NCBI GenBank assembly: GCA_046497275.1
Contig: JAWOFX010000115.1
Location: 1-30,470 of the forward strand
DNA from: Promethearchaeia archaeon
Lineage (GTDB): Archaea; Asgardarchaeota; Lokiarchaeia; Sigyniarchaeales; SOKP01
Length of the DNA: 30,470 bases
Direction of reading: 5' to 3'
Shown: piece by piece, positions 1 through 30,470 of the stretch
Layout of the letters: each line of letters opens with the position of its first letter
Position numbering within the stretch: position 1 is the stretch's first letter
Made by a program: the position numbers and the translations under genes
The notes under the pieces: model-generated
The model's database searches: none
Seen by the model: only the letters and a program-made list of their open reading frames with translations
What the model was told of the DNA's origin: nothing

Positions 1-153
1 GATTATCATTTTTCTCTCTTCACTAATACTCGCATCAAAATCAATTTGGTAAACGTAATTAAATCCATATATAAATAGAGTGAGAATTATAAATTGAACT
101 AGAAAAATTAGAATCTTACTTCGCACAATTTTTCCATATACTTCCTTGACCAT
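1..153 (-). CDS. 5' part of a predicted membrane protein running off the left edge (MVKEVYGKIVRSKILIFLVQFIILTLFIYGFNYVYQIDFDASISEERKMII...)
   Basis: Manual translation: ATG at 153, open to position 1, one clear hydrophobic segment. Not in the supplied ORF track because it is truncated. Confidence 0.5.
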   Translation of the reverse strand, partial: MVKEVYGKIVRSKILIFLVQFIILTLFIYGFNYVYQIDFDASISEERKMII

Positions 154-440
154 TATTCTATTAAGAATTTATAATCAATTAAATTCTTCTACAATTAAAG
201 GGGAGTATAGAATTATAGAAAAGATTCTCTTCTCCTATACTCTATCTTTTCACCTTCCTATAAAAATCATTGGGTTCTAAATCAAAACTGAGATTATGCG
301 TATTCATTTCTATTAATTATTTTATTTTATTCAATAAATATAACCTTATCTAAGAAATCTTAAATAGGCAAAATTATGTATATTGTATATAGATAATAAT
401 CTCGAGATTTATAGTTAAAAATCGTTAAGGGTTAAAAAAA

Positions 441-767
441 ATGAATAATGAAGAAAATCCGAAAATGAAGGCGATAAAACGGTTTCAGGAGATGTTTCCG
501 AACCAAAGAAAAGAACTCGAAGATATGGGAATGGATTATGAAGCCTACATTAAAGAAAGAGTTAAGAGAAAATTCAAGGAACAAGAGAGGACAACCTTTT
601 TGCAGGAATTACCTCAAAACTTTTTAGAGAGTTATTTAAGTTCGGGATATGAGAAGGAATTTATTCAAGCAGCTTGGTTATATTCTTATGTTCGTTATCC
701 CGATAAAAATCATTCAACTCGTTTATTCATTTTCAATGATATCATTTACGGGAGGATGCCTTTATAA
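441..767 (+). CDS. Hypothetical protein, 108 aa
   Basis: ORF with AAGG upstream and natural amino-acid composition; no family recognised. Confidence 0.6.
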   Translation: MNNEENPKMKAIKRFQEMFPNQRKELEDMGMDYEAYIKERVKRKFKEQERTTFLQELPQNFLESYLSSGYEKEFIQAAWLYSYVRYPDKNHSTRLFIFNDIIYGRMPL

Positions 768-904
768 GATCTAATTATAAATTTGTCAGTTTCATCCATT
801 TTTAATGAAAATTTATTAAAAAAATCGATACCATGATTGTTTTCAATTTATGAAAAAATCTCAAAAATTTTTTAAAAAATTTAAAAAAAGGAGGTGTAAT
901 ACAC

Positions 905-1144
905 GTGACAGAATACTATTGTTATAATTGCGAAAAGTTTGTGAGAGTAGCTCATGACCGTAGTGCATTTTTAATGTTTGTGTTAATCGTGTTAGGATTC
1001 ATATCATTCGGAATAGGTATAATTTTAGCGATAATTTACCATGTAACAAGCCCACGAATCTGCCTTGAATGTAAACAAAAAACACTCGAAGAGCTGCCAA
1101 ATAATATGACCAAAAAGGAATTTATTGAAAAAAAGAGATATTAG
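905..1144 (+). CDS. Small membrane-associated zinc-ribbon protein, LITAF-like architecture (CxxC - hydrophobic segment - CxxC)
   Basis: CYNC, then about 24 hydrophobic residues, then CLEC. Strong SD GGAGGTG lies 8 nt before the GTG start. Confidence 0.65.
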   Translation: MTEYYCYNCEKFVRVAHDRSAFLMFVLIVLGFISFGIGIILAIIYHVTSPRICLECKQKTLEELPNNMTKKEFIEKKRY

Positions 1145-1348
1145 TAATTTAATTCTCACAGAATTTGCCTTTCTGCTAAGTCTAGAAAAACAATTTTGGA
1201 ACTATTAAGAAAATTATATTTGGAAATTAAATGCACCCGAAATTTTAACTGAAGCGTTTTTTAATTGAGTCCAAAAGGATTAGATTTAAAGTTATCCAAA
1301 AAATTTTTTAGGTATGTTTTATTTTAAATATCACAGTGGAGAAGTTGC

Positions 1349-1367
1349 AAACTGTTTTTTTATTATA
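1349..1367 (+). promoter_or_regulatory. Putative BRE/TATA promoter of the rpoA1 operon
   Basis: AAACTGTTTTTTTATTATAT about 40 nt upstream of the ATG at 1407. A similar AAAYTGTTTT motif occurs before rps12 and tef1. Confidence 0.4.
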
Positions 1368-1406
1368 TCATAATTATGAAATTAAAAATAAGGAAGTTAT
1401 CTTTTT

Positions 1407-4370
1407 ATGAGTTACAGCTATAGTCGTACGAAATTAATTGAAAAAATCAAATTTGGATTACTCAGCCCTGATGAGATTCGTAAAATGTCTGCCGCGAGAA
1501 TTATCACGGCAGATACATATGATGAAGATGGGTTGCCTATTCCGTCGGGACTAATGGATCAGCGACTAGGGACGATTGAACCCGGTCAAAGATGCCAAAC
1601 GTGTGGGAATCTCGTGAGTAACTGCATGGGCCATTTCGGGCATAGATAAAATTGGCTAAATTTTATCGCCCAAATCGAATTGGCACGTCCGGTTATCCAC
1701 GTAGGCTATGCGAAAAAGGTCCTAAAAGTTTTGAGAAGTGTTTGTCCTGAGTGTAGTCGCCTAATGCTAAGTGACGAGGCCCGAGAAAAGCACCGTGAGG
1801 AGCAAGTAACACATCGTAGGATTTATCACGAAGGTGATGAGGATATTACGAAGATTGTATTTAAGAGCGCCCGAAAAAATAAGGTATGCCCGTTCTGTGG
1901 TGCAAAAAAGAAAAAAATAATTCTTGAAAAACCTACTACGTTTTATGAAGAAGAAGAGGCAAAAGGTTCTCGGAGATTGACCCCAATCGAGATTCGGGAA
2001 CGATTGAAAAAAATGACCGATGCGGATCTTCGGATTTTAGGAATTTCTCCTAAAAATGCGAGATTAGAATGGGTGATTTTCATGGTTTTACCAATTCCCC
2101 CGGTGTGTGCTCGACCATCAATTACATTAGACAGCGGTATTCGTTCTGAAGATGATCTAACCCACAAATTAGTAGATGTGATTAGAATTAATCAAAGATT
2201 ACGGGAAAATATTGATGCAGGGGCACCTCACTTAATAGTTGAGGATTTATGGGAGCTTCTTCAATATCATATTACTACTTATTTTGATAATCAAGTGTCT
2301 GGAATCCCTCCAGCTCGTCATCGCTCCGGAAGAGCCTTACGTACCCTTACTCAACGATTAAAAGGCAAGGAAGGTCGTTTCAGAAGTAATTTAAGTGGAA
2401 AAAGAGTTGATTTCTCTGCTCGAAGTGTAATCTCACCCAACCCACATATAAGTATCAATGAAGTCGGAGTACCAGAAGAGATCGCGAAAATACTTACTAT
2501 TCCAACGAATGTGAATGATTGGAATATTGAACAAATGAAACAATTAGTCTTAAATGGACCTAATAAGCATCCTGGAGCAAATTATATTATACGAAACGAT
2601 CGACGCAGAATAGATCTTCGCTATGTGAAAAATCGAAAAATTATCGCAGATATGCTTGCACCGGGCTTCACGGTTGAGAGGCATTTAAATGATGGCGATC
2701 TTGTACTCTTTAATCGACAACCCTCACTTCACCGAATGTCAATTATGGCACATGAGGTAAAAATCATGGAGGGGAGAACCTTCCGACTAAATCTTACTGT
2801 CTGTCCTCCATATAATGCTGATTTTGATGGAGATGAGATGAATCTTCATGTCCCTCAAAGCGAAGAGGCGAGAACTGAGGCAGAACTCCTTCTTAAAGTC
2901 CAAGAGCATATCTTATCACCCAGGTTTGGAGGTCCTATTTTAGGAGGCATTCAAGATTTTATTTCAAGCGTATTTCAATTCACCAGTAAGGATTCTCTTT
3001 ATAATGAAAAAAATACGTTAAAGCTTCTTTATATGGGAAATATTTTTGATAACCATCCAGATTTTAAATTGGAGGATTTAGAACCCGTAGTGACAGATCC
3101 CGAGCCAATGTATTCAGGGAAGCAAATCTTTAGTACTCTTCTTCCAGATGATTTGAATATTCGAGTACGCTCAAAATTTTGTAAGAAGTGCTTTACAAAA
3201 CCTGGAGAGGAATGCAAGGAGGAGGATTGTGAATTTGATGCGTATGTCTCGATTACAAATGGAGAGCTGGTAACGGGAACGATTGACGAGAATTCCTTTG
3301 GTGCGATGCAATCAAATAGTATTTTACAGAGGGTTATCAAAGATCATGGAAATGCTCGAGGAAGAGAATTCCTCGATAGTGCCACCCAGATGTTATTATA
3401 TGTCATTCGTCAAAATGGAATGACGATGGGACTTGATGAGGTTTTTGTAAAAGGAGAAGCATTTGAAGAGATACAAAAAGTGTTACATGATTCTACTGAA
3501 GAATCGAAACGCCTTATTAAAGCTTTCCGAGAAAATGATACTGACGTGTTGCAAAGAGCACCTGGGAGGTCATTGAAAGAGACTCTTGAATTACGGATTC
3601 GGCAGGTACTTGCTGAAGCACGTAAAAAAGCTGAAGAAATTGCTGCGAACTATATTGGAGACGAAGCTCATTCCGTTATCATGACAAAATCAGGAGCTCG
3701 AGGAAATATACTTAATCTTGGACAAATGTCTGCTGTTGTGGGACAACAAGCAATAAGAGGTGAAAGAATCAATAGAGGATATACCTCAAGAACATTACCT
3801 CATTTTAAAGTAGATGATCTTACTCCTAAAGCACGAGGATTCGTAGAACAATCCTATAGGAATGGATTAGACCCCTCTGGATTCTTTTTCCATGCTATGG
3901 GTGGCCGAGAAGGTCTTGTAGATACCGCAGTACGTACTAGTACATCAGGATATATGCAAAGGCGTTTAGTGAATGCCTTACAGGATATGGTCATTGAAAA
4001 CGATGGAACCGTGAGAAATGCTGACAAAAATGTCATTCAATTTGATTTTGGAGATGATAATATTAATCCTCAACATACCGATCATGGAGATGCGGTGAAT
4101 TTAGATGTTCTTCTACTTAAAGCTCAAACCCTGGATACCAATGAAATTAAAGAAGAATTAAAACATGTAAAACCTGAGAAACAAGAAAAATCGAAACCAA
4201 AAGAGAAAAAAGAAGAAGTGAAAGAAAAAGGGAAGGAAAAGGGGAAAAAAGTTCCAACTGAAAATCAAATGCAAGATGAATTTGAAAAAGAAACCGGAAA
4301 AAACGCTATTTGGCAAGGAAAAATAACTAAACAATATAAAGAATGGAGAGAAGAAAACTATGGAGTATAA
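1407..4370 (+). CDS. rpoA1: DNA-directed RNA polymerase subunit A' (Rpo1N), two exons 1407-1643 + 1674-4370, 977 aa after splicing
   Basis: N-terminal [16 protein letters not shown], clamp Zn site CQTC..CMGHFGH joined to [30 protein letters not shown], catalytic [10 protein letters not shown], bridge helix [15 protein letters not shown]. The ORF track splits it into 1407..1649 and 1680..4370. Confidence 0.97.
1644..1673 (+). other. 30-nt BHB-type (tRNA-splicing-endonuclease) intron in rpoA1
   Basis: Insert AGATAAAATTGGCTAAATTTTATCGCCCAA, with in-frame TAA at 1647-1649. Central helix GGGC(1638-41)/GCCC(1668-71), 5' bulge AT^A, inner 9-bp stem, 3' bulge AA^A. Removal restores His-Ile of GHFGHIELARP. 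Confidence 0.9.
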
Positions 4371-4388
4371 ATGGAGGTTTATAAAATA

Positions 4389-5582
4389 ATGGCAAAAATA
4401 ACCCAAAAAGTAATTACTGAAAAATTAGAAGAATTACGTGAAGATGGAATTCCTAATGATTTAATTGTTGAAATTAAGGAAAAACTAAAAGATGTAGACC
4501 TTGAAGAGGAACAATTAGAGTATCTTTTGAATAAAGTCTATATTAATTATAATAATGCTATAGTTGAGGCTTCCGAACCAGTAGGAACAATTGCTGCTCA
4601 ATCCATCGGAGAGCCAGGAACTCAGATGACATTAAGAACCTTTCATTACGCGGGAGTCGAAGAATTCTCAGTTACACAAGGATTACCTCGACTAATTGAG
4701 ATTGTTGATGCCCGTAGATTTCCAAGCACTCCAAATATGACGATTTTCCTCACGGATGAATATCGAAAAACCGAGAAAGAAGCAATTAAAGTTCATAATA
4801 GAATTGAGCAGATACGAATCGAGCAAATAACCCATGATGTTGATTTGGATTTTGTAGATTGGAATATTATTATTAATTTAATCCCTGAAATTTGCGAAAA
4901 TAAGGGAATAGATATTGACGAGATTCCAGAAGTATTAAAAAGATACAAAAAGAAGGGAACTATTAAACGAGAGGGTAATTCTATAATCATCGATCCTGGA
5001 ATAGAGGATCTTCAGAAACTCCAGAAACTAAGAGAAAAAATATTGAAAAAAGTTGTAAAAGGGGTACGAGGAATTAAAAGAGGGCTATTAACGCCCGCAG
5101 AAGACAATAGTGAATGGATTATTAAAACAGAAGGGACAAATCTATCAGGAGTAGTTCAAATTGAGGGAGTCGATGCGGCTCGAACAGTGTCAAATCACCT
5201 TCATGAAGTGGAAAAATTATTCGGTATCGAAGCAGCACGAAGCTTAATTATTAATGAAGCTAAATCCGTTTTAGAACAACAAGGGTTAGATGTTGATTTA
5301 CGCCATCTTCTCATTCTCGCTGATTTAATGTGTAATACGGGAACTATTCAATCTATTGGTAGACATGGGATCTCTGGATCAAAGACTAGTGTGTTCGCAA
5401 GAGCAGCGTTCGAAGTGACAGTAAATCAATTGCTTGACGCGGGGATATATGGGGAGGAAGAGAGGCTATTAGGAATTCCTGAAAATGTTATAGTTGGACA
5501 GGTATGCCCAATCGGCACAGGACGAGTAGAGATACAGTTTGATATTGATAAAAATTTAGAATTGATTAGAAACAAGCAATAA
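4389..5582 (+). CDS. rpoA2: DNA-directed RNA polymerase subunit A'' (Rpo1C)
   Basis: [55 protein letters not shown]. The start is placed at ATG 4389 because GGAGGT (4373-78) is its SD; the track start at 4371 is probably too early. Confidence 0.96.
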
Positions 5583-5655
5583 CATAAAAAATTAAAATAA
5601 CAAAACATTTTTTTACTTACTTAGTAATTCTAATTAATGTACATGTGATTTATTT

Positions 5656-6024
5656 ATGGCAAAGAGAAAAAAAACACAAGAGCTTGACTTATCGCGGAAA
5701 AAGGAAAAAGTTTTTGATATCGATATAAATATTAAAGTCGCTCTCAAAACGGGAGAAATAGTTTATGGAAAAAATCAAGTACTAAAGAACTTGAGAAAAA
5801 ATCCATTTAAAATGATAATTGTAGCTAATAATTGTCCCTATGATTTAATGAGTGAATTAGAACATTATAACTCATTATTGGAAAATAAAATATATATCCA
5901 TAAGTACAAAGGATCTAGCTGGGATTTAGGCCTTGCTTGTGCGGAAGGCTACATGATTTCAATACTCGGAATCTATGATTATGGCGACAGCGATCTTCAA
6001 AGTTTAAAAAGTAAAGGTAATTAA
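5656..6024 (+). CDS. rpl30e: 50S ribosomal protein L30e
   Basis: IKVALKTGEIVYGKNQVLK..IIVANNCP..YKGSSWDLGLAC; canonical position after rpoA2. Confidence 0.92.
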   Translation: MAKRKKTQELDLSRKKEKVFDIDINIKVALKTGEIVYGKNQVLKNLRKNPFKMIIVANNCPYDLMSELEHYNSLLENKIYIHKYKGSSWDLGLACAEGYMISILGIYDYGDSDLQSLKSKGN

Positions 6025-6052
6025 AATATATCAGAAATTGAGATAATTTTTT

Positions 6053-6532
6053 ATGATAAAGAAAAACATTAAATTAGACAGAGAATCTTTGGAATTGATT
6101 TCTCTTTTTAACAACATCTCTGGAGCTATAATTAAAGATTGTATAGTGTATGATACTCCTCAGAACTCTGATGAAGTTATTATTTTCCTGGTTAAAAAAG
6201 ACGATGTTGGAAAAGCCATTGGGAAAAATGGAGAACATGTGAAAGATTTAACGTCAAAACTGAACAAAAAAATAGATGTCATTCCTTTTTCACAACAATT
6301 GGAACGATTTATCAAATATATCTTGAATACGACCAAGAACTCAATTAAAGTCAACAATATTGAGATTAAAGAAAATAGGAATGAAAAACGCACGGTAATT
6401 ATAACAGTTCGACCTCAAGACAGAGGAAAAGCAATAGGAAAGGACGGTACGATGATTAAAAAGGTTAAAATGCTTGTAACGAGGCATTTCGAAGTCGATA
6501 ATGTAATAATAGACACTCGTCCATTAAATTAA
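6053..6532 (+). CDS. nusA: Archaeal NusA (two KH domains)
   Basis: GKAIGKNGEHVK and GKAIGKDGTMIK KH loops; canonical position between L30e and S12. Confidence 0.93.
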   Translation: MIKKNIKLDRESLELISLFNNISGAIIKDCIVYDTPQNSDEVIIFLVKKDDVGKAIGKNGEHVKDLTSKLNKKIDVIPFSQQLERFIKYILNTTKNSIKVNNIEIKENRNEKRTVIITVRPQDRGKAIGKDGTMIKKVKMLVTRHFEVDNVIIDTRPLN

Positions 6533-6547
6533 AACTCTGATTATAGT

Positions 6548-6564
6548 AAAACTGTTTTTATCTA
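6548..6564 (+). promoter_or_regulatory. Putative internal BRE/TATA promoter for rps12-rps7
   Basis: AAAACTGTTTTTATCTA, near-identical to the motif upstream of rpoA1. Confidence 0.35.
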
Positions 6565-6580
6565 ATTTTCAATATATTAT

Positions 6581-6611
6581 CCGATGAGTAGAGGAATACT
6601 TACTACATCGG
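6581..6611 (+). promoter_or_regulatory. GC-clamped stem-loop in the nusA-rps12 spacer (candidate rps12 leader element)
   Basis: CCGATG(6581-86)/CATCGG(6606-11) plus AGTAG/TTACT in an otherwise very AT-rich spacer. Confidence 0.45.
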
Positions 6612-6681
6612 GATTTTCAAAAATTTTAAGTTATATGATGCCTTATATGTATTAAATTATTTATTAAATTGTCGATATAAA

Positions 6682-7110
6682 ATGCCGAAAGGATTATATG
6701 CTGCGCGAAAATTGAAAGAAAATCGGAAGAAATTTCGTTGGAGCAAAACAAAATACAAACGAAAAAAGCTGAAATTAAAACAAAAAGTAGATCCGCTTGA
6801 AGGCTCTCCGCAGGCAAGTGGTATTGTACTTCAAAAAGTTGGTCGAGAAAGTAAACAACCTAATTCAGCTATTCGAAAATGTGTACGTGTCCAATTAAGA
6901 AAAAATGGAAAGTCTATTACAGCTTTTCTTCCCGGAGATGGTGCGCTCAATTTCATAGATGAGCATGATCGAGTGATCGTCGAAGGGATTGGTGGTGCAA
7001 AGGGAAGAGCAGTTGGAGATTTACCAGGAGTCCGATGGAAAGTAGTTAAAGTAAACGGCGTTTCTTTAGATGCTCTGATAAAAGGAATAAAAGAAAAACC
7101 ATTGAGGTAA
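6682..7110 (+). CDS. rps12: 30S ribosomal protein S12 (uS12)
   Basis: [42 protein letters not shown]. Confidence 0.98.
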
Positions 7111-7115
7111 AAAAA

Positions 7116-7730
7116 ATGACAGAAAGAGCCCCTGTAAAATTATTTAATCAATGGTCCTTTGATGATGTGGAAGTAAAGGATTGGACCCTTGAACGATATA
7201 TCAATCTTAAACCAATTATTATTCCCCATAGTTGCGGACGCCATAATAAAAAAACATTCTGGAAAACGAAGAAGGTAAACATAATCGAGAGATTTATTAA
7301 TCGATTATTGGCACCTGGATTTATGGATTCCAAAATAAAAGGTCATAAAAGTTCATATCAATCGGGTAAGAAGAATCGTATATTGAAAGCAATTAAAGAT
7401 GCGTTCAGACTTATTAATTTAAAAACTGAAAAAAACCCAATTCAAGTGTTAATTGATGCGATTTGTAATAGTGCGCCTCGAGAAGAAACCACAAAAATTG
7501 CAATGGGAGGTATCTCCTATGCAAGTGCCGTTGATATAGCTCCACAGAGACGAGTAGACTTAGCCATCAAATTTATTGTGCAAGCTATTGGGAATCGGAC
7601 ACATAATAATATAAAAAGTTTTGGAGAAAACATTGCCCAAGAATTAATGATGGCAGCTCAAAACAGTCAGGATTCTCGTGCAGTGAAGAAAAAGGACGAA
7701 GTGGAACGAATAGCAGTTTCCGCTCGATAA
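7116..7730 (+). CDS. rps7: 30S ribosomal protein S7 (uS7)
   Basis: NPIQVLIDAICNSAPREETT, AVDIAPQRRVDLAI, KKKDEVERIAVSAR. Confidence 0.97.
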   Translation: MTERAPVKLFNQWSFDDVEVKDWTLERYINLKPIIIPHSCGRHNKKTFWKTKKVNIIERFINRLLAPGFMDSKIKGHKSSYQSGKKNRILKAIKDAFRLINLKTEKNPIQVLIDAICNSAPREETTKIAMGGISYASAVDIAPQRRVDLAIKFIVQAIGNRTHNNIKSFGENIAQELMMAAQNSQDSRAVKKKDEVERIAVSAR

Positions 7731-7939
7731 ATATTTTATTAAATTCTCTTTATTACCTTAACTATTATTTATAATTTCACTATCTCTCATTCATAATTTA
7801 TAGCATATCACCCCTATATTATTAAATATGTTATTAGATTAATGAGGAATCAAAAGTTATAAGCTAATTTTTATATAATCAAAAAACATATTATTTTATA
7901 AGCGAGTTTTAAAATTAGGTAAGGTAGATAATAATAGGT

Positions 7940-9919
7940 ATGGGTTCCGACAAAAAGATTTCTGAAACTTTGGAAAAACAATTAAAAGCGATAGGGCAGA
8001 AAATCAGATTAGATCTGTTAAAAAATTTACATCTTTCTGATACGGCCTTATCATTCTCAGATCTTCAAAAATCAATAATGCTCTCAGAGTCTAATTCTGT
8101 TAATCTTACATTTCATCTGAATTCGCTTAAAGAGGCTAAGTTAATATGGGCGAGTAAAGAAGGGTATCATATAACAGATATTGGAAAGCAAATACTTGAG
8201 AAAGTAATAGATATCGAACACATCATAAATAAAAAAAATAAGAATTTAGTTATCAGAACTTCTAAATATTCAACTGAACCCTTCAATATAAAAAACGTTA
8301 AAGAATATTTGATGCGAGAAGCAGATATGGATCCTTTTCTTGCAGATCAAATGGCTAAACTTGTGGAAAAAAGATTATCAGAGACAAACGTTGAGTATCT
8401 AACTGCCCCTCTAATGAGAGAGTATATTAATGCTATTTTATTAGAAGAAGGTCTTGAAGAATTTCGACATAAATTAACTCGATTAGGAATCCCTCCCTAT
8501 GATGCTGAAAAGTTATTTGATATGAATTCTGTAGAACCTATGGATTATATTAAAAAGTTAGGTTCAGAAAGTTCTGAGCAATTTCTCTTGTTAAATTTAT
8601 TACCGAAAAAGCTCGCTGATCTTTATTTATCTAATAAAATCGCTTTATTAAATTTGAATACATGGTCGCTGAGGCCCTTGAGTATTTTTTTGAATTTTGA
8701 GACGATTCTTAATAACTCATCTCAACACATTCAAGACCCTTCTTTAGATTATACAAAATCACATAATAGAGCTTTAAATATTTACTATTTTCTTCAAGGA
8801 TTAGCGCCTTTTTTTTCTAATAATGTATTACTCTATAATTTTGCCTCTCTATCCTCCTACATTAAAAATAATGCGGACTTGACTATTTTTATAAATACTT
8901 TTCTTTCTCTTGTTCGATGCTTAAATAAATCTTTTCAATCGAAACATGCATTTTCTTTGACTAATTCAAAATTACAGCAAGACTCTCAACCTTCAATTTT
9001 TCATAGAATTGTTTTAGAATTAAAGGATTATTTAGATAAATCTAATCGAACTCATAATAGCTTTTTAAATTTAATGCCACAAATATTAATTGATTATACC
9101 TCTGTAGATAAGAAAGATATCGAATATTTTTTTAATTCACTATTCCTTAAATATGGCTCACCAATTTTTTTTGATGGGACACAAAGCTTAATTAATTCTG
9201 ATTTAATTAGTTCAAGCAAAGAGATTTTATCATTTCCAGGGGAAATAGTTTTAGATAAGGTTTTAATTAATCTCTATTCTATTGCTCAAGAATCAAATCG
9301 AAATGATTCAGTATTTTTTGAAATATTGAATCAACGTGTAAATTCTGTTTTTTCCTTATATGACTATAAAAAAAAATTTGTAGAAAGAAAATTAAAAAAT
9401 TCGAGTTTATGGAATAAATTTCTTGAAAATTTTTTGAATTTTAATAAGAATGAATGGACCTTGAGATCAATTAAATCAATAAGTTTCCTTGGACTTAATG
9501 AAGCTGTAAAATCTCATTGTGGAATTGAACTTGACAGAATAGAATCGAGTCAAAAATTTGCTTTCAAAATTCTAAACACGATGAAAGAGATAATCACAGA
9601 AAGGAATTCTCTCTATAATGAGAAGTTTTGTTTATCTCAACCTCACCAGGGATCTTATTTGCAAAGTATTGATGATGGATATAATGAATCTATTGACTTA
9701 GATATTAATACTGAAAACAATCTGAGTTTGCTTATACGGAAAAGTTCAAAATTAACATTAGATGAAAAAATAGCCATTTATAGAAAATTTAGTAAAGTAA
9801 TAGATGGGGGGTTTTTAGTTTCAGTGAATGATGAATATTCAGAACCTAAAAAGGCTCAACAATTATTTAAGACTATAATGGACTCAAAACTCCTTGCTTT
9901 TAATATTTGTTACAATTAA
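7940..9919 (+). CDS. Winged-HTH (ArsR-like) + ATP-cone + degenerate class III ribonucleotide reductase (NrdD)-like fusion protein
   Basis: N-terminal wHTH (RLDLLKNL..LSFSDLQ..LTFHLNSLKEAKLI..GYHITDIGKQIL), ATP cone (VIRTSK..EPFN..LTAPLMREYINAILLEEG), NrdD-like core segments (SISFLGLNEAV, FAFKILNTM, RKFSKVIDGG). No C-terminal Zn/glycyl-radical domain. Confidence 0.75.
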   Translation: MGSDKKISETLEKQLKAIGQKIRLDLLKNLHLSDTALSFSDLQKSIMLSESNSVNLTFHLNSLKEAKLIWASKEGYHITDIGKQILEKVIDIEHIINKKNKNLVIRTSKYSTEPFNIKNVKEYLMREADMDPFLADQMAKLVEKRLSETNVEYLTAPLMREYINAILLEEGLEEFRHKLTRLGIPPYDAEKLFDMNSVEPMDYIKKLGSESSEQFLLLNLLPKKLADLYLSNKIALLNLNTWSLRPLSIFLNFETILNNSSQHIQDPSLDYTKSHNRALNIYYFLQGLAPFFSNNVLLYNFASLSSYIKNNADLTIFINTFLSLVRCLNKSFQSKHAFSLTNSKLQQDSQPSIFHRIVLELKDYLDKSNRTHNSFLNLMPQILIDYTSVDKKDIEYFFNSLFLKYGSPIFFDGTQSLINSDLISSSKEILSFPGEIVLDKVLINLYSIAQESNRNDSVFFEILNQRVNSVFSLYDYKKKFVERKLKNSSLWNKFLENFLNFNKNEWTLRSIKSISFLGLNEAVKSHCGIELDRIESSQKFAFKILNTMKEIITERNSLYNEKFCLSQPHQGSYLQSIDDGYNESIDLDINTENNLSLLIRKSSKLTLDEKIAIYRKFSKVIDGGFLVSVNDEYSEPKKAQQLFKTIMDSKLLAFNICYN

Positions 9920-9943
9920 AATATTTAATAATAGAGATGGATT

Positions 9944-10867
9944 TTATTCCTCACTCATCAATTCGGCAAGGATTGCTTTTCTCATATGTAACCCATAACC
10001 TGTTTGCTTAAAGTATACTGCTTTTTCAGATTCATCAATGGTTGGCGCAATTTCATTTATCCTAGGTAATGGATGCAATAATTTGAAAACCTCTTTAGTC
10101 GATTTCAGATCTTTACGATTAAATACATAAAAACTTTTCACCCGTTCATACTCTTCTAAGTCCGCGAAACGTTCTTTTTGAATCCTGGTTACATATAAGA
10201 CATCTAAAATATCTAATATTTTTCTATAATTCGTTAATTCTTTAAATTTCATTCTCCTCTGTTGATAAAGATAATCTTTATATCTACCCCGCATTTTCAA
10301 TTCATCCGGGCTAATAAAATAAACATTCACCTCAAAATTTGATAATAACATCGCTAGAGAGTGGACGGTTCTCCCGTATTTTAAGTCACCCATAATCCCT
10401 ATATGAAGCCCATCCAATGTGCCAACTTCTTCCCTAATCGTTAATAAATCCAATAAAGCTTGTGTTGGGTGTTCTTTACTTCCTGATCCGGCGTTGATAA
10501 TGGGAATTTGAGCAAATCTAGCTGCCATTTTCGCAGATCCTTCCATGGGATGACGAATGACAATACAATCACTATAATTTTCAACAGTTCTAATAGTATC
10601 AGCCAAACTTTCTCCTTTTTTTATAGATGATACATCTCCAGACTGGAATCCGATCACGCTCCCGCCTAATCTATGCATAGCAGACTCAAAACTCAATCTG
10701 GTTCGAGTAGATGGTTCAAAAAAAAGGGTCGCTAAAATCTTTCCTGCAAGAATATTTGAATTCTTAACCTCGATCATTTTATGGCCTTTTTCTAGCAAAT
10801 ATTCAATATCCTCTCTATTGAAGTCTCGAGCACTAATTATTCCCTCTTTAAATTTCTCTCTAAACAT
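9944..10867 (-). CDS. pyrB: Aspartate carbamoyltransferase catalytic subunit
   Basis: FFEPSTRTRLSF, KKGESLADT, INAGSGSKEHPTQALLDL, YVTRIQKERF, HPLPR. Confidence 0.98.
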   Translation of the reverse strand: MFREKFKEGIISARDFNREDIEYLLEKGHKMIEVKNSNILAGKILATLFFEPSTRTRLSFESAMHRLGGSVIGFQSGDVSSIKKGESLADTIRTVENYSDCIVIRHPMEGSAKMAARFAQIPIINAGSGSKEHPTQALLDLLTIREEVGTLDGLHIGIMGDLKYGRTVHSLAMLLSNFEVNVYFISPDELKMRGRYKDYLYQQRRMKFKELTNYRKILDILDVLYVTRIQKERFADLEEYERVKSFYVFNRKDLKSTKEVFKLLHPLPRINEIAPTIDESEKAVYFKQTGYGLHMRKAILAELMSEE

Positions 10868-11111
10868 ATATCTAAAACCTTTTTTTAATATTATAATTAT
10901 TATTTTTTTAATTCTAATAATATTTTTTATTATTCTGTTAAATTATTCATATTTAACAATAATTATTTGTCTCGAAATTGGTATTGAATAGTCAGATCAT
11001 TTTATATAAATGCATTTTAGTACAACTAGAATTAAAGGAACTAAGAAAATTTAAAATCTATAAATCACTATAAATACTAAGTTTAACAATTATAATAATT
11101 GAGATAGAACT

Positions 11112-11393
11112 ATGAAATTTCCTAAAGAAGTAAATAGATACTGTCCAAATTGCCACAAACATACTCGACATTCCGTGAGTAAATATAAAGCGGGAAAGGA
11201 ACGAAAGCTTAATCACGGAAGAAGACGAGTTGAAAGGAAGAAGAAAGGATATGGCTCCTTTCCAAAAGAAATCTTCCATAAAAATGCCAAAATCAATAAA
11301 AAAACGGTCCCGATATTTGAATGTAGTGAATGTGGAAAGAAACATTACGGGAAATCTTATAGAGTTAAAAAATTTGAATTGCAACAAGTTTAA
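11112..11393 (+). CDS. rpl44e: 50S ribosomal protein L44e (eL42)
   Basis: RYCPNCHKHTRHSV..GRRR..KKGYGS..IFECSECGKKH. Confidence 0.95.
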   Translation: MKFPKEVNRYCPNCHKHTRHSVSKYKAGKERKLNHGRRRVERKKKGYGSFPKEIFHKNAKINKKTVPIFECSECGKKHYGKSYRVKKFELQQV

Positions 11394-11449
11394 GTTCTAT
11401 CCATTAAATGTAAATAATATAAATAAAAAACAGAGTTTAGTTGTCAAAA

Positions 11450-11656
11450 ATGCCTCAAAAGAAAAAGTTGAAAGAATTAATCCCTCAACCACAAAGTAGA
11501 TTTCTAAGGGTTAAATGTCTGAACTGTGGAAACCAGCAAGTTATTTTTGGATGTGCTGCCACAGATGTTGAGTGTTTAGTATGCGGAAAAACGCTTCTTC
11601 AATCTACTGGTGGAAAGGCTCGTATTCTTACTAAAATTTTAGAAGTTCTTTCTTAA
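11450..11656 (+). CDS. rps27e: 30S ribosomal protein S27e
   Basis: [47 protein letters not shown] 11450 is preferred over TTG 11441. Confidence 0.96.
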
Positions 11657-11672
11657 AAACTACCATCTAGTT

Positions 11673-12032
11673 TTAAATTATCTTAACATTTTCTAAAGGT
11701 ATCCACCCTGCTTTATTAGCTTTGTTTGAAACCCAAATCCATTCACTTTCTTCGAATTCAATTATAAATTCTTCACCTTTCTTAACATTTAGTTCAATAG
11801 CATAATAATCTCTGAGTGCTGTCGCCTGAAGCTTTTCTCTGTCTATTTCTAGAAAATATTCTGGAATCCATCCTACATTTTCTTGCTTAGTTTTACACCA
11901 AACCCAACCTATCCAATTAGTTTCTCTAAACTCTACTTCCATTGTTTCTCCCTCTTTAACTCTGATTGGATCAGAAGTAGATGCTTTATAGTCTTTAATT
12001 ACTACACATTTTTTTTTAGACAAGTTCTTCAT
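11673..12032 (-). CDS. Tandem SH3-domain protein
   Basis: Two repeats of the SH3 pattern: VIKDY..IRVKEGE..GWVW..GWIPEYFL and ALRDY..ELNVKKGE..EWIW..GWIPLENV. Confidence 0.85.
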   Translation of the reverse strand: MKNLSKKKCVVIKDYKASTSDPIRVKEGETMEVEFRETNWIGWVWCKTKQENVGWIPEYFLEIDREKLQATALRDYYAIELNVKKGEEFIIEFEESEWIWVSNKANKAGWIPLENVKII

Positions 12033-12060
12033 AAGAAATTATATAGTTTTTTTAAATGTT

Positions 12061-12080
12061 CGTGAAACAACTCTTTCACG
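12061..12080. promoter_or_regulatory. Perfect 7-6-7 palindrome, candidate operator of the SH3 gene
   Basis: CGTGAAA-CAACTC-TTTCACG lies between a TATATA element (about 12089-94) and the SH3 start codon at 12032. Confidence 0.45.
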
Positions 12081-12152
12081 TCTGAACCTATATATCAGAA
12101 AAATATCTGGATATTATGAGAATGAAGTAAAGTTAGCAAATGATCTAGGATA

Positions 12153-12491
12153 TTAATATTCTCTCCACGTTTTCTTACATTTTAAACAGCGGAAAAAAGT
12201 TGTACTTGGTTCATCCGCACTTCTCGTCTGTTCCTGCCACGTTTCTGCTTCATTAAATCCGCATTTTGGGCATATTCTCGATACAATTGGGTGAACTGAT
12301 ATTTTATCATCTTGATTGACTACAATTAGGTTTTCTTCAAGTTTCTTTTTCTTCTTCGCAATTATTTTTTGTTTTTTTACATCATCAGGTTCCAATTTTC
12401 TTTCGTATCCGCATCTGCAAAATAGATATGATGTTCCATTTTTCGTTCTTTTTCTGAGTAATCCACCGCAATCTGGACAAAACTCTACCAT
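12153..12491 (-). CDS. tfs: Transcription factor S (TFS, RpoM/TFIIS-like)
   Basis: FCPDCG..C.CGY and CPKCG..QTRSADEP.TTFFRC.KC with the acidic hairpin intact. Confidence 0.96.
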   Translation of the reverse strand: MVEFCPDCGGLLRKRTKNGTSYLFCRCGYERKLEPDDVKKQKIIAKKKKKLEENLIVVNQDDKISVHPIVSRICPKCGFNEAETWQEQTRSADEPSTTFFRCLKCKKTWREY

Positions 12492-12506
12492 CTTCCTATT
12501 AATAAT

Positions 12507-12830
12507 TTACTTTTCAAGCAGTTCTTTCTTTAACTCATATAGTTTTCGGTAATATTTGAAGTTCAGTTTATTCATATCTTGAATTATTTGAGCATCAATT
12601 ACCTTTTCACCACTTGTTTTTATGCGTAATTCACCTATCACATTTATTAAATCTCCTTCATCAAATTTTAATTCCATATCTTTTAATTTCACGGGGATTT
12701 GTCCAGATTTATCGTCTAAGACGAAGGAGCTCTCATCCCCGATATCCTTAATATAACCTGTTATTTGAATCTTTAAATCCTCATTCTGAATATCGTTTAT
12801 AATTCTCTGTTTTGCAAATTGATTTTCCAT
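12507..12830 (-). CDS. Single OB-fold protein, RPA14/RPA3-like replication protein A small subunit
   Basis: IQITGYI..FVLDDKSGQI..GDLINVIG..IDAQIIQDM followed by a C-terminal helix; replication-gene context. Confidence 0.7.
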   Translation of the reverse strand: MENQFAKQRIINDIQNEDLKIQITGYIKDIGDESSFVLDDKSGQIPVKLKDMELKFDEGDLINVIGELRIKTSGEKVIDAQIIQDMNKLNFKYYRKLYELKKELLEK

Positions 12831-13027
12831 GTTAACTCATCTTGGTTTAATTATTAACTTCCAATTAGATAATAATAATAATAGTTATTAAATAAAAGTT
12901 CAATATAAATAATTAGATACAGAATTTTTAGTAAAAGATTATTAAATCAGTAATATCAAACTTATTAATTAAAAAAATCTTATTTCCTATTATTATTTGA
13001 AATAAAACCGAATTATGGAGCAGTAAT

Positions 13028-13831
13028 ATGACTTTTAAGTTAAAATTAGAAAATAGTCGGATTTTGAAAGGGATCGTAGAAACATTATCATCTATCATTG
13101 ATGAGACGGAATTTATGGTAACTCCCGATGAATTTACCATAACGGCTATGGATCCAAGCCGAATTTGTCTACTTAAGCTAACCATCAAAAACGAAGATTT
13201 TGATGAATATGAATGTCAAGAGGATACTAAAGTGGGTTTAAATTTAGACGATTTAGATAAAATATTGAAGAGAAGTGCAACAAATGATTCCATTGAAATT
13301 GATTTTAAAAAGAGTGATAATAAAATTAAAATTGTAATGCAACGAGAGGGAATGACTCGTTCTAGAACCTTTAGTTTAGCACTTTTAGATATTGATATTG
13401 AAGAGATTCCCATGGACAATTTACTGGCAATTGAATATCCTTCCTCTTGGGTAATAGATCCTGAATTTTTGGTTGAGGCGATTAAGGATGCTGAAATATA
13501 TTCGGAGATATTAAATCTTAAATCTGAAGAAGGAAAAGGGTTAACATTTAGTTCCTCTGGTCAAATAGGAGAGATGGTATATAGTCTGGGAGTTGAAGAT
13601 TTAATTGAAACAGAGATCACTGGTACAAGTACGGGAGCATATAGTTTAACATTTTTAAAAGCAATACTTAAAATAGCCTCAATTACAGAGAAACTTGAAA
13701 TTTCACTAAAAACTGACCATCCCCTTAAAATGATTTTTAATCTACTTGAAGGAGGAGAATTAAATTATTTTCTAGCTCCACGAGTAGAAGAGGCTGAGTT
13801 TGACGAAGACGAAGACATGGATGAGTTTTAA
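13028..13831 (+). CDS. pcn: DNA polymerase sliding clamp PCNA with acidic C-terminal tail
   Basis: TAMDPSRICLLKL, GLNLDDLDKILKR, YSLTFLKAILK, YFLAPRVE. Confidence 0.96.
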   Translation: MTFKLKLENSRILKGIVETLSSIIDETEFMVTPDEFTITAMDPSRICLLKLTIKNEDFDEYECQEDTKVGLNLDDLDKILKRSATNDSIEIDFKKSDNKIKIVMQREGMTRSRTFSLALLDIDIEEIPMDNLLAIEYPSSWVIDPEFLVEAIKDAEIYSEILNLKSEEGKGLTFSSSGQIGEMVYSLGVEDLIETEITGTSTGAYSLTFLKAILKIASITEKLEISLKTDHPLKMIFNLLEGGELNYFLAPRVEEAEFDEDEDMDEF

Positions 13832-13954
13832 TATCCCAATTTAACATATCATCTATATTTTAGTAATTCTCTTAACTCCCATTTTATTTAGTTGTAATAT
13901 TTTTTTATTTTACAATAACCATTTTCTCATTAAAGATATGAGGTATAGAAAGAT

Positions 13955-15130
13955 ATGATGAGTTCGGAATCAATTTCTCCAGAATTAATTCAGCATTATC
14001 CATGGCTTCCTTCATTAAAGAAGGTATATGAAGATATCGGCAATCAAGATCCGTTAAAATTTACGATGAACGTTCTTTCAAAACAAAAGAATAATCTTAA
14101 AGAGAGAATCTTAAACCTCTTTGAAGCAGTATTCAATAATATTGAATTTATAGAGAATTATCAAATTGATGAAACAAATATTTATCTCTACTTAATGTTA
14201 AGAATTTTATTATTCATCCTTAATAATGATATTTTAACCAATCGAATAGCAAATTTATATTCGAAAATCCAATATGATGAACTATTAGATGAAAATGATT
14301 TTAATCTTTACAAAATCCTCCAAGATCTAAATTTAGATATTAAATATTACCAAAATCCTATTCAATACCGTGTAAATAAAATAAAGGATCAAACAGAAAT
14401 ACAAAAAACAAATTTCCGAATTCACTATATTGATTATTTAAAACTATCTTCAAATTTGAGGGATGAGTATAGAAAATTAGTTAATAATCCCCTTTCAGAG
14501 GGGTATGTCTTTATTCTAAAAAGAAGATTAGTACGTCTTCTTCAAGAATACGTCCGTGGTAAATTTTTGGAGTTAAAAGAAAAAGATAAACAAAATCTTG
14601 AGCTACTTAAGTCTAAACTGCTCGAGATTGAAGAATTTGAACATATTTATAATATAATTAAAAATCAATGGGAATTAATTAAGGAGGAATACGATTATTC
14701 AATTGATTTTAAATTTAAGGAAGGAGCAGAGATATCAACCATCTTTCCTCCATGTGTGAAAAATATACTTTCTCAAGCGAAGGAAGGACAAAATTTAACT
14801 CATAATGAAAGGTTGTTTCTAACATTTTTTTTACATGCATTAGAATATCCTGTTGAAAAAATAGTTGATATCTTTTCTACTTTGCCAGATTTTGACAGAG
14901 ATAAAACCACTTACCAAGTAGAGTTTGCAAAAAAGAAAGGTTACGATCCTCATTCATGTGAAACCTTAAAGTCATTAAGTTTATGTAAGGCAGAAAAATA
15001 TAAAGATGAATTATGTTTAAAGGGATATTACTCCAAAAAATTAGATAAGACAAGAAAGATTAGACATCCACTTTTTTATGTAAGTTTTAATCAATTTAAA
15101 TTGTCCAAAGATAAAAATGACCGATCATAA
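13955..15130 (+). CDS. priL: DNA primase large subunit
   Basis: HYPWLPS N-terminus, FPPCV..LTHNERLFL, 4Fe-4S Cys set (PPC, HSC, SLC, ELC), RHPL. Confidence 0.93.
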   Translation: MMSSESISPELIQHYPWLPSLKKVYEDIGNQDPLKFTMNVLSKQKNNLKERILNLFEAVFNNIEFIENYQIDETNIYLYLMLRILLFILNNDILTNRIANLYSKIQYDELLDENDFNLYKILQDLNLDIKYYQNPIQYRVNKIKDQTEIQKTNFRIHYIDYLKLSSNLRDEYRKLVNNPLSEGYVFILKRRLVRLLQEYVRGKFLELKEKDKQNLELLKSKLLEIEEFEHIYNIIKNQWELIKEEYDYSIDFKFKEGAEISTIFPPCVKNILSQAKEGQNLTHNERLFLTFFLHALEYPVEKIVDIFSTLPDFDRDKTTYQVEFAKKKGYDPHSCETLKSLSLCKAEKYKDELCLKGYYSKKLDKTRKIRHPLFYVSFNQFKLSKDKNDRS

Positions 15131-16391
15131 GTTTTTAAAACGTCTTTTTCAAGCCTACTATAGAGAAAATAAGGAAAAAATTCCATTAATTAGTTCTTTT
15201 ACTCAACGAGAATTCGGCTTTATCCCATGGAAAGAAGAGACTATGATGATACGGCATATAGGATTTAATGATATAGATGGGCTAAAAACGTATTTTATTA
15301 ATAACGCTCCAAGACATGCATATTCAAGTGGATCATTATATCTCATGCCTGAGAATTCGGATATGGATCAAAAGCAATATATCGGATGCGATTTGATAGT
15401 AGATATTGATGTTGACCATTTTTATACGCCATGTAAAGAAGATCATGATATATGGATTTGTAAAGACTGCGATACTATTGGAAAAGGGATGACGAAAAAA
15501 TGTGATAAATGTGGAAGTTTAAAGCTTAAAACAATTAATTGGATATGTGATGAGTGTTTAGATAGCGCTAAAAATGAGATTAAAAAATTAATATATGATT
15601 TTCTCATTCCTGATTTTGCGATACAACCAGAAGAAATGCATATTGCCTTCTCTGGACACAGAGGCTATCATTTAAAGGTTGAAAATAAAAGAATTAGAAC
15701 TCTCGATAGCGACCAAAGAAGAGAAATTGTAGATTATTTGACAGGTCATAACATTTCTTTTGAAATCCTTGGGTTGGAAAAAAGAGCCTTAAATATTTAC
15801 GGACTAATCCGTGAAAATTTAGACTGGTCCAGAAAAATAATAAATAAAATGATCAATATGCTTCAAACCTATTCTGATGAGCAGTTAACAAATTTTTTAA
15901 AAAGAATTGGATTGAATTCGAATGTGATAAAAAGTTTCTTAAATTCTAAAGACAATTTTTTATATACCCTTAAAGTTGATGATCATAACTTATGGAGCAT
16001 AGAGGGCTTTGATATAATCACATGGAAGAAATTTTTAAGGGGTATTGTTGATGAAGTGGGTGTGGAATTAGATGAACCAGTCACTATTGATATTCACAGA
16101 TTAATCCGATATCCGGGGACTTTACATGGAAAAACAGGATTTAAGGTTCAAGAATTACTAATTGACGAATTAGAAGCATTTAATCCCTTAAATGAGACGA
16201 GAGATGATCTAGATCCTATTATTTTCAGGAGTTCTGAAAATACACATAAAATAAAAATTATTGAAGATAAAGTCCCCCAAACCAGAATAAAAGGAGAGAC
16301 ATACGGTCCTTATGAAAATGGTGAGATTGTTGAAGTTCCAAATCATATTGCAATCTTTCTCTTATGTAAAGAGGTTGCTGTGTTAGAATAA
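15117..16391 (+). CDS. priS: DNA primase catalytic (small) subunit with Zn-ribbon insertion
   Basis: REFGF, DLIVDIDVD, FSGHRGYHL, DEPVTIDIHRLIRYPGTLHGKTG; overlaps priL by 14 nt. Confidence 0.95.
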   Translation: MTDHKFLKRLFQAYYRENKEKIPLISSFTQREFGFIPWKEETMMIRHIGFNDIDGLKTYFINNAPRHAYSSGSLYLMPENSDMDQKQYIGCDLIVDIDVDHFYTPCKEDHDIWICKDCDTIGKGMTKKCDKCGSLKLKTINWICDECLDSAKNEIKKLIYDFLIPDFAIQPEEMHIAFSGHRGYHLKVENKRIRTLDSDQRREIVDYLTGHNISFEILGLEKRALNIYGLIRENLDWSRKIINKMINMLQTYSDEQLTNFLKRIGLNSNVIKSFLNSKDNFLYTLKVDDHNLWSIEGFDIITWKKFLRGIVDEVGVELDEPVTIDIHRLIRYPGTLHGKTGFKVQELLIDELEAFNPLNETRDDLDPIIFRSSENTHKIKIIEDKVPQTRIKGETYGPYENGEIVEVPNHIAIFLLCKEVAVLE

Positions 16392-16451
16392 TTAATAATA
16401 AATTAGTATAAACACTTAATTATTGTATTAGTAATAAATAATTACGATTTT

Positions 16452-17129
16452 ATGAATCTCCTAAAAGAATACAAAAACTTATATGATCATTGGCTTGAAG
16501 AATTTCAAAAAGAAGAGTTAACCGTTTTTTCGCAGAATATCTTTGCAGATTATAAGAAGTTTTTGGAATTCATAAAAAATTTCGAAGTAAAGGAAAAAAA
16601 TGAGATAAAAAAAGAAATTATTGAGACATACAAGCAGAATGTGAAGTTCTTATTTGATGATATTTTAAAAATGCGAGAAATTAAAATAATTAATTCTGCC
16701 TTAACCCTTAAAGAACTTGATATCGACTCATTATTTGAAGCAGAAAAGTTATTTTTCCAAAATTTGGTCGCATCGATTAAAGGATTTCAAAAAGTTAAGT
16801 CTCTCTCGATTAATGAGGATGATAAGATATTCACATTCCCAGAAATTAAATCGGTTATTAATAAGGAGAAGTTAGAAGATGATCAAGCAAAACCTATAGA
16901 AAAAAATTTAAAAGAGACATTAAAAGATGAGAATATTAAAGAGAAATCTGAAATGCACGAGCAAATTTCTTATAAGGTGATTAGATTTATAAAAAACACT
17001 CCTGCATTAGTGGGTATAGATCTTTTAAATTATGGGCCTTTTAAGAAAGAAGATATCGCAAATATACCCCAAGAAAACGCAAAAATACTCGTAAATGAGA
17101 AACTAGCAGAATATATTGAAATAGATTAG
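16452..17129 (+). CDS. GINS complex subunit, Gins15/Gins51 type
   Basis: Helical A domain plus C-terminal B domain (IRFIKNTPALVGIDLLNYGPFKKEDIANIP.ENA); follows priS. Confidence 0.85.
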   Translation: MNLLKEYKNLYDHWLEEFQKEELTVFSQNIFADYKKFLEFIKNFEVKEKNEIKKEIIETYKQNVKFLFDDILKMREIKIINSALTLKELDIDSLFEAEKLFFQNLVASIKGFQKVKSLSINEDDKIFTFPEIKSVINKEKLEDDQAKPIEKNLKETLKDENIKEKSEMHEQISYKVIRFIKNTPALVGIDLLNYGPFKKEDIANIPQENAKILVNEKLAEYIEID

Positions 17130-17317
17130 CTTTTTCCAAATCTTTCCTTAAATTCTTCCTTAAAATATTTGATTCTGTATTTTTGATATTTATCGATTGG
17201 AGAATATTTTGGTGGCCACGGATTAATTAATTCTCCACCGCAGTATCTACATTTCAACTCCGGATTCTTTAATCCATATCTTCCACAATCCTTACATTTT
17301 TTTAAATATCGTGTCAT
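17126..17317 (-). CDS. nop10: H/ACA RNP protein Nop10
   Basis: KKCKDCGRY.L..C.YCGG..PPKYSP.DKY.KYR; downstream of aIF2-alpha. Confidence 0.93.
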   Translation of the reverse strand: MTRYLKKCKDCGRYGLKNPELKCRYCGGELINPWPPKYSPIDKYQKYRIKYFKEEFKERFGKS

Positions 17318-17332
17318 TTTTCGAAATATATA

Positions 17333-18157
17333 TTATTCTCTACTGAAATCATAAATCGCTCCATATTCTTCTGCTTTTTCCTCTACAACTTCTAAAGCAT
17401 CAGATAAAATATTTTCAGCGTCCAGATAATCTTTCGAAATAATTTCTAATCGATAGAAGGGTGCAGCTATATAGGAAATCTCTAAATTTCTGGTATTCTT
17501 GGGATTTTCTAATACTTTTTCTGCTTCACTCAGCGTCTCTTTTATAAGATCCACACCGTTCGGATCATCAAATCTTAATTTAATTTTTCCAACAATATTC
17601 ACGGTGGAAATCTCCACATTCTCATTAACAATTCTTAAAAAGGTTTGCTTTATGTCTTCAGATATATCTGTAAGATTATCCAATATTTCTTTTCCGTTTT
17701 CTTTGAGTTCTTCAATCGCTTCTTGATAATTATCATTAAAATGTGCTAATATGGGAAATCCAATTTTTTCGTAGGCATCATCTAATGTCATATCATCATA
17801 TTCATTACATAAAAATTGGAGTAAATTCTCAAGTTTGACTGCATATTTCCATTCCTTCATTTTTGTTTTGCGTTGAGCGGCATTGGTGCGTCTAAGAGAA
17901 AGATCCACATGACCTTTTGAAGGATCCACTCTAGTTACTCTCAAAACCATCCTTTGTCCTTGTCTAACATGATTTCTAATATTTTTTACCCAACGACTAG
18001 AGATTTCTGAGATATGAATCATACCTTTAGCATGCTCTTCTGAGGGTAAACCTTCATAATCTAATAATTCCACATAGACATATTGATTTTGAATATTTTC
18101 AACTCGCCCTACCACAAAATCTCCTTCCTGTGGAAATCGGGTTCTTGATTTCGGCAT
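17333..18157 (-). CDS. eif2a: Translation initiation factor 2 subunit alpha
   Basis: FPQEGDFVVG, S1 domain GMIHISEISSRWVKNIR, VDPSKGHVDLSLRR, YIAAPFYR. Confidence 0.96.
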   Translation of the reverse strand: MPKSRTRFPQEGDFVVGRVENIQNQYVYVELLDYEGLPSEEHAKGMIHISEISSRWVKNIRNHVRQGQRMVLRVTRVDPSKGHVDLSLRRTNAAQRKTKMKEWKYAVKLENLLQFLCNEYDDMTLDDAYEKIGFPILAHFNDNYQEAIEELKENGKEILDNLTDISEDIKQTFLRIVNENVEISTVNIVGKIKLRFDDPNGVDLIKETLSEAEKVLENPKNTRNLEISYIAAPFYRLEIISKDYLDAENILSDALEVVEEKAEEYGAIYDFSRE

Positions 18158-18319
18158 TTTACTTTTTCTCCGTTATAGTTTAATTCTTTGATTTCCAATT
18201 AAATAATATTGTTATATAAAACGATCCTTAATTTTTTACTTTTATTCTTTAAATGCTATAATTTTTTTTCTATCATACTTATATAATAGTATTAAATCGA
18301 ATCAAAAACTCTCTTTAAA

Positions 18320-18760
18320 GTGATTTTTATACCTAACTGGTTTATTCATATTAAATGGGCACAGATGGCTGGAATCCCCCTCAAAATAGCCGAATTTGTG
18401 AATAGGAGCATTGATTATGGGTCGGATTGGGCAGTAGAACATGAAGATGAGGGGACTCAAGAAGGTGTATTTGAGAATAATATCCACCGTCAGTTAGTAT
18501 ATTTTTACAACAAAGATATTGATAAGAAAAACTTTGTAAAGGCATGTTATCTCCATCATCTTTTAGATTATTTTAAAGAAACCTATGTAAATATCAATAA
18601 TGAGGACTTAGTATTTCAGAAATTTCTTGAACATAAAGTAATCTCTAAAATCTCTTATAAAAATAAGCGAGAAATTAGTTTTGAAAAAGAAATCTCGGAA
18701 TTATTTCAGTTAATTAAAAATCAAAAAAAAACGTTGTATTCTGATTTAGAAATTATTTAA
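18320..18760 (+). CDS. Hypothetical protein, possibly a metal-binding helical hydrolase-like protein (N-terminal PNWxxH, HHLLD)
   Basis: 146-aa ORF with His-rich motifs. The start is uncertain (GTG 18320 or ATA 18329). Confidence 0.6.
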   Translation: MIFIPNWFIHIKWAQMAGIPLKIAEFVNRSIDYGSDWAVEHEDEGTQEGVFENNIHRQLVYFYNKDIDKKNFVKACYLHHLLDYFKETYVNINNEDLVFQKFLEHKVISKISYKNKREISFEKEISELFQLIKNQKKTLYSDLEII

Positions 18761-18985
18761 GATTAACAATAATCTTGCTTATATCTTTTTATGACTCATC
18801 CTTTAACTAATCTCTATTAGATTACAATAGACCTCAAATTATTATTATCGATAATTGTTAAATTAATCTTGTTTTTTCTTCTTGCAGACTCGTTAACATT
18901 TATTAATTTTCCGTAAAAAATTTAAATTCCACATCATTTAAATAGAATATCACATCTAAAGTGATTATCTAATCTGATAAAACTG

Positions 18986-18999
18986 AAATTGTTTTATTA
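18986..18999 (+). promoter_or_regulatory. Putative BRE/TATA promoter of tef1
   Basis: AAATTGTTTTATTA about 57 nt upstream of ATG 19056; resembles the rpoA1 and rps12 upstream motif. Confidence 0.3.
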
Positions 19000-19055
19000 G
19001 ATTGAAGATTATTATAATTAAATATTTAAAATAAATAAAACAAAGGTAATTAAAA

Positions 19056-20389
19056 ATGGCCGATAAAAAACCACATTTGAATCTAGTTATAATAGGGCAT
19101 ATTGACCATGGTATGCTATAACCGTTTCGGTTAATTAGCCCATAAAGTCAACCATGATGGGTGCCCTGTTAATTAAAACAGGTGCGGTAACAGACAGAGA
19201 AGCACGAGAATTAGAAAAAATTGCGAAAGAATTTGATAGAGATTCATGGTCATATGCATACGTATTTGATAAATTGAAAGAAGAACGACAGAGAGGAATT
19301 ACAATAGATCTTGCCTTTAGAAAATTCGAAACACCCAACAAATATTTCACAATCATTGATGCCCCTGGTCATCGAGACTTTGTCAAAAATATGATCACTG
19401 GTGCAAGTCAAGCTGATGCAGCAATCTTAGTAGTTTCCGGAAAGAAAGGAGAAATGGAAGTTGGTATCGCAGCTAATGGTCAAACCCGTGAGCACGCCTA
19501 TTTAGCACAGACCTTAGGCGTTAAACAATTGGTTGTGGCCATTAATAAGGCAGATGTCTGGGATTATGATGAAGATAGATATAAAGAATGTGTACAATCA
19601 GTATCAGCTCTTTTAACAAATATTGGTTTTCCTGTAAAAAAGATTCCGTTTGTACCTGTAAGTGGATTACTTGGGGAGAACCTTACTGAAAAAACCGATA
19701 AAATGCCTTGGTACGATGGTCCTAGTTTAATAGACGCAATTGATGAATTTCAATTACCAGAAAAACCGACTGGTAAACCCTTACGAGTACCTATTCAAGA
19801 TGCATATAGAATTAAAGGTACTGGTGTGGTTCCAGTGGGTAGGGTTGAAACTGGTGTATTAAAAAAAGGTGACCAAATTCTTATTCAACCAACCGGCTTT
19901 AAAGGTGAAATTCGAAGTATAGAGATGCATCATGAAGAAATTCCCGAAGCAGAACCGGGAGATAATATAGGATTTAGTATCCGAGGTCTTACATTAGAAG
20001 ATGTACACAGAGGAGATGTTTTAGGACGACCTGATAATCCACCAACCGTTATTACACCTAAGGGGAGTTTTACTGGACAAGTCATTGTAATTTGGCATCC
20101 TACTGCAGTTGCACAAGGTTATACTCCAGTTGTTCATGCTCATACCGCTCAAGTTGCAGCGAAATTCGTTGAGCTTAAAAAGAAACTTGACCAGAAGACG
20201 GGCGCTGTAATCGAAGATAACCCGAAGTTTATCAAGAAAAACGAAGCTGCTATTGTCACGTTAAGTCCTATCAAGAAATTGTGCATAGAGAAATATGAAG
20301 AGATTCCAGAGATGGGTCGATTCGCGGTACGCGACATGGGTAGAACCGTAGCTGTTGGTATAGTAAAAGATCTTGAAACTGGAGAGTAA
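19056..20389 (+). CDS. tuf: Translation elongation factor EF-1 alpha, two exons 19056-19113 + 19146-20389, 433 aa after splicing
   Basis: MADKKPHLNLVIIGHIDHG|KSTMMG P-loop, ERQRGITID, DAPGHRDFVKNMITGASQAD, NKAD, GRFAVRDMGRTVAVG. The ORF track misses exon 1 and starts at 19154. Confidence 0.97.
19114..19145 (+). other. 32-nt BHB-type intron in EF-1alpha
   Basis: Insert TGCTATAACCGTTTCGGTTAATTAGCCCATAA, with TAA at 19119-21 and a frameshift. Central helix ATGG(19108-11)/CCAT(19140-43), bulges TA^T and AA^A, inner hairpin, outer exon-exon helix. Removal gives GGT AAG TCA ACC (GKST). Confidence 0.92.
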
Positions 20390-20412
20390 TAGAATAATCT
20401 CTTAACTCAAAC

Positions 20413-20480
20413 CTTTTTTATAACTAATAATAATTTATTTTTTGCTTATTTTTTTTGCTTATATCTTCACTTTTCAATTT
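20413..20480 (+). terminator. Oligo-T tracts after tef1 (archaeal U-rich terminator)
   Basis: Several T6-T8 runs immediately downstream of the stop codon. Confidence 0.45.
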
Positions 20481-20592
20481 AATTTTTTTCGTGAATTGAT
20501 AAATATTATCAAATTTCAGAGAAATTCGCTCAAAAATTTAATATTATAAAATCAAAAAAATAAAAAAATTTTTAATTTGTTAATTTGACGTA

Positions 20593-20997
20593 TTATATCG
20601 AAAAAACTTTTGTTGATTTTGTTATTTCATCAATTAAATCTGATAATTCTAATTTTTCTAACCCTTCTGGAACATCAAATTTTGGTGGTTTTCCGCCTAA
20701 AAGTTTCCTCCATGCTTGACACGCATATAAGGGAACTCCAATATGATTAGCTTCTTCTATTAATTTAAAAGGGTCTGAAGGAACTCCCATCATAGCAGCA
20801 TTATCTTTTATGTCCTTTGAATATGGTTCCAAACCAGGAGAAAATCTAAATTCTTTTTCTATTAGTGCTGCCAATCCTTCTTGCATAAACACAACTGCGA
20901 CATCTTCACCTTTTTTTTTCAAATTCATTGCAATAACTAATGTGCTGAGATATGAATTAAATGTTCCATCCTTACATATTATCAAGATCTCTACCAT
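20593..20997 (-). CDS. DsrE/DsrF-like (DsrE2/peroxiredoxin-like) protein
   Basis: ILIICKDG..LVIAMNLKKKGEDVAVVFMQEGL..GVPLYACQ pattern. Confidence 0.75.
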   Translation of the reverse strand: MVEILIICKDGTFNSYLSTLVIAMNLKKKGEDVAVVFMQEGLAALIEKEFRFSPGLEPYSKDIKDNAAMMGVPSDPFKLIEEANHIGVPLYACQAWRKLLGGKPPKFDVPEGLEKLELSDLIDEITKSTKVFSI

Positions 20998-21210
20998 CTT
21001 TTCTCACCTTTGGAGATATATTTTATTTAAAATTTAGCTATATCTAAACCATATAGCCTCTAAATATTAAGTTAAGATTCTTTAAATATTAATGAAATCC
21101 CTTTTTTTTTATAAGTAGGGTTTTTTTTATCATTAGTTTTATATTATTTCTTTCAAGAACGTAAATTTCTTGGATATATTAAGATTGGGTTCTATTATAT
21201 CAAAATTATC

Positions 21211-21552
21211 TTATACAAATTCTTTAATTCTCTCTAAAGTTTTTTGATTTACGGTTATCTCTTTTTGAAAATGTTTCTGTATTCTTTTAATAAAACTTCT
21301 TCTTTCTTTTTCTGTTTCATAGTTGTTTAATAAATTTTTAACCCAAATTACATTCGCTTCCACTTCTTCGGGAATTTTTTCACTATCATGTCTAGCTGCA
21401 TGTTGAGGACATACTTTATGACACGTTCCACATCTAATACATATTATCATATCTATTTCAGCTTTTCCCTCAATCATCGAAATAGCATCTGCAGGGCATT
21501 CTTCAATACATATCTCACAACCATCACATTTTTCTTTATCTATCCAAGGCAT
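21211..21552 (-). CDS. 2x[4Fe-4S] ferredoxin-domain protein with helical C-terminal extension
   Basis: CDGCEICIEECP and CIRCGTCHKVCP. ATG 21552 (MPWIDKEK) is preferred over GTG 21564. Confidence 0.88.
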   Translation of the reverse strand: MPWIDKEKCDGCEICIEECPADAISMIEGKAEIDMIICIRCGTCHKVCPQHAARHDSEKIPEEVEANVIWVKNLLNNYETEKERRSFIKRIQKHFQKEITVNQKTLERIKEFV

Positions 21553-21877
21553 TAAATACACCAATTATATAATTTTTAATTTTTATCCGAATAATTTTAA
21601 GAATTAATATAAACAATCATTATGATTAATACTTTATTCTATAAACCAATATAAATAATTATTTAAAAATCTTTTGAGATTTAATAGTGAGAATGCTTTC
21701 ATAACTAAAATCTACATCCTTAGAAAGGAGAAAATAATGATTCATCTATAATTTTTTTAAATTTATAATTTTAAATTAAACTGATATAATCTGTATTATC
21801 CAAGTATTATTTTCTTTTATGATTAGAGCCTTCTTTGTATATTTTAAGATAATAATTTTCTAAGAAGGCTAGTAATA

Positions 21878-22351
21878 GTGGTTGAAAGAAAGAGTAAAAT
21901 ATGTATTGTTGGAGATGCGGGAGTGGGAAAGACATCTCTTGTCTCTTTATTGCAAGGACGAGATATTGTGAAGGAGAGAACTCCAACGGTGGGTTTGGAT
22001 ATTGAAGACTCGATATTAAGTGGAAAAAAATGTTCCATATGGGATCTAGGGGGCCAGGAAAGGTTCAGATTTATGTGGAATGATTTTCTGAAGAGCTCTG
22101 GATTAACCATATTAGTATGTGATTCAACAGAGAAAAATGTTGAGAGAACAAAAGAAATCTTGGAACGATTTTCTAATCACTTAGGTTCAAAAGTTATCGC
22201 GATAGCAAATAAGCAAGATTTGGAAAATTCACTCCATCCAGAAAATGTAGAAAAGATGCTCGGCGTGAGAACCTATGGAATGAGTGCGATACGAGCAGAT
22301 TTAAGAGAGAGAATGAGAAATATTTTAGAATATGAATTCTTAAATGAATAA
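21878..22351 (+). CDS. Small Ras-superfamily GTPase, Arf/Rab-like
   Basis: G1 GDAGVGKT, G2 PTVG, G3 WDLGGQERFR, G4 NKQD, G5 SA. Confidence 0.92.
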   Translation: MVERKSKICIVGDAGVGKTSLVSLLQGRDIVKERTPTVGLDIEDSILSGKKCSIWDLGGQERFRFMWNDFLKSSGLTILVCDSTEKNVERTKEILERFSNHLGSKVIAIANKQDLENSLHPENVEKMLGVRTYGMSAIRADLRERMRNILEYEFLNE

Positions 22352-22408
22352 ATCTCTTTTCTCAAAATTATGTGACTTTTTCTAAAATAAAAAATTGCCA
22401 CTAGCTAT

Positions 22409-22978
22409 TCACGTACTTCGAAAAGCTCTTCCAATTAAATGAGCGATCCTAACGGGTTCAGGAAGCTTAGAATCTATTGAAACTTTTTTTAGTAAATTCT
22501 CCGCATCATTAATTGATATGCCTATTTTATGAAAATATATGGCGGATTTACCTGCGGCAGTTTCGATTTCAGTCTCATAAAGATGACCTGCATTAATGAT
22601 TTTTTCAAATTTCTTAGGAGAAAGGAGGGGAAACTTTTTATTAAGCGCCCTTTTTACAGAATCCAGATCTACCTCTCGCTCCGTCACAGCAATCATCGGT
22701 TTATTTGTTTTCTCATAGATTTCCTTCATATCAACCAAATTAAACCCTCCAAAAGTAATAGTATGTGTTAATATATATTGAACATGTTTTTGATTTTTTA
22801 TTATGAGTGAAATTAACTGCTCAGTTGCATCATTCCCATCAATTTTTATTAATGTTTTAACTACTTTTACTACTCGAACTCCTTGACATACAACTCCAAT
22901 TAGAAATGTTTTATCTGTCCCTTTTTTAAGACTAAAAGTAGCATCATCGCAGCCCATAATTATTGGATTTTCTTTCAT
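22409..22978 (-). CDS. DUF99/UPF0215 family protein (endonuclease V-like fold)
   Basis: IMGCDDA, KIDGNDAT, ITFGGFNLVD, KLPEPVRIAHLIG. Confidence 0.85.
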   Translation of the reverse strand: MKENPIIMGCDDATFSLKKGTDKTFLIGVVCQGVRVVKVVKTLIKIDGNDATEQLISLIIKNQKHVQYILTHTITFGGFNLVDMKEIYEKTNKPMIAVTEREVDLDSVKRALNKKFPLLSPKKFEKIINAGHLYETEIETAAGKSAIYFHKIGISINDAENLLKKVSIDSKLPEPVRIAHLIGRAFRST

Positions 22979-22981
22979 AAA

Positions 22982-23434
22982 TTACAATTCCTTCTCTGGG
23001 AGATATTTTTTTATTTCTAATAATAGACGGGTGAATGCTTTCGCGGCATTATCCACTTCTCTTATACGATGACTAATATTTCCAGATAAATTGTTTAATA
23101 GAATTATAACTATCTCCTCAATTGAAATATCTCTTTTTAACCAAACATAAGCAATGACTGCTTCCACAGTATTCGCTAAATCATGACTGTCGGCTCTATT
23201 TTTTGCGAAAGACTTCATCTCAGCATCTTTTAGAGCTTTACTCAATATATTTTTACTAACTTTTTCTCCTGTTCTAATTATTTTCTTTCCAGATAATTTT
23301 TTACTCAAATAAATTGATTTTGCTAAAGAATAAGTAAAATTTACAATTCCATCTCCAATTTTAGCAAGTCCTTTATCTGTACCGATGGCTTTTTTTGTTT
23401 TTGGAATATTTTCCACTAAAAAACCAAATTCCAT
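22982..23434 (-). CDS. Archaeal ribonuclease III-like (mini-III type) protein
   Basis: DKGLAKIGDGIVNF and ANTVEAVIAYVWL match the RNase III signature halves. Confidence 0.8.
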   Translation of the reverse strand: MEFGFLVENIPKTKKAIGTDKGLAKIGDGIVNFTYSLAKSIYLSKKLSGKKIIRTGEKVSKNILSKALKDAEMKSFAKNRADSHDLANTVEAVIAYVWLKRDISIEEIVIILLNNLSGNISHRIREVDNAAKAFTRLLLEIKKYLPEKEL

Positions 23435-23489
23435 AATATAATAATGAGGAGTAATGAAAAATTAAAAAAATTTTCAGTAAGGTTTAAAA

Positions 23490-23981
23490 TTACATTAAAT
23501 CTTTAAACACTTTCTGAACAGAGACAACCTCATCTCTAAGAGAATCGATTCCATCTCTTAATGTCTTTTTTATTTTATATCCCTCTTTAAGTTTGAGAAA
23601 AATTTTTGGTGCTTCAATATCTGTTTTTTTGTAAGCTGCTAAATCGATTGCCTCCAGATTCAATAGATGTTTTACAAAAACATTAAGAAATCCATGAGAT
23701 TGTCCCTCAACAAATATTTCATAATTGTTTTTTCCGTTTCCCCTTTTAATCTGAAGATCAAGATATTTATATCGTGGTCCTTCCTCCTCTTCCTCCATTA
23801 CCCACTCTAAATCTTCTTGAAGTTCTTCATCTTCTTCAGTTAAGACTTCATCGGATACCTCACTTGATACTTCTCCTTTTGTTTCAAATTTCGGATAAAC
23901 GCTTTCTATTTCTTGACTTTCAAACTCCTCAATTTCTTCGAATTCTTCCTCATCAGAATCTTCCTTTTTTTTCTTTGCCAT
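23490..23981 (-). CDS. rpoL: RNA polymerase subunit L (Rpo11), divergent, with long acidic N-terminal extension
   Basis: C-terminal half EIFVEGQSHGFLNVFVKHLL..LAAY..PKIFLK resembles Rpo11; located downstream of csl4, as in other archaea. Confidence 0.72.
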   Translation of the reverse strand: MAKKKKEDSDEEEFEEIEEFESQEIESVYPKFETKGEVSSEVSDEVLTEEDEELQEDLEWVMEEEEEGPRYKYLDLQIKRGNGKNNYEIFVEGQSHGFLNVFVKHLLNLEAIDLAAYKKTDIEAPKIFLKLKEGYKIKKTLRDGIDSLRDEVVSVQKVFKDLM

Positions 23982-24064
23982 GAAAATAACTCCTATAAAT
24001 CTAGCTTATTATAAAAATACAGAATAAAATAAATTTTTTTTGGTTTTGAGATGAATAATTACCA

Positions 24065-24283
24065 TTATTCTAGATGTTTATCGGCTAATCTTTTCAATCT
24101 TTCCGTTGCCAGATGTTGTAGGTCTTGTGGTCCTGATAAGGATATTTCTATATCTCTACCTTCGACAGTGCAATTTATATTTATATAGTTTATTTTTTCT
24201 TGGACTTGTTCTAGAAACACTATAACATTCTCTAGCTTTCCTGAATTGTTATAAAATCTCATGGTTTTTTTTCCTCTTGCCAA
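24065..24283 (-). CDS. Small hypothetical protein between csl4 and rpoL (possibly DUF2067-related)
   Basis: TTG start with SD GGGTGAT. The DUF2067 guess rests on position only. Confidence 0.6.
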   Translation of the reverse strand: MARGKKTMRFYNNSGKLENVIVFLEQVQEKINYININCTVEGRDIEISLSGPQDLQHLATERLKRLADKHLE

Positions 24284-24336
24284 AACTAATCACCCACTAA
24301 AATAAAATGTTTAAAAATAAAATAAAATGGAATAAA

Positions 24337-24933
24337 TTAGTATCTAAACTCGTGGCTGACGTCTCTATAATCATTTGCCAGCTTACGAGACTCCATATTT
24401 CCACACATAGGACATCTCAGTTTATCAAAACTTGTTCTATCTAAGGGAGTTCCACATATACTACAATCACTATGAATTACACCTAAATCCTTTCCTGTTG
24501 TGCTCAAATTATATTCATTGCTCTTTTCTTCAATTACTTTCGCTCTAATTATATCAGTAACTTGAAAAGCATCATTTATCTTTTCAATATAGCGATTGGA
24601 TATTTGACTCACATGAATATTTCCAAAATAATAGGAATTGAAATGTAATTTATTATTAATAGTATAGAAATTAAGTCCAACAGAATATTTTCTTAAAAAA
24701 AGTATAGACCCAATTACTATATCACCAACTTTCACGACCTTACGGTCTTTTTCGTTATGTGTCTTTATATCAATTTTTCTCTGATCTATATCTACATTAA
24801 GAAGTCCACTTTTAGTGGCGAAAATCTTTCCCTCTTTTGTATATGTAGAATCTTTATCAGGTAAAAATTCTTCAACGACTCCCAAATATTCTCCAGTTAG
24901 CACGATGTCCTTGTCTTTCAATGATTTTGTCAT
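24337..24933 (-). CDS. csl4: Exosome complex component Csl4
   Basis: VLTGEYLGVVEEFLP, S1 domain GNIHVSQIS..DIIRAKV, C-terminal Zn ribbon CSICG..CPMCGNMESRK. Confidence 0.93.
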   Translation of the reverse strand: MTKSLKDKDIVLTGEYLGVVEEFLPDKDSTYTKEGKIFATKSGLLNVDIDQRKIDIKTHNEKDRKVVKVGDIVIGSILFLRKYSVGLNFYTINNKLHFNSYYFGNIHVSQISNRYIEKINDAFQVTDIIRAKVIEEKSNEYNLSTTGKDLGVIHSDCSICGTPLDRTSFDKLRCPMCGNMESRKLANDYRDVSHEFRY

Positions 24934-25052
24934 ACAACTCAACACTTTGTCTAAATTTTCTAATATTCGTTCTCTTCATATATTTAAAATTTATTAGATA
25001 AATTAAATTTATTGATAATGGTTAATAAGATCCGATAAAATATAGAGAGGAC

Positions 25053-25697
25053 ATAAAAATTAAGAAAAAAGAACTCATTTCAATTATTCAACATACGGAA
25101 TCATTTACAAATCCAGAGGTTGAGCTTGAACAATATACTATTGATGCTGTTTGTGCGGTTGATATCATATTTTTCGCTGGTCTTGAGTTTAATGATATCA
25201 CTAATAAATTAATTTTTGATTTAGGTGCGGGAACGGGACGTTTATCGCTTTCAAGCACATTTTTCTCTCCAATTCGAATTATAAGCGTTGATATTGATGA
25301 TAGTGCTCTTAAGATCTTAAAACAGAATGCTATACATCTTCAAGTGGAAAAGAATATTCTCCCCTTATGCACTGATGTGAGAAACTTACAATTTACACCA
25401 AAGTTTCTCTCTTCATCTCCAAAAATCACCACAATTATGAATCCCCCTTTTGGGGTACAAAATCCTGGTGCTGATAGACCTTTCCTTGAAACTGCTTTTT
25501 CAATTTCAGATATTATTTATTCTATCCATCTTGCTCATGAAAATGTTCACAAATTCATAAGAAATTTTGCGAGAAAAAATGGATGGCATATTGATTATAC
25601 TCTTCCATATAATATGGTTCTTGAAAAGTCTTTTGAATTTCATGAAAAAAAGAGAAAACATATTGATGTTAATTTATATAGATTTAAGAAAATCTGA
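25053..25697 (+). CDS. METTL5/N6-adenine-type SAM methyltransferase, full length about 214 aa with non-canonical (ATA 25053 or ATT 25059) start
   Basis: The frame is open upstream of the track start (25344): KKKEL..NPEVELEQYT, motif I DLGAGTG, VDID, then motif IV MNPPFG. Confidence 0.88.
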   Translation: MKIKKKELISIIQHTESFTNPEVELEQYTIDAVCAVDIIFFAGLEFNDITNKLIFDLGAGTGRLSLSSTFFSPIRIISVDIDDSALKILKQNAIHLQVEKNILPLCTDVRNLQFTPKFLSSSPKITTIMNPPFGVQNPGADRPFLETAFSISDIIYSIHLAHENVHKFIRNFARKNGWHIDYTLPYNMVLEKSFEFHEKKRKHIDVNLYRFKKI

Positions 25698-25708
25698 AAA
25701 ACCATTGA

Positions 25709-27013
25709 TCAGTGAAACTCTCTCCAAGACTTAAAATCAGAAGGATAATTTGCTTTATCATTTAATTCTTCTTCAATACGAAGTAACTGATTATATTTTG
25801 CACATCTGTCACTACGACATGGAGCACCGCTTTTAATTTGACCTGAACAAAGTCCTACAGCAAGATCTGCAATAAAAGGATCCGCAGTCTCTCCTGAACG
25901 ATGAGACACCATAACATTAAAATTGTTGTTAAAACTCATCTTTGCAGCCTCAATTGCTTCTGTGAGTGATCCTATTTGATTTACTTTTAATAATAACGCA
26001 TTTCCAGCCCCTTGAGTTATCGCCTTATCCAAAATTTTAATATTCGTGACGGTAAGATCATCATCAACAATTTGAATAGATTTATCGACTTTTTTAGTTA
26101 ATTTCGAAAAGCCAAGAAAAGCAGCTTCATCAAATGGATCCTCAATGGATTTTAACGGATAATCTTTTAATAATTCAAGATAATATTGAAGGAGTTCGTC
26201 TTCAGTCAACTTGCTCCCATCGATATCATATTTTCCATCTTTGTAAAATTCACTTGCGGCAGCATCTATTCCGAGTATAAATTCTTTTCCCATGGTAAAA
26301 CCTCTCTCTTCAATAGCTTGAATGATTAAATCCAATGCATCTCGCGTTAGAGATAAATTCGGAGCGAATCCCCCCTCATCTCCCACATTTATGGCTTGCG
26401 GACCATAATTTTTTAATAAAATCTTCTTAAGGTGATGATAAACTTCCGAAACCCATCTAATTGCAGTTGAAAATGAGTCTGCTCCAAAAGGTAAGATCAT
26501 GAATTCTTGTATTGAAAGATCATTGCCAGCATGTTCTCCACCATTTAAAATATTACAGCTTGGAATGGGCAATAAGTAGTGTTCCCTAGTTTTGTTATAA
26601 CTCATCTCATAAATATGCCTATATAGAGGAATGTTTCTTAATTTTGCCGCTAATTTAGCAACTGCCAGAGAAACCGAAAGAATTGCATTCGCTCCTAATT
26701 TACTTTTATTTTCTGTCCCATCAAGTTCAAGCATTTTTTTATCTATTAAGCTTTGTCCTATTACATCCATTCCTATCAGTTCTTTAGCGATTATTCTATT
26801 CACATTTTCCACGGCTTTAGTAACATGTTTCCCCATGAATTTATCACCACCATCTCTTAATTCTAAAGCTTCTAATTCCCCAGTCGAGGCTCCAGAAGGA
26901 ACTGCGGCTCGTCCCATTTTACCGTCGGCATACACATCACATTCGACGGTAGGATTTCCACGTGAATCTAATATCCATCGTGCATGAATTTTTTCTATTT
27001 TAAAATCTGTCAT
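25709..27013 (-). CDS. eno: Enolase (phosphopyruvate hydratase)
   Basis: DSRGNPTVE, VPSGASTG, GDEGGF, LLKVNQIG, SHRSGET, QIKSGAP. Confidence 0.98.
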   Translation of the reverse strand: MTDFKIEKIHARWILDSRGNPTVECDVYADGKMGRAAVPSGASTGELEALELRDGGDKFMGKHVTKAVENVNRIIAKELIGMDVIGQSLIDKKMLELDGTENKSKLGANAILSVSLAVAKLAAKLRNIPLYRHIYEMSYNKTREHYLLPIPSCNILNGGEHAGNDLSIQEFMILPFGADSFSTAIRWVSEVYHHLKKILLKNYGPQAINVGDEGGFAPNLSLTRDALDLIIQAIEERGFTMGKEFILGIDAAASEFYKDGKYDIDGSKLTEDELLQYYLELLKDYPLKSIEDPFDEAAFLGFSKLTKKVDKSIQIVDDDLTVTNIKILDKAITQGAGNALLLKVNQIGSLTEAIEAAKMSFNNNFNVMVSHRSGETADPFIADLAVGLCSGQIKSGAPCRSDRCAKYNQLLRIEEELNDKANYPSDFKSWREFH

Positions 27014-27126
27014 TGAAATCTCGTATTTTTAAAGTTTACTTAATAATCTACTATCAAGAATCAATAAATTCTTTATTGTTTCTATTATAATAATAATTAT
27101 CTTTATAAATTAAAAATAGGATTCGC

Positions 27127-28098
27127 ATGTTTATAGAAAGCAGACCTTGGGTTGAAAAATATCGCCCTCGTACATTAGAAGATGTAGTTAACCAATCGGG
27201 AATTATTAAACGTTTAAAACAATTTTTAAAAGATAAATCAATGCCTCATCTTATATTTGCAGGACCAGCGGGAACAGGTAAAACCACTTCTGCACTTGCG
27301 ATGGTAAGAGAATTATATGGACCAAAAATGGCAGTAAATGATACATATCTTGAATTAAACGCGAGCGATGCTCGTGGAATTGATGTGATACGTACATATA
27401 TTAAGGATTTTGCCAAAGCACGCCCACCGGAAGATATTCCATTTAAAATTCTAATTTTAGATGAAGCAGATAATATGACTTCCGCGGCTCAACAAGCTTT
27501 GAGGCGAACAATGGAAAAATATACTAAAAATTGCAGAATGATTTTAATTTGCAATTATTCTAATAAGATTATTCCACCTATTCAATCTAGATGTGTAGTT
27601 TTTCGGTTTTCCTCCCTTTCTAATGATGATATCAAAGGGAGAGTGAAAATGGTTGCCGAGCGGGAAGATATAGAAATTAGCCCCGATGGTCTCAACGCAT
27701 TAATTGATGTTTCGAGGGGGGATTTAAGAAGGGCGATTAATTATTTACAATCTTGCGGGACAATATCGCAAAAAATTGATGAGGATATAGTATTTCGGGT
27801 TGCTGGAGAAGTCCCACCAGAAAAGATTAAAGAGATACTAAATACTGCCTTAGAGGGACAGCTAACTTTATCAATAAAACTTTTAGAGGATTTAAAAAAA
27901 GAATATGGGTTATCGGGAAGAAATATTATCAGAGATATTCATCGAGATATGTATTCTTTAAAAATACCTGAGGATGTGAAAATTGAATTATCCAAAATAC
28001 TCGCTGAATTCGAATATCGATTAAGTCAAGGAGGAACAGAAGAAATCCAACTTCAAGCCCTATTAGCGAAGATCGTCCTCCTGCAAACAGCTAAATAA
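27127..28098 (+). CDS. rfcS: Replication factor C small subunit
   Basis: PWVEKYRP, GPAGTGKT, LELNASDARG, LDEAD, SRC motif; no intein. Confidence 0.97.
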   Translation: MFIESRPWVEKYRPRTLEDVVNQSGIIKRLKQFLKDKSMPHLIFAGPAGTGKTTSALAMVRELYGPKMAVNDTYLELNASDARGIDVIRTYIKDFAKARPPEDIPFKILILDEADNMTSAAQQALRRTMEKYTKNCRMILICNYSNKIIPPIQSRCVVFRFSSLSNDDIKGRVKMVAEREDIEISPDGLNALIDVSRGDLRRAINYLQSCGTISQKIDEDIVFRVAGEVPPEKIKEILNTALEGQLTLSIKLLEDLKKEYGLSGRNIIRDIHRDMYSLKIPEDVKIELSKILAEFEYRLSQGGTEEIQLQALLAKIVLLQTAK

Positions 28099-28917
28099 TT
28101 TGAATTTCAACCAATTCTTTTGTTTTTGGGCTAAAAAATAATTTTGCATTCGTTCAACAGATTTCTTATTAATTTGAAATTTAATATTAGAATCATACTG
28201 AATATCCCATAAAATCAATCCATTTGGATTCGCGGGTTCATATGAAACGAATTCTTTATTATCAAAAAGGTTGAGGAATTCTTCAAAATTTATTTCATTT
28301 TTCCCTAAATCCATTAATTTTTTTATCATACGTCGGATTTGCTGTCTGAGAAATGCTTTACTTATAAAGTCAATAAATACTGTATTATTACTTATTTTAA
28401 TATTTACAGAGTTAAGTTCTCTGAGAGTATTTTCAATAGAATTATCTCTTTTTGAAAAATTCTGAAAATTATGGATGCCCTCAAGATGGGAACACGCTTT
28501 TTTAACAATATCAATATTAAAATTATATTTGGAGATTAAATAATCAAGAGGCTCTGGAAGAATATATCGATAATGACGTGAAACTGCATTATATCTCGGA
28601 GAGTAATTAATGGGTACTGGACAAGATGCCCAGAGCCCCATTTCACCTGGTAAAAAAGAATTTATTTCCATTAGGATAGGTTTTTTCTTAGGAATTATTG
28701 AAAAGACTGCACCACGAGCAGATACATATCTATCAGTTCTACTCGCAAATTCAAATTCAGCCCGTTCCAAATCGTCAATATAATTGCGCTTTATTAATAT
28801 TTCAATTAATTGATCTTCAATAGTTAGGACATCAGATTGTCTTTGTGATCCATGGTATATTTGTTTTCCAGTATAATACATTTTAAAGAAATATTTATTA
28901 TGATATTCTGATCTCAA
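28063..28917 (-). CDS. truA: tRNA pseudouridine(38-40) synthase TruA
   Basis: YHGSQRQ, ASRTDRYVSA (catalytic Asp), YRY, GIHNFQNF, FLRQQIRRM; TTG start with AGGAG SD. Confidence 0.92.
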   Translation of the reverse strand: MRSEYHNKYFFKMYYTGKQIYHGSQRQSDVLTIEDQLIEILIKRNYIDDLERAEFEFASRTDRYVSARGAVFSIIPKKKPILMEINSFLPGEMGLWASCPVPINYSPRYNAVSRHYRYILPEPLDYLISKYNFNIDIVKKACSHLEGIHNFQNFSKRDNSIENTLRELNSVNIKISNNTVFIDFISKAFLRQQIRRMIKKLMDLGKNEINFEEFLNLFDNKEFVSYEPANPNGLILWDIQYDSNIKFQINKKSVERMQNYFLAQKQKNWLKFKLFSCLQEDDLR

Positions 28918-28989
28918 TGAAATTCTCCTTCCTTTCTAATAGAGAAAATTTTAATTAATTTTATAGTTTTAAAGTTAGATTTAAAAATT

Positions 28990-30174
28990 CTATTTATTAT
29001 TAGACAGATTTTTTTGTAAAAATTCAATAATGCTTTCTGCTACATTATATATATTATAATTTTTTGAAAGTTCATTTCTCGCATTTTCAATGATTATTTC
29101 TTTATCTCTGCAATTCTTATAAAACAATAATTTATCTAAAAAATTATAATGATCTCTCGGATCAAAAAGTAATCCTGTTTTATTATCTTTAATTATATCC
29201 TTGTTTCCAAAACCATTTGCAGCAATAACAAATGTATTAGATAAAATTGCTTCTAAAATCGCATTTGAAAATCCTTGAGCTAATGCTGGATCGACTAATA
29301 CATCTATTTTAGAATAAATTTGATTTTTATCTTTTACAAAACCACACATTATAATATTTTTTTCTAAATTGTTTTTCCTAACAAATTTCCTTATATAATC
29401 CTCTTCGGAACCTTTACCAAAAAGAAACAATTTATCATTTTTATAATAGTTTTGAAAATACATTTTAAACCCCTCTAGGAGGAATTTAATATTTTTAAAT
29501 TCTATAAGCCTTCCAACAAATCCATAATATGTATCCAAATGAGTCTTTTTTTTTAGTTTTTTAAACTTCTCTATATGAATCCCATTGGGGATTCTTAAAA
29601 TATGATCTTCTGGATAATTTAACATTAATAAATCTTTATACATTTTGCTGTTGATTGCTCTAATGAAATTTATTTTTTTTAAAAAAATTTTTTTGAATAT
29701 CTTGAACCAAAACAAATTAATCATATTTAGCATTCGTGATTTGTTTGTGGAATAAAATATTTCATCAAGATAACTATCAAAATCGATAGGTAACTTCATT
29801 AAGATTGGAATTTTAAAGAGTATTCTAGTAATTAGAGGAGCTAAATGTAGATTTGAATAATGATGAATATTCATTATTGATATTGGATAACGTTTATTGA
29901 TTGCGATTAGTATCAGAAATGATTTAACTAGAAAATATAAACTGTCGAAATAATTATTCTTAAATTTATGTATAGAATAAATCTCTATATTATTAGGTAT
30001 GATATCAAAATTAGAATATTTTGTAATAATTGATATTTTTATATTATTATACTTTTTATAACATTCTAATAATTCTCTTAATTGATTGGCAATACCTCCT
30101 ATGGGTAAATTAATATTATCATTTATATGAGTATTAGGAATAATTATAGTGAAATGCATTTTAACTTTTTTCAA
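28990..30174 (-). CDS. Glycosyltransferase family 4 (GT-B, RfaB-like)
   Basis: GGIAN, IPNGI, FVGRLIEFKN, QGFSNAILEA, GNKDII..TGLLF. Confidence 0.88.
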   Translation of the reverse strand: MKKVKMHFTIIIPNTHINDNINLPIGGIANQLRELLECYKKYNNIKISIITKYSNFDIIPNNIEIYSIHKFKNNYFDSLYFLVKSFLILIAINKRYPISIMNIHHYSNLHLAPLITRILFKIPILMKLPIDFDSYLDEIFYSTNKSRMLNMINLFWFKIFKKIFLKKINFIRAINSKMYKDLLMLNYPEDHILRIPNGIHIEKFKKLKKKTHLDTYYGFVGRLIEFKNIKFLLEGFKMYFQNYYKNDKLFLFGKGSEEDYIRKFVRKNNLEKNIIMCGFVKDKNQIYSKIDVLVDPALAQGFSNAILEAILSNTFVIAANGFGNKDIIKDNKTGLLFDPRDHYNFLDKLLFYKNCRDKEIIIENARNELSKNYNIYNVAESIIEFLQKNLSNNK

Positions 30175-30470
30175 GTTTACTTTTCTATTTTGAATTTTTA
30201 AATTACTTAATTAATATAATGAAATTTATTAATCCTTCTAAATAAAATATTAAGTTAATTCAAAAACAAATATATAAATCATTCACAGATAATCCTAAAA
30301 AACAAAATTTTAAATCTAAATTTCATTAAGATTTTTAATAGCTTTTTAATTAAGTTTAATATATTTAATATGTCTAAAGCTTATAGATCCTTACAAAATT
30401 TTCGTGACCGGATTAGTGTTAATTTAGTTATTAAAAAAAGGAATATTTTATTTTTCCTTGCGTTATTAAT

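Follow-up and report, generated by a model that had tools for sequence, protein, structure and literature searches.

A predicted BHB-type intron in the gene for RNA polymerase subunit A' of an Asgard archaeon and its patchy distribution among relatives

Introduction

Ire1, together with a tRNA ligase that in metazoa is RtcB, splices the HAC1 and XBP1 mRNAs unconventionally in the cytoplasm, changing their frame or product. In archaea, introns of the BHB type follow a simple rule, by which the tRNA-splicing endonuclease EndA cleaves both bulges, in each case after the second nucleotide, and in the open-access literature that we searched cbf5 was the only case of archaeal tRNA-type mRNA splicing with experimental proof. 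The relaxed motifs found in cbf5 pre-mRNA are a substrate for the (alpha-beta)2 type of EndA (PMC2738675); as far as known, relaxed motifs are cleaved only by broad-specificity EndA types, and Asgard EndA is an (alpha-beta)2 enzyme with an L1 loop (PMC5829648). Open-access papers and preprints yielded no published description of a BHB intron in a protein gene of an Asgard archaeon. We know of no biochemical tests on any Asgard EndA.

Here we describe an interrupted rpoA1 gene, encoding RNA polymerase subunit A' (Rpo1N), in a 30,470-nt stretch of DNA (the window) from a Promethearchaeia archaeon, whose genome is a fragmented MAG of 188 contigs, 98.9% complete. With strong comparative support, enzyme-mediated mRNA splicing is predicted for a catalytic-core RNA polymerase subunit of an Asgard archaeon.

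Results

The gene lies on the + strand and is present as a single copy in the host genome. Its exon 1 (1407-1643, 79 codons; Rpb1_1 E value 2.5e-20) ends in CMGHFGH and its exon 2 (1674-4370, 898 codons plus stop) starts with IELARPVIH, and the two are separated by 30 nt (1644-1673) carrying an in-frame TAA (1647-1649), so that the break falls within the invariant GHFGH-IELARP motif of A'. As they stand, the letters hold an ORF of 80 aa that ends at this TAA (1407-1649) and one of 896 aa with a TTG start codon (1680-4370). The Pfam profile RNA_pol_Rpb1_1 is covered from position 2 to 73 by the upstream piece and from 74 to 312 by the piece starting at 1674, which continues with Rpb1 domains 2-5; since the profile runs on across the break (73 to 74), the 30 nt constitute a clean insertion, and their excision in silico yields a single open frame of 977 codons. 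A preliminary description of this DNA had reported a motif broken by 30 nt with an in-frame stop, and both the ORFs and the division of the profile at 73/74 bear this out, its coordinates for the insert, the TAA, the helices and the bulges holding base for base.

At minimum free energy, 1620-1694 adopts exactly the BHB-like structure set out here (-26.2 kcal/mol, z = -3.67), and none of 200 shuffles folded as well. Its 4-bp central helix H, formed by GGGC (1638-1641, exonic, comprising the Gly codon and the C that opens the His codon) and GCCC (1668-1671, intronic), lies between two bulges on opposite strands, AUA on the 5' side (1642-1644) and AAAUC on the 3' side (1672-1676). Behind the former stands the inner helix h' (1645-1667), 9 bp long (1645-1653/1659-1667) with a 5-nt loop (1654-1658), and behind the latter an outer exon-exon helix h, whose 5' strand AUG.GCCA.UUC (1626-1637) pairs with the 3' strand GAA.UGGC.CGU (1677-1688), the eight positions 1630-1637/1677-1684 including one U-U mismatch. 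The 3' bulge has 5 nt, here and in other site-A carriers (defined below), a departure from the strict hBHBh' geometry of 3-nt bulges on both sides (3-4-3), and the motif belongs to the relaxed BHB class. The helices and the relaxed 3' bulge recognised earlier are thus those of the computed fold, and the cuts proposed with them, 1643|1644 and 1673|1674 by the BHB rule, do restore CAT-ATC (His-Ile) within the one 977-codon frame; the cut pair 1644|1645 and 1674|1675 gives an identical mRNA, leaving a junction ambiguity of 1 nt.

The comparison of rpoA1 among relatives that had been proposed as a check, for presence or absence and for covariation of the stems, gave patchy inserts and covarying helices. 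Of the family's genomes, 127 gave a match, and inserts at this spot were verified in 15 of them, the host and 14 others, with both homologous and independent inserts represented; 61 distinct family alleles are intronless. The inserts occupy two sites: site A, at the same position as that of the host, with lengths of 30, 31 or 40 nt, and site B, 5 nt downstream, with lengths of 35, 50 or 85 nt; two genomes have an insert at each site, which leaves a 5-nt micro-exon in between. Because site B forms its central helix across the site-A junction, the intron at site A would be spliced first in these stacked cases. Applying the cut rule restored H-I-E-L-A-R-P in all 17 inserts, across six lengths that include non-multiples of three, and the bulge AA|A-U-N was common to nine of the ten aligned site-A carriers, the tenth (G010) having AU|A. 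On the gene tree the distribution within the family requires at least 13 state changes, and the rpoA1 intron is a dispensable, fast-turning-over element and not a fixed regulatory device. Outside the family, no insert was found at this site in order-level relatives, in 46 named non-family archaeal loci or among the non-family matches listed from a 301-genome phylum sample. In five families with weak matches, the sequences proved to be just divergent and uninterrupted. The hairpin of the host intron occurs once in the host genome, with no second copy, and a related (g11-type) intron sequence was found, where matched at all, only in the rpoA1 of two carrier genomes; given this single occurrence in those genomes, the sequence is not a repeat family.

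Covariation was assessed in ten carriers, in which 87.8% of cells were paired (75.6% in shuffles) and the covariation score reached 0.421 (0.194 in shuffles), a value attained by 0 of 500 shuffles; when the registers were slid out of place, only 31-46% of cells paired. Eleven pairs had changed on both sides among the carriers. The central helix was paired in 100% of cells, the wobble base of its Gly codon co-varying with the intron base (G-U, A-U, G-C, U-G), and all nine pairs of the inner helix had undergone compensatory changes, so that, as expected of a BHB element, it is the structure that is conserved rather than the sequence.

The outer helix lies entirely in coding sequence, and there its synonymous exon sites track the presence of the intron. 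The Arg codon of this helix is CGN in 15/15 carriers versus 21/61 intronless alleles, and the Ala codon is GCC in 14/15 carriers versus 9/61, the GCC-CGN (Ala-Arg) of the carriers pairing with AUGGG. In phylogenetically independent pairs, GCC changed the same way as the intron in 7.7 cases versus 0.1 in the opposite direction (median p 0.008), and CGN in 5.4 versus 0 (p about 0.06).

As for the enzymes, the host encodes a crenarchaeal-type alpha/beta EndA together with RtcB, the set that splicing of a relaxed BHB motif would call for. The EndA alpha subunit is closest to that of Aeropyrum pernix (3P1Z_B, the best PDB match, E value 3e-38), in an alignment that spans the crenarchaeal specificity loop (SKPR versus EKPR) with the loop Lys present and the Tyr/His/Lys residues kept; a second EndA paralogue is without the catalytic His, as expected for a beta subunit, and two RtcB ligase genes are found in the genome. 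The ORFs of the alpha and beta subunits lie at C46:30059-30664 and C168:8025-8627, respectively.

Similar inserts are seen elsewhere in the host genome, in the EF-1alpha gene within the window and, on different contigs, in cdhA and a gene of the UbiA family. A de novo screen of the genome for such elements required a 4-bp helix, an inner helix of at least 4 bp, an outer one of at least 3 bp and a length of 16-110 nt, the excision fusing open frames; a filter on codon usage was applied in some runs and omitted in others, and filters on the 3' bulge were also tried. In none of these variants was the correct register more frequent than cuts shifted by 1-2 nt. Its 13 strict matches include rpoA1, cdhA and the UbiA-family gene; the EF-1alpha case escaped it, which shows the screen to be insensitive, and as it is also noisy at gene boundaries and structurally too strict, we draw no genome-wide intron number from it. 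The screen lends no statistical support to the existence of many such introns in the host genome. By a narrow preference, we favour the view that this Lokiarchaeia-type family may keep BHB mini-introns in conserved motifs of essential genes (rpoA1, EF-1alpha, cdhA and the UbiA-family gene), which would turn over fast, be stackable and exert selection on synonymous sites.

Discussion

The anatomy of the locus, its conservation, the covariation, the restoration of the frame by 17 inserts of six lengths and the presence of the enzyme genes are all direct observations, and in our judgement the rpoA1 insert is very probably a BHB intron spliced by EndA and RtcB, with translation of A' dependent on that splicing. 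In the transcript, the exonic GGGC of the Gly-His codons would pair with the intronic GCCC, the 4-bp helix being flanked by the 3-nt bulge AU|A, with the 9-bp intron hairpin behind it, and on the other strand by the 5-nt bulge AA|AUC, with the exon-exon helix behind it. A heterotetrameric (alpha-beta)2 EndA would cut at 1643|1644 and 1673|1674, after the second bulge nucleotide, and RtcB would ligate the exons into CAU-AUC (His-Ile), the mature mRNA reading ...GGGCAU joined to AUCGAAUUGGC and encoding a 977-residue A' subunit. We infer that cleavage and ligation do take place and that translation of A' relies on both; a metagenome scan with one pattern covering the spliced and the unspliced junction of this species returned 0 matches. 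The proposal in the preliminary description that an essential RNA polymerase subunit needs tRNA-type splicing is supported: the locus agrees with every sequence-level prediction for a BHB intron, and the related or analogous inserts, the compensatory changes, the frame restoration and the enzymes strengthen the reading.

Archaeal RNA polymerase genes are split in some cases, into A'/A'' and B'/B'', and with both ORFs present the gene could be truly split here as well, an 80-aa N-terminal piece and an 896-aa piece (from the TTG at 1680) being assembled in the polymerase. We hold this to be very unlikely. The Leu codon equivalent to the TTG is TTA, CTA, CTT, CTC or CTG in 10 of the 15 carrier alleles, which weakens the idea of two separate polypeptides, and this codon lacks a conserved start or Shine-Dalgarno motif ahead of it; moreover, the break sits inside an invariant motif that 61 close alleles carry uninterrupted, and a split would leave unexplained both the co-varying helices and the exact agreement of six insert lengths with the BHB rule. 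It is similarly improbable that the locus yields no A', being either a pseudogene or a gene into which a small palindromic element has inserted to neutral or deleterious effect. The in-frame stop and the patchy occurrence among relatives would agree with this, but the sole rpoA1 copy of a nearly complete genome would then be the defective one, both exons are open (898 codons downstream) and the protein they encode is 94-100% identical across the family at a DNA identity of 66-78% (over the first ~690 nt), while a mobile palindrome is at odds with the lack of a second copy of the intron sequence in the host or the two carrier genomes. That the insert is an artefact of assembly or binning, as the fragmentation of the MAG might suggest, is the least credible reading, given 15 separately assembled genomes with inserts at this spot that differ in sequence.

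In the bypass of T4 gene 60, a hairpin with a stop codon lies close to the take-off point, and the hairpin and stop of rpoA1 recall this arrangement; yet the take-off and landing codons are unmatched (CAU before the gap, AUC, AUA or AUU after it), the stop lies away from the take-off codon in relatives, and the ribosome would have to cross gaps of 30 to 85 nt and, in some genomes, two inserts with a 5-nt micro-exon, whereas read-through by recoding is impossible for the inserts of 31, 35, 40, 50 and 85 nt. We regard ribosomal bypass or recoding as exceedingly improbable. Removal at the RNA level by another nuclease/ligase pair, or by self-cleavage, is also very improbable: nothing specific speaks for it beyond the fact that we infer the link between enzyme and substrate, the insert is far below group I or II intron size, and the 4-bp helix, the opposed bulges and the cut positions are the defining features of EndA substrates. 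A group I or II intron or an intein was rejected, the insert being 30 nt long with a stop codon inside, and no Rfam match was found within 1500-1800.

If splicing of rpoA1 by EndA and RtcB holds true, the tRNA-splicing machinery would be essential for transcription as well as translation in this lineage, and if the wider mini-intron population does too, EndA and RtcB would carry out general, essential mRNA splicing in the prokaryotes most closely related to eukaryotes. Gene callers will list core genes of such genomes as truncated or split. The family offers a natural system for the gain, loss and tolerance of protein-spliced introns within coding sequence, close to the boundary between prokaryotes and eukaryotes, and its intron-plus and intron-minus alleles are ready material for direct tests.

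The closest counterpart is the BHB intron of cbf5 in Crenarchaeota (Watanabe 2002; Yoshinari 2006; Yokobori 2009, PMC2738675), which is likewise short and set in a protein frame, frequently has a relaxed motif, is hosted by organisms with a hetero-oligomeric (alpha-beta)2 EndA bearing a specificity loop, and has been gained and lost patchily between related species. The rpoA1 intron differs from it in residing in an essential core enzyme, A', and in an Asgard (Promethearchaeota) lineage, and in having two alternative sites 5 nt apart, both filled in two relatives; moreover, splicing of cbf5 has been proven by experiment, while the rpoA1 intron is known from sequence alone. The splicing of HAC1/XBP1 is, similarly, carried out on mRNA by protein enzymes, at paired stem-loops and with joining by a tRNA ligase; there, however, the endonuclease (Ire1) and the motif are different ones, and the system is regulatory. 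With BHB introns in tRNA folds, finally, the rpoA1 intron shares the predicted motif, the enzymes, a size of tens of nucleotides and rapid turnover, but its exon context is coding (Gly-His / Ile-Glu-Leu-Ala-Arg); its helices are built from the coding exon and not from a tRNA fold, and upkeep of the intron would therefore constrain synonymous sites.

The rpoA1 insert folds as a relaxed BHB motif

The genome carrying the window (GCA_046497275.1, here G000) is a 3.85-Mb MAG of 188 contigs from a Lokiarchaeia-type Asgard archaeon, with 30% G+C and 98.9% completeness; the window makes up positions 1-30,470 of its contig C83. Its rpoA1 gene, encoding RNA polymerase subunit A', is broken on the forward strand into an 80-codon frame (ATG at 1407 to TAA at 1647-1649) and an 896-codon frame (TTG at 1680 to 4370). 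The Pfam profile RNA_pol_Rpb1_1 is divided accordingly, its positions 2-73 being matched in the upstream piece and 74-312 by the sequence that starts at 1674, where Rpb1 domains 2-5 follow. In silico removal of the 30-nt insert at 1644-1673 gave a single frame of 977 codons, reading [16 protein letters not shown].

The preliminary description had proposed a BHB-type intron here. Checked base by base, its helix and bulge coordinates were all correct, and the fold it drew is the minimum-free-energy structure of 1620-1694 (-26.2 kcal/mol, z = -3.67; equalled by none of 200 dinucleotide shuffles). On the forward strand this structure comprises an outer helix (1630-1637/1677-1684), a central helix (GGGC/GCCC), a 5' bulge AU^A (^ marks the expected cut), a 9-bp inner stem and a 3' bulge AA^AUC. 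The order of BHB elements and the EndA cut rule reportedly come from Marck and Grosjean in 2003. In archaeal pre-tRNAs, the 5' strand runs from outer helix through a 4-bp central helix and a 3-nt bulge to the inner helix, the 3' strand from inner helix through central helix and a 3-nt bulge to the outer helix, and EndA cleaves after the second nucleotide of each bulge (PMC5829648; bioRxiv 10.64898/2026.10.13.758758). The rpoA1 insert has the same topology, departing from it solely in that its 3' bulge has 5 nt rather than 3, and so the motif is a relaxed BHB, as had been claimed. Applying the cut rule, as the preliminary description did, indeed places the cuts at 1643/1644 and 1673/1674 and yields the junction CAU-AUC (His-Ile) in the open frame.

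Regarding the gene's surroundings, rpoH-rpoB is absent upstream of rpoA1, where the contig begins 1.4 kb away and no long ORF is found in 1-1406; G002, a relative of the same genus, likewise lacks rpoB upstream. At 7731-9919, the gene after S7 is NrdD-like/DUF7347, not EF-2. Frames holding the rpoA1 N-terminus reach 1340-1496 codons in two genomes of the same family (G002:C31:9945 and G148:C29:15646), in G208, G179, G169 and G223 and in others of the phylum, compared to about 980 in G000, a length suggesting that some Asgard genomes have A' fused to A'' or lack a stop between the two.

Related genomes carry inserts at two neighboring sites

We searched 135 genomes from the GTDB family of G000 for the rpoA1 N-terminal exon and inspected all short open frames. 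Presence or absence in related rpoA1 genes had been put forward as a check on the intron, and inserts were found at the same spot in 15 of the 127 family genomes with a match. Ten have an insert only at site A, after the His codon, measuring 30 nt in eight (G000, G019, G010, G050, G057, G108, G100 and G065), 31 nt in G149 and 40 nt in G020. Three have one only at site B, 5 nt downstream, after the GA of the Glu codon (50 nt in G018, 85 nt in G091 and G110). In the remaining two, G063 (L056) and G097 (L058), both sites are occupied (30 + 35 nt; minus strand, about 20-110 nt after the CxGHFG codons), with a 5-nt micro-exon, AUAGA, in between.

The central helix pairs exon GGNC with intron GNCY at site A, and UAUA with UAUA at site B; the 3' bulge at site A is AA^A-U-N (AU^A-U-A in G010) and the bulge at site B is AA^R. 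Cutting after the second nucleotide recovers H-I-E-L-A-R-P in 17/17 inserts of the family, including those with frame-shifting lengths of 31, 35, 40, 50 and 85 nt, which excludes read-through of the insert. Judging by these sequences, no process besides structure-guided excision would readily explain such exact recovery across lengths. Where both introns are present, the site-A junction lies within the 5' strand (U^AUA) of the site-B central helix, and so upon folding the site-B motif forms only once site A is removed; we infer that splicing would be ordered here, A before B.

Additional inserts were observed elsewhere in rpoA1 exon 1, near codons 42-45 (between YDEDG and LPIPS): one of ~31 nt that changes the frame, about 125 nt after the ATG, in G010 (L019, minus strand), and in-frame inserts with TGA in G074 (C4:219886-220152) and G073 (C314:189-455).

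The motif covaries and is associated with exon codon choice

Stem covariation among relatives, also named beforehand as a check, was evident when the 10 site-A carriers were aligned without gaps and scored on the window structure. Standard pairs filled 87.8% of cells (75.6 ± 1.6% in shuffles), 11 pairs changed on both sides and the covariation score was 0.421 (0.194 in shuffles), values matched by 0/500 shuffles; when the 3' partners were shifted by 1-3 columns, pairing fell to 31-46%. All 10 carriers pair the central helix throughout, and its third pair varies (G-U, A-U, G-C, U-G), so that an intron base co-varies with the wobble position of the Gly codon. Compensatory changes occur in all nine pairs of the inner stem.

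The exons are involved too: the Ala-Arg codons of carriers, GCC-CGN, pair with AUGGG (Met-Gly) and lengthen the outer helix. CGN encodes this Arg in 15/15 carriers versus 21/61 intron-less alleles, and GCC encodes the Ala in 14/15 versus 9/61. Among phylogenetically independent pairs, 7.7 associate GCC with the intron and 0.1 go against it (median p 0.008); for CGN the values are 5.4 and 0 (p about 0.06). Either the exon half of the motif is under selection or the flanks were co-converted along with the intron; both readings of this association imply a real genetic element.

The probable intron has a patchy distribution within one family

Mapped on a maximum-likelihood tree built from 77 distinct exon alleles, intron presence/absence requires at least 13 changes. 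Carriers occur in 6 of the family's 13 genera and are mostly sister to intron-less alleles (branch lengths 0.05-0.2), and the intron is missing from all five other genomes with a match in the window's own genus. Three genera have site-A introns of recognizably shared sequence, and site-B introns have a 3' hairpin in common. We read these as homologous introns that may have undergone many precise losses or allelic exchange, gain and loss not being separable on the tree. No second copy was found elsewhere in G000 or in two other carrier genomes, and therefore the intron is not a dispersed repeat. No insert was seen at this site in order-level relatives, in 46 named loci of other archaea (including Lokiarchaeum ossiferum), in non-family rows among the matches listed from a 301-genome phylum sample, or in five divergent families checked directly.

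Alternative explanations

Were the gene expressed as two polypeptides, the second would start at the TTG, yet this codon is not conserved, being TTA, CTA, CTT, CTC or CTG in 10/15 carriers, and the break sits within an invariant motif. Decay into a pseudogene is at odds with rpoA1 being single copy in G000, with a second exon open over 898 codons and with an N-terminal exon whose protein sequence is 94-100% conserved across the family. Ribosomal bypass, whereby the insert would be passed over, lacks a take-off/landing codon match and leaves the micro-exon alleles unexplained.

A group I/II intron or intein is ruled out by insert size, and an assembly error by the occurrence of inserts in 15 independent assemblies. 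An Rfam search at the insert gave no match, and a metagenome scan for the spliced or unspliced rpoA1 junction gave none either. Taken together, we consider it highly likely that the rpoA1 insert is an EndA-spliced intron.

Splicing enzymes and tRNA genes

G000 encodes two EndA paralogues. The first, a 201-aa ORF on contig C46, is closest to 3P1Z_B (E 3e-38), the catalytic alpha subunit of the heterotetrameric Aeropyrum pernix enzyme; it retains the active-site Tyr, His and Lys, and its alignment spans the specificity loop of crenarchaeal enzymes, including the loop Lys (SKPR versus EKPR). The second, encoded by a 200-aa ORF on C168, has lost this His, as is usual in structural beta subunits. 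Two full-length RtcB paralogues are also present (C100:5154-6461, minus strand, and C145:7959-9266; 571 and 553 bits). This EndA type has been tied to relaxed motifs as well as to the splicing of cbf5 pre-mRNA (PMC2738675, PMC5829648), and by analogy with the crenarchaeal enzymes the Asgard EndA would be expected to cleave a substrate with a 5-nt bulge. Despite the genome's completeness, ARAGORN called only 19 tRNA genes, nine with introns and some dubious, and most tRNA genes are probably too interrupted for recognition. This count fits other Asgard lineages, where tRNA genes are heavily interrupted (PMC11291895).

Additional interrupted genes of G000

Three further genes of G000 are interrupted. 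In EF-1alpha, a 32-nt insert (19114-19145 of the window; region 19108-19146) parts GHIDHG from KSTMMG within the P-loop. It is BHB-shaped: AUGG/CCAU forms the central helix, the bulges are UA^U and AA^A, and a hairpin is nested in the inner stem; the downstream ORF begins at GTP_EFTU profile position 17. A UbiA-family prenyltransferase gene has a BHB-shaped 30-nt insert (C111:36426-36455, L148, minus strand), with Pfam profile positions 3-48 and 53-231 matched on either side. In cdhA, a BHB-shaped insert of 31 nt (C46:5373-5403, L147) lies inside a cysteine-rich motif, whose spliced reading is ...YMPICD^MCCLCTFGKC..., the Pfam match (Prismane family) being on the downstream exon alone. In a structural screen of the genome, frame-restoring candidates were never more numerous than frame-shifted controls; it was unable to count introns, since BHB-like shapes arising by chance around gene boundaries drowned the signal and its criteria missed known cases.

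Comparison with the cbf5 intron

According to PMC2738675, splicing had been confirmed in no archaeal protein gene besides cbf5, and among open-access papers and preprints we found no description of BHB introns in protein-coding genes of Asgard archaea. The closest known case is the cbf5 pre-mRNA intron of Crenarchaeota, which shares with the rpoA1 insert its motif class, enzyme class and patchy phylogeny. The rpoA1 insert differs from it in gene and lineage, and in having two alternative sites as well as stacked introns with a micro-exon.

Follow-up and report, generated by a model that had tools for sequence, protein, structure and literature searches.

Within the 30,470-nt window analysed here (the whole stretch of DNA), two genes at the centre of gene expression, those for RNA polymerase subunit A' (rpoA') and for EF-1alpha, are each broken by a very short insert that brings a stop codon into frame. 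The original prediction read these inserts as BHB introns removed by the tRNA-splicing enzymes and proposed that they gate RNA polymerase and EF-1alpha output according to growth state. The locus raises the question of whether the inserts are true mRNA introns and, if so, whether the dependence on splicing serves regulation. Our analysis indicates that they are very probably genuine BHB introns with obligatory splicing, drawn from a small mini-intron population, and that the dependence looks tolerated, near-neutral or selfish rather than a growth-state gate.

Anatomy and fold of the two inserts

The rpoA' frame runs through CMGHFGH and a single Arg into a stop and resumes as IELARPV after the insert, which splits the protein at GHFGH/IELA; on the Pfam RNA_pol_Rpb1_1 profile the two exon pieces abut exactly (positions 2-73, then 74-312). 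An alternative placement of the intron at 1645-1674 gives an identical mRNA. In EF-1alpha, the codons for MADKKPHLNLVIIGHIDHG are followed by Met-Leu and a stop (19119-19121), and KSTMMG returns 32 nt on, so that the insert splits GHIDHG/KST and, by its length, also shifts the reading frame; exon 2 matches Pfam GTP_EFTU from profile position 16, followed by domains 2 and 3. Both unspliced messages thus reach a stop no more than three codons past the 5' splice site and, as in the archaeal cbf5 gene, the coding frame is broken such that the unspliced message cannot yield the full protein. The 30- and 32-nt inserts in two essential genes, with their nearby stop codons, were described correctly in every detail by the original prediction, as translations, Pfam junctions and folds revealed; chance suffices, however, to explain an early stop in an AT-rich insert, which removes the need to regard it as designed.

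Table 1. Coordinates of the interrupted genes and their BHB motifs (positions in the window)
Feature	Position	Strand	Description
rpoA' (Rpo1N) exon 1	1407..1643	+	79 codons, ending in CMGHFGH; translation; Pfam RNA_pol_Rpb1_1 profile positions 2-73
rpoA' BHB intron, 30 nt	1644..1673	+	in-frame TAA 1647-1649; predicted cuts AU/A and AA/A
Full BHB motif of rpoA' intron	1630..1684	+	minimum-free-energy fold equals centroid, z = -3.2
rpoA' exon 2	1674..4370	+	898 codons + stop; Pfam Rpb1 domain 1 (profile 74-312), domains 2-5
EF-1alpha exon 1	19056..19113	+	19 codons MADKKPHLNLVIIGHIDHG (19056-19112) + first base (A) of Lys codon
EF-1alpha BHB intron, 32 nt	19114..19145	+	within P-loop coding sequence; predicted cuts UA/U and AA/A
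Full BHB motif of EF-1alpha intron	19102..19151	+	minimum-free-energy fold equals centroid, z = -3.0
EF-1alpha exon 2	19146..20389	+	(A)AG TCA ACC... = KSTMMG..., 414 codons + stop

Minimum-free-energy folding placed both inserts in a BHB, with z-scores of -3.0 to -4.0. In rpoA', an outer helix of 7 bp with a single U-U mismatch (1630-1637/1677-1684) leads to the central helix GGGC/GCCC (1638-1641/1668-1671), which is flanked by the 5' bulge AUA (1642-1644) and a relaxed 5-nt 3' bulge, AAA(+UC), at 1672-1676, and the intron itself forms a 9-bp stem (1645-1653/1659-1667) closed by the loop 1654-1658. The EF-1alpha motif has a 5-bp outer helix (19102-19106/19147-19151) with an unpaired C at 19107, the central helix AUGG/CCAU (19108-19111/19140-19143), the bulges UAU (19112-19114) and AAA (19144-19146), and a 10-bp intron stem in which 19115-19124 pairs with 19128-19133 and 19136-19139. 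Cuts after the second base of each bulge give GHFGH-IELA and GHIDHG-KST, the junctions that homology predicts. A BHB at least as good at a fixed site and length occurs by chance, genome-wide, at a frequency of 2.5e-6 for 30 nt and 5e-7 for 32 nt. Both motifs are predicted to be slightly relaxed, by the 5-nt 3' bulge in rpoA' and by the extra unpaired C in EF-1alpha, and their cleavage by EndA is assumed. The proposed AAA in the 3' bulge is present in both folds, and a GCCCA(TA)A-type ending, also proposed, occurs literally in both introns but in different registers of the motif: in rpoA' its GCCC forms the central helix, whereas in EF-1alpha its GC closes the inner stem and CCAU forms the central helix. 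Being out of register with the BHB, this ending is no shared sequence signal.

In the genome, which is 98.9% complete, rpoA' and EF-1alpha returned one match each, indicating single copies. Given single-copy genes and early stops in the unspliced messages, the organism would depend on its tRNA-splicing enzymes for RNA polymerase and EF-1alpha. Searches of the protein database gave no EF-1alpha or RpoA' that is both full-length and 100% identical, and neither the protein nor the contig collections yielded spliced RNA or an intron-less transcript of this species; the exact spliced EF-1alpha junction occurred solely in an unrelated organism that lacks the intron. Gene callers truncate these genes, as seen in public entries for a 411-aa EF-1alpha and for RpoA' of 868-887 aa, and this truncation affects phylogenies built on marker genes as well as estimates of how complete Asgard MAGs are.

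Recurrence and covariation among relatives

The nearest proteins come from Promethearchaeota or Lokiarchaeota MAGs, which bears out the suspected Asgard lineage. Among 161 genomes of the class, mini-introns were identified at or near the rpoA' site in 14 and in the EF-1alpha N-terminus in 11. At exactly the same site, introns were present in 10 of the 149 genomes with an rpoA' match, nine of them other genomes (G019, G020, G118, G159, G110, G075, G067, G107 and G073), and in 7 of the 147 with an EF-1alpha match, six of them other genomes (G154, G128, G150, G122, G125 and G075). Logan contigs also carry the rpoA' intron. A genome of the same genus, G002, carries neither intron, and the EF-1alpha intron is missing, exact to the base, from two contigs of 94.7% identical DNA (L066 and L067). 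A 9.5-kb contig from another NCBI assembly record does contain this intron and matches at 100% identity across 2.2 kb. The exons are otherwise intact and share 95-99% amino-acid identity with the congener.

Comparison of the homologous inserts revealed compensatory change in both motifs. For rpoA', 8 of 20 pairs were altered on both sides, a value matched in 0 of 500 shuffles, and across six homologs 91.7% of cells were paired versus 25-47% in slid controls. The covariation extends into the coding sequence, where the wobble base of an exon Gly codon changes with its intron partner (A-U in three, G-C in two, G-U in one), and in the rpoA' intron of a JGI contig of 96% identical DNA a single C has become U, leaving the pair intact as G-U. 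For EF-1alpha, RNAalifold predicted an identical BHB from six homologs, with five pairs changed on both sides. Several genera of the family have introns at both sites, probably with selection on the BHB fold and repeated loss or gain. It is on this patchy distribution that the neutral or selfish reading is based; the pattern speaks against a conserved function and would be compatible with a lineage-specific one.

Splicing enzymes and further introns in the genome

Neither endA nor rtcB lies within the window, as stated originally; both were found elsewhere in the genome. The EndA alpha subunit contains the Tyr, His and Lys residues and an L1/CSL-like insert, and its best PDB match is the Aeropyrum pernix endonuclease (3p1z chain B). 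A second, beta-like paralog is missing the catalytic His. Judged by sequence, the pair is of the heteromeric, broad-specificity (alpha-beta)2 kind, as in hosts of the cbf5 intron, an architecture that the original prediction named among those cutting relaxed BHB substrates and that agrees with the (alpha-beta)2 form with an L1 loop described for Asgard EndA (Kaneta 2018, PMC5829648). Two RtcB genes are present, one of which adjoins an Archease gene. Both introns are therefore accompanied by a host EndA and ligase, in addition to the bulges and central helix, outer helix and intron stem, compensatory changes and junction-restoring cuts described above.

Extrapolating from the known behaviour of these enzyme families, we infer that in the folded pre-mRNA the last exon bases and the intron's 3' end would base-pair to place a 4-bp helix between two bulges, that EndA would cut once in each bulge, and that RtcB with Archease would join the exons, the intron probably being circularised. 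Splicing would thereby restore GHFGH-IELA in RNA polymerase A' and the GHIDHGKST P-loop in EF-1alpha, and the dependence may be harmless through efficient housekeeping splicing.

Five further BHB introns were verified in the genome, in an AMP/thymidine-phosphorylase-like gene, UbiA, a cold-shock protein, an enolase-superfamily gene and RNase HII, bringing the verified protein-gene introns to at least seven, out of a population of about ten mini-introns in this genome. A wider class of such introns, present also in many relatives, is thus borne out. Their hosts span unrelated functions, metabolism, lipid synthesis and replication among them, and the introns are placed anywhere between codons 15 and 303, which speaks against both a special link to expression genes and a 5'-proximal rule.

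Competing readings and known splicing systems

If splicing by EndA and RtcB were rate-limiting and growth-state dependent, it could tune RNA polymerase and EF-1alpha to the capacity for tRNA and rRNA maturation. Such a gate would draw on a dependence that is real and obligatory, on two genes at the top of the expression hierarchy, on unspliced messages that end almost immediately and leave no long aberrant product, and on the persistence of introns at both sites in several genera; a negative-regulator role has, moreover, been proposed for the cbf5 intron (Yokobori 2009, PMC2738675). We nevertheless consider it quite unlikely, as same-site introns are rare, a congener does without both and a contig of 94.7% identical DNA without the EF-1alpha intron, and intron-bearing genes of the genome share neither function nor position. 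EndA serves housekeeping and is not known to be switched or activated in a regulated way, and a search of the genome for an IRE1-type KEN/Ribonuc_2-5A domain returned nothing, although the control genomes were uninformative for it.

Other readings dispense with splicing. Archaeal RpoA is itself split into A' and A'', and archaeal RNA polymerase subunits tolerate splits, so the exon pieces might be translated apart and then assemble, with the TTG at 1680 in the open reading frame list as a possible start for rpoA' exon 2. In G118 and G110, however, this exon begins ATA GAG TTA or ATC GAA TTA, and because the candidate TTG is not conserved in homologs bearing the same intron, its separate translation is unlikely. 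EF-1alpha exon 2, moreover, has no start codon before MMG and would yield a product without the P-loop, a 19-aa peptide is an implausible supplier of GHIDHG, and split genes would need no BHB fold with compensatory changes reaching into the exon; overall, this reading is very improbable. Translational bypassing of the kind seen in phage T4 gene 60, in which ribosomes hop over a gap that also combines an early stop with a hairpin, is hardly credible here, as take-off and landing codons do not match (rpoA' CAT...AGA TAA...CAA/ATC, EF-1alpha GGT...ATA/AAG) and hopping accounts neither for the exon-intron helix of 4 bp with its two bulges nor for the covariation. In a MAG of 188 contigs with an estimated contamination of 4.4%, one might suspect misassembly, chimerism of the contig or pseudogenes from contamination, but the same inserts recur in assembly records and samples besides this one, many further genomes have homologous inserts, the exons are intact and no second copy of either gene is present, which makes an artefact or decay just as hard to credit.

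Obligatory BHB splicing, the reading we prefer, has its closest known case in the crenarchaeal cbf5 intron of Desulfurococcales and Sulfolobales (Watanabe 2002; Yoshinari 2006; Yokobori 2009, PMC2738675). As there, a BHB intron lies in the coding frame and a functional protein requires its removal, the host EndA appears heteromeric, gain and loss are patchy among relatives, and a regulatory role is only speculated. Unlike cbf5, the introns described here reside in an Asgard host and in more central genes, with several intron-bearing genes per genome instead of one and several intron positions per gene across relatives. A 2020 paper still speaks of 'one mRNA' with a BHB motif and gives Haloferax volcanii HVO_1309 as an additional EndA mRNA substrate, confirmed in vitro (Schwarz 2020, PMC7714728); by that account, it likewise represents an mRNA as substrate of an archaeal splicing endonuclease. 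With introns of tRNAs, the present introns share 3-nt bulges, a 4-bp helix, a motif that is half exon, small size, the same enzymes and repeated gains, as reported for tRNAs. In an mRNA, however, the exon half of the motif is under codon constraint, the exon wobble base covaries with the intron, and removal must compete with translation.

In HAC1/XBP1 splicing, which is likewise non-spliceosomal, stress-activated IRE1 cleaves at twin stem-loops (the XBP1 intron is 26 nt) and a tRNA ligase, RtcB in animals, joins the exons. The parallel drawn originally with this system holds for the protein-catalysed removal of a tiny intron and for ligation by a tRNA ligase, but breaks down at the regulated step, which there is IRE1 cleavage and here would be the work of a housekeeping EndA on a BHB. 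In addition, splicing here merely restores a conserved motif, whereas there it switches the C-terminus.

A bolder reading, which we hold to be unlikely, envisages a dynamic, heritable mini-intron population across the family, with recurrence at highly conserved codons competent for the BHB, occasional twin introns 4 nt apart that have to be removed in order, and, in lineages bearing introns, a supply of RNA polymerase and EF-1alpha that could be kinetically coupled to EndA/RtcB/Archease capacity. If true, such coupling would mean that the archaea most closely related to eukaryotes have a primitive version of splicing-dependent expression that needs no nucleus. On the preferred reading of tolerated introns, protein-enzyme splicing of archaeal mRNAs, known for two decades essentially from one gene, cbf5, would now be something on which an Asgard archaeon relies to make both EF-1alpha and the catalytic RNA polymerase subunit, and the introns recur family-wide. 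Intron-bearing and intron-less sister lineages would provide natural pairs for the cost and kinetics of splicing. Even the messages that nucleus-free cells express most highly and couple to translation could thus contain tolerated introns, which bears on the argument that introns forced the nucleus in eukaryogenesis.

Architecture, covariation and recurrence of the two window introns

The reading frame of the window's rpoA' gene runs through CMGHFGH and an Arg codon into TAA and picks up again 30 nt further on, and its two pieces occupy positions 2-73 and 74-312 of the Pfam profile RNA_pol_Rpb1_1. In the EF-1alpha gene, MADKKPHLNLVIIGHIDHG runs into ML plus a stop codon, and KSTMMG... takes over 32 nt later in a different frame. 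For both, the tRNA-type intron motif, called bulge-helix-bulge (BHB), is the minimum-free-energy fold as well as the centroid. The central helix joins the final four paired bases of the exon, GGGC for rpoA' and AUGG for EF-1alpha, to the four bases before the 3' bulge, GCCC and CCAU, respectively; the 5' bulges span 3 nt (AUA and UAU), the intron body folds into a hairpin of 9-10 bp, the 3' side carries an AAA bulge, and a helix between the two exons completes the motif. Cuts behind the second bulge base yield GGG CAU/AUC GAA in rpoA' and GGU A/AG UCA in EF-1alpha, which are the junctions demanded by homology. In the source genome, an equal or better motif at a fixed position and length has a frequency of 2.5e-6 for 30 nt and 5e-7 for 32 nt. 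Some features are relaxed: the 3' bulge of rpoA' widens to 5 nt in its minimum-free-energy structure, and one additional unpaired C is present in the EF-1alpha motif. The helices of the two introns have no sequence in common, and the 3' end GCCCA(TA)A, originally noted in both, was rejected as a signal, since it lies in a different register in the two motifs and results from pairing with G-rich exon codons.

Homologous introns displayed covariation in the proposed structure. Across six 30-nt rpoA' introns, 91.7% of cells were paired, as against 25-47% with a slid partner, and both sides had changed in 8 of 20 pairs, a level reached by none of 500 shuffles. The exon Gly codon is either GGG or GGA, and its wobble base changes in concert with the intron base that it pairs with. 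For six EF-1alpha homologs, a blind RNAalifold prediction arrived at this BHB too, and five of the pairs are compensated.

Both genes are single-copy in the source genome. The EF-1alpha intron recurs on a 9.5-kb contig filed under another NCBI assembly record (100% identity over 2.2 kb), and the rpoA' intron recurs on a JGI contig of 96% DNA identity, where the sole change, C-to-U, turns a G-C pair into G-U. Judging from these sequences, the inserts are real and not the product of decay. Spliced RNA of the source species was not found among EF-1alpha, RpoA' and cold-shock matches in protein and contig collections: the closest full-length EF-1alpha (99% identical) belongs to a sister lineage and is encoded on genomic contigs, the closest RpoA' entries are truncated gene calls that likewise bear the intron, the exact 27-nt spliced EF-1alpha junction occurred once, in an unrelated intron-less organism, and the cold-shock search returned relatives at 93% and 64% only. 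Many public Asgard entries for EF-1alpha (409-411 aa) and RpoA' (868-887 aa) are N-terminally truncated calls (P0005, P0029, P0030, P0124, P0127, P0179 and others), and mini-introns caused the truncation in all three entries opened (P0005, P0124 and P0127).

Distribution among relatives and within the genome

Among 161 genomes of the class, EF-1alpha was matched in 147, seven of which, from three genera, carry an intron at the window's exact site (the source genome, G154, G128, G150, G122, G125 and G075), while inserts of 29-31 nt were identified at other sites in four further genomes. By eye, the interior of the window's EF-1alpha intron looks like those of G122 and G154, with an AACC-UUU(U)CG-GUU core. 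Introns in rpoA' (matched in 149 genomes) were located at GHFGH/I in 10 genomes, solely 4 nt downstream (50-85 nt) in three, and at codon 42 in one; two of the GHFGH/I genomes, G107 and G073, harbor a second insertion 4 nt downstream. The short stretch around GHFGH is an intron hot spot. Both introns are missing from G002, a genome of the same genus with amino-acid identities of 99% and 95%, and two metagenome contigs of 94.7% DNA identity to the window lack precisely the 32 nt.

The introns at the downstream site are longer than those at the window's site, and each has a canonical central helix of AUAU with (G/A)UAU. In G107, the two mini-introns are separated by a 4-nt micro-exon, AUAG, and the second forms a canonical BHB (AUAU AG/A ... 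GUAU AA/A) only once the first is gone, its central helix straddling the junction left by that first splice, which implies ordered splicing. The 65-nt insertion of G073 (L095) can be aligned with that of G107, and a clear second motif was not obtained there.

A descriptor scan of the source genome recovered both window introns together with further candidates, four of which are judged real because they divide a gene whose halves abut on a single Pfam profile; RNase HII is likewise split. A 29-nt candidate, C13-, was rejected as an ordinary gene junction, its Pfam matches being two complete unrelated proteins.

Introns and related features in the window, the source genome and relatives (slashes mark splice sites)
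Feature	Location	Length (nt)	Site or content	Basis
rpoA' intron	window 1644-1673	30	GHFGH/IELA	
EF-1alpha intron	window 19114-19145	32	GHxDHG/KST	
AMP/thymidine-phosphorylase-like gene intron	source genome, C171	31	DKHS/TGG	Pfam abutment
UbiA intron	source genome, C111	30	profile 3-48 and 53-231	Pfam abutment
Cold-shock gene intron	source genome, C20	30		Pfam abutment
Enolase-superfamily gene intron	source genome, C141	31	profile 14-156 and 161-218	Pfam abutment
RNase HII insert	source genome	31	DEAG/RGP	
EF-1alpha insert	G017		between D and H	BHB confirmed
EF-1alpha inserts	G080 and G126		near codons 11 and 15	insert only
EF-1alpha insert	G077		codon 96	BHB confirmed
rpoA' downstream intron	L092 (G101)	85	GHFGHI E/LA	
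rpoA' downstream intron	L100 (G120)	85	GHFGHI E/LA	
rpoA' downstream intron	L046 (G018)	50	GHFGHI E/LA	
rpoA' twin introns	L091; G107:C62:7865-8255, minus strand	30 and 35		
RtcB and Archease genes	G000:C145:7959-9723 (source genome)		convergent, 37 nt between	
Interruption of the usual S7 - EF-2 - EF-1alpha order	window 7940-18157		NrdD-like protein with DUF7347, aspartate carbamoyltransferase, SH3-domain protein, intact TFS, PCNA, both primase subunits, GINS, eIF2-alpha	
Intein	G002:C31		rpoA' open frame of 1496 aa	
Intein	L109 3832-5013			

A genome-wide motif-plus-ORF census with a phase-shift control, which is not a complete census, revealed no bulk excess of BHB-like sites joining two open frames in the correct phase (75 versus 98 and 85 in shifted phases; in another run, 12 versus 17 and 11), and the gene-junction background swamps the signal. 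Since shifted phases were not exceeded, the class is small, on the order of ten rather than hundreds. The predicted genome-wide class of protein-gene BHB introns does exist, at this small size. Visual comparison of the seven introns of the source genome showed no obvious mutual similarity in sequence, so that an origin as copies of a single mobile element is disfavored. Their genes have unrelated functions, and their positions span codon 15 to codon 303.

Verified introns tend to lie within the most conserved motifs of their genes, including the cold-shock RNP motif, an observation drawn from window 1638-1641 and 19108-19111 and from contigs C171, C102, C20 and C111. They often directly follow Gly codons, whose G-rich bases supply the exon side of that helix at the motif's center. 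Constrained exon sequence may preserve the motif, or may aid spread.

Splicing machinery and genomic setting

Two EndA (splicing endonuclease) paralogs were identified in the source genome. In the C46 copy, the triad of Tyr, His and Lys is present and an insert aligns with the crenarchaeal L1/CSL loop, the top PDB match of this copy being entry 3p1z (chain B), the Aeropyrum pernix endonuclease, and the C168 copy is missing the catalytic His. As predicted from sequence, this pair would fit the (alpha-beta)2 type, to which Asgard EndA has been assigned and which is tied to a broad substrate range (Kaneta 2018, PMC5829648). Two genes for the RNA ligase RtcB and one for its cofactor Archease are present, all uninterrupted; one ligase gene and the cofactor gene form a compact locus. 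ARAGORN identified only 13 intron-free tRNA genes in this 98.9% complete genome, and 25, a few of them dubious, when anticodon-loop introns were allowed; the majority of tRNA genes probably have introns at non-canonical sites, or more than one intron. The scarcity of uninterrupted genes accords with a heavy load of tRNA splicing, such as has been published from other Asgard lineages.

The window is one entire 30.5-kb contig of the 3.85-Mb MAG (completeness 98.9%). Pfam identified rpoA', rpoA'', L30e, NusA, S12 and S7, followed by PCNA, primase, GINS and eIF2-alpha, with EF-1alpha after these replication genes and eIF2-alpha; an SH3-domain protein and an Arf-like GTPase are also encoded. The ORFs scanned in the window included none recognized as EF-2. 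The closest database proteins are named for Promethearchaeota or Lokiarchaeota MAGs, and the presumed Asgard origin has good support. In several close relatives, rpoA' or rpoA'' contains inteins (Pfam Intein_splicing, LAGLIDADG; P0126 and P0136 are further examples), and the window's copies are intein-free; in this family, the same genes thus accommodate intervening sequences at the protein level as well as at the RNA level.

Explanations for the split genes

Ordinary BHB splicing, acting here on mRNAs, is the best explanation of these data. The nearest known precedent is the crenarchaeal cbf5 intron; its gain and loss, and a speculative role as a negative regulator, have already been discussed (PMC2738675). 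As counted in 2020, mRNAs with a BHB numbered one, plus one new Haloferax substrate (PMC7714728), and our literature search for mRNA BHB introns in Asgard archaea found no paper.

An assembly artefact, a pseudogene or ribosomal bypassing would each fit worse, as each leaves the covariation-maintained fold unexplained. It is very unlikely that the pieces are translated separately, since EF-1alpha exon 2 would yield a product devoid of the P-loop and the TTG at which rpoA' exon 2 might start lacks conservation. The original prediction held that splicing could gate RNA polymerase and EF-1alpha output, coupling it to EndA/RtcB activity and growth state. Such a regulatory gate is not supported by these sequence analyses: the introns are not conserved in the nearest relatives, the genes bearing them show no functional coherence, their positions follow no rule, and we know of no regulated EndA step. 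With ordinary BHB splicing of mRNAs, the RNA polymerase and EF-1alpha of the source organism would be obligately reliant on EndA and RtcB.

Follow-up and report, generated by a model that had tools for sequence, protein, structure and literature searches.

The window analyzed here, a stretch of 30,470 nucleotides of Lokiarchaeal DNA, carries at positions 7940 to 9919 of the plus strand a gene, hereafter X (protein P0001), whose uninterrupted reading frame encodes 659 amino acids and closes with the residues LLAFNICYN. Its product joins three parts: a winged helix–turn–helix (wHTH), an ATP-cone, and the body of a class III ribonucleotide reductase (RNR), NrdD, that is catalytically dead. The wHTH (residues ∼10 to 95; 7967 to 8224, plus strand) is DUF7347/ArsR-like, with an F-H-L..L recognition helix. 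The DUF7347 profile of Pfam (PF24038) matched residues 15 to 88 at 35.5 bits against a gathering score of 27.6, and the ArsR/SmtB model NF033788 (NCBIfam) reached 22.6 bits, under its cut-off of 55. The ATP-cone lies at residues ∼100 to 175 (8237 to 8464, plus strand), followed by a linker and the N-terminal helices of the NrdD body, a predicted dimer interface (residues ∼176 to 260; 8465 to 8719, plus strand), and by the rest of the RNR barrel (residues ∼261 to 659; 8720 to 9916, plus strand), in which the GG strand is kept at residues 623 and 624. The Pfam profile NRDD matched residues 431 to 651 over its positions 272 to 499 of 562 (53.9 bits; gathering score 26.2), and the equivalog model TIGR02487, whose cut-off is 326 bits, scored 46.5.

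The Pfam match to the ATP-cone is weak: PF03477 covered residues 104 to 174 at 16.1 bits, where its gathering score is 25.8. With the same profile, the NrdD encoded in this genome has a cone that scores 24.9 bits, and relatives of X score 27.8 to 36.9 bits, over the Pfam cut-off. Cone and N-terminal body of X aligned with the genome's real NrdD at 26% identity (E 1e-13), and an AF2 model of X (pLDDT 84.5, pTM 0.77) placed a β-hairpin (strands 104 to 106 and 112 to 114) and helices (117 to 128, 132 to 148, and 156 to 169) in the cone, fitting the β-hairpin and four-helix fold of ATP-cones. The alignment, the scores of the relatives, and the modeled hairpin and helices each support the assignment. 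The KR motif of the cone reads IR in X, as it does in the real NrdD of the lineage, and because of this replacement, ligand binding remains unproven. In the same model, the wHTH has an H-H-H-β-β topology and the body has the ten-stranded RNR barrel fold, and the best Foldseek matches were all NrdD proteins, cone-bearing ones included (E 1e-18 to 1e-10). A PDB search with X as a single sequence gave no match, and a family profile was required. Solved structures of NrdD (PF13597) include Prevotella copri 8P23 and 8P2C, Streptococcus thermophilus 9D3X, Thermotoga maritima 4COI, and T4 1H78. The fusion of wHTH, ATP-cone, and class III RNR proposed in the initial annotation was thus borne out by Pfam, by the alignment to the genome's own NrdD, and by AF2 and Foldseek. 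X is a paralogue of that NrdD.

X is also predicted to form a homodimer (ipSAE 0.84; best control 0.07) through residues 180 to 219, 240 to 245, and 266 to 331. At least 96% of contacts agreed between runs, and the partner pLDDT was at least 81. Of 30 proteins solved as pairs, 20 reach this mark, compared with 1 of 23 solved as single chains. The pass may merely mirror the likeness of X to solved NrdD dimers.

The active site was compared using the genome's own NrdD, a second canonical NrdD, and NrdDs from the PDB as alignment references. The equivalent of T4 Cys79 is a Ser in X (RPLS), where the genome's own NrdD reads RPFC; within the short family, this column holds S, G, A, or N, with Cys appearing once among 23 representatives. 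At the finger-loop column (T4 C290), family members have a SLINSD-type sequence or a gap vs. SQCCRK or MGCR in NrdDs. A first MAFFT alignment could not be trusted at the finger loop, the two reference NrdDs having failed to align together, and the assignment was settled by direct block reading and profile alignment. X contains four Cys, none at a catalytic position, and has no CxxC and no Zn ribbon. No R..G[YF] motif occurs anywhere in the protein, which ends directly after the last barrel strand, at the point where NrdD enters its Zn ribbon. The initial annotation had described a dead enzyme without RxxGY, truncated before the radical domain, and had proposed HMM and structure comparison with NrdD; alignments and motif scan agree with that description, and the comparison matched the NrdD fold without a finger-loop Cys. 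As these alignments show, X cannot reduce nucleotides, because both active-site Cys, the Zn ribbon, and the glycyl-radical loop are gone.

A working RNR system is encoded elsewhere in the genome, where the initial annotation had suggested looking for one: a complete NrdD with a CPHC/CPSC Zn ribbon and RITGY (contig C32) and an NrdG2 activase (contig C44). We found no class I or class II RNR in this genome (98.9% complete) and no NrdR (no match to TIGR00244). These results bear on the idea that X is an active enzyme after all, either a split RNR with its radical domain supplied in trans, which would have overturned the annotation, or a catalyst of new chemistry. The barrel fold and the GG strand motif are retained, and a few long-form relatives (e.g., P0203 and P0237) keep R..GY-like C termini. 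We nevertheless regard this idea as very improbable: both Cys needed for thiyl-radical chemistry are missing in X and also in the long forms examined, the protein is least conserved in the catalytic half of its barrel, and the genome already has a complete NrdD and NrdG, encoded separately from X.

Full-length orthologues of X were found in 38 of 41 related genomes and in all 16 of the high-quality ones; these genomes are not independent samples. At least 486 homologues exist. The family ranges over Asgard lineages, Culexarchaeia, Bathyarchaeota, and Nitrososphaerota, and 58 of 61 searched genomes of one Nitrososphaerota order carry X. Databases label family members "anaerobic RNR" or "ArsR regulator." The cone is the best conserved segment (mean column identity 0.75), followed by the linker and dimer helices (0.74) and the wHTH (0.66); residues 251 to 430 reach merely 0.35. 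Across 57 family members, H59 and L63 of the wHTH are invariant, as are R106, S108, E127, Y153, R160, E161, and N164 of the cone. The invariant cone residues suggest a conserved site, nucleotide binding itself being inferred. The reading frame is intact at 630 to 670 residues in more than 100 species at 36 to 58% identity, with fixed synteny. The weak and partial NrdD signal in X might have pointed to a decaying pseudogene or an annotation artefact, and the initial annotation had named rapid decay as a finding that would refute it. Intact frames in so many species, fixed synteny, and invariant residues refute that explanation and leave it virtually no chance; purifying selection acts on X in more than 80 species.

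X lies 3′ of rps7 (7116 to 7730, plus strand), the last gene of an rpoA-L30e-nusA-rps12-rps7 block, and tail to tail with pyrB (aspartate carbamoyltransferase catalytic chain; 9944 to 10867, minus strand; Pfam OTCace_N and OTCace), 24 nt separating the stop codons. This placement agrees with the initial annotation, which had X convergent with pyrB in the position after rps7 where elongation factor EF-2 normally sits; EF-2 is on a different contig. The convergent order of X and pyrB is kept in 79 of 80 Loki species and recurs in Baldrarchaeota, Culexarchaeia, and two further lineages. In a sister family, X instead follows pyrB codirectionally, where pyrI usually sits, and in the present genome pyrI is unlinked from pyrB. 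The link between pyrB and X rests on synteny alone. RNR genes are neighbors in other lineages: class II nrdJ adjoins X in 25 of 30 loci of the Nitrososphaerota order, and a real nrdD adjoins X in Bathyarchaeota. The single Nitrososphaerota-type genome that we checked has no NrdD besides X.

This neighborhood leaves room for X as a noncatalytic partner protein, either a regulatory or poison subunit of NrdD or a modulator of aspartate carbamoyltransferase, with a wHTH that serves protein contacts or is vestigial. Conservation is high at the NrdD-type dimer interface, for which pairing is predicted, the tight pyrB link holds across phyla, the sister family has X at the usual place of pyrI, and pyrI is not linked to pyrB here. 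A partner role does not sit well with a conserved wHTH whose ArsR-type recognition helix has invariant residues, or with the position of X beside a class II RNR in Nitrososphaerota-type genomes, one of which offers no NrdD partner. A motif common to X and nrdD at the nucleotide level, described next, is moreover a prediction for a DNA-binding regulator. We consider the partner role rather unlikely.

The motif, CCGACAAAA, occupies positions 7947 to 7955 (plus strand), +7 to +15 of the X coding sequence, and is a candidate operator without binding data. It is present in 75 to 76 of 80 X orthologues. The codon ahead of it is TCC, GCC, ACC, or CCC, so that the encoded residue differs between orthologues but the motif bases do not, and the GAC codon within it is used in 76 of 76 cases vs. 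18% across the remainder of the same genes. Of 14 close orthologues, 12 also carry the motif in the nrdD leader; it lies 74 to 127 nt ahead of the nrdD ATG in relatives and at position 16025 of contig C32 in the present genome. Exact CCGACAAAA matches are not enriched genome-wide (25 against ∼21 expected), and the sites at X and nrdD are marked by phylogenetic conservation only. A TATA-like element, TTTTTATATA, read directly from the sequence, lies at 7868 to 7877 (plus strand), 79 nt 5′ of CCGACAAAA; 45 of 62 orthologues have exactly this spacing, and 60 of 62 have one of 72 to 80 nt. No Rfam family was found in the window or at the nrdD locus, and RNA folding at the 5′ end of X gave no significant signal (z +1.1).

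We considered a wider CCGACAAAA regulon and rejected it, since the genes that follow its remaining intergenic copies are unrelated (an Lrp regulator, TFB, TrmB, and others). In the sister family, CGACA copies in direct or inverted orientation stand ahead of long-form X; no CGACA-type motif was found upstream of X in the Baldr, Culex, Jord, or P0150 loci. Within the Nitrososphaerota order, 19 of 30 loci have NGTCAA/TTGACN hexamers upstream of X and 20 of 25 have them just past its stop codon, against 4 to 5 in control windows of coding sequence. This pattern was picked post hoc, base composition differs between the windows, and the hexamers are only suggestive. In same-order genomes without a detected X, the motif is missing from nrdD, which comes after a glutaredoxin-like ORF. 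There are only three such related genomes, and we do not count this comparison as evidence, although it fits co-occurrence.

The initial annotation had also proposed a search for palindromes shared upstream of nrd and pyr genes. We searched for one common to X and pyrB and found none. In Loki, CGACA occurs upstream of pyrB in 7 of 79 loci at scattered positions and is absent upstream of nrdG; pyrB has a distinct conserved upstream box of its own. With no positioned CGACA motif at pyrB, its control by X is unsupported by motifs.

A second element, ATATCACC-N3-ATATTAT (7804 to 7825, plus strand), consists of two ATATCA[C/T] units 11 bp apart. This tandem box is the best conserved element of the rps7-X spacer, found in 71 of 80 species and mostly 120 to 123 nt ahead of the X start codon, and a whole-genome PWM scan returned the X site as its top match. 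The box was not found upstream of nrdD or of pyrB. A regulon built on it was rejected as incoherent, the next-best matches lying near a Xer-type integrase, MFS transporters, and a PUA gene. Because this stronger ATATCACC box is missing at nrdD, CCGACAAAA as the site of X is open to doubt: the ATATCACC..ATATTAT box may be what X binds, with another factor acting at CCGACAAAA. Being asymmetric and situated in transcribed sequence, CCGACAAAA could also act at the RNA level or bind some other factor, neither of which is excluded. From here it is a short step to X as a DNA-binding regulator with a non-RNR regulon, one that binds the ATATCA[C/T] box and controls itself or pyrimidine or other genes, leaving CCGACAAAA to another factor or to an RNA element shared by the X and nrdD transcripts. 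The box is the most information-rich upstream element and the top genomic match, CCGACAAAA falls inside presumed transcripts, and pyrB synteny is deep. Its absence upstream of both pyrB and nrdD, the unrelated genes near its other matches, and the RNR genes that adjoin X in two other phyla weigh against this explanation, which we hold to be improbable.

We favor, with a probability of about 0.6, the reading of X as a dimeric regulator of RNR expression that senses nucleotides and controls its own gene, its binding of DNA and of ligand being inferred. X would be a pseudoenzyme regulator descended from a duplicated class III RNR. It would dimerize via the NrdD-type helical interface and so present two wHTH heads, the ATP-cone would sense ATP/dATP, and the retained dimer-interface region (the specificity site in NrdD) may also sense dNTPs. 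Nucleotide load would then alter the oligomeric state or geometry of X and change the occupancy of CGACA-type sites, which lie ∼45 to 50 nt past the points where transcription of X and nrdD presumably begins. X would thereby regulate both its own gene and RNR synthesis and act as a functional analogue of bacterial NrdR in a genome in which no NrdR was found. The position of the sites inside the transcribed region would suggest repression by roadblock; the sign of regulation is unknown. A bolder extension, which we think doubtful, makes X a mimic of RNR itself: the cone would read the overall ATP/dATP ratio; the dead body, more than a scaffold for dimerization, would bind dNTPs or NTPs at its retained specificity-site region, and perhaps in the substrate pocket, and so read the balance of individual nucleotides that the working enzyme meets; and this reading would be coupled to RNR expression and might also be coupled to pyrimidine synthesis, e.g., through convergent-transcription interference at pyrB, in a widespread, possibly ancestral archaeal circuit without bacterial or eukaryotic equivalent.

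NrdR is the RNR-specific repressor of bacteria (TIGR00244; PMC9110341, PMC12176259) and is rare in archaea (PMC9110341). X, as the regulator favored here, is probably its undescribed archaeal counterpart. Both combine a DNA-binding module with an ATP-cone, and both have a genomic link to RNR, with a putative site at their own gene and at an RNR gene. However, NrdR is a protein of ∼150 residues made of a Zn ribbon and a cone, whereas X, which lacks a Zn ribbon, has an ArsR-like wHTH and a whole dead NrdD body of ∼480 residues, dimer interface included; homology between the two is confined to the cone. Their sites differ as well: a 9-bp asymmetric CGACA-type sequence in the transcribed region for X, paired 16-bp boxes at the promoter for NrdR. 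An ATP/dATP-dependent oligomer change and binding to boxes at RNR promoters characterize NrdR; for X, the motif shared with nrdD is the only, and indirect, support for such behavior. The initial annotation had inferred an NrdR-like regulator; that inference gained the motif in the nrdD leader, the RNR neighbors, a genome in which no NrdR was found, and the conservation of cone and dimer region, and it is still an inference.

With class III NrdD, X shares the fold, the N-terminal ATP-cone, and the helical dimer interface, but it has no thiyl Cys, second Cys, Zn ribbon, or glycyl-radical motif, and it carries an additional N-terminal wHTH. With ArsR/SmtB and DUF7347 regulators, it shares the N-terminal 90 residues and an S/F-H-L..L recognition-helix signature; unlike in ArsR regulators, the effector part is an RNR scaffold rather than a dimerization helix, and the ArsR model stays below its cut-off. 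Enzyme-derived regulators ("trigger" or pseudoenzymes) include PyrR, BirA, and PutA, which, like X, reuse the scaffold of a metabolic enzyme as the ligand-sensing part of a regulator. To our knowledge, these mostly keep catalysis, and an RNR scaffold underlies none of them. A literature search (DUF7347, PF24038, and RNR pseudoenzyme/HTH) returned no description of the X family or of an RNR-derived regulator.

How DNA-precursor synthesis is controlled at the gene level in most archaea is an open question, for which the X family is a concrete candidate. The family is nearly universal in two groups, Lokiarchaeia (38 of 41 genomes) and the Nitrososphaerota order (58 of 61). By organism labels, the latter includes ammonia oxidizers, and if the labels hold, cultured strains exist. 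A recurring annotation error is corrected as well: many members are named "anaerobic ribonucleoside-triphosphate reductase," a label that can wrongly imply anaerobic dNTP synthesis in reconstructions of aerobic ammonia oxidizers and Asgard archaea. If the favored reading is true, X would be the first regulator made from a ribonucleotide reductase, an essential radical enzyme recycled as a sensor.

Gene X is an ORF of 659 residues on the + strand (7940–9919) of a window that is AT-rich (∼30% G+C). Its close orthologues and the gene content, an SH3 protein included, assign the window to an Asgard (Lokiarchaeial/Promethearchaeota) genome. Pfam places a DUF7347 winged helix at residues 15–88 (35.5 bits, over the cut-off), an ATP-cone at residues 104–174 (16.1 bits, under the cut-off), and an NRDD match at residues 431–651 (53.9 bits, over the cut-off; profile positions 272–499 of 562); the NCBIfam NrdD equivalog model gives 46.5 bits against a cut-off of 326. 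Upstream lie, in order, rpoA1, rpoA2, L30e, nusA, rps12, and rps7, and downstream X meets pyrB tail to tail, the two stop codons being 24 nt apart. On ORF, Pfam, and gene order, the initial annotation had described the domains, the place after rps7, and the convergent pyrB accurately. Two essential genes of the window, rpoA1 (1560–1700) and EF-1α (19040–19160), each carry an interruption close to the 5′ end: rpoA1 has a 30-nt in-frame insert, containing a stop, between GHFGH and the point where the sequence resumes at IELARPV, and in EF-1α, a short frame-shifting insert separates GHIDHG from KSTMMG. To judge by sequence, these inserts look like mini-introns. The window also holds three features typical of Asgard replication neighborhoods [11673–12032 (−), 12507–12830 (−), and 15117–16391 (+)]: an SH3-domain protein, a small ORF, adjoining TFS and PCNA, whose Ten1/CST OB-fold match falls below threshold, and a primase small subunit with a C-terminal Gins51_C domain followed by the GINS51 gene.

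The genome, which is 98.9% complete, encodes elsewhere the complete nrdD/nrdG set that the initial annotation had proposed looking for: one canonical NrdD on contig C32 (704 aa; NRDD, 488 bits; CPHC...CPSC Zn ribbon; RITGY) and an NrdG2-type activase on contig C44 (155.7 bits against a cut-off of 131). At that completeness, neither a class I/II RNR large subunit nor NrdR was found. X and this NrdD share 26% identity across the cone and the first helices of the body (E = 1e-13) and 32% in a central block. We placed the catalytic positions of the T4 and T. maritima enzymes on the genome's NrdD and then transferred them to X. The T4 Cys79 equivalent reads RPFC in NrdD and RPLS in X, and no cysteine of X matches those of the finger-loop motif (SQCCRK or MGCR). 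Alignment of the family profile with the S. thermophilus NrdD agrees, setting the enzyme's NCC and MGCR opposite non-Cys residues or in an insertion, which settles the earlier query about finger-loop cysteines; X has four cysteines, none at a catalytic position. The C terminus falls directly past the last barrel strand, ahead of the Zn ribbon and glycyl loop, and the sequence contains no R..G[YF] motif, both as anticipated. An AF2 model from 57 relatives was confident (pLDDT 84.5, pTM 0.77), and its best structural matches were all class III RNRs (E = 1e-18 to 1e-10), with the enzymes of P. copri and S. thermophilus, which bear cones, at the top. That X is a residual or new enzyme is nonetheless very improbable, with finger-loop Cys, Cys79 equivalent, and glycyl loop all missing; as read from its sequence, X is an NrdD paralogue unable to act as an enzyme.

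We then considered its conservation. A word-indexed search returned at least 486 relatives of X, nearly all of 630–670 aa with the same three domains, and an exhaustive search of 50% representatives returned 667. By genome search, X is kept at full length in 38 of 41 related genomes (all 16 of high quality and 23 of the 24 from the same family, one full-length copy each). Decay into a pseudogene, which would have refuted the regulator proposed initially, is therefore scarcely credible. Mean column identity in the family is highest in the ATP-cone (0.75) and in the linker and dimer helices that come after it (0.74); the wHTH takes a middle value (0.66), and the barrel half expected to hold the active site has the lowest (0.35). 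Invariant residues concentrate in the cone and linker (R106, S108, E127, Y153, R160, E161, N164, R176, R181, G183, and P185), and high conservation of cone and dimer helices with low conservation of the catalytic half is the pattern expected of a protein that senses and does not catalyze. X is a catalytically dead paralogue of NrdD bearing an additional wHTH, and purifying selection acts on it most strongly in the cone and dimer helices.

Below the 660-aa Loki form, we found a second tier of 700–800 aa in which a wHTH and a cone accompany an NRDD match covering nearly the whole profile (up to 280 bits); its members, often with a C-terminal Zn ribbon, still lack the finger-loop Cys and, in nearly all cases, the glycine motif. 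By source names, the superfamily spans Jord/Freyarchaeota, Baldrarchaeota, Lokiarchaeota, Culexarchaeia, Bathyarchaeota, and Nitrososphaerota, where one order has a single copy in 58 of 61 genomes searched; databases label members "anaerobic ribonucleoside-triphosphate reductase," "ArsR family transcriptional regulator," or hypothetical. Many related genomes also contain small open frames of 135–200 aa that match just the ATP-cone of X (G001:C3:11457-11735, G020:C14:6798-7082, G002:C2:48594-48875, and G013:C3:14342-14689, among others). These may be stand-alone cone proteins; the same search detected none in the window's own genome.

The neighbors of X across phyla are RNR or pyrimidine-synthesis genes. 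In Lokiarchaeia, the block nusA-rps12-rps7-X with convergent pyrB is present at 79 of 80 species loci and in every family relative examined, and in a sister family, the long-form gene lies directly 3′ of pyrB, co-directional, at a gap of 50–180 nt. Baldrarchaeota, Culexarchaeia, and one further lineage combine tail-to-tail X and pyrB with a divergent pyrI and V-ATPase genes beyond; in another lineage, X converges with pyrB-pyrI. In Bathyarchaeota, X stands 138 nt upstream of a real nrdD (RVTGY, two CPRC motifs, SQCCRL, and RPFC). In the Nitrososphaerota order, the class II RNR gene nrdJ follows X co-directionally at 106–820 nt in 25 of 30 loci, and in the single genome checked, X is the only NRDD-family gene. 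X could instead act at the protein level, partnering NrdD or ATCase, a role we regard as unlikely. In the window's genome, pyrI (G000:C69:1491-1766, L033) is on a separate contig from pyrB (window 9944–10867); it sits beside pyrB, adjoining the X homologue, in Baldrarchaeota, Culexarchaeia, and other lineages. An HTH_3 (XRE-type) gene of 236–242 aa lies directly 5′ of the X homologue, co-directional, in Culexarchaeia, Baldrarchaeota, and one further lineage (L037, L158, and L159), and its product may be a conserved partner regulator.

Aligning the rps7-X spacers of 80 species, we found that their most information-rich element is ATATCACC-N3-ATATTATC (window 7804–7825), two ATATCA[C/T] units 11 bp apart. 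This box is present in 71 of the 80 spacers, usually 120–123 nt ahead of the start codon, with a BRE/TATA-like element (7868–7877) ∼50 nt 3′ of it. In a whole-genome PWM scan, the site of X itself ranked first and the other matches had no coherent theme; the ATATCACC box was absent from nrdD upstream regions. The second-best match (G000:C116:1714-1735, L145) falls in the gap separating a thioredoxin-reductase-like gene from a Xer-type integrase gene, which begins 57 nt 3′ of the match, and may be due to chance.

The nrdD upstream regions of relatives have a conserved element of their own, (C)CGACAAAA; 12 of 14 close orthologues carry it 74–127 nt 5′ of the ATG, in one case duplicated in tandem. 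The same 9-mer occupies +7 to +15 of the X coding sequence (window 7947–7955) in 75–76 of 80 species. The codon ahead of its Asp is TCC (46), GCC (19), ACC (8), or CCC (3), so that the residue varies (Ser, Ala, Thr, or Pro) and the bases CC are fixed; only 12% of comparable codons have C as third base, and the Asp is always GAC, compared with 18% over the remainder of these genes. Such a pattern indicates that the nucleic acid, rather than the protein, is under constraint. The TATA-like element is 79 nt from the 9-mer in X (45 of 62 species) and 71–88 nt in nrdD, a spacing that puts the motif ∼45–50 nt inside the presumed transcript of both. Counted over the whole genome, the exact 9-mer shows no enrichment (25 matches against ∼21 expected), and its other copies lie 5′ of unrelated genes. 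If it is an operator, for which there are no binding data, the regulon in this genome would be X and nrdD. X might instead regulate other genes, with CCGACAAAA being the site of another factor or acting in RNA; no Rfam family matched the motif region and its RNA fold was unremarkable, and we give this possibility little weight. The palindrome common to nrd and pyr upstream regions that the initial annotation envisaged did not materialize: pyrB has no CGACA motif upstream and a different conserved box, ∼TTATTTATAAATTTTAAATTTTATTAGTTCTG, ∼110 nt 5′ of its start codon in most Loki species (window 10868–11057 and orthologous loci L041–L120). CGACA copies do occur 5′ of the long-form gene in the sister family, some as inverted pairs. 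Loci of the Nitrososphaerota order have recurrent GTCAA-type hexamers in two places, one between the TATA element and the X start and the other where the X-nrdJ spacer begins; this is a lead only, because the pattern was picked post hoc and coding sequence served as the control. Several family relatives carry a second NrdD-like gene of ∼605–640 aa [e.g., L140 (G009:C126), L141 (G007:C37), and L142 (G014:C29)], 53–65% identical to the real NrdD across the N-terminal half, with no clear CCGACAAAA motif upstream; the gene is absent from the window's genome.

Finally, two copies of residues 180–659 of X were predicted to pair (ipSAE 0.84 against 0.07 for the best control), with at least 96% contact agreement between runs and partner pLDDT of at least 81. 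Among proteins with solved structures, the mark used was attained by 20 of the 30 determined as pairs and 1 of the 23 determined as single chains. The predicted interface (residues 180–219, 240–245, 266–291, and 316–331) corresponds to the N-terminal helices from which NrdD builds its dimer and specificity site. Solved dimers of NrdD exist, so this result may only mirror likeness to NrdD.

Full-text literature searches found no published description of the X architecture or of DUF7347, and a large RNR phylogeny paper makes no mention of HTH fusions or inactive class III members. X associates with RNR and pyrBI genes in different phyla and shares a nucleotide-constrained motif with the sole working RNR gene of a genome in which no NrdR was found. 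Our analysis favors, at a probability of roughly 0.6, X being a dimeric, nucleotide-sensing, autoregulated transcription regulator of RNR expression, with DNA and ligand binding inferred. Its inferred job would resemble that of NrdR, but X differs in origin and in DNA-binding domain and would use a whole reductase scaffold as the sensor.

Follow-up and report, generated by a model that had tools for sequence, protein, structure and literature searches.

A probable BHB intron splits the P-loop of the only EF-1alpha gene of an Asgard archaeon

Introduction

How could an archaeon make EF-1alpha when the one gene found for the protein is broken, within the P-loop, by 32 nucleotides that shift the reading frame and bring in a stop codon? 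The question is raised by a contig (C83) from a 3.85-Mb metagenome bin (G000; 98.9% complete, 4.4% estimated contamination, about 31% G+C), whose 30,470 nucleotides are the stretch of DNA analysed here, referred to below as the window. The nearest EF-1alpha loci belong to metagenome-assembled genomes (MAGs) labelled Promethearchaeota or Promethearchaeia, that is, Asgard archaea of the Lokiarchaeia type.

The original prediction, made from the letters of the window alone, was that the insert is a BHB-type (bulge-helix-bulge) mRNA intron, a class usually excised from tRNAs. We consider it likely, with good confidence, that positions 19114-19145 are indeed an archaeal BHB intron in the pre-mRNA of a single EF-1alpha gene. 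This is an inference from comparative sequence analysis, and no RNA or protein evidence is available. The reading is supported by the geometry of the putative cuts, the absence of another gene copy, the presence of the enzymes, introns with covariation in related genomes, and signs of purifying selection.

Results

An insert interrupts the only EF-1alpha gene

The EF-1alpha gene lies on the forward strand, with its ATG at 19056 and the end of the 433-amino-acid spliced frame at 20389. Read without splicing, the frame runs through GHIDHG and closes, as a 21-codon ORF, at the TAA of 19119-19121, and a 411-amino-acid ORF (19154-20389) takes up EF-1alpha again from MMGALLIK; this part matches TIGR00483 (EF-1_alpha) with 585 bits. 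The 32-nt insert (19114-19145) that separates GHIDHG from KSTMMG shifts the frame, and the layout originally proposed, comprising the 32-nt gap, the frameshift and a stop after 21 codons, was borne out by the sequence and by an ORF check. Exon 1 (19056-19113, forward strand) would hold 19 codons (MADKKPHLNLVIIGHIDHG) and the A with which the Lys codon opens, and exon 2 (19146-20389, forward strand), which carries the TIGR00483 match, would continue as (A)AG TCA ACC to the stop codon.

Removal of 19114-19145 in silico yields an intact 433-amino-acid EF-1alpha, as had been claimed, with the P-loop GHIDHGKSTMMG, identical to that of intron-less orthologues; the translation of exon 1 after splicing likewise equals that of insert-free orthologues. 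The predicted spliced junction reads CATGGTA^AGTCAACC, with the codons GGT AAG TCA. Gly-Lys is kept only by deletions that start at 19112, 19113 or 19114, in agreement with the earlier count of three permissible junctions.

The insert is absent from the same-genus genome G002, whose EF-1alpha has 95% amino acid identity to that of the window, and the alignment has a gap exactly there (30 nt by blastn, 32 nt by MAFFT). All same-genus relatives examined are likewise without it. Gene callers annotate only the 411-amino-acid ORF, with the P-loop missing, and a search of a protein collection for the spliced form returned this ORF alone, as a singleton cluster. Neither Rfam nor ARAGORN gave any match in the window.

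Annotation confined to the shorter ORF, close relatives of the same genus without the insert, and the lack of RNA evidence of splicing are all compatible with an insertion that is never spliced, for instance of a small hairpin element, which would leave either a pseudogene or a gene from which only the P-loop-less 411-amino-acid ORF is made. Such an insertion is harder to reconcile with the remainder of the genome. No further copies of the intron sequence were found in it beyond chance, and the insert is therefore not a repeated element. A search for a second EF-1alpha in this 98.9%-complete genome found none, the next matches being GTPases of 28% identity, so that the check for another intact copy on which the intron reading depended came out in its favour. 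A GTPase without the P-loop lysine cannot bind GTP, and this counts against a cell that makes only the 411-amino-acid product.

The predicted fold places the cuts where the P-loop is restored

The transcript around the insert is predicted to adopt a BHB fold (all coordinates on the forward strand). Its central 4-bp helix pairs the exon strand ATGG (19108-19111) with the intron strand CCAT (19140-19143), and is flanked by a 5′ three-nucleotide bulge, TAT (19112-19114), and a 3′ three-nucleotide bulge, AAA (19144-19146). Both bulges sit 3′ of their own strand of the central helix, on opposite strands, as in the handedness of a real BHB. The inner intron hairpin h′ (19115-19139) consists of 4 bp followed by 6 bp closed by a UUU loop (GCTA/TAGC plus TAACCG-TTT-CGGTTA). 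The outer, exon-exon helix h, which appears both in the local minimum-energy fold and in the RNAalifold consensus, is formed by a 5′ strand at 19102-19107 with one bulged C (19106 or 19107) and the 3′ strand GTCAA at 19147-19151. It can be drawn in two ways, either with the pair C19107-G19147 set apart from 4 further bp by a bulged C19106, or with 5 bp (19102-19106/19147-19151) and C19107 bulged.

Of the fold as originally proposed, the central helix, both bulges and the helices of the inner stem stand, but what interrupts the inner stem is a bulge of 2 nt (A19134 and T19135) rather than one extra base. The accompanying description of an essentially strict BHB is slightly generous, since the outer helix is imperfect. 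For the local 54 nt, the BHB fold is the one of lowest energy, at -15.7 kcal/mol. As modelled, the motif is a slightly relaxed hBHBh′ and not a perfectly strict one, because helix h has a 1-nt bulge adjoining the central helix. In a 66-nt context a rival fold is more stable, at -20 kcal/mol (by 4 kcal/mol).

EndA cleaves after the second nucleotide of each bulge. Applied to this fold, the rule puts the cuts between 19113 and 19114 and between 19145 and 19146, exactly as had been predicted, and this junction, giving GGT AAG TCA, belongs to the three at which Gly-Lys survives. Of 200,000 shuffled versions of the insert, only 0.34% combined a 4-bp central helix with an inner stem of 3 bp or more at a cut that keeps Gly-Lys.

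Related inserts occupy six sites in EF-1alpha genes of one family

Using the intact EF-1alpha orthologue of G002 as query, we searched all 161 genomes of the class, all of them, like every genome compared here, metagenome-assembled, and aligned the interrupted matches. EF-1alpha is present in 147 class genomes, with one strong match each, and inserts of 29-33 nt occur in 14 of these 147, at six sites and exclusively in the window's own family. A 15th case (G152) is an EF-1alpha fragment at a contig end with an internal TAG and TAA. The window's site, A (GGN A/AR, the stroke marking the insert), is shared by nine genomes of three genera. The other sites are B (GAT/CAT), 7 nt upstream of site A, in G017 (L016:1457-1485); C (CAT/ATT) in G126 (L044); D (GTT/ATT), about 20 nt further upstream, in G080 (L041); E (GHxD/F), in the switch-II region, in G077 (L046); and F (GR/T), near the C-terminus, in G086 (L049). 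Four of the six fall within about 40 nt of one another, in the P-loop region.

The intron of G017 has the same ends as that of the window (TGCTA...TAGCC-AT-AA) and pairs with ATTG, via CAAT, and not with ATGG, which suggests, as far as sequence likeness can, either relocation or repeated insertion of related introns. In the EF-1alpha tree, site-A introns are found in at least four clades, each of which also has intron-less members, such as G007 inside the clade of G150, G128 and G154, and G019, which groups with G122 and G125. For intron-less members to be nested in intron-bearing clades, introns must have been lost exactly, gained more than once at the one site, or both. A check of 80 EF-1alpha loci of other archaeal phyla brought up interrupted genes only in G077 (site E) and G045, both of which belong to this class. 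In G045 (L050/L063), from another family of the class, EF-1alpha has an in-frame TGA without any insert, which may be a sequencing error, recoding or the mark of a pseudogene.

The comparison also bears on whether the interruption is an artefact of assembly or binning, or a minority allele in a population whose real gene is uninterrupted. The window does come from a metagenome bin with some estimated contamination, and the locus is judged here without read-level data. Against this, an independent assembly record, GCA_964385245.1, has the identical sequence on a contig of 9.5 kb, insert included, although it may derive from the same reads; related inserts were recovered in 13 other MAGs, from different projects; and a BHB motif with frame-restoring cuts would not arise from an artefact. 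We regard an artefact or minority allele as scarcely credible.

Cut geometry and covariation point to an endonuclease substrate

For the six EF-1alpha sites and an intron candidate in rpoA1 described below, we listed all cuts that restore the conserved peptide and scored the central helix at each, with the mirror-image geometry, which has an equal chance expectation, as control. In the true BHB geometry, exactly one peptide-restoring cut has all four central-helix pairs (4/4) at each of the seven sites (7/7), whereas in the mirror geometry a cut reaching four pairs was found at none of them (0/7). The 3′ tetramer of the intron tracks the exon tetramer from site to site (ATGG/CCAT, ATTG/CAAT, GGAC/GTTC, CTTG/CAAG, GCAG/TTGT, GGGT/ACCT and GGGC/GCCC, exon before intron). 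The final two intron bases are AA at all seven sites, with AT or AG in some site-A variants.

Without any constraint, RNAalifold returned the BHB consensus for eight site-A introns. In this consensus structure 92% of cells are paired, versus 30-50% with the partners slid. The same eight introns have compensatory changes, affecting both sides, at five pairs of the alignment, which are those noted for h′, and their covariation score was reached by none of 500 shuffles.

These patterns also speak to a reading in which the mRNA is never cut and the ribosome instead bypasses the insert, in the manner of T4 gene 60 or of the mitochondrial ‘byp’ elements, or else shifts frame. Bypass elements, including those of Magnusiomyces mitochondria, resemble the EF-1alpha insert in being short, stop-containing hairpins within essential coding sequence that leave no trace in the protein, and a short hairpin directly after a Gly codon gives a superficial likeness to gene 60. 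Bypass, however, needs matched take-off and landing codons. Here the take-off codon would be GGT (GGA in relatives), there is no GGN before the resumed AAG (the preceding bases being ...CCCATA), and no stop codon directly follows the take-off codon. Nor does bypass need pairing between an exon tetramer and the 3′ end of the insert, whereas this pairing, at a fixed offset, is the feature kept at all seven sites and is the signature of an endonuclease. A simple frameshift could not get past the TAG and TAA that lie in frame in the 33-nt variants. Bypass or frameshifting is in our judgement extremely unlikely.

The gene behind the putative intron is also constrained. The dN/dS of EF-1alpha is 0.019 between the window's gene and that of the intron-less G002, and 0.04-0.07 among intron-bearing genes; the latter range includes a closely related trio with a common intron (G069, G075 and G115), for which dS is 0.24-0.38. 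Judged by these ratios, the intron-bearing EF-1alpha genes are under strong purifying selection, and values of 0.02-0.07 argue that they are not pseudogenes. An unspliced, dead insertion is thereby opposed by an ORF that is otherwise intact and constrained, also between genomes with a common intron, and further by the inserts of 14 genomes, all of which follow the BHB rule precisely at the cut that restores the protein, with no counterpart in the mirror control. Taken with the sole gene copy, these observations make a dead insertion, in our view, very unlikely.

A second candidate lies in rpoA1, and recent gains seem rare

The window contains a second putative BHB mini-intron, 17 kb from the first, in the gene for RNA polymerase subunit A′ (rpoA1, 1407-4370). 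It occupies 1644-1673 on the forward strand, between GHFGH and IELARP, and is 30 nt long and in frame, with a TAA inside. Its central helix is GGGC/GCCC and its inner stem 8 bp, with a relaxed 3′ side, and the rpoA1 orthologue of G002 has an exact 30-nt gap at the intron position.

We then compared G000 with the same-genus G002 without reference to any motif, taking 1.2 Mb, of which 0.84 Mb aligned. Besides tRNA introns, the only ORF-breaking inserts of 20-70 nt specific to G000 in the aligned 0.84 Mb were those in EF-1alpha and rpoA1, suggesting that recent gains are rare; introns common to the two genomes are invisible to this comparison. A 27-nt insert specific to G000, at 22377-22403, was rejected as an intron, being intergenic and just past the stop of a reverse-strand ORF (22409-22978).

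The same kind of difference was seen in the other direction. G002 has a specific 30-nt in-frame hairpin insert on the reverse strand of its contig C4 (L172, about 899-928, in G002:C4:40001-60000), which has no stop codon and a BHB-like geometry (CCAG/CTGG, with the bulges TTA and AAA). Both a spliced intron and a tolerated insertion of 10 amino acids would fit.

A search of G000 for BHB motifs that on removal would join two ORFs into one, in real versus mirror geometry, gave 149 versus 132 hits with the strict definition (at least 50 codons on each side) and 106 versus 92 with a long inner stem, that is, no clear excess over the mirror geometry, because ordinary same-strand gene junctions yield about 100 background hits. 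The EF-1alpha intron, whose helices are interrupted, is captured by neither definition. The motif scans say nothing either way about the number of introns in G000.

The genome encodes candidate splicing enzymes and many interrupted tRNA genes

Two EndA-family genes (PF01974; contigs C46, near 30392, and C168, near 8310), of about 200 amino acids each, and two RtcB genes (PF01139; C100 and C145) are present in the genome. One EndA aligns end to end and ungapped with the alpha subunit, the catalytic one, of the heterotetramer of Aeropyrum pernix and keeps the catalytic Tyr/His/Lys and the KPR loop region; the second paralogue is more distant from that subunit. By this alignment, one of the paralogues is a predicted Crenarchaeota-like catalytic subunit. 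According to PMC5829648, Asgard archaea have an (alpha-beta)2 EndA with an L1 loop that gives it broad specificity and lets it accept relaxed BHB forms, and a KPR-type loop confers a broad substrate range in Crenarchaeota.

ARAGORN, run on the whole 98.9%-complete genome, found only 25 tRNA genes, of which 13 have introns. Multiple or non-canonical introns probably conceal many more, and the low count together with the introns is consistent with published accounts of tRNA genes in Asgard archaea as heavily interrupted. On contig C32 (about 1170-1200, reverse strand), a 30-nt insert specific to G000 lies in an apparent tRNA T-arm (GGGGGTTCAA...ATCCCCCC) and is probably a non-canonical tRNA intron.

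Discussion

We propose that the EF-1alpha transcript, nascent or free, folds locally so that ATGG (19108-19111) pairs with CCAT (19140-19143), that EndA would then cut after the second base of each bulge, and that RtcB would join the exons at GGT-AAG-TCA to give the mRNA for a normal 433-amino-acid EF-1alpha, with the excised intron probably freed in circular form. That the transcript is cut and ligated in vivo, which enzyme subunits act and what becomes of the intron are all inferred from the known tRNA and cbf5 pathway. The intron would begin 57 nt after the start codon, and the BHB motif 47 nt after it. With the motif so near the start codon, a translating ribosome could melt the BHB, given coupled transcription and translation. 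Splicing must then be fast, or else unspliced copies give no more than a 21-amino-acid peptide.

A wider idea is that endonuclease-spliced mini-introns may be actively colonising protein genes of Lokiarchaeia, with the EF-1alpha P-loop as a hot spot, and that splicing might tie EF-1alpha output to the capacity of EndA and RtcB. This is speculative and we think it improbable; if true, an EF-1alpha splicing checkpoint would be an archaeal analogue of regulated mRNA splicing of the XBP1/HAC1 type in the closest relatives of eukaryotes.

If the BHB intron is real, an Asgard archaeon would rely on tRNA-type splicing for a core gene that is both essential and highly expressed. Confirmation in RNA would mean that the prokaryotes most closely related to eukaryotes have split protein genes and cannot do without mRNA splicing, and would open a tractable system in which to study how introns are gained, exactly lost and relocated. 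It would also mean that standard gene callers mis-annotate such genes, here as a 411-amino-acid protein with no P-loop, and one would have to ask how the cell coordinates splicing with coupled translation.

Among known systems, the HAC1, XBP1 and bZIP60 mRNAs of eukaryotes are similar in that a protein endonuclease recognises paired stem-loops and cuts a short intron (26 nt in XBP1) out of an mRNA that looks mature, followed by joining by a tRNA ligase (RtcB or Trl1 in eukaryotes) and a change of reading frame. The cutting enzyme and its target differ, being the IRE1 kinase/RNase and two 7-nt loops in eukaryotes versus, by inference, EndA and a BHB here, and splicing in eukaryotes serves as a regulated stress switch, whereas no regulation has been shown for EF-1alpha.

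Non-canonical tRNA introns offer a closer parallel. Those of Thermoproteales were reportedly described by Sugahara in 2008. Such introns are documented for Thermoproteales and Asgard archaea (PMC11291895; bioRxiv 10.64898/2026.10.13.758758); the papers on Asgard introns concern tRNA genes only and discuss no protein-gene introns. They share with the putative EF-1alpha intron the same motif, the size range (about 15-35 nt), the dependence on a broad-specificity EndA, and similar evidence of repeated gains and of relaxed motif variants (HBh′), and the genome studied here also has many interrupted tRNA genes. The host differs, in that EF-1alpha is an mRNA, in which splicing must be nucleotide-exact to keep the reading frame and competes with ribosomes.

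The nearest precedent is the BHB intron in the crenarchaeal cbf5 pre-mRNA, which is said to go back to work by Watanabe in 2002 and Yoshinari in 2006. The intron in the pre-mRNA of cbf5 (pseudouridine synthase) is documented in Crenarchaeota (Yokobori 2009, PMC2738675). In the literature that could be searched, protein-gene BHB introns are documented only for crenarchaeal cbf5 (PMC2738675, and the reference lists of PMC12397907 and PMC5829648), and a review-level paper of 2025 still cites only cbf5 studies for such introns. The two cases agree in a short intron within protein-coding sequence, a BHB at the exon-intron boundaries, presumed cutting by a hetero-oligomeric EndA and joining by a tRNA ligase, and patchy gain and loss among relatives. 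They differ in that splicing has been shown experimentally for cbf5 and is only predicted for EF-1alpha, and in that the present intron lies in the EF-1alpha P-loop in an Asgard phylum (of the Lokiarchaeia type), has a second candidate 17 kb away in rpoA1, and is one of at least six intron positions in a single gene across one family. Supported by comparison and still without RNA proof, the EF-1alpha intron very probably represents the cbf5-type class in a new gene, in a new phylum and at many positions.

Follow-up and report, generated by a model that had tools for sequence, protein, structure and literature searches.

The rpoA1 and tef1 mRNAs encoded in the window, i.e. the whole stretch of 30,470 nucleotides analysed here (contig C83 of genome G000), are spliced like tRNAs: both genes (rpoA1, 1407-4370; tef1, 19056-20389) are interrupted close to the 5′ end by a small intron of the BHB class, which is removed from the RNA. 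The exon hairpin around each junction appears to come and go with the intron and not to be a ready-made landing site. The best explanation overall, to which we give a probability of about 0.65, is that this hairpin is an extended outer splicing helix, maintained by codon choice and spread by recombination. The features are listed in Table 1.

Table 1. Features of the two interrupted genes in the window, and contigs of further intron-bearing genes of the same genome.
Feature	Position	Strand	Remark
rpoA1 exon 1	1407..1643	+	ends CMGHFGH, clamp zinc-binding region, phase 0
rpoA1 exon-exon helix, 5′ arm	1614..1637	+	one register, ~22 pairs
rpoA1 BHB intron, 30 nt	1644..1673	+	fold; missing from 4 RNA runs
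rpoA1 exon 2	1674..4370	+	
rpoA1 exon-exon helix, 3′ arm	1677..1700	+	contains Arg codon CGT 1686-1688
tef1 (aEF-1alpha) exon 1	19056..19113	+	stops inside P-loop GHIDHG/KS, phase 1
tef1 distal exon helix, 5′ arm, 11 bp	19090..19100	+	new in this analysis
rpoA1 junction near copy in tef1, G-H-I-D codons	19095..19105	+	intron-free in G000
tef1 proximal exon stem, 5′ arm TTGAC	19102..19106	+	partner GTCAA 19147-19151
tef1 BHB intron, 32 nt	19114..19145	+	fold; skipped in 4 RNA runs, 3 studies
tef1 exon 2	19146..20389	+	Pfam GTP_EFTU, D2, D3
tef1 distal exon helix, 3′ arm	19161..19171	+	
Further G000 introns	contigs C121, C20, C130, C45, C59, C141, C171, C31		

Both inserts fold into a 4-bp helix between two 3-nt bulges. 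The central helix of tef1 pairs ATGG (19108-19111) with CCAT (19140-19143) between the bulges TA^T and AA^A, and that of rpoA1 pairs GGGC (1638-1641) with GCCC (1668-1671) and is followed by a 9-bp inner stem with a 5-nt loop. The outer side of the motif is relaxed by a 1-nt bulge in tef1 and by a 2-nt offset in rpoA1. Without the introns, the tef1 frame regains G-H-I-D-H-G-K-S (433 aa) and the rpoA1 frame regains C-M-G-H-F-G-H-I-E-L (977 aa), and the Pfam match Rpb1_1 is continuous over the rpoA1 junction (73|74). In four metatranscriptome runs, drawn from three studies of salt lakes, the contigs are nearly identical to the window except that precisely the 30 and 32 intron bases are absent; this evidence for splicing consists of RNA contigs, for which a precise intron-less DNA allele would be the formal alternative. 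In rpoA1, the 30 nt are absent at 1644; in tef1, the 32 nt are skipped at 19112/19145 with a 1-nt ambiguity, in contigs that begin near 18961 and are joined to 19145/6. For both introns, the removal falls at the predicted cuts, between bulge nucleotides 2 and 3. The genome carries two EndA genes (PF01974) with open frames of 201 and 207 aa, and its EndA is probably an (alpha-beta)2 enzyme. The RNA contigs also contain strain variants at window positions 1607 (G>A) and 1613 (C>T), the latter inside the exon helix, where pairing is kept as U-G.

The first-pass annotation had pointed out that the exons still pair after intron removal, and this is correct: TTGAC and GTCAA enclose an 8-nt loop (CATGGTA^A) in tef1, and GCCAtTTCG (1630-1638) and CGAAtTGGC (1676-1684) enclose a 7-nt loop (GGCAT^AT) in rpoA1. 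Against the codon-shuffled controls that it had named, the hairpins as a whole stand out. Among 2000 synonymous recodings, the rpoA1 stem arises in at most 0.1%, but the tef1 5-bp stem arises in 14-19% and is thus not significant on its own; moreover, when folded freely, the spliced tef1 RNA favours another stem, CATGGT/ACCATG. On the other hand, the full exon-exon helices extend beyond these stems to about 22 bp in rpoA1 and about 16 bp in tef1, with predicted energies (seven BHB-internal bases forced unpaired) of -21.2 and -16.7 kcal/mol vs about -5.5 in the recodings (p<0.0005 for rpoA1 and p 0.0005-0.0015 for tef1). In rpoA1 (window 1600-1700), nine consecutive second-codon-position pairs are complementary from the protein sequence alone, in a sense-antisense codon register.

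These hairpins had also been likened to tRNA anticodon arms. The likeness follows from BHB geometry, since a BHB motif (defined in PMC7714728) with its outer helix leaves 4+2+1 bases and so a spliced loop of 7-8 nt. Moreover, the 23 tRNA introns of the genome (boundaries hand-set, ±2 nt) lie mostly outside the canonical position 37/38, about nine of them in the D-arm. Nor do the hairpins qualify as mimics of an anticodon arm, for which a stem of 5 bp and a loop of 7 nt cut behind its sixth base would have to be shared by the carriers: rpoA1 is cut after loop base 5 of 7, and the tef1 loop has 8 nt, or one closing pair followed by a bulge. The tef1 pair -11:+4 is present in 25% of carriers and non-carriers alike, and the rpoA1 pair -6:+2 in 50% of carriers; only GAY/RTC and the closing C-G of the tef1 proximal stem are kept among intron-bearing relatives.

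The association of the helix with the intron is evident across relatives. Searching 150 genomes of the class retrieved 90 rpoA1 and 50 tef1 loci; in five genomes without a tef1 match, the exon 2 query also found none, which makes them uninformative on intron state. Introns occur in rpoA1 of 15 genomes, at the same site (site 0) or 4 nt further (+4), and at tef1 site 0 in 8 genomes, while four others have tef1 introns at -7, -13, -25 and -32. The rpoA1 exon helix reaches -17.0 kcal/mol in the 15 bearers vs -7.0 in 74 intron-less alleles, and the tef1 helix -13.5 in 8 bearers vs -6.6 in 43 intron-less alleles; the gene-wide means by the same method are -4.1/-4.7 kcal/mol. The ligated rpoA1 junctions of G013, G122 and G029 were hand-corrected for alignment ambiguity. 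A gene tree of rpoA1, built from the part 3′ of the site, implies 14 changes of intron state, with the direction of gain or loss not fixed, and 10.6 of 13 independent pairs differ in the same way and none in the opposite way (median p=0.001). Individual pairs behave likewise: in rpoA1, -16:+12 is paired in 100% of bearers vs 44% of intron-less alleles, -18:+14 in 83 vs 13%, and -15:+11 is Watson-Crick in 92 vs 20%, while the closing C-G of tef1 is found in 88 vs 19%. The codons follow the same pattern, with CGN for an rpoA1 Arg in 15/15 carriers vs 30/70 intron-less alleles, GCC for an rpoA1 Ala in 14/15 vs 14/70, and AAG for the Lys closing the tef1 loop in 7/8 vs 7/36. The covariation anticipated at synonymous stem sites therefore holds in so far as these sites are paired in bearers and not in intron-less alleles, but what is seen is one-sided fitting and not compensatory change: each pair joins a first to a third codon position, and since the protein dictates one partner, true covariation cannot be shown. 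Hairpin strength graded by distance to the nearest carrier was considered and dropped (rho 0.09 and 0.05, not significant).

The first-pass annotation regarded pre-existing mRNA hairpins as the targets of insertion. This is not borne out, because intron-less alleles stand at a median of only the 26-30th percentile within their own gene, and the hairpin potential that the protein permits is not above background (19 sites; mean percentile 0.41, p=0.16). The rare intron-less alleles that do carry such a hairpin are sisters of carriers.

G000 was compared with 2 Mb of the relative G115 and also scanned for structure and frame, which yielded 14 mRNA introns of 29-32 nt in G000; three of these are without a homologue check, and the one on C79 was compared with a distant paralogue only. 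A structure-only genome scan for BHB motifs gave no length peak and was unusable without homology. The genes interrupted in G000 include two cold-shock paralogues (same site, related introns), TFS, a small GTPase, an ABC ATPase, an enolase-superfamily-like gene and two unnamed genes. At the 12 introns outside the window, the exon helix jointly beats recoding (Fisher p=4e-7), and at 9/9 sites it is stronger in G000 than in the intron-less G115 homologue. The mirror image is found at G115's own two introns, where the helix is stronger in G115 than in G000. These BHB introns have 31 nt at L203:19407(+) and 30 nt at L238:14975(-), positions on the given strand; judged by motif, their hosts are presumably a 2-oxoacid:ferredoxin oxidoreductase-like gene (NTGIQ|ESG) and an argG-like PP-loop gene (SGGL|DTS). 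The UbiA, C141 and cdhA introns have no exon helix, so the helix is not required. As a rival reading, the hairpins could have arisen by chance or through GC content, or could have an mRNA function independent of splicing; this would account for the tef1 5-bp stem, which is compatible with chance, and for the nine consecutive second-position rpoA1 pairs, which the protein fixes. Set against the recoding results for the full helices (p<=0.0015), the joint result at these 12 other sites and the independent-pair association, this explanation is very improbable and largely refuted.

The sites themselves are of many kinds. Both introns of the window had been placed at catalytic motifs, while the rpoA1 site lies at the clamp zinc-binding motif and not at a catalytic one. 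Other introns lie at the UbiA DxxxD motif, Walker B, GTPase G3, RNP1 and zinc ribbons, and the excess of Gly+His around the sites is mild (1.7 vs 1.0 per 10 aa), so that a Gly/His-rich catalytic motif fails as a general rule. The weaker claim that introns persist in constrained sequence is partly upheld: 10/12 sites are above the gene median (p=0.05), although discovery by homology biases this sample. A local rule is clearer. Adenine stands at -2 and at +1 in 15/18 junctions each (p=7e-5), both G115 introns conform, and the central helix strand is GC-rich (54% vs 32% GC). EndA stacks on the first bulge base, which is adenine in the solved complex (PMC12397907), and this stacking may explain the A-N^A rule.

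Close species that differ in intron state show a sharp local divergence, 14-24% around the junction vs 2-8% downstream. The values are 0.236 vs 0.029 for G122/G110 and 0.153 vs 0.022 for G040/G001 in rpoA1, and 0.181 vs 0.049 for G025/G016 in tef1. Intron-less sisters in such clades are often equally divergent from each other, and raised 5′ divergence also occurs in pairs without a sampled bearer (G035/G125, G084/G056). Judging from these sequence comparisons, the tracts suggest that recombination has replaced alleles, apparently in either direction. Moreover, some intron-less alleles with near-identical flanks retain extreme hairpins (rpoA1 of G061, G086 and G081/G082; tef1 of G011, G138 and G021). 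Such hairpins number 5/70 in rpoA1 (0.4 expected, p=3e-5) and 3/36 in tef1 (p=0.009), counts in which kin are not independent, and 7/8 belong to nearest relatives of a bearer. At -18 to -22 they are too strong for neutrality (P 0.003 to 0.0002). We read them as ghosts of precise intron loss; the alternative is to read them as pre-existing targets.

We infer a benefit of the helix for splicing, a direction of change and a mechanism of loss as follows. The exon hairpin would be the outer, exon-side helix of the BHB substrate, extended to ~15-25 bp. Such a long helix would bring both splice sites together in an AT-rich mRNA and would aid cutting by EndA and rejoining by the ligase. With an intron in an essential gene, selection would favour pairing between the synonymous sites on either side. 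Related species would exchange alleles, with intron and hairpin or without the intron, by homologous recombination over 5′ tracts of 100-300 nt, and precise loss of the intron would sometimes leave a ghost hairpin. The sites may be set by the local rule of a 4-nt helix strand rich in GC with A-N^A after it, a combination that G-H-I codons would readily provide, and also by flanks conserved enough for recombination and retention.

A different origin was proposed in the first-pass annotation, namely that excised tRNA-type introns reverse-splice into pre-existing mRNA hairpins, are fixed via cDNA and are kept in constrained motifs. Several observations agree with it. Some intron-less sisters have strong hairpins together with the CGN Arg codon, and the rpoA1 +4 site lies in the loop of the site-0 hairpin, with a high latent potential (2nd percentile). 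Introns of tRNAs and mRNAs resemble one another in length (27-32 nt), in having 5-nt loops and in a WTTC motif (p=0.009 and 0.001, post hoc), and the +4 intron of G040 matches the tRNA-Arg T-loop intron at 14/16 nt, one of 40 tests. Two reverse transcriptase genes lie in open frames of ~1025 aa (C81:1063-1812(-), C10:2966-3724(+)). However, no tRNA donor was found for either intron: against structure-preserving shuffles, the best likeness to the tRNA introns of the genome is 50% for rpoA1 (p=0.27) and 41% for tef1 (p=0.76), short of the at least 70-80% identity by which a transposed tRNA-intron family would be recognised. Neither intron has a copy in the rest of the genome better than shuffles. 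A likeness of the cdhA intron to the tRNA-Asp intron (55% global identity) did not hold up in local alignment. Introns that share a site are homologous between genera, with 70-87% identity among g2, g5 and g6 at a gene distance of ~19%, and therefore the patchiness does not reflect repeated fresh insertion; the 14 state changes are not 14 fresh tRNA insertions. The copies of G000 itself have diverged from the same-site introns (60%, p=0.05; 53%, p=0.16). It also speaks against reverse splicing that typical intron-less alleles lack both a hairpin and a raised latent potential, that the extreme hairpins are too strong to be neutral, and that cDNA of spliced RNA would presumably erase the site-0 intron from two-intron alleles. 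Likewise, a census of Asgard tRNA introns shows no copying or reverse-transcriptase signature (bioRxiv 10.64898/2026.10.13.758758). On balance, we consider reverse splicing unlikely.

The near copy of the rpoA1 junction that had been noticed in tef1, GGGCATATTGA, is indeed present, with the equivalent cut 13 nt upstream of the tef1 intron. It encodes G-H-I-[E/D] in both proteins and is matched within one base in 12/41 relatives regardless of intron state; an 11-nt duplication or a donor scar was rejected, the copy being those codons. G072 carries an unrelated intron exactly at this site (GGACAT^ATTGA), and the C141 intron of G000 lies at GGCCAT^ATT, a match expected at about 0.0006 per A-N^A site, times 12, which is modest evidence. 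The introns at these three G-H^I sites show no homology to one another (p=0.07, 0.87), so that a favourable substrate is likelier than copying.

The three G-H^I junctions (rpoA1, tef1 -13 of G072 and C141) would suit mobility at the DNA level, by homing or short-homology transposition into sites complementary to the intron 3′ end, e.g. GGNCAY^AT, with the flanks co-converted and the hairpin a hitch-hiker from one donor allele. The introns are, moreover, more conserved than synonymous sites, three species with a gene distance of 4-5% share an identical tef1 intron with its flanks, and G040 is closer to G133, which has the same two-intron allele, in the 5′ tract (0.137) than downstream (0.174). 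Against such mobility, bearers do not group as mutual nearest neighbours around the junction once the paired sites are set aside, no relationship links the introns of the three G-H^I sites, and the -13 match is unremarkable given the cluster of tef1 sites and the A-N^A rule. Many genes that are unrelated to one another also have hairpins, and a mobility protein was not identified. DNA-level mobility thus appears quite unlikely to us.

The two genes also show features beyond a single intron site. Introns cluster toward the 5′ end, at tef1 codons 9-20 (five sites within 32 nt) and rpoA1 codons 42, 79 and 80, and none was seen further downstream in the 50 tef1 and 90 rpoA1 loci. At the rpoA1 junction of G133 (L090) and G040 (L092), two introns of 30 and 35 nt lie 4 nt apart; the central helix of the second spans the junction of the first, which imposes an order on splicing. 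In G058, G108 and G129 (L088, L089, L091), the +4 intron lengthens from 35 to 50 and 85 nt through sequence added within an internal bulge and has up to three hairpins, possibly nested introns. In G138, G049 and G122 (L031, L060, L086), rpoA1 frames of ~1500 aa vs 980 diverge at ~nt 1370 and probably contain an intein. A five-base loop C-ATTTC-G, often with a 5′ bulge, recurs in the introns of G000 C31, the C85 tRNA-Arg T-loop, L088, L091, L092 and L094, and could reflect a shared ancestor or a protein-binding site.

It is doubtful, though worth stating, that the tRNA and mRNA 30-nt introns form one mobile pool (9-bp stem, ATTTC-like loop) that inserts at GC-rich A-N^A sites, a resident hairpin being the next landing pad. 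If so, rpoA1 sites 0 and +4 and the five tef1 sites within 32 nt would be such cases, and intron gain in protein genes of the closest prokaryotic kin of eukaryotes would be self-reinforcing. Returning to the reading of an extended splicing helix, the helix appears to result from the intron, and splicing would constrain codon choice in RNA polymerase and EF-1alpha. A ghost hairpin would then betray an earlier intron, and gain and loss could be polarised in pairs of species that are 2-5% apart and differ in single introns. In practice, annotation truncates the rpoA1 or tef1 core gene in about one in ten genomes of the family.

Inteins and homing group I introns occupy conserved, loss-resistant motifs such as P-loops and are patchily distributed. 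Unlike them, the present 30-nt introns have no endonuclease ORF or catalytic core and need host EndA for removal. The closest system is the cbf5 pre-mRNA intron of Desulfurococcales and Sulfolobales (Yokobori 2009, PMC2738675). It too is a small EndA-cleaved BHB intron that interrupts a conserved functional motif in an essential gene; the copies at its one site are homologous in different taxa, and particular lineages have lost it. That intron concerns one gene and is mostly vertical, whereas here at least 14 genes of one genome are interrupted, several sites per gene are used, the distribution is patchy at the level of species with recombination tracts, and synonymous codons follow a long exon helix. 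We found no description of such a codon-tracked helix in the literature searched, nor, in a search of incomplete coverage, a paper on mRNA BHB introns in Asgard archaea. The tRNA introns of Thermoproteales share multiple non-canonical BHB sites, tandem introns and a BHB requirement that specifies targets, but form near-identical families across tRNAs (PMC4090602), while no such family joins the mRNA and tRNA introns of the genome analysed here (best identity 41-55%). The Asgard tRNA introns are similarly patchy, with repeated state changes at few positions; their census leaves the route of arrival open and insertion bias inseparable from retention (bioRxiv 10.64898/2026.10.13.758758). That census covers tRNAs only, whereas mRNA sites have synonymous freedom, so that insertion bias and later selection become separable. 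What is added here to these systems is the codon-level exon helix and its ghosts.
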